Of a DNA stretch of 63,740 nt, positions 1-63,740 are shown piece by piece. Positions within the stretch are counted from its first letter, which is position 1. The number at the start of each line of letters is the position of its first letter. Origin of the DNA: Moniliella sp. 'wahieum' (taxonomy: Eukaryota); assembly GCA_003971905.1 (NCBI GenBank), contig RSEE01000149.1, positions 62,001 to 125,740 of the forward strand, given 5' to 3'. Below the pieces are notes generated by a model that was not told where the DNA came from, did no database searches, and saw nothing but the letters and a program-made list of their open reading frames with translations. The position numbers were made by a program, and so were the translations under genes.

Positions 1-1496
1 GAAGAGGAAGCATCGCCAGAGGTAGGGGCACGGTGAGACGGCCGCATGCCGCGGAAGGAGTAGGCAGACGAGACGGACGAGAGGGGAGAGGAGGAGAAGG
101 GAAGCGCCGATTGTGATGAGGGGAGGGAAGGCGTCAATGTCTCAGTCGACGAAGGGGCCTGAGCGGGGCGACAGATCAGCGGCGAGACGGACATGGACAA
201 GATGGTGTCCAGGCGTCGCTCAGCCTGCGCCATGGTGGTGGGCGAGACATAAGTGCCCATTACCCAGTCCACCCACGGACTGAGGCCCATCGAATAATTG
301 AACGCCGCACTTGCTGGCCGGCACAGGTGTAAGGCTGGCAGAGGAGGGCATGGGACGATCATGTGCAAAAAGGGCAGATCGGACCAGGACATGGCCGCCA
401 CACCCGCTCCCGCCGCCATAGCATTGAAGAATGCCGACTCATATACGTGGAGACCCAGGGCGGTGGACACCAAACAACACCCGAGGGCTTCGCGAATCAA
501 CAAGTCGAAGATGGAGGCGTACCCTGTTTCCCATGTGGTGCGGATGGCGGACGTAGGAGATGGAGACTCGGGTAGAGAGGGGAGTGTGTAGACAAAGTTG
601 GGATGAGAAGAGTGCTGATGGTTGGTGGGCTGGACGCTGTACTGGCATTGGAAGGGGGTTGAGACTGGGGTCGGGTTGCTAGGATCGGGAAAGGAGTGGT
701 ATCGCTCGTGGAAGGTGTCAAAGAGAAACGTGTTGGCATGCCACAGCCGGTGAATCAGGTACTGCCACACGTCCAGCAGCAGCCTGTCATGCCCATATCA
801 AACGTCAGCAGACACTCAACAAACGTTTTGCAGCTGTATGCGATAGACACGCACCAGGCAAGAAGCATGCGCATAAGTGTAAGGTGCACTGGCGACGAGG
901 TAGGCGAAGCAGAATCTGCCGCTGCCAAGCTATCGTGGTCGCAGCATGCGAGCTGGATCAGCGCCCGCAGCGCCTGGGTGACGACCACGCGTACCCACGC
1001 TCCTGACGATCTCATCGTCTTCGGCTGGCGTGGCGGGGAGACGGCATGTGCCCGACCGGCCACATTTTGCTGGACGATAAACACGACAGCCCAGTAGACA
1101 GCCACAGGCGCAATGACGCAGATGGCTCGAGGTGCAAGCATCGTCCAAGCAGTCAATGCCGGTGATGGTGGCGGTGGTGGTGCCTGTGGTGTGGCGGCTC
1201 GGGGGCATGTGGCCCTCCTCGACTAAGCGCATGCAGTGGTGACCGGCGAACCGCCTTCGAGCCAACACCTGCATCCGGCGCCACCAGCATGGCGCCAGTG
1301 TGTGGTGCACTAGGGTTAGCCCGACCTCGCCCTCAAGCTTCACCTGAACCTCAGGCAAGAGGGTTGGAAGGGTAACTGGGCCAGACGCAACAACACTGCC
1401 AAAGCCAAAGCAAACGCCAATGCCTGCGGGTGTCGCTTCCTCTTCATACGACCGCGTCGGTGTTCCAGGCGGCAGAAAAGGTGGGATGCGTTCCAT
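1..1496 (-). CDS. Hypothetical protein, possibly membrane-associated; frameshifted and running off the window start
   Basis: Chain of overlapping minus-strand ORFs (930-1496, 755-1156 with hydrophobic segments, 497-739) plus an open S/P-rich frame from about 260 to position 1; no recognisable domain. Confidence 0.4.
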
Positions 1497-1750
1497 AGGT
1501 AGGCGCTGCAGAGACGGCCATGCTGCCTTCTACCGCCATATGGGATGCAGACCAGCCCTGGCAGGCTACGGGGAGCCTTCGGCAGGATTGGCGAGCACTT
1601 GACGCGGCCAGAGGCAAATAGCAAGATAGCAGAAAGTTCAATACAGAGTTCAGATGAGAATCAATGCTGTGTACATGAAGATGAGCAAGGGGGCGGAGCA
1701 GGCTGGGTTGTGCGAGGCAGTGGTAGAAATAAGTCGAGTCTGGTTGCGGA

Positions 1751-3457
1751 TCAAAGATACTTCCCCCACCTTGCGCGGAGAACGAGGAGCAGAGCAGTAG
1801 CCGCCAAGGTGACCAGTCCGGCAAGGGAGAAAGAGGTGGTGTAGCAGCTGCGGCCCAGACGACAGATGGCGTCTTGGCCGGCCTTCGCATCGGAGACAGT
1901 GGCATAGAGCATACAGAAGGCAAAGGAACCCAACGCGCAGGCGTAGGACAGCAGCCCCCACGACCGGCCAAAGGTGGACAAGCCAAAGGCAGAGGCTACA
2001 GTAGAGGACACAAGTGTAAAGGTGGCCCCATATAGGAAGCCCACTGCCCCTGCAAGCACCATCAGACCACGTAGCGTTGTGAGCCCTACAGCAGCCAGCG
2101 CAAAACTTGCTCCCATTCCGCCGGTGGCCCACATGAGGAGGGTGACTCTGGATATGCGGAGGTTGCGGAAGTAGGTCTTCCACCTAGCAATGTACGTGAC
2201 GGGGGGTTCGCTCTCCTCCACCGCCCGTGCCGGACTGACGGCATCGGCCGCGAGCCCCACAACAAAGCGAGAGAGAGTGTTGGTAATTGCGAGGCAAGAA
2301 ATGGCACGGGAGCGCCAGCGCAGCTCGCCGCGCGCCACGTCAGGGACATCAGCAAAGTCACCGACGGCAGGGGTGGTGGTGATAGAGAGCAGCCACCATG
2401 GAGCCGGCATTGGACATTAGCATTTCCCCCACCCCGACAGCGGTGAGAAGGATGATGGCGAGGATCCAGACAGAGGGGGCTTTGGCAAAATCTGTTAGGG
2501 ACTCGGAGTGAGGGGTGAGCATAGATGTAGAAGAACGGATGCTCCATCCACTTGCGGCCGCCTGTTCCTCTCCGGTTTCGATGGCCTCCACGTCAACTGG
2601 CAACCCATGAGGCGCGATGACGGCAACGCTCGCTGACTCATCGAGAGTGGGGACAGGCGCAGGCAAAAAGTGCGCTCGGTGGCGTGCTGATCGGCGGGCG
2701 GGGGCGGGCCTGGTGCGCTGCGGCCTGGGCGCGGGCCTGGTGTTGTTTGTGTCGCACTCCTTGGCCATGCACCTCGGTGGCCATCTGGTCGTCTACGGCG
2801 GGGGTAGCAAGGAATCCCCATGCACCCATGCCGTTGCATGCCGCAAGCAGTACTGCAAGGAAAGAGAGAAAGCGGGCAGAATCGAGGTCGCCTGTGTTGG
2901 GATCGACAAAAAGTATTCGCCCAGAGCAGTGAGAAACATGGAGCTCAAACTAAACAGTGTGAGGGGCAGCGCCAGCGCCAAGCCGGGATGCTTGGGCCAA
3001 ACGCGAGTGGCAGCTGTCAAAGAACCAAAGTAGGATGCGCCAACGCCAGCACCGACCAGGGCAAAGCAGGCCCCGAGCCAGACAGTGGGACCAATGGAGA
3101 ATGGGAGCGCCGCTGGGAGGTCGGCGCTGGCGGAGGAGCGCTGGGCCATGAGGCCGTACCCAATGCCAAACAAAAGGCACGCGCCCAGGCTAAGCGGGGC
3201 AGGACCATATGAGTCCGCTAATGCCCCCACGGCGGCGGCACTGAGGTACTGCCCCAGAACGGCAGCTGACCAAAGAATGTTGGTCTGTTGAGGTCCAGCG
3301 CAAAGTCGGCCATGAGCGAGGGCCCAATGAGCGGGAAGCAGAACATGCTCCCAGCGGTCAGAGCATTGGTGGCGACACACACACCACTAGCGCGCGCCGG
3401 GCGCGGCTTTGCTGACGCCCAAGCGATCGCACGTCGTCGGCCATAGCGCAGAATCAA
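1751..3457 (-). CDS. MFS transporter, MCH1/nodulin-like family (frameshifted)
   Basis: NALTAGSMFCFPLIG, GQYLSAAAVGALADSYGP, GVGASYFGSL, NTLSRFVVGLAAD, GFLYGATFTLVSSTVASAFGLSTFGRSWG and C..GRSCY motifs across ORFs 3218-3457, 2793-3380, 2358-2768, 1751-2410; start uncertain. Confidence 0.85.
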
Positions 3458-3472
3458 GTAGAATGCGGGCGT

Positions 3473-3730
3473 GATAAGCTGGCCGTCCGTTTAATGAGCT
3501 TTTCGTCAACAAGTGAGCTTGCCGTCAATTGTTGAGCTGCCGTCAACTTGGTGAGCGTGCCGTCAACTTGGTGAGCGTGCCGTCAACTTGATGAGCGTGC
3601 CGTCAACTTGATGAGCTTGCCGTCAACTTGATGAGCTTTCCGTCACTTTGATGTGTTGTCCGTCGCGTCAGCTTGATGAACTCGCCGTCAGTTTGATGAG
3701 CTCGCCGTCAGCTTGATGAGCTTGCCGTCT
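3473..3730. repeat. 20-bp minisatellite, consensus TGAGC(G/T)TGCCGTCAACTTGA, about 12 copies
   Basis: Visible tandem units, near-perfect at 3533-3650 and degenerate at both ends. Confidence 0.95.
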
Positions 3731-6700
3731 GGATTGACGTGGTGAGGCCTCAGCCTGAGGCCTAAGGGTGGCACTGGGATCTCTCCAGCATAGGAGGAAA
3801 AGAACAGTGGGACGATCAATTCCGCCCCCATTCGCGGGCACGTGACGCATGACGTGCGTTTTGTTGAAGCTTGAAGCTTGAAGTTTGAAGCTTGAAGGAG
3901 CTTGAAGCTTCACAAGCTTGACATGCCGCAAACCGTTCTTAGAGTGACCGGTGACTGGTGACCGGTGATCAGGTGATGATGACTCGATGACTGGTGTCGT
4001 CCTCGAGATTATACACCTTTCTCACCGACATGGAACTCAAAACACCTAACGAAGTCCACGTCGGGCGCAGTGGGATGATCTATTAGCGCTGAGGCTCAGC
4101 CCACCACTCCCCGCCTGCGCTAGCGCTCAGCGCGCTGACCAGCCTCTCCGCTTTATCAGCCGCTACACTCGATGACATGTGATAATCATACTCCTGCGTC
4201 CATCCCATACCACTGGGTTAATCTCGATTTGTCTGCCTCATTTTGTGGTTGCTTATACCTCCCTTCTTCACCCCCCCAGCTTCAAGCTTCAAGCTTCATG
4301 CATCATGCAGGCCACAGAAGTTGGGAGTACTGGACGTTGAATTCAGTACTCAGCGAGCTTCACGTCAGGGGAATTACATTTGATCTTCTCCTTGCAATGC
4401 ACCCCATTTTATCGCCCTTAGCATTCTGCTTCCCCCCTTAGAATCCTGCATCCCCCCTTTGGATGTATAAAGAGGAGCTGCTTTTTCTTTGCCCCCTACG
4501 TGAACGAAGCAGCTTCCTCTCTTTCCAATCTCTTTCCACCTCCCGACCGCCCCAACCTCTTCATTCTTTCGTCTCTTCCTCATCTTCATCATCACTGCCG
4601 GACCAATCGGCTCTTTCGACATCGCTCTTTCATATCACCATCGCCTTTTGCTTGCCTTTTGCTTGGCTTTCGTTCGCCTTTCTATACGCCGCCCCAATCC
4701 AGATCAGCTTGCATCCCAGCTTGCATCTTGCTCATTGATATCTTCGGCAACCAACGCTAGTCAACTTCCAGCGCGACCATACACAACAGTGACCGTAAGC
4801 CATGTGAATACGTTTGGTTGAAGTCAAATCCGTTGAACGCTATGAACAATGGACCCGAGCCAGTCAAGTTGAACGGTGAGGACGTTGAGGGTATTGTCTA
4901 CTGACTTTGGCCTGTTGCCTGAAGCTTGAAGCTTGAAGCCTGAAGGCAGATTATTGATGGGGGGAAGAAGGTGGAAGAGGACTGCGGTCTACAAAGAGAC
5001 ATCCGAGCCGGAGCGAGCCACTAGTCACTGATCTCCCTAGGGGCGCTTGAGCCATTTCGGCAGAGAGTAAGCGGCTGCGTCAGGTCGAGCCGCCGCTGAG
5101 GGAGCTCAGCCGCTCAACACCAGGTAGGGCACGACGCTCGCTGAACGAGATGCGGCGATGAGATTGTGCGAGGAACAAAAAGAACGACGGTTTAATACGG
5201 CAAAATCGTCAAACGTACCAAATGATCTCGCTTGGGGGTTGCCATGTCGGCGTGTCAACTGCATGTCAACGGCGGGTGAAGTTGAGACGAGGGGGACACG
5301 CATGGCTGTGTGCGAAGAAGTATGTTTGGTCGGTTCCGGTTAGGCGGGAGAGCTGTGCAGAACGGTCTGTTTCCAGTTGCAGCCACGTATTTGATACCGG
5401 CGACGACAAACGGATTTAAAAAAATGATACGCCTGCGTATATATTTGACGGAGGCGACGACAAATGCAGACGCTGTGATCACCCATGCCAGCTGGGAGCG
5501 CTGTGCTGGCAGCATATGATGCGTGACATGTGCATGTGAGGGGCAGGGCGAGGTCTGAGAACACGTGGCGGCGCCTTTGTGCTTACTGGCCAGGTGCGGC
5601 TGGTTCAGCGTCTACCGCGCTCACACGGTCCAGAGGTCAGCATGACATGCGACATGCGACACATGTGACAGCCGCACGGGAATCTGTACCATACACCACC
5701 CATCACGCATCAGGCCACGCCTGGGGTGCTCTGGGAAGATGCAGCAGTGCAGCAGCGGGCGGCTCAGAGGCAGCTGGCTGGGGCAGCTCGCGGGGTCTGA
5801 GGGGCGCAGGGGCAGTGTGGTGCCGACGGATTTCTTCTTTTTGCCTGGTGCACCACCACTGTCATTCGGTCCATCAAATCCAGGTGCGACGCGTTCGTTC
5901 CCCGACGCCTACACAGGTATTTTGGATGGCTTTCCTTGGCGCGTATGGGGGCTTTTTTCTTCGTCGCCGGATAAGATGGCAGATGCTTTGTCGTTGAACG
6001 GTGACCTCCGTGCCTTGAAGCTTGACCTCCATGGCATTCGGAGTGTAGCTCGGGACACTTTGCATGTGCTTGGTGTAAGACCAGGGACCGATTCTTGTCG
6101 TCTGAGAGGACCTGTACTTACAGCCGGTCTTTGCGCCTTTAGCGAGTAAGGACTAGTTACAGGCGGGAGACTGGGCACATGAAGCCTCAAGCTTAGAACG
6201 CCTCCGTGCCAATGGAGGGGGGGCAGCCCTTTTGGGTTTGACTAGTTGATTGCCTCAAACCTAGGCCGCTCGGATCTTCGGTGGCGGCTGAGATCTGCCT
6301 GTCGAGCCTTTGTGCCTGAGGGGAATGGTTTAACGTTACGCGTTAACCGGAAAACCGGGAGCCAACTCCCGGTTAACGGTCACCGGTCACCGGTCATCTG
6401 ACACATGCATCACACGCGGGGATCAGCCGATGGCTGATCGGCCCCAGGGCAGAGGGGCAGTGCACTGCTGGGTCCCGAAGGATGATTGGCCAGGATCAGC
6501 GATCACTGGTCAAGCTTCACGCTTCAAGTGTTTCTTTCCTCCACACGCAAGCGCCACAGGAGCGCCCCGTTGAAAAAGAGAGGCTACGGAAACGATGTGT
6601 TTCTGATCGGACGGGCATAGGGCCCGTGAGCCTTGGGTCGATGGAACGACACGGCAACAGATAGCTCTCTCGCAGCAGACCGCCCGCATGGCACTATCCC

Positions 6701-6817
6701 ATCCAGCAGCCAACATGGGAGCCAAAAGCCCCCCCGTATATAAAGCTCCCTCCCACCCGCGGTTGCAGCCCGCCTTTTCGCCCCCGCCCCTCCTGTCCGC
6801 TCCATCGCACGCCCACC

Positions 6818-8493
6818 ATGGCTGCCGCTGACGATGCCGTGCGCCCTGCGTCCATCGAGTCCGACCGCACCTCCTCCCCGATGAGGCCTTAAGCAGCTGA
6901 AGGATGAGAAGATTCCTGACCGCATGCCCCAGCCCACCAGCGACAATGCCGCCCTCGACCACGATGGTGAGCGCAGTTGGTCAGTCAGGAGACAGGGACC
7001 GATCGACAAGGAAGAGCAGGCCGACCAAAATGACCCTTTCCTCGTCGACTTTAGTCCTAACGACCGGCCAACCCCAAGAACTGGGCCACCAGCCGCAAGT
7101 GGTTTATCACCATGTTCACCTCGCTCTTGTGCTTCACGGTCGCCATTGGCTCTTCGATGCCCACCGGTGACCTGGACGGCGCAGCTAAGTACTTGCATGT
7201 CTCTAGTGAGGCCATCAACCTGTCGATTACCCTCTTTGTTTGCGGCTTTGGCTTTGGCCCCATGCTCTTTGCTTCGCTGTCGGAGATGATCGGACGGCAA
7301 CCCGTATACCTGCTTTGTGGCTTCCTCTACTTTATCTTCAACATGCAGTGTGCATTGGCCAAGAACATTGCCACCCTCCTGTCGGGGCGAATGATTGCTG
7401 GTCTCGCCGCTTCTGCCCCCATGACCAACGTGGGCGGGTCGTTGTCAGATGTGTGGAGGCCTGAGCAAAAGGGTGTTCCCATGGCCATGTTTTCGTCCGT
7501 AATCTTTGTCGGTCCAGCCGTCGGCCCATTGATCGGTGGCTACATCAAGACGGGCACCAACAGCCCCAAAGCGTGGCAGTACATCTACTGGACTCTGTTC
7601 GCATTTACGGGCATCATCTTCATTATCAGTCTCTTTGCACCTGAGACCTTGGCTCCTGTTATCCTCAAGAAGCGCGCCAAGAAGCTGCGCAAGGACACGG
7701 GAGATGAACGCTATTCGACGGCCAATGAGCGTGTGGGCAAGCGTTCCACTAAGGAGATCGTGCAGACTTCTCTCCTCATCCCTCTACTCATGCTGGTCAG
7801 TGAGCCGATGCTCATCCTCTTCTCGGGCTATCTCTGCCTGGTCTATGGTACGTTTCCCTTTTCTTTCCACGATTGATTTTGTACTGATCCCTTCGCCTCA
7901 GCTCTGCTGTATCTTCTCTTCTTTGCCTTGCCTATCGTCTACGCCGAGGGCCACGGCTTCAACGCCGGTGAGGTGGGTCTCATTTTCCTGGCGCTTGTGG
8001 TCGGAATTGTGCTGGCCAACATGTACGTGTACTTAGTACACGAGCGGTGGTACCGCAACCGTGGGATGGAGCGTAAGAACACGCCAGAGGACCGTCTTCC
8101 CCTGATGATGGTCGGTGCGATCGTCCTGCCGCTGTCGATGTTCATTCTGGCGTGGACCAGCATGCCGCATGTGCACTGGGCTGGGTCGATGATTTCTCTC
8201 ATCCCGATGGGCTTTGCCTTTGTCTGCATTTACATTTCCGCCAACGCGTACATTGTCGATGTCTACCGCGCCAGGCGGCCTCCGCCTTGGCTGCCAAGAC
8301 CTTGGCCCGCTCCCTGTGTGGTGCGTCGGTTCCGTTGTTCAGCAACCAGATGTTCCACAAGATGCACAACCAGTGGGCGTTCTGTCTTATGGCCTTTGTC
8401 TGCTGCGCCATGGCCCCTATTCCTTTCATCTTCTTCCGGATCGGCCCCTCGATCCGTGCTGCGTCTAAGTATGCGTCGTCGGACGACAGCTAA
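6818..8493 (+). CDS. MFS drug:H+ antiporter, DHA1 family; intron 7848-7901; frameshifted
   Basis: D..NPKNW motif, GFGFGPMLFASLSEMIGRQPVY, NVGGSLSDVW, PETLAPVIL, PEDRLP; GTACGT..ACTGAT..CAG intron; TATATAAA at about 6738. Confidence 0.92.
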
Positions 8494-8940
8494 GAGTCAG
8501 TCCATGTGTTGGGCTATCGCTCGACGGTTCTGCTTCCTTGCTGTCATCTCCCCTTTCCGGCGTCACTTGCATCTACCCGCACTCCACCCCTTTTTCTAAG
8601 TCCACCTACCTATGCTTCATCATTCCCTCTTGCATGAGTGCACCATGCCTCCCAGCGATGAAGTCTATCCCGTGCACTCACGGGTTCATCCCGTCTATAT
8701 CCCCCCCCCCCTGCACTGTACCCTATGGTTTCTCTGCATTCATCTTTGTTCCACGCATTATGTCTTCTACGCTTGACTACGGCTTATAACGCCTCTATGT
8801 AGTTGCTTCTTCTTGTGAACGTCGGGCTTACTCACTTATTGGACTTGAGCGTGATCCAGTGCTGCTCTTTACTGGAGTTTGCACGTATCCGTGGTGCTCT
8901 GTTTGCATATGACAGATGGCTGATTCGCAAACGACATGGC

Positions 8941-9054
8941 ATGAACCACGGTACGAACCACGGTATAAGCCACGGTACGAACCACAGTATGAGCCACGGT
9001 ACGAACCACGGTACGACCCATGGTACGAACCACTGTACGAACCACGGTATGAAC
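8941..9054. repeat. 12-bp tandem repeat AYGARCCACGGT, about 9.5 copies
   Basis: atgaaccacggt acgaaccacggt ataagccacggt acgaaccacagt ... Confidence 0.95.
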
Positions 9055-9939
9055 TTGAGTCCTGCTTCTCCCGCCTTTTACGTGTTTCTCAATCAACACG
9101 CCCCCGTCCCACCCCCCTGATTATGTCTGTCAGTCCCGAACCTGACCGTGGGTCTCTCGTCGAGTCTTCTCTTCTCAAATGATTTTCTTCGCCATGCCTT
9201 TCCTCCTGGGTTTCTTGGGGTTGTCGTTTGACCACAGCTATAGCATATAGATACAAAATGACTATTACGCGGTGCCGTGCGATCCTTTGCGCATCATTAT
9301 ACTCGTTCGGTGCAGGACCTGGGGGTGTGAATCCAACTGGTTTTCTTCTGAGTGGGGCGCCTCTCTGTCGAAATCTCATGGGCGAGACCCTCTCTTCAGA
9401 AGACAAGGCTCCGTATATGCCCCGGATCGGGCAAGACTGAAATGCCTGCAGTCCGTGCACCTATAATAGAGGACAGGTTGGGAAGGCGACACAGACAGCA
9501 ACGGCAGCCGGGGGTCAGACGACATTACTAGTTATTCGCCACTTTTGTGCCAGAAAACGCAGGCTTGGGCCCTCCTTCGTCCTCTCCCAGAATCCCTCAA
9601 CAAGATGATAGCCCCCTTGATCTGCCTCTCTGATTCATCGAAGTCCCCGGCCCTGGCCCATCACCAGGCCAAAGGAGACACAAGAGAAGCGTGTGGGCTT
9701 TTGGCCAGGCTCGAAAATTCTCGGCTTCCCCCTTGGGACTATACGTGTGTGCAATGACGTTAATGACGCGTGGCACTATTAGAAGAGGAGTACCGTAGTA
9801 ATGCTGTGGATGCTAATAGTGGTGGCTGAACGGTATGTTACGCATACGAGGTCGGAGCCTGAGGGGCCTGGTGCACGTCGAGCCTCATACCCCCGTCTTA
9901 TAGCATAGATAAGGTTCCAACAGACGTTCATAAAAAAAA

Positions 9940-10024
9940 CTCTCCGACCGGGAATCGAACCCGGGTCTCGTCCGAACGTCCACAGCATGACAGGGACGTG
10001 TCATAGCCACTAAACTATCGGAGA
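9940..10024 (-). tRNA. tRNA-Asp(GTC) with 13-nt intron (9975-9987)
   Basis: Minus strand TCTCCGATAGTTTAGTGG...CGTCC-CT-GTC-A[intron]C-GGACG...GGTTCGATTCCCGGTCGGAGAG, followed by a T8 terminator. Confidence 0.95.
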
Positions 10025-11846
10025 GTACATTTTCTGAAATCATTGATCAATATCACCCTTTTACCACGTTGGAAAACGCTGAATGTGTTTGTCGGTCACT
10101 CAGTTGTCCTTTTAAACCCAGTGGGGAGCAAAACTTGCCATTGGTTACACAACGATGATGTGCTCCCGGCCAAGTTAGCAAGTCGCGTAATAGCAAGAAC
10201 GTTCATCCTCAGTGGTGCACGCTGAATAGCTGGCATTAACCTGCGGGGGAAACAGAAAAGAGCAGGGTGAGCAGGATGCCCCCTTTTCCGTACTTGGTCT
10301 AAGTTTTTGTGGTCCTAGTCTAACAAACGGGAACGGCTCTTAACCGTCATCCACACTCTCCTTATACGTAGCATTAGTACTGACTGGATCTCAGGACAAG
10401 AACGGCTACGCGCTACACCTTCATCACAACTTGAACTTCACTTGATGGTCATCAAGCGCAAAATCTCCGGCCTCTCTCGTACAAAATGTTTTTGTTGAAG
10501 TCTTCTGCACACACTCTTTTCTACCCGTCCGTACCTGCAGCGCTGTTTGATCAAACTGGTATGGACACCTTTAGTAGGCCCGGTTCTTGTTTGTGAGAGC
10601 TGTCTTCGTCTTGCTACACAATAGCCATCTCTGATATCGATCTGACAAAATCAGATCATGCTGCTTCCCCCTGTGCATCCAATTGGCTTTTTTGAGGTGC
10701 GATTTGGGGCCCTCAACTGTTGGAGGGATCTATCAAGCTCCCCAAAAAACTCACAAGTAGCACGATCTCGTGAACGGCGCAGACTGTGGTACAACCAGAG
10801 GCCCATTAGACACGGTTTCTCTGCACAATGGGAGGTGCACCAGGAAAGGTGGGACCCAAGCCATCATATATTGCATCACCAAAGTCTTAGTAGCTTATTA
10901 CCAATAGAAAACAACATCGGCTCGTCCCCCATTAGAGATAGATAGATTCGTAGTGTATCCGACCTTTCTGAGGCTTCTGCAAACGCTTATTCAACGTATG
11001 ATTACCAACGAGTATAGTAGTGAGAAATATATACAACAGGAGCGATGCCTGTCTGCTATACTCTGGTTAACGTCTATATAATACCCACACAATCGGCTTT
11101 TTCCTCTTCTCTTTGCCCCAATTCATGTCTTCCAACAAGAGTTATTTACGACTACTCGCTCTCTTTTGATCCCTGGAGCGCTCTTCGAGAGAAGGTCCAC
11201 CTTTCAATCAGCCCGCTTGCTTTCCTTGTCCATCGAAGCTATCTTCGGGCTTTCACGTCCGGGACCTCTAACAAGCAATCCAACCTATAATGTCAGACGC
11301 TGATGGAACACACACACAAACATATCCAATAGCTGAGCCTATTGTAGCTATACGATTCCTTGACCGCTTTGTTTTTTCTTTGAGATGATGCGGTGCAGGC
11401 TGTCGCCCACAGGAAGCCAGCAACCCACAGTCACTAGAGTACGTGCCCGCATGAACCTGCCCCGGGCGGTGCGATCCCTCCCACCTGGTGAAGGATGTGA
11501 GGAGCGAATTGAGTTGGCAGAACGCAAACACAACCCAATCTTTCTCAAGCAGGTTGTTGCAGAGGAGAACCGTATTGGCCGCAGATCACAGGGGAGAAGC
11601 TTGAGGAAGGGATGGGATCCAGTACATAAGGGTAGCCCAGGCACCAAAAGATTTCAAATTTCCGCTGGCTGCAGCTGGTGAATATTGAATGCGCTCGAAA
11701 TGGCCAGTAGTAGATAGAACGCAGTCCCATTGCACCGAACCGAATTTTTTCCCCTTCGGCAGTGTACAAGCAGTCTATAAAAAAACGATGCCAGCCCGCC
11801 TGCCCGTCGCTCCACCACCACACTACTACCCCACCCAAAACCCACC

Positions 11847-13219
11847 ATGGCTGCACCTCCTGTTGAACTGTTTGCGATGCGCATTGAGCCGGGCGAGCCG
11901 GTTCCCGTTGACACGGAGCGTGACGTGGTGATCACCAACGTGTGCTTTGCTTCGGACGCCCCGGCCAAGGGCACGACGATTCTCAAGTTGCACCATGTCA
12001 AGGTCTCGGACGACTGGGACTCGGACGACGAGATCGACTCGGACGCCGACGACGATGACGAGGAGATGGAGGAGGCGCCTCAAAAGGCCCCTAAAGGCAA
12101 GAAGGGGAAGGCGGCTGAGCCTGAGTCTGAGTCTGAGGACGACGATGACGAAGACGACCTGGAGGGTGAGGTGGAGGAGAAGGAGTATGCTGTCGCCCGT
12201 CTCACCGCCGGCCACACGGAGCAGGTGACGCTCAACCTCCAGATCTCGTCGGAGGAGTTGGTTGCGCTGAGTGTCGCCGGGGCCAAGCAGGCGGTGGACG
12301 TGATTGGCTCGTACCTTGCTCCCCCTCCTGGGTTTGACGAGGAGCCTTCGTCGGATGAGGAGATCACCTCGGATGAGGACAGCGAGGATGAGGGTGAGCT
12401 TTCTTCCGGAGACGACGACGACGACGAAGAGGTGGAGGAGGAGGAGGAGGATCTGGGGTCGATCCTCGAAGAGTTTTCCGACGCGGACAACGACACTGAC
12501 GCCCTCTCGTTGCGTGCAGACTTGAAGCGCATCCTGGCCGGGGGCGATGTTTCGGATGAGGAGGATGCGTCGGGCCGGATCGAGGAGCTGAAGGAGCCTG
12601 AACCCGCCAAGACGACTGGGAAGCGTGCGCGCGCCCAGGAGGAGGACGGGGATGTGACCCACCCCGATTTGGCTGCGGCCGCGGAGGCCGAGGGCCTGGA
12701 CCCTAACGCTCTCCAAGGGGCAGAGAAGCGGCTGAACAAGAAGCTGCGTGCGCAGAACGGGGAGGCGGCTGAGGCTCCCCAAGCTCCGGCCGAAAAGAAG
12801 GTTGAGAAGAAGGTTGAGAAGAAGGAGGAGAAGAAGGAGGAGAAGAAGCCCAAGAAGAGCGACAAGCCCGAGGAGGAATCCTCTTCCAAGCGCACGCTCG
12901 AGGGCGGCTTGGTTGTCGAGGACAAGAAGGTTGGCACCGGGCCGGTCGCCAAGAAGGGCGCGCGGATCTCGATGCGCTACGTGGGCAAGCTCACGTCGGG
13001 CAAGATTTTTGACCAGAACACGAGCGGCAAGCCGTTTGCCTTCCGCCTGGGTGCTGGGCAGGTGATCAAGGGCTGGGACGTTGGCGTGGCCGGGATGCGG
13101 GTTGGCGGCGAACGCCGCCTGACCATCCCGCCTGCGATGGGCTACGGCCGCAGCGGCGCGGGGCCGATCCCCGCGAACGCGACGCTGGTGTTGATGTGAA
13201 GCTGGTGGGGACCAAGTAA
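11847..13219 (+). CDS. FPR4: Nucleolar FKBP-type PPIase/histone chaperone (nucleoplasmin-like N-terminus, acidic tracts, C-terminal FKBP domain)
   Basis: [57 protein letters not shown]; the last codons (DVKLVGTK*) need a 1-nt indel. Confidence 0.93.
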
Positions 13220-13289
13220 AAAGGATGCTGCATGTTTGCAAGTGAGACGGTTGCGTGAGGTTGCGTGCGAGATGGACGGACGGACGGAC

Positions 13290-13406
13290 AGAAGACAGAA
13301 GACGAAGACAGAACTAGACAAAGACAGAAGACAAAGACAGAAGACGAAGACAGAAGACGAAGACAGAAGACAGAAGACAAAGACAGAAGACAGAAGACAG
13401 AAGACA
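13290..13406. repeat. (GAAGACA)n-type microsatellite
   Basis: Runs such as gaagacagaagacgaagacagaa..., located 3' of FPR4. Confidence 0.9.
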
Positions 13407-13720
13407 ACCTAACAGACAGACAACCTAACAGGGACAGACACACTGACAGAGAGACAGACACTCTGACAGACATACCTACACACGGAAGAGGCGCTCCTAC
13501 ACACCATCGTCAGTGCTCGGCCCAAACGCATCGTTCGGTGGACCGTCGTTCAGACGTTCAGCATCCCACCCGCCAAAGAAGACCCACGTCACAGTGGCGC
13601 CGTGCCGCGCACGCCATGTGGTGCAAGACGGCGTGCTAGGGTTGCCACGTCGCCCCCCGCCGAATGCATTAATCCTTCCTGGCCCCGCCCGCCGCCTTCT
13701 GCCCAACCTGTTCCATCGCC

Positions 13721-16700
13721 ATGGTTACGGCCGCTGAGCTCGAGGCTGCGCACGCTGCCGCCGCGCATGCCCACGCTGACGCCGCCGTCAGCGCCCTGCT
13801 GTCGACCCCTTCCCGGCGCTGCCCGTCGTCGACCCCTTCCCTTCGCTCGGCGGACGCAGCGCCGGTGCTGTTGCCCGCCCCGCCCCCGCCCGCCCTGCCG
13901 CCGCTGCGCGTGCCGGCCCTGCCCAGGCGGCGGCCCCGCCGACGGCAGAAGACTTCCCCGCCCTCGGCGGCCCCGTGCGTGCGCCCGTCTGGACCGGAAG
14001 CGCCCCGTCATCCACCGCACCAAGCACACCACCACCCTTGTCCTTCCCACCACCCCGCCCTGGCGAGCAAGGTCCCGCAGGTGCTTGCCCGTCTGCGCGC
14101 CAAGTACGGTGGCCCTACCCACACGGCCAACACGGGTCTCGGTGCCCACGCCAATGCCGTGACGATCGAGGCGAGCACGACGCAGAAGCTGCAGACGACC
14201 ACCTTTATTCTCCGCAGCGCTAGTGAGAAGGCTCTCGCGGCTGCCAAGAAGGAGCTCAGCACCTCCTTGGCTCAGCACGTCGTCCTTTCCGTGCCCATCC
14301 CGGCCGGTCGGTGCGCATGTGATTGGCGCCAAGGGCAAGACGCTCCGTGCTATTACCGATGCCACCGGAGTGAAGGTCAACATCCCCAAGGCACCTCGGA
14401 TGCGCCTGTGCACGACGAGGACGATTGGGCCAACGCCGAGCAAATTGACGTGACGATCGAGGGCGATGAGATCAATGCGGGTGCTGCCCGCGACCAGATC
14501 CTTGCCCTGGTCGCAGAGCGCACCAGCAAGATCACTCAGCGCCTGACGGACATTGACCGTGTCTATTTCCCCTTCTTGGCCGGGCCCAAGAACAGCGGCA
14601 CGGTTCAGCTCGAGTCCGACCCGAGCTGGGCAATGGCGAGATCAAAGTTCGTATTCCTCCCCCTGCCGCTTCCTCCCGCCCAAAGAGGGTGCTTCCACGG
14701 GCGAGCGCGAGCGCGACCTTTCGCTTGTTGTGTCTGGTGAGCGGGATGCGGTGCGTGCAGCGCGTTGTCGCCCACATCCAACGCCAGGTGGCCGACATGA
14801 AGCGCACCTACAAGACATTGGCTCTGCAACTTCCCAAGCGTCAGCACCGTTTCCTCGTTGGTGAGAATGCGGCAGATGTTTGGCGCAGACGGGGTGCAGC
14901 ATTGAAATTGCTCGGCTTCGGACAAGTCGGATGTGGTGACGCTGCGTGGCCCGGCGGCCGCGCTGCCCGTCGGCCTGAGCGCGACGATTACCAAGGCCAA
15001 TGCCGTTGCTGTGGAGAGCGCCGATTTGGCCGCCGGGGCCGATGCGGCGCATGCGGCCGTGCTGGCGCGCTGGCTGCGTACGGTCACCTTCCCAGCGCCG
15101 AGGGCGTTCAGGTTTTCCTCCCCCGCGAAGGCAGTACCGAGGTGGAAATTACCGGTGCCGATGCTGAGGCTGTAGCCAAGGTGCGCGCCGAGGTGGAGCA
15201 ACTGGTGCTTACGCACCCGCCCAGCACTGTGGGACGCTTGACCATTGATCCCCTTTTGTACCGCCACATCATTGGCAAGAAGGCGTCCAACCTTAAGAAG
15301 TACGAGGCGCAGCATGTCAATGTTCTCTTCCCTCCTGAGGCGAACGCGCTCGAGGCCGACGACCCTGCGGCATCGGAGGTGGTGCTTGTTTACACCACGC
15401 CCGCTGGGGGCTCGCCGAGCGATGCGGCAGCTGCCCTTGCATCGGTGCAGGAACAGCGAGGCTACGGCGGCCACGGTGGCGGACATGGAGTCTTTGACTC
15501 TGCGTGTGCCTGCCAAGCTGCATCGCGCCATCCTCGGCCCGAACGGGACCACGCTCAATGCCTGATTGGCGAAGAGAAGGCCGTGGCTGTCACGCTTGGC
15601 TCGACGGGTAAGAAGAGTGTGGCGGAGGATGAGATGAGATGTGGTGCGTGGGCCGTCGACGGAAGCCCACCGCGTCGCTGAGGCCATCAAGAAGCTGGCT
15701 GAAGAGGCGGAGCAAGATGCCATCGTCAATGGGTTCCAGGCCACGTTGCAGGTGGAGGCAGCCTATGTCCCTCACCTGATCGGGAAGAACGGTGCGGCAA
15801 TCAGCAAGCTGCGTGACGAGTTGGGCGTTAAGGTTGATGTGGGCGATGCCACCGAGGGTGCTGCGAAGAAGCGCCGGTGGGTGATCCTTACGGGCCGCAA
15901 GGAGAATGTCGGGGAGGCAGAGCGGCGACTGCGTGCACAGATGGAGCGTCTGGAGGGACGAGACGAGCATCACGCTCAAGGTGGACCCTTCGCTCCATGG
16001 CTCGCTGATTGGGCAGGGTGGCAAATACGTGACCCGCTTGCAAGAGAAGTACGCGGTCCGCATTATCTTCCCCGTCCTCGGCTGAGAAGAGAGGAGGAGG
16101 ACAGCGGGAGGACAGCAAGCGCAAGCAAAAGGCCGACGAGGTGATCTCCGTGGTGGCAAGAAGGGCGTGGCTTCTGCCAAGGCCGAACTTCTTGAACTGG
16201 CTGCCTACGAAGCCGAGCACAACAATACTCTCACCCTTCCGGTTCCCCCGGCCGCTGTGGCGCGCATTCTGGGTCGTGCTGGCTCGAACATTGCCCAACT
16301 GCGGGAGGAGTCCGGGGCGCAGATTGACCTGGACCACGTGCGGGATGCAGAGCAGGGGAAGTCAAGATCCGTGGAACCAGGAGGCCATCGCCAAAGCACG
16401 CAAGGAAATCGAGAAGATCGTCGCAGAGGGGGCCAGGAGGTTACCTACAGTATGTGCTGCCTCCGTGCGTGTCATCGTGGCGTGTGAAACTGACACTTTG
16501 AATAGCCGTCGAGGTTCCTTCGACGTTGCACGGCCAGCTGATTGGTGTCCGTGGCAGCGGGGTGCGGGACCTTGTGATCCGTGCCGGCGGGGACGAGAAC
16601 TGGCAATGCAGTATGTCTCGTTCCCGCGCCGGGGGAGCGAAAAGTCGGACGAAGTGGTTGTGCGGCGCCGGCCGGAGTCGCAAGCAAGATCAAGGCCGCC

Positions 16701-17494
16701 GAGCTGGAGAAGGCCGCCGAGACAGCAGCTGCGCGCGCGCGAGGTGACGAAGGGTGTGCGTGTTCCTACTGGGCAGCACCGCAACCTCATTGGCCGTGGT
16801 GGCGGCAGCCGGCTGCGTGAGTTTGAAGCGGAGCACCATGTACGCGTGTTCTTCCCAGGCTCGAAGCTGTACGCCTCGGCGGGGGCCGGTGAATGCGTCG
16901 GATCTGGAGGGGGCTCCGGCCGAAGAAATTGTCAAGGTGCGTGGCTCGCCCGAAGCGGTGGAGGCGGCCGGCGCGGCGCTGAGCAAATCGGCTGCGCCTG
17001 GTGTGAGCAAGGAGATCCAGGTGCCCGCCGCGTTGTCGCGGCAGGTCGCCAGCCTCAAGCTGCTCCGCTCGCTCCGCTCGGACTCGAACGTGACCGTGGA
17101 TCTGCCCAGGGAGGAGCGAGCAATGGTACGGCTGCACGGATCGACGACGAGCCGGAGGTGGGCGAGCTGACGGTGTCGGAGGTGGACCTGACGACGACGG
17201 TGACCTGGACGCTGCACGGGAAGGACGAGGCGGCGCTGGAGCGGGCGGGGCGAAGTGGAGCTGGCGGTGGAGGAGGCGCGGGTGGGAGGCGCGTACCAGG
17301 GCACACTCGTGGTGCCGCCGAGCGCGGCGGGGATGGTGGTGGGGCGGCAGGGCCGGACGCTGAAGACGCTGGAGAGCGAGACGGGGGCGCGGATCACGGT
17401 TGCGCGCGAGGGGGGCGTGATCAGCCTGTCTGGCTCCGAGGAGGCCATCCGCGAGGCGGCGGAGCGGATCCAGGACATTGTGGAGCGCGACTAG
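13721..17494 (+). CDS. SCP160: Vigilin/Scp160-like multi-KH RNA-binding protein (many frameshifts)
   Basis: Repeated KH GxxG motifs in successive frames: HVIGAKGKTL, HRFLVGEN, HIIGKKASNL, RAILGPNGTTL, HLIGKNGAAI, RILGRAGSNI, NLIGRGGGSRL, VVGRQGRTL. Confidence 0.9.
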
Positions 17495-17866
17495 GCGTCG
17501 GCTCTGCCAAAACTGCCAAAATGTGCATGTGCCACCTATCGTCAATGGGTCATTTCGATGCAATCGTGGATGATGGGGGCGTGGATAGGTTGTGTCCCGC
17601 GTGCCTTAGACTCTCTTGACTGCTCTTCTCTGCAACACGGCCGGCGATGGCGCATGTCCATTGGGCTGCCGAGGCAGTGGCTGAGGGGGCGGCGCAGAGA
17701 AGCAGAGCGACACTTTGAGAGGCTAGTTCGGCAGCGATTAGATTCATGAATCCAGGTACCATCTACAGCCGAGAGCGAGTCGGCGGACCCAATGAACAGC
17801 CGAGAACGTTGCGCCCCTATTTTGCTGATTACGACAATAATAGTACCAGTTCTGCGAGTAACAACT

Positions 17867-17960
17867 GGTCGATTAGCTCAGTTGGTCATTGTATTAATAC
17901 ATCCACTTGTTCGGAGTGTTGGTAATGCCAAGGTCATGAGTTCAAGCCTCATATTGACCA
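17867..17960 (+). tRNA. tRNA-Ile(AAT)-like gene with intron; 3' D-stem strand missing (pseudogene or assembly deletion)
   Basis: Acceptor GGTCGAT/ATTGACC-A, box A TAGCTCAGTTGG, T-arm ATGAG-TTCAAGC-CTCAT, TT-AAT-A loop, T7 terminator. Confidence 0.7.
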
Positions 17961-18991
17961 TTTTTTTGCTCTGATCAAATTATCGAACACCCCCCAAGAC
18001 ACCCAATGTCCCTTGGAGCCATCCACAGGCACCAGCGGCAAGCCTCCCCCCCGCCGTTCTCGCTCGTGGATGGCTCTGAGTAACCTCCTGCCATGCCGTG
18101 AGAGCGAATTTTCGCAGTGGAATGATGCTGAATATGTTGTGCGTTTTTAGAAAGTTTTTCCTCGTCCTCTCTCTCGCTCCCTTGCTAGTTACTGTCCATA
18201 TGCTGAGTGTTTTTTGATGGCATGACTCACTACTAGTCTCTGCTTGTGCACCACTTCCTGCAGTCACCATCCGTCAGCGCCCGAGCCCCAGAGGCCTGGA
18301 GGGTATATAGTAGAGGATGGTTTGGGTAGAAAAAGAAAAGGCACAACTACAACAGTCGCCACACCTCCCGTTCCCCCCAGAAAAAACCCTTCCGCGACTA
18401 TCGGTGTGCCCACTTATAGATATGAGAGGTACACCAGAGGCAATTGGCGTATTCAAAAGGCATCTTTTTTGAACCACAAGTCCCTCATGCACCATCCCGT
18501 ATGCTTGGAGATATCGTCGATGACTTTGAGTTGCTGGAAGAACGATGAACGTGCCTAGTAGCTTGGCGTTCAAGCACCTATCTTTGATTAATAAAAGGAC
18601 GCTTGAGGCTTGATTCGTGATGCATTGTGCCTGTGGCAAACGATGAGACTCATCTCCGAGTCCCTCGATTGCTGCCTCAGCTAGACAACCCTGTATACAG
18701 TCGTGTGTCTGAAACGGGCACCGCGCTTGTGCCCACCTCAATTGGCACCAAATGACACGAGGACGTTGATAACGACGAGCGTCGAGCGCTCTTGCGCAAA
18801 GTGCCCACTCTCCACAATGCCATCAGGCACTGGGTCGCCCACGGCTGTCACATCAAAACCCCTAGAAGGACAAGCGACTTTTGTAAAGGAAATCTATGAG
18901 ACGGAAACGAGAAACTATAATCAGTTGCGTTGGTCTAATCAAACAGACCCTCTGTGGCCTTTCTCGCTCTCCTTGCTTCTCTTCATCCACC

Positions 18992-20765
18992 ATGCTCGGC
19001 CTTGTTAGGCTTCTAGCCAAGGTCGGCCGCCGTCGAGAGGGCCATATGCGCCTCTTAAGTGAACCTGCCCATCTACTCCTTTCCCTTGGGTCACAGAGGG
19101 AGCCCCAGAAGGAGAACCTTCCAACGACGACCCCCAGCAATCCCTCTACTCTTCCCACGACGATCCCCAGCAATCACTCTACTGGCCGGACCCGCACTCT
19201 ACGGCGGGAACAGGTGCAAAGGCTGGCGCTGCCACTCCTGTTGAGCGTCTTTATCGCTACCTCACTCTTGCTTGCATGGAGCGGGATACTGAACCAACTG
19301 GCACGGGAAAAATATCCTAGTTTTAGCCCGCTTTACCGTGGCGAACGACAATGGGGCACGTCCCCCGTGGGCGAGTGGGACAGTGGACGAGGCGGGCTTC
19401 CGACGAACAAACAAGACCGGCACACCATGTCCCATGCAACGTGTCAATGGGAGTTCCCTGCGCTCATGCCGCAGCTGGCGAGCAACACTCAGGCCTGGCT
19501 CGCCAAGGGGGGATTCAGTATGAGGATGTGCAACGGACCGCGGTCACGGTCAACAAGGAGGGAGATCGGTGGGGCGCAGCCCATCTGGTGCTATACCAAA
19601 ACCGTTTGTACGTGCGGGGTCTTCAGGCAGGCTCCGACTCGCGCATCCTGGGTGTGCTGAGCCTGGTGTACCAGGCCATTGTCGCCAGCCCTCACACATT
19701 GCCGGACACGGAATGGGTGGTGAGCACGGCCGACAAAGATGGTGCTGCTGCTGATGAACCGAGCGCGTGGGTGCTAGCCACCCCGACAGCCGACGCCCCA
19801 GACAAGGGACAATGGTTGGCGCCCGACTTTGGGTTTGCCGGATGGCCCGAGGCAGGCATCACGGGGATGGGAAACTACATGATGCTGGCAGACAACGTGA
19901 CGGAACGCCATCCATGGGGTGGGCGACAAAGTCGAGCTTTCTGGCGTGGATATGCGAATTTGTATCCGGTGCGATTGGACCTTCTGGAGCGAGCACGGAG
20001 CGATACGTCGCACCGCCTCTTTGATTTGATGTAAAAGAGACGTCATTCCATCCGACCCGGGCTTGCGCGGCCCATTCCATGCAAGAACATTGTGCGCACA
20101 AGTTTCTTATCCAGTCTGAAGGCAACTCGTATTCGGGACGAGGCAAGTACTTGCTCAGTTGCCGATCCGTTGTGATCGCCCATCCCCTCGAGTGGACCCA
20201 ACACTTCCATCCTGCCTTGGTCCCCAACCCAGAATCCCCGGATCGCAATATCGTCCTCCCTGGCCCGTATTTTGAAGGGGTAGAGCAAACTCTGGATGAA
20301 CTGCAAGAAAAGGATCAAGTGGCACAGAAGATTGCAGACAATACCTATCGAACAATGCGACAGCGTACGCTCTCCCAATTTCCTCTTTGTTCCATCCCTC
20401 GTGATGTTCGTACTGACCATCGACAAAACAACACAGGCTACCTAACCCCAGCTGCTACGAGCTGCTATGTGCGCGCCTTGATTGAGGCGTACGCGGCATC
20501 GCAAGTCTTAGAAACCTGGCCCGTCCGACCTACCACAATCTTGTCCAATTTTCCCCGGGGACCATACCCACGGCCTGGACCGGGCGCTGGTGTGGTACCG
20601 GGCGGAGGCCGCGGGAACCTCAGTCACTTGGCGCTGGAAGGGCAGGATATCGAGTATGTGACCTGGCTCTTGTCAGGCCAGCCTCAGTGGCCTCCGCCCC
20701 CTCTTCAAATCAAAGTTATTGAGGTACCTTTTGGCACGGTATTGCGGTATTGTGAAAACACATGA
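18992..20765 (+). CDS. Glycosyltransferase family 90 (CAP10/KDELC-like), type II membrane protein; intron 20365-20436
   Basis: N-terminal TM segment, WLAPDFGFAGWPEAGI, AFWRG, HCAHKFLIQSEGNSYSGRGKYLLSCRSVVIAHPLEWTQHFH, YLTPAATSCY. Confidence 0.88.
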
Positions 20766-20891
20766 CAACGAGGGTGGGGCACGACTTGCCCACAATTTGG
20801 GACATTGACTTCAACCGATGAATGAAAGCGAACGATCTTAATCAAAAGATTTAAAAGTATTTTGGGTCTATTGTTTCAGATGTATCAACTT

Positions 20892-20980
20892 GGGCGGATA
20901 GCTCAGTAGTTGTAGAGCGCACGCTTCGCATTCAAGTTGGCGCCTGTGTGAGGTCTGGGGTTCGATTCCCTATTCGTCCA
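20892..20980 (+). tRNA. tRNA-Ala(CGC) with 14-nt intron (20931-20944)
   Basis: GGGCGGA/TTCGTCC-A acceptor with G3:U70, CACGC-TT-CGC-A[intron]T-GTGTG, GGTTCGATTCC, T7 terminator. Confidence 0.9.
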
Positions 20981-22058
20981 TTTTTTTGCTCTGCATGTAC
21001 GTGTTACCAGAGGACATGCGCGAAGTCTCGAACAGATGGAATGGTAGCAAAGCGGTTGGGGGCGCCACATTGGTGTAGTGGCGCCGGTAGCCCAAGCCTG
21101 GATCTTCCCGGTTCATTCCTTTTCCAATATTCTCCTTCCTGGAGGGGAGGATATTCTCTAGCCTCTCCGTAGCTCTCATGTGCAATGGTGCTCTCGGGTC
21201 TTCTACAGTATTGCAATCCTTTCAACAAGGAGAATCCGACATTCCTGCATTAGTTGTTCCGATGCTGGCCTGTTTTTACTGATCATGGGGGGGATTTTAA
21301 TGTCCACTGGCACGCGTTACCTATAGGGTACGGGACCAAATGGCGAGAACCAGAGGGTCCTGATATCCTGGCGATCCCCCTGGTTCCTTAACCTTGGTGA
21401 CGCTTCCAAGTAAACCCCGCAAGATGAACGGTTCGGTTTAGACGTAGCGTTTCCCCTGTCCCAGCCTTAAGCTCTGTCAATGACATATGGACGCAGAGTA
21501 GAGATGACAGAAATGCATATGATCTCATTGTTCGAAGTGATCACATTGAACGTTGGTCCGATGAAGTTGTAAGCGTAGTTCGAGAAAACAAACGGCAGCT
21601 AAACATAAGGAGGCGCCTCTCAAGAACCTCTCACGGCGGCGGCAAGCGTCTTAAGCAAAGCTACAAACTAGGCCAATCGCTCAAGCAATTTCACACAACA
21701 ACTAATGGACCAAAGGACGGTATGATTATTCGAGTGGATAAAACACGGATGAACGGGGGAGTCCAGGGGGGAGGGAAGAAGTCGAGAAATTCACAAGAGA
21801 TATGCTGAGAGAGACGGTTCCAGAAGCACAAGGGAATGGAGAGAGAGGTGTGTTCGGTGTGGCACCATCGACCCGATTTTAAAGGGAGGCCAAATAGTTC
21901 GAGCAAAGAGTGTCTTGTCTATATCGTGCCAGCTGACAGTGCATCCATCTGATACAACACGAAGAGCGTTTGCGGTGCGCATCCAGCACAGTCGCAAAAA
22001 TTGTTCAGCGCGGCGAGTTGCACGAGGGAATGAAAATGGTTGAGAGAAAAGAGAGGGT

Positions 22059-23868
22059 TTAATCGGCATACTTGCTCTTGGCGCGGATCCGAGGCCCATA
22101 CTTCCAAAAGACGAATGGAATGGGGATCATGATGGTGTTTACACCAGCCAAAAGCAGCGAGGCGCCAACAGCACCGAGACCGTTGTACATTTGCACGCTG
22201 AATAGGGGGAAGGCGGCGGCAGAGGTACATCGGCAGAGTGCGTTGGCAGCCAAGGCCGAGGCGGCCTTGGAGCGCCATACTTCGCCCGTAAATGTAAAGA
22301 CGGCAATGAAGACGAGAAGAATGCCGTATCCAAACGGAATGAGGGAGATGATTGGGGTAACCCAGTGGACGTGTTTGAACGACGTCAAGCCGAACAAGTA
22401 CAGCCCCAAAGTGGTCAGCACACCTCCCACCATGGCCATAGGAAGCCGCTTTTCTGGCTCGGCATGGCCCGTCTTGGCCACTGAGACGTCGTACCACTTT
22501 CTCCAGAGGGGCACGGTGGCAATGCACAGTAGCATTCCCACGGTCAGTCCGACGAAGGAAAGTCCGCATTGCCACAGAAGGAAGCCATGTAGCCTCATCA
22601 CATAAGGCACGCTTGCATCAAGAGATAGGTGACACCCAGGAGGAAGGAGCTCCAGACACAGAGACAGATCATCATGGGTTCCCTCAGCAACTGGGGTACG
22701 CGCCCTAAGAACAAACGGAGTGTCTGAACTTGGGTGCGGTCACCCCGGTCCAGTTCAGCTTGAGAAACCCAGCGGGGGTCCCGTGTTTCTTCCCTCAGCT
22801 TCTTGGCACGCCGGGTGAGAATGACGGATGCCAACGTCTCTGGGCAGAGGAACAAATTGGCGAGCCAGAGAACAGTGGCCCAGATGATGATGACGTAGAA
22901 GCTCCAGCGATAGTTGTTGGTAAAGTAATCGACAAACCCAAAGATAAGGGGGCCGAGAACGGGTCCAAGGAACGGCTGTGCTCAGAAATGGTGTTAGATG
23001 ATGCATGGTTAAGCATGAAGAAAACGTACACCAGCAGAGAAGATAGCCATCGGCTCGAAGGATTGCGACGGAGGAAACATATCGTGCACACCCCCCGGCA
23101 ACACTGAGGAAGGCCGACGTACATACGCCAGTCACAAATCGGAAGATGAAGAAGACGGCGGGATTGTTGGCGAAGCGACGGGAAAGTTGAACAAGATAAA
23201 TCCACCAAAGAAATGATATAGATGTTACGGCGTCCGTGGAACTGGACCAAATCTTAAAGTCAGCCACCATTTTCCCAAAATTCTCGGTCCCGGGCGAAAG
23301 AAAGCCAGGGAGAAAGAAGACATACCTCTGAGATCGGACCAATCACTGCTGGGCCTACTCCTAGTGCCAGGACAAAGAGACTGACAGCGAGGAGGGCAAC
23401 CTCGTGAGGAACGTGAAAGTCCCGTTGGATATACTCGTACCCGCTCGAGGCCATGGAGGAGCAAGTGGTGCCACAGACGGAGCAGCCAACCACAATCCCG
23501 ATGATCATTGACCTCTTCCACAAGGCCACGATTTGGGGTTGTCAGGATCGTCGAGCGGGTCCAGTTGATCTGCACTCTCGAGGTCGGCATCGCCCCGCAC
23601 GTTCCAGGTAACAATCTTCCATTGTGGCTCCAGTGGCTCTTCCTTCTCTGGAGTGGAGTCCAGATGGAACTTTTCCTTTGGAGATACGGTACCGGAGGTA
23701 CCTTGGGGGGTGGACCAGCCGGAGACTTTGCCAGAAGGGAGGAAAGGGGTTGTAGTGCCACCCGTCAGGGGGGTGGCTACGCCGCTATTGTTGGCGTATG
23801 TGGGGGGCATGGGGGTGACATCGCCGCTCACGGTGGGAGGGGCGTGTCGCTTCCGCTAAAGGTACCAT
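22059..23868 (-). CDS. MFS drug:H+ antiporter, DHA1 family, with probably 2 introns; frameshifted
   Basis: DDPDNPKSW, SLFVLALGVGPAVIGPISE, FLSVAGG, PETLASVIL, EPEKRLP, ASALAANALCR, FWKYGPRIRAKSKYA. Confidence 0.9.
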
Positions 23869-25908
23869 GATGAGGGCGGGAGAGAGGCAGCACTTGGCTG
23901 TTGGGGGAGAGGAGGGGAGGAACGAGGGGGGTTGCGGTGCTGGTGAGAATCGGCAAGGAGGTGGGCGATGGCGCCGCAAGTCTTCGTGGTCCGTCATGCG
24001 GATGGGGGCCCGCAGGGATGGAGGAGGCGAATGGGTGTGGTGTGGAGGGGGGGAGGGGCGAAAAGTAGCTCAGTGGGCGTAAGGTGCGGCAGCGGTGCGC
24101 GCAAATGGCGGTACTGGCACATATATATACACAAGGTCAAGATGGCGTGTGGTGTGGGCCCAGCAAGCTGGCGGAGGTGGAGTGTGTCAGATGCGGCGGC
24201 GGGGGTTTGAAATTTGACGCACGGCGGGCGTACGTCGCTTTCCACCCGCCGACCGTCGGAGCGTGATCTGATCTCAGCCGCACACGCCGCCAGCGCCCTG
24301 CGGCTGAGGCCTGATCGATCCCAGATAGCGTGCATTTGAGCCTTGGAGAGCTGGGAGCGGCTGAGTCAAATGCTTACAGGTCACACCTGCCCATACCCGC
24401 TGGATGCTTCGTGTCCAAGCGCGCGACCTTGGCGCTCTTAGATCTTACGCCCCCGCACACTGCCCGCCCGCTGTCCGCACGGAATGGCGTCGAGCGGTTG
24501 AATGTTGAACGGGACGTCGACCTCAGTGAACGGGGTGACCGGCCGGTGACCAGTTGAACGGTTGAACGTTAAACCGTTCCTTGAACATTTGACTCCAGGC
24601 CCCTTTCCCGGGTCTGCCCGCGCTGACGCCGGCTGGGCCCGAGCGCGGAACGATGGCAGAGTGGGCGGCTTTTTACCACCGCCAAAGGTCGCATGTTCGC
24701 AGATGGGGCGGTGATCGAGTGATCGCTCGATGCTCGGATCACCGATCGATCACCGGCGAAGTCACCCTTCCCAGTTGCCCCAGCCTCCGTCGAACCACCC
24801 GCTAGTCTGCCTGCCCAAACCACCGCCAAATTTCTAAGTCCACCGATTCAACCGTCCAGCTGCAGGCCCAGCGGAGAAGGGCAGTGTGCATACCACCAGC
24901 TGATAACTTTGTGCTTGCCTTTCTGGGCCAACGGTATTTTTCCCTTTTTTTCGCCCTTAAATTTGTCCGCTCGGACCTGTTGCAGGGGTAATACGTTGCA
25001 CTCCCTAGGATCGTACTATAGCGATGGTCTTCGGGCACTCATGCGGCGTTAGCGGTGCCGCCGTACCAAAGTGCGATCATCGATATTGCATCGATCAAGA
25101 TCCAATCAACATTCGGATGATCTCTCGATCATCGACGATGCATGGTGCCCGATGCGCGATAGTCGACAAAGGGTGCACAGGCTTGGCACAGTTCCCAATG
25201 TCAACGAATGATGCACAATGGATCTTGCTGATGATGTAATGGCGAGTGCTGGTCTAAGAAATATAGGTCCGGGTAGTGTCCAAGATGCTCTTTTCAGCCA
25301 AGCTTCAAGCTTCAAGCTCCAAGGCTTCAAGCTTCAAGCTTCATTAATCGCTCCTTTCTCGCAGACTCACATGGCTCACTTCAAGCATCATCGTCATCGA
25401 TCGTTCCACATATAATAGGAACGGCGATATCGGTCATCGCTGAATCTCATCTCCGTTTCGGTCTCCTGGTTTCCATCTCAGTCTCTCCTTTGGCGCCCAA
25501 ATGGATCGATACCGACAAAGTTTCCCATCATCTATATCACTAGCTCATCAACGTTCATATTCAATGTCATTAATCTCCGACGTCATTAGTTCAATGCACT
25601 CACTATAGAGCAGAACCCCACAGTAATAGCCTTCAGACTACGCTGACGTAGACGAAGCAACCCAACGAAGAAAAGGGACAGATGCGGTCCAATTTCTCTC
25701 TAAAAAAAGACCTATATTCTATCCCAGAGAGTGCGTGTGGAGAGTTGTGTGATGTGTGTGAGTCATATAATATCCCTTAGCTGGCCGTATGGTCAAACAG
25801 TAACAGCCTAGAATGTACGTGCCTTTTCTTGGTCTTCTGCCCGTTCCCACAGATAGAGTTGTAGAGACCAGGCTGACCAATCCCCACATTTGTTTTCCCA
25901 GTACCTCC

Positions 25909-26117
25909 TGTCATGTAGCCTAGGGGCTATAAGCGAGGGAGAGACGAGGCCCTGTCAGATCTGGGCGACGGGGAATGGCAAGATACCGTTCGTCAGAAGA
26001 GGATACAGGAGGCATCAGATAATATAGGGAACAGAAACAAAAGGGAAGAAGGGAAGGCGAGTAGATACACAGGATGCAGAATTGGAAATTGTGGAGAGAG
26101 AGCTCAGTCAGGAGACA
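25909..26117. mobile_element. Putative diverged solo LTR related to the neighbouring Gypsy LTR
   Basis: Begins TGTCA and ends GACA; shares ordered blocks GGGGCTA, GCGAGGGAGA, CGTTCGT, AATTGGAAAT with the LTR at 27044-27224; no matching TSD seen. Confidence 0.5.
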
Positions 26118-27043
26118 TAATGTCTCGTCTCTAATGTTAGGATATCCCCGCCGACGGATCCTGAAAGCCGAAAGCTTTGTAGCTTGGTGCCCTCCGCAGG
26201 TATCAGCTCCCAGATCTCAGTTCTAAGTAGGCACAGCTCTCATACCCTTTTGTTTTGGGAGCCTTGGCTGCAGCGACCTCAGGTCTGGTACCTGACCACA
26301 TTCTTCACGAATATCTTCCTACATGACAAAACGCGGATAATATGGAACCCTCCTCTCACTTATAACCATTCTATTGGAGATGCTGGCCCTTCGGCTAAGG
26401 TCTTCTTTCTGTACTGGTAATTCACTTCTCCTATCATCTCTCTCCGTAGGTTAGAGCCCAGAGAAGAAGGGACGCTGTCCGAATTTCGACTGAAAAGAAA
26501 ATAGAAGCAGGAGCCGCTCTCTGTCTGCATCGGAGCCGATCGGACGAAATCACAGGTCTTGCCTTCACACAGTCCGAAATGAATGTCTGATTGTCAGGCC
26601 CACTCTTCAAAACCTTCAAGAAAAAAAGAGAAGAGTATGATAACGGATCAAAAGAAGGCCATTAACCATTAACTGCATTAACCCTCACATCCGTCAGTAT
26701 TCATTACAAGATGGCCAACGGATTCGGCTCGTCCACTGTTCCGTCGTCCACACCGGTTGACTGTCCATACCACCAACATATAACAATTCTACTAATCGTC
26801 CATGAAAATTGTATGCTCGATGTATGTCGGTGGCGGCGATGGCTGTGGCGGCAGTTGGGACACAAAAACGCGGTCCTATACAGAATCTTTTCCCATTGAA
26901 TCCATTGTGTTGTGCACAACTTTTCAGTAGTATAACGGAAACCCGTTCCGCGCCAAGGTTGCTCTCGTCCAGCGTTTGCTGACAGCTCGCGCCCGCCAAA
27001 ATTGGAATCCAATGCAGTTCCCAGTAATCCACGGGACCCTCTC

Positions 27044-27224
27044 TGTCACAGTCGGGGCTAAGGCGAGGGAGACCAGGATCGGACTAGGCCAAGGGGTGTA
27101 GCAATCGTTCGTGGGGAAGAAGCAAGAACAGAGGACATGGTGCGAAGTGGAAGGAACAGGGAAGGAGCGAGACGCTCGAGACGAAGAAATTGGAAATGGG
27201 AGCGAGATCAGCCAAACTATGACA
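27044..27224 (-). repeat. 3' LTR, 181 bp
   Basis: Direct repeat of 32620-32800. Confidence 0.97.
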
Positions 27225-27234
27225 TTGCCCCCTT

Positions 27235-30200
27235 TCAGACCTCATCTCCCGGGCGGCGACGGAGGCGAGAGAGGGCGAGTCGGCGGGCATGGAGACAGCT
27301 ATCGGGGTAGAGGGCTTGGAAACGGACCACTGGCTCGGCGTCATGAGACATGTCCGCAGCGGGTACCCACTCCCGCTCGTGGACAGGATAGCCCCGGAAG
27401 TGAACAAAGTACTCAATGCGGCCACCACGACCCTTGCGGCGAGAGTCGAGGACATGTTCAACCTCGTGATGAACCGCACCATCATCAGCATACTCGGGGA
27501 GAGGGGCGGGGCTCAATCAAGCGGGCAGGGACCACGTCACCAGGGGTGTAGGCTCGCAAGCGGGACACATGGAACACGTCATGGGGTGTAGGTAGTCGGG
27601 GAGGCGGACCTGGTATGCGGCGCGGCCCACGGCGCGGACAATGGGAAAGGGGCCGAGGTAGCGATAGTCGAGGCCGTCAGAAGGCCGCTGGCTGGCCACA
27701 TAGCCGTCCCGACGGACCAAGACAGGCTGGCCAGCAGTAAGGAAGCCGCCTCGGTGCGCTGCTGATCGGCATAATGCTTGTAGCGGTCTTGGGCCGCGGC
27801 GAGCGTGCGGCGGGCCACCGCCTGGGCCGAGCGCAAGTCCTCCAAATATGACGCAGCATCGGGCACGGGCGAAGTGGAGGGCTCCAACTCCCCCCGGGGA
27901 GTAACCATAGGTGAGGACAAAGGGGGACTGGTGGGTGCTCGAGTGGGAGGACGAGTTGTAGGCGAATTCGGCCGGGGAGGAGGTCGAACCAGTTGGACTG
28001 CTGCTCGTCGAGGTAGCAGCGGAGGTGCTGTTCGAGGATCTGGTTGAGTCGCTCAGTCTGGCCGTCCGTCTGGGGGTGGTACGCGGTGTGAGGCTCGACT
28101 TGATGCCCAAGTCGGCACACAAGGCTTGCCAGAAGTGGCTTGTGAAGGTCGGTCCCCGATCACTCACCAGATCCCGAGGAAGGCCATGGTAGCGAAAGAC
28201 ATGGTGTACAAACTGGCGTGCGAGCTGGGGCGCAGTGTCCGTCGTGTGGGCGGGAATGAAGTGACCATTTTGGTAAAACGATCCACCACCACCAGAATCG
28301 CGTCGTAACCATTGGATCGGGGAAGCTGGGTAATGTGGTCCATCGTCAAGTGGGTCCAGGGGCCTTGGGGAGGGGGAAGGGGCTGAAGGAGTCCCGGGTT
28401 GGTGCGAGGCGCTTTGGTCCGTTGACAGCGGTCGCACGAGCGCACGTAGGCCCACACGTCGGCTGACAGGGGGCCACCAATATTGAGCGCGGACACGGGC
28501 CAACGTCTTGTCGCGCCCTTCATGGCCCGCCTGCCGAGTCGTGGGCTTGGTGGAGAATGGTAGCACGGATCGCGGGTCGCTGGACGTAATAGACCTGGTT
28601 TCCGTGCCACAAAAAGCCGTCGCGGACCGTCAAAGCATGGGGGTGGGGTGGGCCGTAGCAGGGACCAACGAGGGTCACGAGGCACGAGTTGGCGGATGCG
28701 CTGTCGAATCTCGTCGGCAGACACTCGCCCCACCACCGGCGTAACGGGGTCCGCCGCCATGAGCTCGAGGGCGGCGGCAGAACGTTCGGACATGGGCTCC
28801 ACCTACTTGAGGTGCCGCGTCAGCGGGCCGGGACCCCTCCGCGAGGTCGGGACGGCGCGACAACCCGTCGGCTGCACCATTCTTCTGCCCGGCACGGTAC
28901 ACCATAGCAAGGCGGTAGGGGACAGGGTCTGGCGCCATCGGCCCTGGCGGCGGTTCAACAGGCGGGGGGCGGAACGTAGCAATGGCCTCGTGGTCCGTAA
29001 GCACTTGGACAGTCTCAACACTTTCGACGTAATGGCGCCACACCTCCACGGCGGCCACGATGGCCAGCACCTCCTTTTCGGACGTAGTATAGTTCAGCTC
29101 GGCCGCGGTGAACTTGCGAGAATGGAAGGCGACCGGCCGCCAACGACCGTGAACATCCTGCTGGGCGAGCACCGCACCAAGCGCCGCGTCCGACGCGTCA
29201 GTCTCGAGGCGAAGGGCGAGTGGGATCAAAGTGGCAGAGGAGGTGGGGCGAGGCAAAGACGCGCTTGAGCTCGGCAAATGCCGCTTCGCAGGCTGGGGTC
29301 CAAGAAAACCGCTGGTCCTTGCGTGTCAGGTCGGACAGGGGGGCTGAGATACGGGCAAAAGAACGGACGAAGTGACGGTAGTAGTTGGCGAAGCCGAGGA
29401 AGACTTGAACTTGGCGAGAGGTTCTGGGTGTTGGCCACGACCGAATCGACTCAACCTTGGACGGGTCCATCCCGATCCCGTCAGGCGAAACGACGTAGCC
29501 CAGGTACTCGGTGCGGCGTGTGTGGAACTGACACTTGTCGGGATTGAGGTAGAACTTGGCCAGCTGCAGACGCCGGAGGACCTCGGCAACGTGGCGCGCG
29601 TGCTCCATCTCATTAGTCGAGAAGATGAGGATGTCGTCGAGGTATGCCAGTACCGAGACGTCGAGGAGGTCGCGGAGGAGGTCGTTCATCACAGCTTGGA
29701 AGGTGGCAGGGGTTGCAAAGGCCAAACGGCATAACAAGGGATTCAAAGTGTCCGTACCGAGTGCGGAAGGCAGTCTTACTCTCGTCGCCTTCTCTCACCC
29801 GCAACAAGTTATACGCCCCACGGAGGTCAAGCTTGGTGAAGATGCGGGCCCTCGAGAGGCGGTCCAACGAGTCGCTAATCAGAGGCAGAGCCAACCGGTT
29901 CTTGATCGTAACCGAGTTGAGCGCACGATAGTCCACGCACAGGCGCAACGAGCCGTCCTTCTTTTTGAAAAACAGGACGCCCGCGCCGAAGGGGACTTGG
30001 ACGGACGGATGAACCCGGCAGCCAGGTTCTCCTTGAGCCACTGGGACAAGGCCTGCATTTCGCCCGTCGACAAGGGGTAGAGGCGAGTGAAGGTGGGGGC
30101 GGCGCCGGGGACAAGGTCGATGGCGTGATCGGCGGCACGATGGGCGGGGAGCGTCTTAGCCCCTGACTTGGAAAAGGCGCTAAGGAAGGAGTGGTAGCGG

Positions 30201-32578
30201 GGAGGGACTGTCTGGCGGACGTGCTCGAGGTACTCGGGTGTCAAACTCGTCGGGAAACATTGGCTCGGGACCGCCAGCGACCGCGACGGACGAGACGGCC
30301 AACTCGGGCTCAGGGGGAAAGGCGACGTTTACCATGGCCTCGGGTTCCTTGACCACCTCGAGCTCAAACTGCTCCAGAGAGAATGTCAATAGGCGGTCCA
30401 GACCGAGAAGGCAAGGAGGGACCCGGGCCAGAGGGCGCCGAGGAAGGGTGTGGGGGAGGCTGCGTACCGCGCGAAGGGGGGTGGGACGAAGTGGGCAAGG
30501 GAGGGGAGGAGGGACGGGCTGGGAGGGAACCGAGGAGGGAAAAGGAATCGAGTTGACAGAGGGGGGCGAGATGGGGTTAGGTGGGGAGGTGGACTTGGGC
30601 CGGGGCCCGGGCGAGTGCTGGTGCTGGTGCGTAGTCTTGGTCTTGGGCTGGTCTTGGTGCTTGGGCTGTCTTGGTGCTTGGGCTGGTCTTGGTGCTTGGG
30701 CTGGTCTTGGTGCTTGGGCTGGTCTTGGTGCTTGGGCTGGTTCTGGTGCTTGGGCTGGTCTTGGGGCTGAGGCCGGGGTACAGTCGTGGAAGGCATATGG
30801 TGATCACGGCACTGCACCTTATCAAAGTAAAGGGTGTGCGAGGGGTAGTCGGTGCTGGGGTTGTGAGTTTCCAGAAAAGGGAGACCGAGGATGAGGGGGT
30901 GATGGAGGGAAGTGAGGAAAAACTCCTCAGTTGAGACATGGGAGCCGATCACGACAGGCGCCTTCACCGCTTGGGTCACCAGACCCGAGGAAATGGGACG
31001 CCCGTCTACCACCCTGACGACCACGGGCGACGGCAGCGTGCGAGGAACCAGGCCATGCTGGCGGGCAAAACCATGGTCCATGAAAATACTGTTCGCACCA
31101 GAGTCGACCAAGGCGGTGACCGGGATCGGGGAAAGGGAGACGGAGACGAGGGGCCAGGATGCAGATGGCGAGTAACGTGAAAGACCGAGAGGAGGGGGGA
31201 CAGGGCCCCACTGCCCCTCAGACAGAATCAGCGGCGGGGCCGAGGAGGCGGCGGGAGACCTGGACGTGGGGCACTCGGCAATGAGGTGGTCACGGGAACC
31301 GCAGTAGAAGCACGCACCTTGAGCGCGGCGCTCGGTGCGCCGTGCCGCCGCTTCGGCGGTGGCGGTGGCTGCGCTGAGGTCCATGGGCTCGGCTTCGGGC
31401 GACGAGGGCCGAAACCAATGATTGCCGCCCGATCCCGGGGAGGTTGCGGTACCACGAGCGCCCAGCGATTGCGATTGGTCGATGTCAATGGCCGCTGTGC
31501 GCAGTTGTTCGAAACTGATCCGTCCAAAGTGAGCCGACTCGCCGCGGGAGGCGATTGCGTCACGCACCCGCGGCTTCAAGCCGTACAGAAAGTAATAGTA
31601 GCGGTCCTCATCCGACGCGTTGGGGTTCCAGCGACGTAGCAGAACCGTGAACGTAGCGGAATAGTCCGCTGCAGATCCTGTCTGCCGAAGACGACGAAAC
31701 TCCTCAAACGCCTTCAGCGCCGGGTTGCGCTCGCCCACTGCTCCAGGAAAGCTGCGCGAAACGCAGGCCAAGACTGGAGGGCGGTGTGGTGCGCGCCTCC
31801 AGGGGAAGGGCCACCTCCGAGCCGAACTGCTCGACCCAAGTGAGGGCCTCTCCCTGCAGCAGGCCCATGAAGCGGTCGATCCATGCCGCCGCGCCCATAT
31901 GCGTGAGGGCGACGCGCGCGTAAATCTCGAAGGAGGTGACGACGTGCTGGGCCTGGACCGGTCACGAGAGTTGGGATTCGCACCAGACGACGGGCGGAAA
32001 CGAACGGGCTCGAACATCTTAGGCTCTTCCGACACCGTGTTCGGGATGGCAGTCAGATCACCATAAGGCCCAGGGGCGGGAGCGGGGGCGGGGGCCGAGG
32101 ACACCACGCCAGTTTGAGCCTCCCGTACCGAGGCGGCCAACCGGGCCTCTTCCGCGGCAAGCGCCGCCTCCTCCCGCCGCTGACGGAGGCGGTGCTCACG
32201 GCGCTTCGCCTCTTGCTCATCCTCGAAAGCGCGGCGCTGGTCCTCCTGGGCTGCAAGGTAGGCCTGGTGTTCCCGGGCCTCCGTCAACAGAAGCTGGCGC
32301 ATTCTGCGGGCCTCATCGACCCGGCGCTGAGCGGCCTCGAGGTCCAGGCCGGACAAGTCGGAGGCAGGCAATGTATACCCCGGGGGCGCGGGCGCAACAG
32401 ACGGAGCTGCATGGGGGGGTTCAGAGGGCCCAGCCGGGTGGAACCACTCCGGGCCATCGTCGTCGAACGGAGCGTCAGAGGGGGGGTCGGACGGGGGTCG
32501 GATCGGGCCGCGCCGCGCGATGGGGTGCGGCGCGCTAGGGTTACTGGGGTCACGGGGGTTGTCGTGGATCGAGGACAT
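27235..32578 (-). CDS. Gag-Pol polyprotein (frameshifted in this assembly)
   Basis: Gag [10 protein letters not shown] and zinc knuckle [14 protein letters not shown]; protease [39 protein letters not shown]; RNase H ETDASD; integrase [38 protein letters not shown]-terminal chromodomain. Confidence 0.95.
30640..30770 (-). repeat. 18-bp coding repeat (QPKHQD)n between protease and RT
   Basis: About 7 copies of ggtcttggtgcttgggct on the + strand. Confidence 0.9.
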
Positions 32579-32619
32579 GTCTGGTCGGGCTCGCCTGTTG
32601 ACGGTTAGACGAACGATAA

Positions 32620-32800
32620 TGTCACAGTCGGGGCTAAGGCGAGGGAGACCAGGATCGGACTAGGCCAAGGGGTGTAGCAATCGTTCGTGGGGAAGAAGCA
32701 AGAACAGAGGACATGGTGCGAAGTGGAAGGAACAGGGAAGGAGCGAGACGCTCGAGACGAAGAAATTGGAAATGGGAGCGAGATCAGCCAAACTATGACA
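32620..32800 (-). repeat. 5' LTR, 181 bp
   Basis: Direct repeat of 27044-27224; lies upstream of the gag ATG at 32578. Confidence 0.97.
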
Positions 32801-33785
32801 CTCTCCCTCCGTCATTCATTCCCAAACCGGGTTTTGCACGAGTAGATATGGACGAGTGTTGCATTGGTCGTGGGGGGGAATGACTAATCTTGAATGAGAC
32901 CCCATCTTCAACCAGTTCTATATCCATTGACCAATGTTGTTTTGATGAGCATTCTTGGTGGCGTATATAGTACCATCGCATCTTCTTCTTCTTGACTAAA
33001 AAGGAGAATGGATCTCGAGCGTGTCTCTTTGCTCATCTCTCCCCCATGTGCACGCCTTCGGGGCGAAAGGACTGGTCATGTATCATCTTTTCAGGCTGTG
33101 TATACAAAAGCACAGAAGTTATCACATAACATTTGAAGGCCTAGCACCAGCATAACACGGGGATAGGCTGTGGGCCCCACATCCGTCTCTTCCAGGTTGC
33201 CCCAGTCCCCAGGCACAGTGTATGGAAGAGGAAACCATTCGAACATCTATTACATTTCGATTTATTGTGGGGCTACGGACTCGGCTCCTACAGCTCCCGT
33301 AACATCATCGATAACCCTCCCGTTTACGAATCTATATATCTTTCTTTTACGGAAAACAAATAGTATCCCTTTTAGACGTTCCGTGTGAATGGAGCAGCTC
33401 TCTTGGTGTAACTGCTAATAAGGGCTTCGCCTGGATCCACACGGTAGGGGTTCCGTGGCCATGCTACATGATGCATGATGCATGATATGCCTAGTGCCTG
33501 CTTCCTGAGACTGAAGAAACTTTTGCGGACTGGGATGGCATCGGATTATGTTTGCAACCTATACCATCCCGCCAACGTCATGGATAACGTTCTATCTCTT
33601 CAAGCTTCATATATCATAGTCCTCCATGCTCTGCCGACACTCAGACGGAGATAATGTGCGGTAGTAGGAGGGGCAGGACATCGGATCTCCATTACATTAT
33701 GCGATGCCGAAAGAATGTGGGGCGCAGAGTTGTAAACCAGAACCCTACTTTGAGGTCAAAGACCCTATACGTCGTCCACGACTTG

Positions 33786-34078
33786 GTAATTCTACTACAG
33801 AGGGACGGTTTAAGCGTTCTAGTTATGCCTGAGTTTCTCCACGATCTATATATATCTACCGTATGTGGTCATTATATCACTAAATTATCCGGGACTCCCC
33901 CAGAGTCTGGAAGCTTAACGCTCAGTAATTCCACCAGAAGGGGACGGTTTAAGCGTTACGCGTCGTTGTTACAGATTATACCTGAGTTTGTCCACGGTCT
34001 ATATATACCGTGTGTGGTCATTAATCATTATCTCAAAAGGAGCCGGGCTTCCCCCGGAGTCTGGAAGCTTGACGCTCC
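33786..34078. repeat. Diverged tandem duplication, units of about 139 and 154 bp
   Basis: Shared blocks GTAATTC, GGGACGGTTTAAGCGTT, CCTGAGTTT.TCCACG.TCTATATATA, TGTGGTCATTA, GAGTCTGGAAGCTT.ACGCTC. Confidence 0.9.
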
Positions 34079-35165
34079 CATAAGTCCACCGCACCCTTCA
34101 CTCTCATCGCATAGTGCCTCTCACCGCACCTCTCATTGCCTCTCGTGTGACGCTGTTTGAGTTTGACACTCACTTTTGGTACAGCTTTCTTTTGGTTGGT
34201 CCCACAGATTGCTAGATACGCGACACATGGACCGCATCCAAGTGCCTCCCAATACGTTGAGAGATGCCCACCGGTGCATTATTGTGATACGCAGAACTGT
34301 ATTGTGGGTCATATATATCCCGCGGCAGTGGTACTTACCGTTAACCCCTGGCACCATTGTTGACCACATTGACCGATTGATCCATTGACCACTCTGAGAC
34401 CCTACCCAGATGCATGGCCTCCATCCAGTAAACCGTGTCTTTACCACAAGATGGGAGTGACTATCTTTTTGGCGCTGAGAGAACCGGAACCGACTGTCCT
34501 GGTCCGGGCTTATGGGTCAAGCGGGGGTGCCGACGAAGAAAGACGAAAATAAGATACGGAAATTCGGGAGGTCAGCATTTGCTGCCAAGTGTCCACCCAC
34601 CCACAGACAAACAGCGGCCGTGCGAGGAAGCGGAAGGGCAGGATGGGTGTGGTCAAGAAGTTGCGGTGCTAAGCCTGCGATATCCTCATCGGGACACAGG
34701 TTGAAGGATATGGGTGCGCGCTTTCCACAATATAGCTGCTCCCCGCAATGCGCGCATTACTTTTCGAATTAGCCATCAACTACTTTTTGTGGAGCAAGTG
34801 GCGGTGTGCGTGGGAGAAGGCCCATGGTGAGTAATTTCCACATGGTCAATGGGGCAGAGACAGAGAACCCGTGGGAGCCTGCGGGAGGACGGGGAGCCGG
34901 AGAACTTGGGCGTCTGTGGGCCAGCGAGGTTAGAGGACTGGAAATCTGGGCGCGCTGAGCGCTGAGCGCAGCCGCCACCTTGCTTTGTGCTCGCCCTTTG
35001 GCCCACAGCGGCGAGCGGGACGTGTGTGTGATGGGAGGCCATCTCTCGAGCATAGCCGGACATGTATGTGATTGAAGGCTATATATATATGCTGCACCAA
35101 AGCAAGGCCTAATATGGATTGGAGATGTTCCTCCCCCCAGACGCTTTGCCACCAGCAGACCACTC

Positions 35166-36438
35166 ATGGCCGACGAGAGCGGGAACGATCTGGGAGCTGC
35201 TGGGCTCGTCCTCCCTTTGAACAGAGGGCCCGGAGAGTCCGCGGGCCTCCTCGTTCTTCGACCTACTGGTGCCTCCAACAGCAGAAGAGGCAAGCGACCC
35301 GTATTTATTGGACTCGCTCGCCTCCATCATTCCGTACGACAACATTTCCAGTCCCATCTTCCCAGCCCAAGGCTCTGTCGACTGGTCTGCCGCAGAGGCA
35401 CTACCAGCTTTTTCAGTACAGTCCAGCCCGACGAAAGCCTGTTCTCTTGGCCCCAGACCCACGTTACGCCACAGCAACACTTCCCCCTCACCTCGGTACC
35501 CATCCATCCTGACCCACCCCTTTTGTTCTAGCCTATTTCCCGCTCCAAGACAAGCAGACTCTTTCCCACTAGAGTCACACTGGGCGCCCCCAGCGGCACC
35601 TGTGTTTCACCCTGGCTCCGACCCCGTCCCATTCCCAGGTGGGGACGAGTACACCTCATGTTTGCCTCAGGATCTGGTGTCGCCAAATGGCCGGCCGTCG
35701 CGGAAACGGGAAGCGATCACTTTCTGTCCGCAGGGGTGGAAACCGAGGCTCTACACCCCTCCTAACCGGAGACTGGTAGACGTGTCTCTTCTACCCGACA
35801 AAATTCTGGGGACATCAGCTGATGCTGCCCACGCCGCGGGGTACTGGATCGATTGGGAAAGTCGTGTGCAACCATCTGGCCCAATATGTACCCAGTACGT
35901 TACCGTTTCTTCCACCGCGGGGAACCGACCGACGGGCCAAGCACAATGCCTCGGAGCAAAAACGAAGGGCAACATTAAACGGGGCTATGACCTTTTGAGC
36001 CAGCTCGTCCCCGCCTCCGAGCCCAAGATGGCTCCCACCGTGTTTCCTGGTCCGAAGCATACATTTTGTCCCAAGGTGCGCCCCTTCCTTCCTAGCGAAG
36101 AACCGCCTGAACTAGAGTGTTGACCGGCGCTTGTGAAAGGATTGGAATATATCCGGGAGCAAGTCGAGGCTCATGCCGCACTCTTGGCACGGCGCAGACT
36201 CTTACGCGTCGCGATTGCCCGAGCGGCGGGTGGGAGATTACCCTTCCCTCGGACCCTCCGCTTACCCAACAAGTCTCTCAACCCCCCCTTTCTTGACTCT
36301 CATCATCTGTTGGAGGGGACTACGGCAGAATTCCCCTTCACATACATACCTCTGTTGTCGACGGTCCTAATAGCTTTTCTTGACCGGATCTCTCGCTGGA
36401 GCTTTTCTCACAGTGAATGTATATGTCTACGGTATTGA
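35166..36438 (+). CDS. bHLH transcription factor, INO4-like; intron 36076-36139; frameshifted; 3' end uncertain
   Basis: Stitched frames give KHNASEQKRRAxIKRGYDLLSQLVP ... SEAYILSQ|GLEYIREQVE; TATA run at about 35081. Confidence 0.75.
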
Positions 36439-36578
36439 GTAGGGTGCTCACCCGGCGTCTCCTGGCCATCGACCCATCGACTGGATCTAGCTAGAATTGC
36501 TGGGGTACATATCAGGAGACTGGGGAAGCATACCTAGGCCATACGGCGGGATGGATGCATGGCAGATACTTTGGGTCT

Positions 36579-38212
36579 TCACTCATCGTCGTAGGAGAAC
36601 TTGATCGAGTGGGAGCCTTGGTCGATCAAGCCACCGCGGTAAGAGCCCTTGCGGAACTTGTCCTTTTGCTTGGTGAACGACTTGCCGCGCGTGACGATCA
36701 TCTGTTCCGACGCCTTGGCCCCCCAGTCCCCAGCACCGCTCTTGGCTGCGTACGAGTTATCCCTCAACCGATCGTCAAGGAACGTCACATCTTCCGCCTT
36801 GATCCGTGGAACCGGTTTGCCACCCAGAGCCTTTGGTTCGTCCCTCGCGCGGAGTCGAGGAGCTAGGCTGAAATTCTTGCTGCTTCCTTGGCGTTCTGCA
36901 GAGGACACATTCGCCGGAGATGCCTTCCGTTTCTGCCCAATCACAGGAGCCGGCTCCTTGTCCGACGCGGAGCTGGAGCTGGAGGAACTAGAGCTAGAGG
37001 AGCTAGAGCTGGATGACTGGGCTGGAGCTGGACGAGTCCGAGTCCGAGTCCGAGTCTGTCTGAGTCAGACGAGTCGGAAGAGTCAGAAGAGTCGAAAGAG
37101 TCTGACGAGTCAGAAGAGTCGGAAGAGTCGGACGAGTCAGAAGAGTCGGACGAGCTCGAGTCGCTGTCCGAGCTGGAACTGGAGCCGGAGCTGTCCGAGT
37201 CCGAGTCCAGGAGAGTCCGAGGAAGAGTCGAAGAAGAATCGCTGTCCGAGCTGTCCGAGCTATCCGAGCTGGAGCTGCTTCCGCCGTTGCTGGCCTTGTC
37301 CTTCTCAGTCGAGACACTCTCCCCCGTCAGGGTGGCGGAGACGGCAGACCCCTCGCTCCCTGGCGCACTAACGGGCTTCTCCTCTTCGTTATCCGAGTCG
37401 TCGTCCGAGTCGTTGTCCGAGTCTGAGGAGTCGCTATCCGATGACGAGGACGAGGACGAAAGAAGAGAGGAAGATGAGTCACTGTCCGAGTCGGAGGAGC
37501 CCGAGGAGCTCGAACATGCTGTCCACCTTGGCGGCTACCTCTTCTCGTCTCCTTCTTCGCTGCCGGCTCATCTTCCGAATCAGAGTCCGACGAGTCACTG
37601 TCCGAATCCGAGTCAGAAGAGGACGAAGATGAGGACGAGTCACTGGCCGAATCCGAGGAGCTTGAGCTGTTGGCAGCTTGGGCAGGGGCCTCCTTCTCCT
37701 TCTCGTCCTCTGAGTCCGAGTCCGAGTCAGAATAGGAGAGGGAAGAGGAAGAGGAAGAGGAAGAGGAAGAGGACGAGTCGCTGTCCGAATCCGAGTCGGA
37801 GGACTCGAGTCATCGTCGCGGACGTTTGGGCGACGTGCCGCTCGGCTTCGGAGGGGGACTCATATCGGTCCCCCTCTCCATCATCTCACTCGAGGAAGAG
37901 GAGGAGGAGGAGGAAGCATCGCCCACCTGCTCTTCCACCGCGTCTTCCATCTCGACATCAGAGTCCGAGTCCGAGTCCGAGTCCGAGTCCGAGTCTGAGC
38001 TCGACGACGAATCCGAAGACGAGTCTGAGTCGGACGACGAATCGGACGAATCGGACGAATCCGAGTCGGAGGTAGGCTTGGACTTGGTGAGCTTCGTGTT
38101 GGCTGGCGTGGCAGCTAGCAGTATGTGTTAGTCCGCACACGAATTCAGTGAGGAAGGACGTACCCAATGCCTTGGTAGTGGAGGAGACCTTCTTGCCCAC
38201 CTTGACAGCCAT
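36579..38212 (-). CDS. SRP40: SRP40/Nopp140-like nucleolar phosphoprotein with a 5' intron
   Basis: SRP40 C-terminal domain DNSY..WGAKA...VTRGKSFTKQKDKFRKGSYRGGLIDQGSHSIKF; long S/D-rich acidic repeats. Confidence 0.9.
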
Positions 38213-38378
38213 GGTCGACTCGAAATGGTTTGAGAGGGGGTGGAAGAGAGGAGAGGGAAAGGGCAGCCAAACTATAAGCGCTTGAAAAAATGGAGGCTCG
38301 GTGCAACCGGTCGTGCGATAGCGCCAGCTGACGTAATCGGGGGTGACAGCCGCCGCCGGGGCAAAAGGGGAGGGCGAA

Positions 38379-38420
38379 TGATTAATGACGCGCGACGCGT
38401 GACGCATGATGCATGACGCG
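38379..38420. promoter_or_regulatory. In-register (TGA-N4)x6 array upstream of SRP40; function unknown
   Basis: TGA-TTAA TGA-CGCG CGA-CGCG TGA-CGCA TGA-TGCA TGA-CGCG; the regulatory role is inferred only from position. Confidence 0.5.
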
Positions 38421-39259
38421 CAGGACGAAGATGTCGCCGTTTCTGTGCTTTTCTTCATCCACACACGGCGCATACAATATCGCTCCGCCGTGGTGTAGGA
38501 GCAGAGGCCACGGCGGGCAAAGAAAGCTAGGCGGATAGTTAAAGAAGCGAGGGACGTAGGATAACCCACTCATGTCGCCAGCAGCGCGCAGCTAATCCTA
38601 GCTGCCGCAGTGGCTAACCAACACACAAACTTTTTATGTAGCCTTCCCTAGAGCGGCCTCGTAAGGGCGAAATATTTTCCCCTGCTGTTGTCCATTCTTT
38701 GGGTCGCGCCCCGTCTCTCACCATGGGGTATTACCGGCGATCCTTGCTTGCTTCGAGTCGACCATTGAGATGCCAGCAGGCCTGCTATACTGGCACATAC
38801 ACAACAAGTGCATGTGACGCTAGTGATGGCATCACGGGGTGGCCCGTGCGTTTGGCCATCAAGGTCCTCTTCGTCGGCTCACAATGACTTTCAGCTTCAG
38901 GCCAAAAGGGATATCTCCGTGTGTTTCTCGCGTCTGGTTTCCAATATCTGCAACCGCAGGCAGGGTGGCGCCTAGTCTCGATGCCCGTGGAGGTGTCCGG
39001 CGGCTGGTCTAGAACACCCCCCACAACCACCTTAGGTGCAATTGCATCGCCCTTGACGGCCATCAAGTCCAGGACTCCCAGCCCTCAACACCGCCGAGTG
39101 GCATCATACTATGAGATGCACTGAGATCTAACGTCTGAGCTGTGCAGATTGATGCGAAGAATAGATGTCGGTGGCATTTCTGATACGAGCGAATTACGAA
39201 CAGAGAGGAACAGTAAGCGATGTTCCATAGGGGACGTCCGCAAGTGAGAGTGAGAGGAT

Positions 39260-40830
39260 CTACCCCCCAAGGGCGTCTAACAACCAAACATAATGCCCAC
39301 TTTTAAGGAGAGGAGAAGAAGAAGAACTAGGATATAGACAGGATCGGGGTCCGAGGTTAGGCTTCCAGTGGAGGGACGTTGTCTTCTCGTACTCTTCGGG
39401 GGTACTATGGTGATCAACCGTGGGGGTGATGTCGTCGGGGGAGTGGGAGGCAATGCTGATGCCCGAATGGGGATCTTGCACATCCTCAGTGGCCATGGGT
39501 TGGTACATTGCCTCTTCCCCCACTTGGGCCAGGTCAATGCCCAGCAACTCATCCTCCTCTGTCACGCGGAAGTGACAATAGGGAATGCGATCAATCGCAA
39601 ACAACAAAATCATGGTCACCACAAAACTCCAACCTACGCCGTAGCACGAGTCGGCGATTTGGTACCCGAGCTGGATGTAGTGGTGGTTGATCCACCCGCC
39701 CGGAATGGGGGTGGAGAGGTCAAAGGATGCCACGCGATTGTCGGCAAACAAGCCGGTCAGCACGTTGCCCACCACGCCGCCAATCGCATGCGCGGCAAAA
39801 ATGTCAAGCGAATCGTCAATCTGAAGCAAAGACTTGATCCCCGTACCAAAGTTGCACGCCGTCGCACCTACCACGCCAAACACGAGACTGGACGGGGTGG
39901 AAACGTACCCGCTCGCAGGGGTGATGGCCACCAGGCCACTGATCACACCCGAGCAAAACCCCACCGCGGACCATTTGCGCTCCAACCGGTAGTCCCACAG
40001 CATCCACGTCACCCCGCCCACGGAAGCAGCTACAATGGTGACCATTGAAGCCTGCACCGCACGCAGGTTGGCGCCCAAGGCCGAGCCGCCATTGAACCCG
40101 ATCCAGCCCACCCAAAGAAAGACGGTACCGAGAACAACGTGGGAAACATTGTAGGGCCGATAGGCGAGGCGGTCCGTGCCGTATCCACTTCGTTTTCCCA
40201 GGAACATACTGATCGCCAGCGCACCGACGCCCGAGGTAGTATGCACAGGCGTTCCACCGGCAAAGTCGAGCCCACCCATATTGTTGGACCAGCCCACGCC
40301 AACGTTCCAGGTAGCGTTGGCGATCGGGTTGTAGACAATGGTAGACCAGCAAAAGGCAAAGAGCAGCATGGGTCCTAGCCGTGCACGATCGGCAAAGGCC
40401 CCGCACGCAATGACGGGCGTGATGGCGGCAAACATGCCCTGGTACAGACAAAACAGCAGTTGGGGGATGGCGGTCGACCCCGACGAAGGTTGGAGATCGA
40501 CATTGATCAAGCCAAAGTGTTTGAGGTCGCCAATGAAGCCGCTGCCAGTGGGGAGAAGGCGAGAGAAAAGCCCCAGAAGAACCACTCAAAGAAGACGACA
40601 GCCATTACCGCCACACTCATCCAGATCATCGACAGAGCATTCTTGCGCCGCAGCAGACCGCCGTAAAAGTAGCCCAGACCGGGGATCATGAGCATGACGA
40701 GAGCCGAGGCGGTGATCATCCAGGCCAGGTCGCCTAGGTTGTACACCATCTCGGCTCCGTCGACCCAGAAGGAAATGTTGCCGTCGGGAGTGAGGCTTGC
40801 GTTGTAGGTGGCAGCGATGTTGGACCCCAT
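39260..40830 (-). CDS. Ammonium transporter, Amt/Mep family, twin-His type; 3' end uncertain
   Basis: GDLAWMITASALVMLMIPGLGYFYGGLLRRKNAL, DFAGGTPVH, WIGFNGGSA, GLVAITPASGY, DDSLDIFAAHAIGG. Confidence 0.95.
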
Positions 40831-42271
40831 TGGGACGTGGGTGTTGGTGGCGGGGGAAGGAGAGGGGGAGAACGCCAAGGCCGGACGAAGATCAACGCTA
40901 TGGATGCAAGAATGGGCTGCTGCCCAAACCAACTGATGGTACTGAAGAGTCGCCGGAAGCCTGGCCAGCTCGACTGCTGCTGGGCGCCGTCGAGACACAA
41001 AGCTGGAGCGGGGGGTGGCAAGCGACATGCAGAAGGCGGGGAGACTGACCCTCTGCCTGCGTCCGAACGGACGGACGACGGGCGGGAGAGGTGGCGCGTG
41101 CGAAACTGCCTGGGCGGCAGCAGGCCAGGAGGCAGGATATACGTTTTGTATGTGGTGGCAGCCCATCCGTACGTTAGATAAGAGGCGCCCGCTTATCGAT
41201 CCAGCACGCCTGTCTCACTCCCACCAGCAGTCGCCACCGGCCACACTGCCGCCGTGCCCCACCCGCCGACGCGCCGCCCGTCCCCCGTCCCGCATCCCCG
41301 TCCAACGTCCAACGCCATGTCCACCGTCCAACGCCAGTCAGGCCTCAGGGCACTGCACAGAGTTATATATACTGACAGAGCGCATTAGTATGAAATCCGT
41401 GGTGGGGGCAGAGAGGAGAGCCACGCCACCCCCCTTCGCTCTTCGGCAGGGCTCTACGCCGCTGGCGTTCCTATTCATCGATATCTGCCAAAGGTACAAG
41501 AACCGCAGCCGTCGCGGGTGTGATGCTTTTATACAGGGACACTTTTGTTGGTGTGTGGAGCACCGCACTTGGGGTTGGAGCTTCACATGCTCGTCACAGT
41601 CACATGTTACAGCCAACCTGATCGACCCCCTGGACACCAGAGACTTGTGACCGGGCGGTGACCGGCTGTGACCTGTGATGAAGAGGAAAACAATCATAAA
41701 AGCGAAACGTGATCACGGTGAGTTTCTTTTGAACGTTGAACCAAGAATGAGATGGGGGTGCGGACGATCGGGCGAGCAACATGCTTCGACCCACGAACGA
41801 GGGGACGGGCGGTGCAGTTGAGGGAGGGGAGGCAGCTAGTCAGGCGTCATGCGCAGGCGGGTGACGTGGCGAGGGCGAGAAGGCCGGACTGCCGCGGTGC
41901 GGGCGGCAAGGGGTGGGGCGTGCGTGCGCTGTGACATGTGACACGTGAGGGGAGGGCGAGGCGGGCGGGGCGGCGGGGCGGAAGGGGGCGGATTCCGCGC
42001 GGGCGCGTGTGTGGACACATGGGCGCATGGGCGCCAGAGCGTGGAGGGTTGCATGTTACACTAGTCAGCATTTCGCCTGCCCATCCATCCGCAAGGAGTA
42101 AGGAGCATCAGCCATCGGCATCCGCTCAGCCTCAGCCGCCACCGCCTCGCTTCCACGTCCGTCCCCGCGGCCCTCCTCTCTGGCTGCGCTCACCTTCTCG
42201 CCGCCGCTGCTGCCTCTGCCGCCTCCGCCACTGCCTCCACTCCCGCCGCCACTCCCGCCGCTGCCTCCGCC

Positions 42272-44913
42272 ATGGGCTCGGCCAGCGCACCGGCCACCCC
42301 CGCCGGCCACCCGTCCCGCTTCCTTGGCCGCACCCCACCCCCACTGCCCACCACCGCCGCCCCCTCCCCGCCGCCCCCGCTCTCCTCTCTCGCCGGCATC
42401 TCCCCCGCCTGCTCCCCCAGCGCCGCAAGGGCTCCCATGCCGCCTCCCGCTCCCAGCCCGACCTTCTTCGCACCAGCCGCCCCGCCAGCTCCACCTCTCT
42501 CGACGACGACCCCCCACTCCGCCCAGCTCGCCCGCATCCAGCACACCCTCGCCGCCGACACCCAGCTGGTCCGTGTCCTGGACGATGCGACGGGCGAGGT
42601 GGTCGACCTGCAGCTGGACCGCTCCGAGGCCTACCCGCGCCTCGCCCCGCACGCTATCCGCCCCGCCTCGCCCTTCCGCATCCCCCCGCCCGAGGAGGAG
42701 CAGGCGGCCTGGATCCCGCGCCTCGACGTGCTCAGCCGCCTGCAGAAGCTGCGCGCCAGCAGTGCCACTCCGGCGGACGACTCGTGCGATCCCAGCTCAC
42801 CGCCCAGCCAACCCGTCCAGCCCGCCGCCGCCGCAGAGGAGGAAACCGAGGAGTTGGTCCCACCGCCCCGCGCTCAGTCTGCGCCGTACAACCCCGTCCA
42901 CCTGCCCAATCGCACCTCCACCTCCGACTCGGCTAGCACCATTGCCCATGCCTCCTCCGCCTCGCCCAGTCTCCGGGCCAGCACTTCCTCCCTCTCTCTG
43001 CGCGCGCTCTCCTATCTGCGCCCCTTGGGCTGGAACCCGTTCCACCGCCGCATTTCAGGAGGCAGCTCCATCCCCACTTCCTTCTCCCGCTCCCGAACCT
43101 CCCTGGCAACCAGTGATCGTTCCCACCCTCCGACCCGCTCAACGGGGCGGCTGCCCAGTTGGTCGTCCAACCGCCTCCGGGCGCAAGCCAGGGCCGCCTG
43201 TCCCCTATTATTGGCTCGGCCAATCCTGTCTCGCCACCGCCGACGGTACATACCGGCGACGCCTCTTTTGACCAGGAAGCGAACGCTAATGCGCAGCGCA
43301 TGTACCGTGCTCGACGTGGGCGGAAAGAAGAAGCGCGAGATCCGCGGGGCAAGGGTCAACTGATCGATGCTGGGCATGCCAATTATGTGCTGATGTACCA
43401 CATGCTGACGGGGATTCGCATTGCCGTATCCCGCGCACAGCACCGCCCCCGCGCCCCCGCTTGACCGAGAGCGATTTTCGCTCCCAGCATAAGTTTACCT
43501 TTGACATTGTGGGCAACGAGTTGGAGCCAGGAAGGGCGCAGTATGCGTTTGCGTTCAAGGATTATGCGGGCCCGATCTTTCGGTCGTTGCGGGAACACTT
43601 TAAGTTGGACACGGCGGATTATCTGTTGAGTTTGACAAGCAAGTACCTCCTCTCGGAGCTTGGATCACCAGGTAAGAGCGGGTCCTTCTTCTACTACTCG
43701 GGTGACTATCGATTCATCATCAAGACCATCCGCCGGGTGGAACATGCATTTCTACTTTCCATCTTACCTGCCTACCACGAGCATGTGGAGCACAACCCAA
43801 ACACGCTGCTCAGCCGCTTTTATGGCCTGCACCGGGTCAAGCTCCCGGGCGGGAAAAAAGTGCATTTCGTCGTGATGAACAATCTCTTCCCCCCGCACAT
43901 GGACATTCACGAGACGTACGACCTTAAGGGCTCCACTGCCGGGCGCGAATTCCCCGAAGAGACGCTCAAGGAAAAGAAAGGCGGGCCTGGGGCAATGGGG
44001 GTGGTGATGAAGGACTTGAACTGGTTACGACGTGGGCGCAAGATCCTTCTTCCCGAGGCCAAGCGCCAAGCGTTTGAGGCGCAACTGAGACGGGATGTGG
44101 CGCTGTTGTCACGTTACGGATCATGGACTATTCTCTGTTGATTGGCATCCACGATTTGCAGCGGGGCAACAAGGAAAATCTACGTCAGGAAGGGTTGCAC
44201 CTGTTCCAAGCGGATGCCCGCACGCCCACGACCGCGCTCCGGATGGCTGTGACACGGTCGGACCCCACCCCTCGCTGAGCTACACTGGAGCCGACCTGCG
44301 CCACACGACGTTCTACAGCGAAGAAGGCGGCACCCGGTCCGTCGGCGGCGGCGAGATCTACTTTATGGGGCTCATCGATCTCTTTACTTCGTACAACTCG
44401 ATCAAACGTGGCGAGCACCTGTACAAGACGGTGACCACCCCAGATTCCACCTCCATCTCGGCATTGCCTCCGGCCGCGTACGCCCAACGTTTCCTCGCTT
44501 TCATCCTTACTGCCACCGACCCCCAGGCCGAATGGACACGGCCCCCTTCCTGGCCCTTGTTGCTACCCAGCTTCTCTGGAACACGCAGCACACCTCGCCT
44601 CCCCATGCTCTCCTCCCGTCAACCTACACCTACCATGTCCCTCGCTTCCCTCGCCTCCATCGCGCCCGCCAGGCATACCGATTCTTCCACGCCCACCCAC
44701 TCCGATCGGGATCCCATTCCCACCTCCACCTCCAATCCCAATTCCAACTCCAATCCCACTCTCGATCCCAATCCCCATCCCCATCCCCATCCCAACCCCG
44801 ATTCCAATTCCCAGCCCAATTCCCAGCCCAATCAACTACCTACACCTACCGCGCGGCACACGCGACCTCGATCGCGATCGCTTGGCCCGGCCCGGTCGCT
44901 CTGGACAAGCTAG
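42272..44913 (+). CDS. MSS4: Phosphatidylinositol-4-phosphate 5-kinase
   Basis: MLTGIRIAVSR, FKDYA, ELGSPGKSGSFFYYSGDYRFIIKTI, VMNNLF, YDLKGS, MDYSLL (shifted frame), YFMGLID; start approximate. Confidence 0.92.
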
Positions 44914-47900
44914 TTCCCATCCCTTGCCCCTTGCTCCCTTGCCCCTTGTCCCTTCCTTGCCATCCATTTTTGTTGCTCGCCGGTGTGCGGCTCGGTACCA
45001 GCGGTACGCGGTACCGGGTTCGTTCGCACCGGCTCGGAACCCCTTCTCTCCTTCTCTCCTTGCCCCTTTCCCACGAGTCGCGTGCTACGTGACATGGACA
45101 TGTGATCATATGACATTTTTCATCTGAAAGTACGAGGCACTAGGTACTTGGTTGCGCCTCAGGCCTCATGATCATCGTCCCCTCCCACCGACGGTGGGAG
45201 TGGGACGCACATATATACATCCATCCATCCATCCATCCATACAAGCTATTCTTCTGCATTGAGCATCCCCCCCCCCCTCCTACTGCTATTACTGGCTGGG
45301 CGGATGAGCGGGAAGGTGGTGGTGGCTAACCTAGAAATCTAGGTTTGCAGGTGCGCTGTCCGGGGTTCCAGATTTCTGGTGTAGGTCTCAATAAGGCCTT
45401 AGGACATGGGTGCACGGTAAAGTTCCAGCGACGCACAGGCCAAATCAATGAATTGATTGATTGAATCGCAGGCCTACTGCCCGGTGGGCGATGTGTGACC
45501 ATGTGACCCCCCAATCGTGGATCTAGTACTAGCATCTGCTGCGGAGGCAAAGGCAAAGGCAATGGCAACAGGCCCGTTGCACCGACCCTGCGCCCCAGCC
45601 TGGACTGTGCGCTCGGACCGCCCGGCTCCTTCTCAAAGCGGAGGCGCCGTTGAACATTGCAAAACCCACCCCTGTGGCCTCCAGGTTGCAGTTTCAGTTG
45701 TGCGTTTCTCTCGCCACATGCCCTGGTCGACTGGCTGGCTAGCCGGCTGGGGCGGATAGCGGTTGCCGCTCAGGCTGAGCGCAGACGGAAACGCCGAGCC
45801 AATAGCGTTTGGCATTCCACGTTCCGCCAACCAGCTTCGCCCGACGGGTGTGTGCTTCGGAGAAGCCGTGCGGGGCGGCGCAGATGAAGTTACTCTGTGG
45901 CGGAGGAGGACGCTGCTTGCCACTTGGCTCTGAGCACTTGGCTCTGAGCACTTGGCTCTGGGCGTGTACCGTGTACCGCCACCACGTCTGAGTGAGACGT
46001 GGGTCGCGAAGAGAGACAAGGTGGTACTACCGTGCTACCGTGGCGACGGGACTGATGCAGCGTTGGTGGCATGGCATGGCAAGCTTTCGTTGAGTGGCTC
46101 ACTTTGGTGACCGTACCTCGCTACGAGCCACCACAGATGGAAGGTCCGCTAGCTTCCTTACTCATACGTTCCTCCCCCTCCTCCTCTGCGACGAATGGAG
46201 AGACTGAGGGGGGAAGGCGAGCAGAGCAGTAGAAAGGTATACTCTTCTACCAGTGGGTTTATATCATGTTGCCAGAGCAGAGCCTTTGTCTCTCATATAC
46301 AATCCCTTTGGCCTCCAGCCTTTGTCTCTTCCTCAAGACGAGCCTTTGTCTCCTTCCCCCTTTTTGGCCCCTTTCCCCAGCCTGCTCTTCGTACCTTAAC
46401 AATATGGCCTCGATCGTACGTCCCTGTTCGCATCTCCTATCTTATGCCGCGCCGACCTGGGCGAGGCAAAAGAGAAACGGAAGCTGACTGAACAGGTGCC
46501 TCATTTGCCTCACATCGCACACCGTATTCTCATTAGATCGATTCGGTTTTCTGCCCTTCCTGTGGCACCTCTACCCCTTCTTCGGTATCTGGTGGACCAT
46601 CCCATTGCTCCATTTGCTACAAATGCTTTGGTTCTGCGTAGCCTCTCCACCAGCTCGAAGCCCCCCCCCCCCACTGGTCACTAGTCACCGGTCATTAGCC
46701 ATCCGGAACCAACAGCCCCAAGCCACGGATCTCACAAGTCGCACCGGTCTCAGGGTCTCTCACGAGCTACGTCGGGACGGCATGACAACGTCGGACGACC
46801 GAGATGGGGAGAACAAAGAGGCAACACGCAACAAAAAAAAAGATCCCAAAGGGTCTCTCTCTCAAGTCACTAGTCAGGGTTGCATATGGTTGTACTATAT
46901 CATCTCTCTCTTCCTTGTTACGGATTTTGAAGGGGGTACACGGCTGTTATACCCATTGCACGTTACCATGCCTGTGCTGTTACGCGTACAGTCACCATGC
47001 CCCCCCCCCTCTCCCTCTCCATCCTCATCTGTCCCGCGCGCGATTTGATGCGGTGGATCAATCTGGTGTATTGTTAGCAATGTACTCTAGTGGCCTTTGG
47101 AAGCAAGGCAAAGGAAGAGTGTACGTCTCGTGTATCCATATCAGTTACCGTGATTCAGGCTGCTCGGACCGAACGATGAAACACTAAGTCAGTATATATA
47201 TCAGGTTCGCTCATTCTCAGAGTGTGTGCGGTGTTTGCTCGTACCACTCACACTGGTTCCTACTAACACCCACAGGCCATAGACCAAGATGCGATTCTCC
47301 AGTAGTATCCACTGATCCGTCCCCCATGGACCCAACATGTTCGATCCAATGTGATTGTACGCAAAATATCGGGGCTTGTGGGAAACCCGAAGAGCGTCCA
47401 GAGAGAAGGACGATACGGCTTTGGGGCAAACCCCAATAGTCGGAGACTTTGGCAAGGGCAAGCTGAGATGCACGTGGGCCACGCCACTGGCCAGGGCGAG
47501 CATCACTGCAGATGGAGGCCTATATTCAAAAGATCAGATACTGTTCCACGCCACACAATATATATGCTTCAAAGGAAAGGGATGCCAGACGACACAAAAC
47601 AACCATGTCCTTCAGTAATTCTATAGCAGTCGACGCAGGTTGTGTGTTTGGACTATTACAGGCTCACCGACCCGTGCCAAGCCCGTGCGTATACGGACCA
47701 CTGCCATGTCCATCGTTACACGCATTGTGATCTCGGTCCGCGTCATGTTGGATGAACAGTGAAAAGGTATATAAATCGGCCCGCTCGAGCCTTCTCTCTT
47801 CTCCCCCTACTAATAACACATCTTGTTTTCTGAGATCAGCCATATACGCACTGCACCATCTACTACTATTACATACGATTCCAGTTTCTTGACCGGCATT

Positions 47901-48205
47901 CAAGGTATCTATCCCCGTAGGGGGGAAAGATTAATGATGCAATGATGCCCACACACGCGGTCTTGGTCAGCCTGTGCGGCGTCGGCTTTAATTGGCAGCG
48001 GGCGCGGTCAGCGAGCCTTTTCGCTTGACCTTCAATATTGACTCTCCCGGAGCTCATGGGCTGCTACCTGCCTGAATCTGGACGGGGTCCGACCGGTTTC
48101 TGTGGGTTGAGCACAAAACGAAGAGCCTACAACAGCGAAGATGGTGTGGCGGCGATGATGGTGATGGGTTGGTTTCGTCACTGAGAAAAAGTGGGGTAAA
48201 AAAGT

Positions 48206-48291
48206 GGGGTACGCCCGGGATTGAACCGAGGACCTCTTCCAAGATGAGAATTGTACCCAAAGGAAGCATGATACCACTACACCACGTACCC
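48206..48291 (-). tRNA. tRNA-Pro(TGG) with 14-nt intron
   Basis: GGGTACGTGGTGTAGTGG...CTTCC-TT-TGG-G[intron]T-GGAAG...GGTTCAATCC..CGTACCCC followed by T-runs. Confidence 0.93.
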
Positions 48292-48570
48292 GACTGATGA
48301 GGGCGTTGCAGTAGTGTCTTTAGGCCTGTCTGTAGCACGTCAAATCAGAATGGTCTGTCGGAGGACACTTGCCCTCTTTGTCCTTCTTGTTTGTCTTTTG
48401 CGCCACGTATTCGCAATGCCCCGCATGGATGCGGTGCAGATATCACCCATCGTAGTTCATATACATCACCCATCCCACGTGCCCTTCTCGGCCCCACACG
48501 ACGCCGTGCGCCAAACCCGCAACAACGGGGGCACAACCCCTCAGGCCTCAACCCCCCCACCTTCCACACA

Positions 48571-49155
48571 ATGGCCACCCTCTGGATCATCAACAAAGCC
48601 GGCGGTCTGATCTACACGGGCGGCATGCGCAGCCGCACTTAAGCTCCAACGACGCGCTCGTGTTGGCCGGGACGTTGCATGGCGTGCATGCCATCACGGC
48701 GCGCTTGGCCCCTGCCGAAACCGAAGCAAGCGGGACGAGTGGGGACAAAGCGGATGCGACTTTGACTGCGGCGGCGGCGCGTCGCACGCGCACCCGCACG
48801 CGACCAGTAAGAGCTCCAGCACGAACACGGGCAGGGGCATGAGTATGAGCGGAGAAGGCGGCATGACGCAACTTCAAGCGTCGGACTTTGATTTGACCTT
48901 CCTAGCTCCCTGTACGGGACTGAAATTCGTGCTTCTTACCCCGCGCCAAATGGGCGGGCAGGAGGAACTCGTCGTCCTACCCCCCGTCCAGCCACCGGCA
49001 CCGACGTGTTGCAAGACTGTTACGAAGCGTATGCCGATACCGTGATGCGCAACCCGTTCTATACCCCAGAGATGCCCATTCGCATCGAAGCGTTCGATCA
49101 GAGGATAACGACTATCTTGGGTTGTGACGGGGAAGCGTCAGGCCTCAGGGGTTAA
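48571..49155 (+). CDS. TRS23: TRAPP complex subunit Trs23 (sybindin family); frameshifted
   Basis: LWIINKAGGLIY, SSNDALVLAGTLHGVHAI, TGLKFVLLT, YEAYADTVMRNPFYTPEMPIRIEAFD. Confidence 0.92.
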
Positions 49156-49616
49156 GGGTTAAGGGTTAGGGGTTGTGCGCCGTGGCTGTTGTGGTGCCCC
49201 AATGCGGTTCGGCCCGCCTGTTCTCTTGCCCCTTGGGCCTTGGGCCATCAACGCTGCTCCGTGGTCTGGCACACCCTCTGTCCTACCGAGTCCCACCCCC
49301 TCCTCATTGCAATCCAATCCGTTGGCAAGAGGCCACTACATACATAGGGAGGCAAGACCATCGGGCAGACCTGAGAGAAGGCGATGCTAGCCATTTTCCG
49401 GCACGCCGTCATGCGTCACTGCCAAGAGTACATAAAAGTGGGAGGATGCATCCAAGGGAAAGGGGAGGGAGAAAGAAGGGGATGAAGGGATAGGAAAGAG
49501 GGGGGGTGGCAGAGCCGCGAGCTCCCGGACAGAGACATCGAATGGTGTGTATGTGGGTAGGGGAAGGTGAAGTTGAGGGGGGGGAGGATCAAAAGTGGGA
49601 CAAAATGGATCATGGA

Positions 49617-50825
49617 TCAAGATTGGGCGCACTGGACCTGCGGTCCCGCACCACCATCTTCGTCCTCGTCCATGTCAACGTCGCCGTTGGTCGCCCTGGC
49701 ATTCCGTTCCCCCGTTCGTCCATTTTCTCCATGACGACAGGCTCGAGGTCAATGTCATTGCCCACCTTTTCCGGCGCAACACGAGGCGGCAGCGCCTTGT
49801 CCAAAAACGCAATCTTATCTTCCGGGATCGAGTCGGGAAAGGTGACCGATACGTTGACGTACAGGTCGCCCATCTCGTGGTGTCGGTACGAAGGCATGCC
49901 CTGCCCACGCAGCACCTTGGTCTCCCGGGTTTCACCACCTCCCCGCGCGGGATCTCAATTGCCAACGCGTGTCGTCCAGGTGGGGAATGTTGATCTGTCC
50001 ACCACAAGGGCGGTGAGGAGGTCAATCTGCACATCGGTCATGAGGTTCGTTCTTTCTCCGCTTGAAACGGGGGTGGGGCTTCTCTTCCACCACAATCACC
50101 ACGTCGCCCGGGATGGTGTTAGGAGCTTGGTCTGCTTCCTCTTTGAAAGTGATCTGTTGACCATCTTCCATGCCCTTGTCGATTCGCACCTCGAGCACCT
50201 TACGCTCCTGCGTAACCTTTTTGCCATTGCACACCTTGCACTTGTTCTTGGGGTCAATCTGCTCGCCTGTGCCTGACAGTCGGGGCAGGTCTGCTGCAGC
50301 TGTTGGATCATCGGGCCATCTGGCGCATGACAACTTGACTCCTTGTCCATGGCAGCCGGGGCAAGACTGGACCGCGCCTTCTTTGCCGCCCAGGCCATGG
50401 CAAGCATGGCAAATGACGTGCTTCTTGCAACGCCAGCTTGGTCGTTTTGCCATTGTACAATTCCTCGAGGGTGACCTTGACGCGATGCACCAAGTCTTTG
50501 CCCTTTCGTGGGCCTTGCGGCCGGCCTGATCCAGCACCAAACATGCCGCCACGACCGCCAAGAGCTGGGAGAAGAGGTCGGAGGGGTCCATGCCGCCCAT
50601 GCCGCCCGCCGTCCTTGAGACCCTCCTCGCCAAAGCGGTCGTAGAGGTCGCGCTTGTCGGGTCGGACAGGACGTCGTAGGCAGAGGTGCTCTTTGAACAC
50701 CTCGGGTCACCGCCCTTGTCCGGGTGGGCAGAGAGGGCCTTTTTGCGGTAGGCCTTTTTGAGCTCGGCCTCGGACGCGCCGGGAGCGACACCGAGAATGT
50801 CGTACAGTTTGGTTTCCTTGGCCAT
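49617..50825 (-). CDS. YDJ1: Type I Hsp40/DnaJ co-chaperone with CaaX box
   Basis: MAKETKLYDILGV, HPDK, four CxxCxGxG zinc-finger motifs, GQGMPSYRHHEMGDLY, C-terminal VQCAQS*. Confidence 0.93.
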
Positions 50826-51530
50826 GGCGGGGCGGGTGGGTATACGGGGGGGTGGGGGTGGGCGTGCGGGAGAGGAAAACGCTGCGGCACAAGTAGTGTG
50901 GGCCGGGCGGAAGCGAGGGCTGCTGACCAAGACGGGCGGAGGATGGGCGCTGGGCGCAGGCAGCGGGATGTGCCTGCATGCTGCATGCGCCCGACACCCG
51001 CCGCTCGCCGCGAGGGGGTCCAGTGAGCATCACCCGTCCCACTCGCCCGCAGCACGGCGAAGAGGCGACAGCCACGCGGCACAGCCCCCGTGCCCTCTTC
51101 CTCCCTGCCGCCACGGCTTCGGCCAGCTTCCAGCCGCCCACGGCCGCCCCCACGGCCAGTGTTCCCCTGCCGCTGCCGCCATCGACCATCGACATTGTTT
51201 GTCACCTCCGGCCTCCCGGCCCCGAGTTTCAGCCACCAGAGTGGTCACGTGCGGCAATGCGCTCACATGCCCCCTCGGCGCCGCTGTTTCCGCTACGGAA
51301 CCATGCCGATCCGGGAGCCCGCCAGGGCGTCTGATGCTCTCACCTGTTACCTGTCGCGTGGCATGTCGCGTGGCTCTCCTGCCCTTCCCCATGGCCGCCG
51401 CTCTCATTTCTCCCCTGGCCGGGAACCCTCGTCTACCTTCTCACGATCCCCTGATCTACCAACTCCAACCAGACATTTGCAGTGACTAGTGACGGCAGCA
51501 CATGCCATGACATGCATATACACAGAACAA

Positions 51531-56608
<5,078 letters not shown>

Positions 56609-57990
56609 CTAGGAACTCCAACTAGTCATTACTGCATGGGGCAACCACGCGGCAGCGGGTCGGAGGTAAGCAACACTGGCCCCGTGCCATCCAAGGCGAG
56701 CAGCGCCGAACCGAGAGCTACCGAGTGGGAAGGCAGCGTGCTAAAACTATAATACCCCGTTCGGGCCTCCACACCGCCTCGCAGTCTCGCAGCGTCCCCA
56801 TTCTCGGAGTCTGTATCGCTCAGTGCAACTCACCCTCAGCAGCCTCAGCGCCCCAGCGCCTCAGCCACCTCCCACCATGTCCCAGCTCGTCTGCTGGGGG
56901 CTGGGGCGGGCCGGTCTAATGCATTAATCAGCGGTTACATTGATGCGCCATGTGCTTGTCTACCAGGCTTCAGGAGCTTCAGGGCCTCAGGCTAGCTTCA
57001 GACTTCACGTCACCGGTTACCGTCGGACAGTCTCTGGGTGTGGCAAGAGAAGGACACACACCTCCTGTGGGCCCATCCCGCGTCCCCGCCACTCGCCACT
57101 CGCCACTCGCCTGAGGACTACTCCACGGGCATCAGTGCACCAGCCATCATGCATCTGCATCAGCCCTGGGCGGGCGGAGGCGGGATAGTTTGGGGAGCGA
57201 GAAGGCGATTGAGAGAGTGGAGTGTCCCATGCCACAGGTGCTATCAGCACGCAGCGATCGTCGATGGTCGATGGCCCAGCCAGCGTCCCAGATCTCGAAA
57301 CGCGCGCCTCCGCGGACGGAGATAAGGCCGACCAAGATACGGGGCCACACCAAAGCCGAGACATGCCGCCACGTGGCGTCGGCCGCTTGGAAGGGATGCA
57401 GTTTTCAAACTTCAAGCTTCAAGCGGATCCCGGCAGCGAGGCTCGATCCCACCCCACACGTCGGCAGTGTCTCAGCAACCTCAGCGTCGCCCCGGCCAGT
57501 GGGCGCTGGGCCTCACTAGGTCACTAGAGCGCTTCAAAGCTTCAATATTCAATTCACTCAGATCGCTGATCTCGGAGCTTCAAGCTTCAGCGCCCTCAAC
57601 GTCTCACACCCGCGTTTCACAATTTCACGCCTTACCACATCATGCATCATGCATCACGCGTCCCACAATCCACATGCCGTTGCAAGTTGCAGCACGTGTC
57701 CATATCACGTGCTCTCCATCTCCCGCCCATGCTTTCTCCCACCTGATCATCGCTGTACGCGCCGATCCAGCACTCAGCGGCTAAATGTCCACACGCAAGG
57801 AATGGATGCAGGTATGGTTGAGCAGCAGACAATCTAAAGAATCAAGTGAAAAGGGGGCACAGGAGAACCAATACGCCACTGCGCCAATCCGCCCGTCCGA
57901 TCAAGTACAGGGGCAACCAAGGCAGAACAACGTGGGAGGTTGATTCAGTCCAGCAAGCAACCTCCTCCGTCCAACTCGCGCCTTGTCCAT

Positions 57991-58728
57991 TTACGAGTTG
58001 TGCCACAACAGCGTTTTCAGCCCCTTCCACTTCTCCGCATTGACGTACAAGTCTGTTGGCGCGTCAGTACCACATCATCTAATCTCTCCTCCATGCATAG
58101 GGCCAAGGAGAAAAGGGAGGGGGGGGGGGGGGGCAACGTACAGTCCATCGACATGACCAGTCCATTCTGCATGTCTGCCTCCGCGCAAAAGTCCCACATA
58201 ACCAAGGCCCAGGTCACCGCGGCAAACGTTGAACACCCGCGCGTCCGTAGGGATGGGCTTGGTCGCCGGCCAATCGGGAGCGACCTTAGCGCGAGGGAGG
58301 AAGGAGGAGACAATGCGAGCGGTGCAGTAGAGCACAATTTGCTCATTCACTGCATTCCGTTCCCCAAACACCACGTAGCCCCCCAACGCACCGGCCAACA
58401 AGGCCTCCAGTTGGTCTCCGCCACTCGCGCCGGTCAACGAAGGCGGCTTAGCGTACCGCCCACGCAGCGATCGCAGAAGGATCGTGGCGCCCTTGTAAGC
58501 GCAGCAAACTTGAGTATTGGTGGCATGTTGCCGTGTCGCGCGGTACACGAACCGCGCCCGGTCCTGCGCCGAGCCGCGGCCAAACAGGACGGACATGACG
58601 AGCGCATGAGGGAACCGGATCTTGGCCCCATACACCGCACCATTGCGGGCTGCCTTGAGCACAGACAGGAGGCCGTGCAGCTCCGGGCGCAGGATGAGAG
58701 ATGTCAGAGCAGCATTTGCATCAGACAT
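57991..58728 (-). CDS. PXMP4: Peroxisomal membrane protein 4 (Tim17 family); intron 58053-58141
   Basis: LKAARNGAVYGAKIRFPHALVM, ATRQHA, AGALGGYVVFG, VNEQIVLY, spliced MD|YLYVNAEKWKGLKTLLWHNS*. Confidence 0.92.
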
Positions 58729-59777
58729 GGTATGGAGGGGGCAGACTGCCTAAGGTCGGGTCGGGAGAACGAGAGGTGGGGCGGGGAAGTCGGGCAGGCC
58801 GCCGGCCGAGTCTGCAAGCTCCAAGCTTTGCCCCTCGGGCGTCACGCGTCGCCCTGCTAGGCCGGGTGGGGCGTGTGTGGCCAGTGGTGGGCCTGTGTGG
58901 CCCCGGGCCGAGCATTGCAGGTGTGAAAGACGGCGCCATGAGGATTAGGTAATCGGGTGGATATGGAGCACTACTTACCGGTTGCCGGTTACTGATTGCC
59001 GGTTACATTTAGATTGGTTGCAACTGGCCCAGGCTGGCGCAGTGCGCTTCAGTGGTCACCGGTCACCGCACAGGGGCACTGCAGCCAGCCCTATAATAAG
59101 CGTAATGGTTGCCCCCTTCGTTGCTCCTGTCCTTCGCTCCCCCTTCCGGGTTGCGTCCGCCTTCGCTTGTGCTCCACTCACTACTTCCTTTCCGCTATGG
59201 TCTGATACTCAGATGAGTTTCCTGACGTTTTCCCTCCGCGCGTTGGGGGCCAAAACATAAGCGGAGGAAAAGTACAGTGGATCCAAAAGAAATAAGAAAA
59301 CGAGAAGCCGACGGGAAGATCTCTGCAGGAAAATCACCGTCTGATCCACATAAGACGGGATGAGAACAACTAACTCGAATCGGAAGAGAGAGCAAGGCAA
59401 AGACAAGAATTGAAAAAACGCTCACTCGTTCCCTTAAAGCGAAATTGTTCTATGCACAGCAGATGCGGACTCTTTTTGCACTAAAAAAGAGGAAATGACA
59501 GTACTAGAGTCATAGGTTGGCTGTCTCGTACCCTTTTACAATTTGCTCGTCTCGAGCGTCTCGCTCTTTTTCCCTATTCTTCCGCTTCACGCCAATGTCC
59601 TTTGCTGTTGTTTCTTCCCCACGAACAATTCCGACATTTTTGGCCTAGTCTTGGCTCTTGCCTCCCTCGCCTTCTCAGAGCCTCGACTGTGATAGGTAGT
59701 GTAAGCACTCTCCTCGCCAACAGTCTCTTTTACCCTATCCAGTCTGATAACACAGTCCACAATAAGACACTAAGAGA

Positions 59778-59966
59778 GATGAAATCCACATAAGGGCAGA
59801 GCAAGGCGATGAAATCCACAAGGACAGAGAACAAGGAAAGGAGAGATGAAATCCACAAAGACAGGGAAAAGGAAAGGAGAGATGAAATCCACATAAGGGC
59901 AGAGAAAAGGCGAAGAAATCCATATGGATGGGGAAAGAAAACGAGCGATGAAATCCGCATGGGAAC
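59778..59966. repeat. Irregular minisatellite: core GATGAAATCCACA x6, period 30-37 bp
   Basis: Cores at 59778, 59808, 59845, 59881, 59912, 59947, separated by purine-rich linkers. Confidence 0.85.
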
Positions 59967-60002
59967 AGAACACAAAGGAGCGAGAGAGGGCGCTGAGAAA
60001 GC

Positions 60003-61878
60003 CTAGGCGGAGCGACCAAAAAGAAACGAAAGTGGAAGAGATAAAGGTAGGAAACAAGTAAAGACACATGGGGTGGAGGGGAGGCGTTGCCTACACGGCC
60101 GACCGCGTGGATACGATGATCGGTTCGGGATCCGGAATGGGATACTCGATGCCATCGAGGACGATGGTGCGAATGGGTGCCGAGTTGGCGACCAGCGGAT
60201 GGCCGCGCCAGCTGGGTGGTGCGCAGGTGGGGTGTGAAGACGATTGACGTCGAGAGAATTCTCGGCGGGGACCGATTCCGTCTCGGGAACGGGAAGCAGT
60301 GCCGGCGCAGTGGGGACCGCTTCGTGCTGACGGTCCTCCTGTTTTTCCGGTGGTTGCTTCGATCCATTCTCCACCTTGTTGGGCTTGGAGCTGGACGGCC
60401 CCGGTTTCTTGCTCCCCTTGTCCTCGGGTCCCTGTTGACCAGAAAGAAGAAGCAAGCGCGACGGCGCCTCCTGCGGACGGCCAAAGACAATGTCCGAACC
60501 AGGCATGTACTCGTACCCGGCCTTGTTGGCGTCGAGGAAAAAGTCCGGGTCGGCAGTCGCGGCGCCCTTGCGGAACTGGTCCCCATCGAGCAACCCAGTC
60601 CCTGCAGCGGCGGCTTGGCCTCGTCCACTTCCTTGCGCACAGCTTGCATGTGCACCCGTAGCTGTCGCAACGTGCCTGTCTGTACGCTCGGCAACGGACG
60701 GGACGATCCATAGGTAAACGCCCGACGTCTCTACATCTTCCTCCAGTAACGCCGTGGGTGCCGGTACGCTGATCTGGGCAAGGCATTGACGCGCTTGGTC
60801 TTCGTCCCACTCCGTCTGCAGCGGGTAGGCACAAACGTGACGGACAATGGCTGAGCGAACGGTGCGCAGTTCCTGACGCGCCTCGAGTGCAATGCGCTCG
60901 TATTTCTGGCTGCGTTCGCTGAGCTTTTGCTGTCGCATCACCGACCGTTCTTTCTCCCGACTAACATGGTTGATGCACCACGTAGCCTGGGCAAAGGAGC
61001 ACTCGAGGGTTTGGTGCAAACTGCCCTTGTGGTGCTCAGAAGCCCGTCGGGTGGGCAACTTGTGCAGCTCGACAATTGTCATTTCGGGCAAGGCAGCGAC
61101 GCCAATGTTGGCCACACGAGCTTGGGCCATGATGGTAAACAAGCGGCCGCTAAGAATCTTGGCCATCTGCAAAATAGGGGAGATGGTACGGGTCAATTCG
61201 TATTCGTGACCATTGAGGATCTCCTTGCCCGTGGGGATGCGCGACTTGATGCGAATGTCGACCGTCTTGGCAATCGCTTTGCGCACACAGGCCAGTAACT
61301 CCTGTGCGGTCTTTTTGGCCTTTTCAAGATATCCCATCCCGGCGCATGTGCTTCTCGCGCTCCGATTCAAACAGCAGTTTCTTGCTCAGGTCCGTCAAAG
61401 AGTCGAGCTGGAACTGGGCTTTCTTCTCGTGGGTGTGCCAAAGGCCTGCAATCTTCGTCGCGGGCAGAGGTTGGAAGAGCGTAGCATGGAACTGGTCCAG
61501 CTCTTGGACCACCTCACGGCGCTCCATGGCCAAGTGCTGGAGACGAGCCTTGTCCCGCTCTGCCTGCTCAATGTGTTGCAGCAGTTGCGCCAGACAAGCG
61601 CGGGCATCGGTCTCCCTCTGTCGAGCCCGGACCAGCTCCTGCTGTAGCTGCACCGCCCGACGTCTCTTGGCGCGCGAAAGACGCACAAGAGCGCGCTTGC
61701 CAAGGTGGGCGGTCAGTTCCTGGTGCTGCTGCTGGGACGACTGGGCCGCGATACCCATAGCGCGCAGTTCCTTCACCTGCACACACAGCGACCGCGACTG
61801 GTATAGATCGCCTCGTCAGCCCGCTCCCACTTGGCATCCAACACGCCAATGGCCTCAGCCGCGAGCTCAGCGTCTCAT
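60003..61878 (-). CDS. Hypothetical coiled-coil protein (frameshifted)
   Basis: ORFs 61324-61782 and 60003-61370 overlap and are helical and Q/E/R-rich; no family recognised. Confidence 0.6.
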
Positions 61879-63200
61879 GTCGCGCGCGCCCGGCCGTAGC
61901 CAAGGCAAGAGCCGCGGTGGGGGCCAAGACGGACATGGCTCGTTGGTGGGGGGGGCGGGGTGGTGTGCGGAAAGCACACCCTTCCTGTTTTGCGTGCGCC
62001 CCCACGATATACGCCCCCCACAACCGCATACCGAACGAGTGGGGCTTGGCAAGTCAATCATGATAATCAATCTTCTTCAATCTGCAAGCTTCAAGCTTCC
62101 TTCATCGAATTGATCATCAGCATCACGCGCACGGGCGTGTGGGCGGCCAGGACCGCAGTGTGCGCACGGCCTGCTCCTTCACTTCCAAGGGTCTTTCTTT
62201 CCCCTCGTTCGTTCGCGCAGAACAACAGAACGAGGTGTGACGAATGCTGAGTACACTGTGTATGCTGAGCTGGCCGTACTACAGAGGCGCAGAGGGCAGC
62301 GGAGCTAGAGAAGCGCATCAGTGTTCTACGGCCAGGGAACTAGCCTCTCATCTGCGCACTCCGTTCAGTTGAACGTTGAACGTTGGGGCAGTGAGAAACT
62401 CAGCCCAGGCGCCAGGTGGAGCGAGGAGGCTGAGCGCGCTGAGGGCCTGGGGCTCGTTCGTACTCAGCGCCCTCAGGGCCTCAGCCTGTGAATGTCAAAT
62501 GGTGAAGCTTGAAGGTGTTGCCTGTTGCCTGTGATATGTGACGCCAACTGTGAGTCAGCGCAGCCCACGACAGCTCAGCTTGAACGTTCAACTTCTACCC
62601 GTGCACGCCTGAGCTCAGGCCGCTCAGGGCGCTCAGGCTCAGGTCCACTCTTGAAGCGATCCCGCACGGTAACCCTATCTCTTTTTCGGTAGGGTTTTGG
62701 GAGGGTCACCGGTCAGGCCGGTGAGGGATTAAACTGCGTGCTGGGGTAAATATAAATGCACCTCGGTTCTCAAGCTTCAAAAGTTTCAAGTCCCTTGTCC
62801 CGCCCGAAGACCGACCCCGTCCGACGTCGGTCCCATTGCACCCCTTCCTCTCGCCCCAGGTCCCGACTCAGTATCCTGTCTCGTCCAATGATCGAAGTGA
62901 TCGTTGAGCGGACTACCTGTCACCATGTCACCACAGACGGAGACGATCAAAGGGCCTCGACGATCGCCCCCCCGTTTAGAGGTTGCGTGACCCTAGTATG
63001 GAAGAGAAGCAAAGGTATATATGTTGGACACACCTCCGTTTTTCAAAAAAGATTTTTATTTTTATTGCTCTTCTTTCATCAAGAGAGGATGGGATGGATG
63101 AGAACAGAGTCTGAAACGGCATTCTCCTTCGCGGGACACGAAATCGAAACCAGAAGGAAGCCAAAACAAGGAGAAAATCCGAGAAACACGGAGAAAGTGG

Positions 63201-63360
63201 GGGAAAGGGAAAGGGAAAGGGAAAGGGAAAGGGGAAAGGGAAAGGGAAAGGGAAAGGGAAAGAAAGGAAAGGGAAAGGAAAGGGAAAGGGAAGGGAAAGG
63301 GAAAGGGAAAGGGAAAGGGAAAGGGAAAGGGAAAGGGAAAAGAGAAAGGGAAAGGGAAAG
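63201..63360. repeat. (GGGAAA)n microsatellite
   Basis: About 160-bp purine-only tract. Confidence 0.97.
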
Positions 63361-63740
63361 TAAGAAGAAGAATGGAGATTTTTTTGTGTTGGTTGTATTG
63401 ATAGTGTGGATGATACCAAAGTTCTCTTATTTTTCTTCGTCCCACAAACGCGGGGGACCTTGTAATCGGAGGGGGGATATCTTCGCCTCCTCCCGATTGT
63501 GTGGTGTTGATCAAAATGGAAAAAGATAATGATAATGGAAGCTTTCAAGAGAGATAAGATGGGGTAGATCGTATCAATCATCTCATCATCGGGCACGAGA
63601 GATCCCCGTAATAATGCTTAGGATCTCGCTCTTGCCTTGTTGTGGTGATGAGTTGACAGAGACTGATCTCATCCCGTCTCATCTCGAATTTTGTCTTGTC
63701 GGATTTCAATATGTTTTCAATAGAGATGGGATGTGGATAC

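Follow-up and report, generated by a model that had tools for sequence, protein, structure and literature searches.

Elements of duplicated T-S-A triplets around palindromic tetranucleotides in the spacers of a smut-subphylum fungus: possible scars of a mutational process

In a 63.7-kb nuclear window from a fungus of the Ustilaginomycotina, the smut subphylum (the whole stretch of DNA analyzed here, to which all window counts refer), the triplets TGA and TCA recur at seven-base intervals around a self-complementary four-base core, and they do so far more often than chance allows. No such motif class was found described in the literature searched, and these TSA heptamer elements (S being G or C) are apparently undescribed so far; an earlier suggestion of heptamer repeats in smut fungi agrees with the origin of the window in that subphylum, but no such repeat was found in print. 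Most of the loci are minimal elements rather than arrays. They consist of a direct duplication of the triplet around a palindromic filler fixed at 4 nt, fall short of two units, are restricted to non-coding DNA, are specific to the lineage and are accompanied by an even halo of decayed copies. In appearance the elements are closer to the scar of a mutational process than to a classical protein-binding site. We tentatively lean, at rather less than even confidence, to the reading that they are neutral scars of a lineage-specific and T-S-A-specific duplicative insertion, resembling excision footprints and later stretched by slippage.

The sequence rule and its excess over chance

An initial annotation of this DNA had reasoned that a genuine pattern should show palindromic cores enriched over a composition background, an excess at spacing four relative to three or five, and a lower density in coding sequence, and all three were observed. 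TGA-N4-TGA and TCA-N4-TCA together occur 91 times against an expectation of 26.3 (sd 5.6; z 11.5) from 100 order-3 Markov simulations, whereas pairs of the same triplet at spacings of three and five number 48 and 46. Since these 91 are 65 over the Markov expectation, the elements were evidently created rather than converted from chance sites. The core is palindromic in 52 of the 91, as opposed to 1.7 (sd 1.6) in the order-3 simulations, an enrichment of about 30-fold; among the other 31 trinucleotide classes palindromic cores make up 110 of 1801 cases (6.1%), which is the chance value. The strict cores cover 13 of the 16 possible palindromic tetranucleotides, in line with the dozen or so first noticed; GATC is absent, and CGCG and TCGA are confined to imperfect frames. 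Core usage is skewed: AGCT occupies 12 loci, where the supply of TSA+2 sites would predict 2.5, and no locus has GATC, TCGA or CGCG. Usage does not correlate with the supply of either TSA+2 sites or palindromic tetranucleotides (rho -0.04 and 0.09), and identical cores are not locally clustered (P 0.33, 0.31 and 0.11 at 700, 1500 and 3000 nt).

Flipped ten-mers (TGA..TCA or TCA..TGA) built on palindromic cores do occur sometimes, as had been claimed; there are four of them, which together with the 52 direct ones make 56 palindromic-core ten-mers in 40 clusters. The central G or C is thus copied directly and not mirrored (52 vs 4). Had point mutations created the sites for a symmetric reader, about half should be direct and half flipped, and this ratio counts against such an origin. 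The TAA and TTA triplets at spacing four have palindromic cores in 3 of 12 cases, a tendency that suggests a T-N-A target.

The excess requires T-S-A together with a palindromic core, and it exists at period seven with a 4-nt filler only. Palindromic fillers are in excess solely at that length (52 vs 5.7), those of 2 nt (6 vs 5.75), 6 nt (1 vs 0.86), 8 nt (1 vs 0.13) and 10 nt lying at chance level. Direct repeats with an inverted filler are in excess only where the two lengths sum to seven, and a hairpin-opening signature sought at other duplication and filler lengths was absent. Symmetric units likewise exceed expectation at period seven alone (17 vs 4.3), the counts being 11 vs 27.8 at period 5, 1 vs 3.3 at period 6 and 0 of 7 at period 9. 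Palindromic cores flank a TSA on both sides as identical copies 19 times, against 0.44 expected, while non-palindromic cores in this arrangement stay at chance, whether direct (6 vs 6.7) or inverted (7 vs 6.7). Perfect period-seven runs of at least 14 nt number 41; in 16 of these the unit is TGA or TCA plus a palindromic tetranucleotide, a class comprising 1.4% of heptamers by chance, and one further run is symmetric in another way.

Of the 42 chains, 26 comprise just one TSA-core-TSA; perfect runs are typically 12-13 nt long, which is under two units, so the loci are not plain slippage products. Extension past the ten-mer, summed over both sides, is 0-3 nt in 33 of the 42 chains, a length that neither slippage nor exact tandem duplication can produce. 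Neither the two or more full tandem copies nor the unconstrained unit of a slippage microsatellite is seen: only the 16 runs of the class reach 14 nt, and 16 of the 41 period-seven runs fall into a class holding 1.4% of heptamers. The initial description of arrays with a 7-bp period was right about the period and needs revision as to arrays. Elements end either directly after TSA (offset 0) or at the center of the palindrome (offset 2). Of the 42 ends on each side, 22 on the right and 19 on the left have an outward dinucleotide equal to the core half (2.6 and 2.8 expected), which is consistent with a filler partly templated by the flank; the mirror product, with the filler taken from the T-S side, was not enriched (3 of 69). 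One-off variants exceed expectation by about 49, perfect copies by about 50, and the variants are spread evenly, each TSA site having about 5.0 of them and each core site 4.75, as neutral decay predicts.

The palindromic-core rule is not a matter of universal physics: of the arrays with five TGA in register, 2 of 124 from viruses and not one of 129 from prokaryotes have palindromes for all their cores. No palindromic core at all is present in 124 of the 129 prokaryotic arrays, and none of these has a palindromic majority core. In control metagenome DNA the non-AGCT palindromic cores are 12-fold rarer than in the window (0.044 vs 0.53 per kb), whereas the density of non-palindromic TSA-N4-TSA is alike (0.60 and 0.61 per kb). 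Judged against these prokaryotic arrays, viral arrays and control metagenome DNA, the pattern is lineage-specific. A set of 121 metagenome (TGAAGCT)n arrays behaves like ordinary slippage microsatellites, unlike the window elements; their variant units are ordinary single substitutions (AGCC 7, GGCT 5, ACCT 5), and no homology of the window to these loci was found beyond the arrays themselves. Metagenome contig L034 carries elements of the same kind as those of the window. The unrelated contig L062 has a (TGAAGCT)3 array where two paralogous copies carry TGAAG-TG-TGAA, and length differences between the paralogous copies amount to whole units of 7 or 14 nt; its palindromic core arose out of a chance proto-repeat.

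Location of the elements in the window

By our own codon-usage log-odds map, an approximation and not an annotation (GC3 separated the frames poorly), non-coding DNA holds 50 elements in 35.2 kb (1.42 per kb) and coding-like DNA 2 in 21.8 kb (0.09 per kb), and the LTR element has none in 6.7 kb. The earlier statement that neither coding sequence nor the young retrotransposon contains any is thus exact for the latter and has to be relaxed by two elements for the former. A hand tally on an approximate gene map finds at least one element in almost every promoter-bearing spacer, at about 160-1800 nt from gene starts, with 16 in sense-TGA and 11 in sense-TCA orientation. Three tRNA-gene spacers have no elements, and Rfam matches in the window are limited to three tRNA genes. 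With purely convergent spacer amounting to only about 1.7 kb, association with promoters is inseparable from plain intergenic position.

Each of the loci cited initially was found at or within a few bases of its coordinate. A single TCA-AGCT-TCA (1333..1342, -) lies within a coding-like segment. In the divergent spacer 3488-6818, AGCT and CCGG arrays stand in mirror order toward both flanking genes, and the spacer at 3.8-6.5 kb has same-core arrays as inverted pairs 360-2400 nt apart. Here we find a flipped TGA-GGCC-TCA that is a perfect 10-nt palindrome (3743..3752, no strand assigned); a TGA-AGCT array with cores AGCT, AGCT, AGTT and AGCT and then an interrupted unit ending in TCA (3865..3912, +); a TGA array with cores CCGG, CTGG and CCGG (3945..3968, +); TGA-CATG-TGA (4173..4182, +); a composite of two TCA-AGCT and two TCA-TGCA in a shared 7-nt register (4278..4309, -); TCA-GTAC-TCA (4343..4352, -); two TGA-AGCT with an AGCC unit (4920..4939, +); and TGA-AGCT-TGA (6016..6025, +). 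Two TCA-CCGG units (6377..6396, -) and a TCA-AGCT-TCA (6510..6519, -) follow about 430 and 300 nt upstream of the ATG (6819) of an MFS gene.

Further along are TGA-ATAT-TGA (11679..11688, +) upstream of an FKBP gene, TGA-AATT-TGA (24208..24217, +), TGA-GGCC-TGA followed by TCGA-TCC (24305..24314, +), two TCA-AGCT runs with an imperfect unit between them (25299..25343, -), TCA-ACGT-TCA (25548..25557, -), two TGA-TGCA (33467..33486, +) and the composite TCA-AGCT-TCA-TATA-TCA (33600..33616, -). TCA-TTAA-TCA (34018..34027, -) lies in the second copy of a local duplication (33780-34100) about 150 nt long, whose first copy reads TCATTATATCA; the copies differ by a 5-nt indel at a TCA site, of ambiguous direction. 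A TGA-GCGC run (34952..34969, +) is followed, upstream of an SRP40-like gene, by the composite register TGA-TTAA-TGA-CGCG-CGA-CGCG-TGA-CGCA-TGA-TGCA-TGA (38379..38416, +), and then by TCA-GGCC-TCA (41338..41347, -), TGA-ACGT-TGA (41730..41739, +) and two TGTGACA, that is TGA-CATG-TGA (41930..41943, +). TCA-GGCC-TCA recurs at 45159..45168 (-), 48541..48550 (-) and 49138..49147 (-), where it adjoins a (GGGTTAA)3 run. TCA-CTAG-TCA is seen in a composite with CCGG (TCA-CTAG-TCA-CCGG-TCA; 46678..46694, -) and singly (46867..46876, -), TGA-CTAG-TGA at 51483..51492 (+), and a flipped TCA-ATAT-TGA at 48032..48041 (no strand assigned). The last stretch carries a TCA-AGCT-TCA run (57410..57424, -), TCA-ATAT-TCA with TCA-AGCT-TCA 38 nt further (57542..57589, -), two TCA-TGCA (57638..57656, -), two GGTCACC, that is TCA-CCGG-TCA (59054..59068, -), a CAAGCTT-C period-seven run of the AGCT class (62085..62099, -), a TGA-ACGT run (62368..62385, +), TGA-AGCT-TGA (62503..62512, +), a flipped TGA-ACGT-TCA (62581..62590, no strand assigned), TCA-CCGG-TCA (62706..62715, -) and, about 20 nt past a TATA-like box, TCA-AGCT-TCA (62770..62779, -).

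Scars of a mutational process and rival readings

If the elements are scars, a lineage-specific mutational process would act in place at T-S-A triplets. Each event would copy the triplet directly, often along with two neighboring bases, and leave exactly four self-complementary bases between the copies, one event thereby adding 7 bp, or one unit. The anatomy would be that of the excision footprint of a cut-and-paste transposon, with a short target-site duplication around a fixed-length palindromic filler, and the agent may be a two-fold-symmetric nuclease or a transposase-like enzyme. Longer arrays would form when the regenerated T-S-A is hit again or when the short repeat slips, and the presumably neutral scars would decay as such, persisting only between genes, where 7-bp insertions are tolerated. 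Of the two readings offered by the initial annotation, the data lean to this side, that of a templated or duplicative mutational process, by the direct copying (52 vs 4), the 4-nt filler, the short loci and the variant halo.

The direct target duplication and the self-complementary filler of a single length are those of an excision footprint, but a filler set by the termini of one family is not what is found, there being 13 cores whose usage is not tied to locality. A filler derived from transposon ends would require 13 different terminal dinucleotides, which counts against scars. So do the skewed core usage and the proto-repeat origin of the palindromic core in L062, and the occurrence in nearly every promoter-bearing spacer, which would also fit a function, was counted on the same side. 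A search of the 63.7 kb for DNA transposons having inverted termini of 12 nt next to a TSA or TWA duplication matched only the arrays, and no transposase domain besides that of the LTR element was found in the window. The end statistics are matched better by a sub-model in which a 5-nt duplication is joined by an inverted copy of 2 nt of the flank; we know of no enzyme that gives solely this product. It is possible, if doubtful, that an undescribed sequence-specific break-and-join or templated-insertion activity writes 7-bp units of T-S-A duplication and 4-bp palindrome into promoter DNA, partly by inverted templating from the neighboring dinucleotide, and has marked about 4% of the non-coding T-S-A. 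We would regard with similar reserve the idea that this is in effect an ultra-short, perhaps enzyme-borne mutational signature or a 4-bp 'mobile palindrome'.

The other initial reading, an abundant factor, seems to us somewhat less likely; on the approximate gene map no preferred distance or orientation was noted, same-core clustering was not found, and the cores are 13. In its fuller form, which we likewise consider less likely than not, a selected lattice would be bound by an abundant factor or dimeric family that recognizes T-S-A at 7-bp intervals and requires two-fold-symmetric DNA between them, the sites being born by duplication and kept to mark or open promoters. The elements are indeed present in nearly all promoter spacers, absent from the LTR element and the three tRNA-gene spacers and nearly absent from coding-like DNA, and the mirror order of arrays in the spacer 3488-6818 points the same way. 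There is also a precedent in the terminal motif of Muta1, where second-site changes that restore the palindrome restore transposase binding, which is thus set by the palindromic pattern and not by the exact sequence (PMC5499845). However, with T-S-A alone fixed there is no base-specific consensus over the whole site, and 13 different cores mean that a single factor cannot read them base by base. A symmetric reader leaves the direct G/C unexplained, the hand-tallied distances span about 160-1800 nt with orientations of 16 vs 11, same cores do not cluster (P 0.11-0.33), the one-off halo matches the perfect class in size and is even per site, and the roughly 1.7 kb of convergent spacer leaves the promoter link inseparable from intergenic location.

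It is unlikely that the elements are hairpin-favored microsatellites, self-complementary heptamers that fold when slipped, like CNG repeats, and expand or persist in a permissive repair background. The lattice does self-pair at six of seven bases, the two longest homogeneous arrays fold well (-12.3 kcal/mol, z -3.0; -11.2 kcal/mol, z -4.7), and the L062 copies vary by whole units; but the other three of the five loci tested, short or composite, fold no better than shuffled sequence (z -0.47, -1.6 and +0.07), and most loci are under two units. An excess shared by other self-complementary units or periods, as for CNG repeats, is not seen either (none at periods 5, 6 and 9; inverted cores round TGA 7 vs 6.7), palindromic cores are avoided in the prokaryotic and viral TGA heptamer arrays, and the 121 metagenome arrays vary by plain single substitutions. 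Still less credit is due to remnants of MITE or foldback elements, that is, a dispersed mobile element with inverted repeats built of heptamer arrays. The same-core inverted pairs at 3.8-6.5 kb would suit it, but when the 147-nt flanks of the 40 clusters were compared all against all, they shared nothing beyond neighbor overlaps and the arrays, and no TSA or TWA duplications beside inverted termini turned up in the window, so that the window data disfavor it. A by-product of chance, base composition or codon periodicity, in favor of which only the overabundance of short repeats common to eukaryotic spacers can be cited, has a negligible likelihood: the Markov counts (52 vs 1.7, sd 1.6; spacing z 11.5), the 6.1% in other trinucleotides and the external densities (0.60 vs 0.61 per kb for non-palindromic cores, with palindromic non-AGCT cores 12-fold rarer outside) refute it.

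If scars, the elements would be a readable record of site-specific breakage and repair or of an unseen transposon family, at about one site per kb of spacer DNA. Promoters in this group, to which crop smuts and skin yeasts belong, would then have a large source of variation that has gone unnoticed. As binding sites, the elements would define a factor recognizing the symmetry of DNA and not its sequence. The rule itself (T-S-A, period seven, palindromic tetramer, direct G/C) is sharp enough for counting in any genome.

Relation to known systems

The excision footprint of Tc1/mariner elements is TA, two to three end bases per side and TA. As in the window, a short direct target duplication flanks a self- or near-self-complementary filler of fixed length, the regenerated target can be hit again and scars build up in non-coding DNA; however, the target there is TA rather than T-S-A, each transposon family has one filler as opposed to the 13 sequences here, and the window elements have two further matching bases at half of their ends and no candidate transposon. 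PIF/Harbinger and IS5-type elements make 3-bp T-N-A target-site duplications, a pseudo-symmetric target that recalls the tendency of TAA and TTA in the window (3 of 12). Excision of the Harbinger type is precise in most cases and is not known to leave a 4-nt filler, unlike the elements here, and no such transposase is encoded in the window.

The GC42 clusters of yeast mitochondria are small palindromic inserts with a duplicated AG target that are dispersed through spacers and fuse into composite arrays (PMC4478555), and ultra-short invasive elements are described from Podospora mitochondria (PMC7272585). These share with the window elements a small palindromic insert, a very short duplicated target and a place in spacers, but they belong to mitochondria, measure 30-40 nt or more and form hairpins, whereas the window elements are nuclear and a 4-nt palindrome cannot fold alone.

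Among repeats, the hairpin-prone CNG triplets have a unit self-complementary round one unpaired central base, as here, but in the window only one central triplet and a single period show the excess, and slippage would need longer loci than most of these. The bacterial heptamer repeats of Xanthomonas and Nostoc are likewise intergenic 7-nt units with a fixed TGA register; prokaryotic arrays in the TGA register, in contrast, have non-palindromic cores, and their hairpin forms between two opposed arrays and not inside the unit. Tandem repeats of yeast promoters, which tune expression, are similarly short, unstable and concentrated upstream of genes, but the sequence and symmetry of their unit follow no rule.

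A heptameric element of T-S-A triplets and palindromic cores

In the window, the triplets TGA and TCA (T-S-A, where S is G or C) are repeated on the same strand at a 4-nt spacing in 91 cases. Order-3 Markov simulations give 26.3±5.6 such cases (z 11.5), and none of the other spacings scanned between 0 and 14 comes near this excess. The 4-nt core between the triplets is palindromic in 52 of these 91 cases, as opposed to 110 of 1801 (6.1%, the chance value) for all other trinucleotides. Thus, both the spacing and the palindromic cores that the initial annotation had proposed are borne out by counting, and every locus that it cited is present in the sequence. The 52 cores include 13 of the 16 possible palindromes, and rotations of TGAAGCT, TGACCGG, TGAACGT and TGACTAG rank with the non-coding heptamers of strongest over-representation. 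Likewise, 16 of the 41 perfect period-7 runs of at least 14 nt have a T[G/C]A plus 4-nt palindrome unit, a class that comprises 1.4% of all heptamers. With the inclusion of four flipped versions, in which TGA is opposed to TCA, the ten-mers number 56 and group into 40 clusters. These figures derive from a single 63.7-kb window, and the coding map used with them is our own approximate codon-usage map, not an annotation. By that map, the 35.2 kb of non-coding DNA contain 50 hits, the 21.8 kb of coding-like DNA two and the 6.7 kb around a young LTR retrotransposon none; the initial annotation had seen none, by eye, in either CDS or the retrotransposon. We conclude that these sequences constitute a real, sharply defined and lineage-specific class of intergenic micro-elements.

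The unit may equivalently be read as one G or C followed by a 6-nt palindrome, A-NNNN-T, and the lattice is thus two-fold symmetric save for one base. That unpaired central base is copied rather than mirrored (52 direct versus 4 flipped cases). Both parts of the unit are required for the excess: a palindromic core flanks T-S-A on both sides 19 times against 0.44 expected, whereas identical (6 versus 6.7 expected) or inverted (7 versus 6.7) non-palindromic cores around it occur at chance levels. Symmetric units are in excess at period 7 (17 versus 4.3) and do not exceed chance at periods 4, 5, 6, 8 and 9; a direct repeat with an inverted filler is enriched only where the two lengths total 7, and the filler-length excess is seen only at 4 nt. 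When T-S-A-core-T-S-A units in one register are joined into chains, 26 of the 42 chains consist of a single unit and 33 of 42 extend it by a total of 0-3 nt, with the typical perfect run being 12-13 nt, or less than two units. The ends are non-random in phase, lying either right after the triplet or 2 nt beyond it, in the middle of the would-be next palindrome. Matches of the outward dinucleotide number 22 among the 42 right ends and 19 among the 42 left ends (expected 2.6 and 2.8), and the match rate returns to background at the third base. Extension on the two sides is independent, with 9 chains having none, 24 one and 9 both. At least four arrays (4278, 33600, 38379 and 46678) mix different palindromic cores in one register. 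Outside the T-S-A class, 14 of 23 period-7 loci contain a 4-nt palindrome (expected 34%, P 0.008), with TGG/CCA or CGA replacing TGA in several of them, and a comparable tendency is seen for TAA/TTA triplets (3 of 12); no such palindrome excess was found in repeat loci of other periods.

Genomic setting and lineage specificity

The window is eukaryotic nuclear DNA with a G+C content of about 57%, and encodes an MFS transporter, an FKBP/nucleoplasmin protein, KH-domain proteins, a GT90 glycosyltransferase, an SRP40-like protein, an ammonium transporter, a PIP5 kinase, a DnaJ protein, an ABC transporter and a Tim17-family protein. For the ammonium transporter, the best named relatives share 70-75% identity and belong to Violaceomyces, Tilletiaria, Kalmanozyma, Sporisorium and Ustilago; on this protein-level evidence the organism is placed within Ustilaginomycotina, without a close match to any named protein. 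The retrotransposon, a Ty3-type element on the minus strand (27044-32807) with 188-nt LTRs that are 98% identical, TGTCA...TGACA termini and a 5-bp target duplication, CTCTC, contains no TGA-palindrome elements; an in-frame-looking 18-nt repeat lies within it at 30615-30793. Rfam detects three tRNA genes (9940-10024, 17867-17960 and 20892-20980), the first of which is also recovered by ARAGORN along with a further candidate at 48206-48291. In the three spacers with Rfam tRNA genes, no elements lie within about 1.5 kb.

As a control we used 121 metagenome loci (543 kb) seeded on (TGAAGCT)3. Their density of non-palindromic T-S-A-N4-T-S-A is 0.60 per kb versus 0.61 in the window, but palindromic cores other than AGCT are 12-fold rarer (0.044 versus 0.53 per kb), and the variant units of their (TGAAGCT) arrays differ by ordinary single substitutions. 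Of 124 viral loci in which five TGAs stand in a 7-nt register, two have four palindromic cores and 112 have none. A palindromic majority core is absent from all 129 prokaryotic loci, and 124 of these lack palindromic cores altogether. The rule is therefore lineage-specific and does not reflect DNA or replication slippage in general. Window-like elements are nevertheless present in three of the metagenome contigs, L034, L062 and L100, and hence the trait is common to at least a few other organisms. The first of these, a 3.2-kb contig that yielded no informative ORF, bears three such elements (TCA-GTAC-TCA, TCA-GGCC x2 and TCA-AGCT x3) at 1451-2822, and possibly belongs to an organism related to that of the window.

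Origin of the elements

In a full-text search that included literal repeat strings and spacing notations, we found no description of this motif class, which apparently has not been reported so far. Its closest counterparts include transposon excision footprints, the T-N-A target duplications of Harbinger/IS5 elements, CNG-type hairpin repeats and bacterial heptamer-repeat hairpins, but none has the full rule set in common. The same is true of the small mobile palindromes of fungal mitochondria (PMC4478555, PMC7218506), among them the Podospora elements (as cited in PMC7272585).

Several features constrain the origin of the elements. The total of T-S-A-N4-T-S-A exceeds the expected number by 65, and the elements were hence created and not converted from chance sites; the direct copying of the central base means that creation includes a duplication; and a size below two units rules out both exact 7-nt tandem duplication and slippage as the creating event. 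An enzyme of fixed geometry is suggested by the unvarying 3+4 arrangement and by the need for T-S-A. We tentatively favor, as the most likely reading, that the elements are neutral scars of a T-S-A-specific duplicative insertion with footprint-like anatomy. A T-S-A triplet would be copied directly, with a fixed 4-nt self-complementary filler left between the copies, during repair at the excision site of a cut-and-paste transposon or in a process of like anatomy, and slippage would subsequently stretch the product. The canonical excision footprint of Tc1/mariner transposons provides the model for such a scar, and to our knowledge repair of cut-and-paste excision is the only process that by construction yields a short direct duplication with a fixed-length self-complementary filler. 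One version, a 3-nt duplication with 2+2 bases contributed by the transposon ends, would explain the fixed filler; however, it needs 13 kinds of termini, and predicts that the extra two bases at the ends be rare, when they are seen at about half. Another, a 5-nt duplication with an inverted 2-nt copy of the flanking dinucleotide, would account for variable cores without many transposon families. At about 10% decay it predicts, by our own estimate, no extension in approximately 18% of chains, one in 77% and both in 5%; the observed shares are 21, 57 and 21%, the last being inflated by arrays that continue beyond an imperfect unit. Against it, its mirror product shows no enrichment (3 of 69), and we know of no enzyme that gives this as a single outcome. 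No candidate transposon was found in the 63.7-kb window. Different loci share no common flanks, which makes it very improbable that they are remnants of a dispersed element.

Stretching by slippage is suggested by L062, in which a 5.5-kb segment is present in 2-3 tandem copies of 80-90% identity (1-12021). Of three copies compared, one carries (TGAAGCT)3 at the position of TGAAG-TG-TGAA in the others; copies of the heptamer arrays differ in 7- or 14-nt steps, and a second array, with a 14-nt difference between copies, includes non-palindromic variants. Here a proto-repeat that had arisen by chance gained a palindromic core and then expanded, the arrays acting as ordinary microsatellites, which counts against one event per unit for long arrays. 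Slippage favored by hairpins is an unlikely account of the palindromes themselves. Single strands of long homogeneous arrays give good folds (z -3.0 and -4.7), but those of short or composite ones do not (z -0.47, -1.6 and +0.07), and differing cores in one array are unable to pair mutually. Palindromy therefore belongs to each 4-mer in duplex DNA, or to its making, and not to a folded structure.

A selected protein-binding lattice is a less probable alternative, though a more serious one than hairpins. It has a precedent in the Muta1 transposase, whose binding depends on a palindromic pattern (PMC5499845). Tallied by hand against the approximate gene map, the elements occur in nearly every promoter-bearing spacer, at 160-1800 nt from gene starts and with orientations of 16 versus 11; since the convergent spacer spans only about 1.7 kb, with one element, promoter and intergenic location are not separable in the window. 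Identical cores show no clustering there. The excess of one-off variants (30 mismatched once in a T-S-A and 19 with a single core pair broken) is close to that of perfect copies (50), and the variants are evenly spread (about 5.0 for each T-S-A site and 4.75 for each core site). Such a pattern resembles neutral decay of at most about 0.1 substitutions per site, on a count inflated by array edges. Across 3865-6528 in the divergent spacer, AGCT then CCGG arrays (3865, 3945) are mirrored by CCGG then AGCT on the other strand (6380, 6510), and therefore appear in the same order from each flanking gene; its two sides have no other homology.

Other repeats in the window

Immediately upstream of the first TGA elements is a minisatellite (3472-3729) in which a 20-nt unit (consensus TGAGCGTGCCGTCAACTTGA) is repeated about 10.6 times, a period that is not a multiple of 3. 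An AT-richer, element-free stretch after the MFS gene (8.8-11.6 kb) holds nine copies of a 12-nt unit, GAACCACGGTAC, at 8943-9054. Long imperfect purine-rich (GACAGAA)n/(GACA)n arrays occupy 13287-13483, between the FKBP and KH-domain genes, and provide a heptamer repeat without any palindrome. In a local tandem duplication of about 150 nt (33780-34100, 81% identity), the copies are distinguished by an indel of 5 nt placed precisely at a TCA site (TCATTATATCA versus TCATTAATCATT). Adjoining a TCA-GGCC-TCA element, a (GGGTTAA)3 run (49149-49168) resembles a telomere repeat, yet has a 7-nt unit and includes the palindrome TTAA. Finally, imperfect 8-9-nt repeats rich in CTCAG/CTGAG at 56834-56865, 56967-57001 and 62425-62640 (for example four copies of CCTCAGCG, and GCTCAGG variants) present T-S-A triplets with complementary neighbors at spacings other than that of the element.
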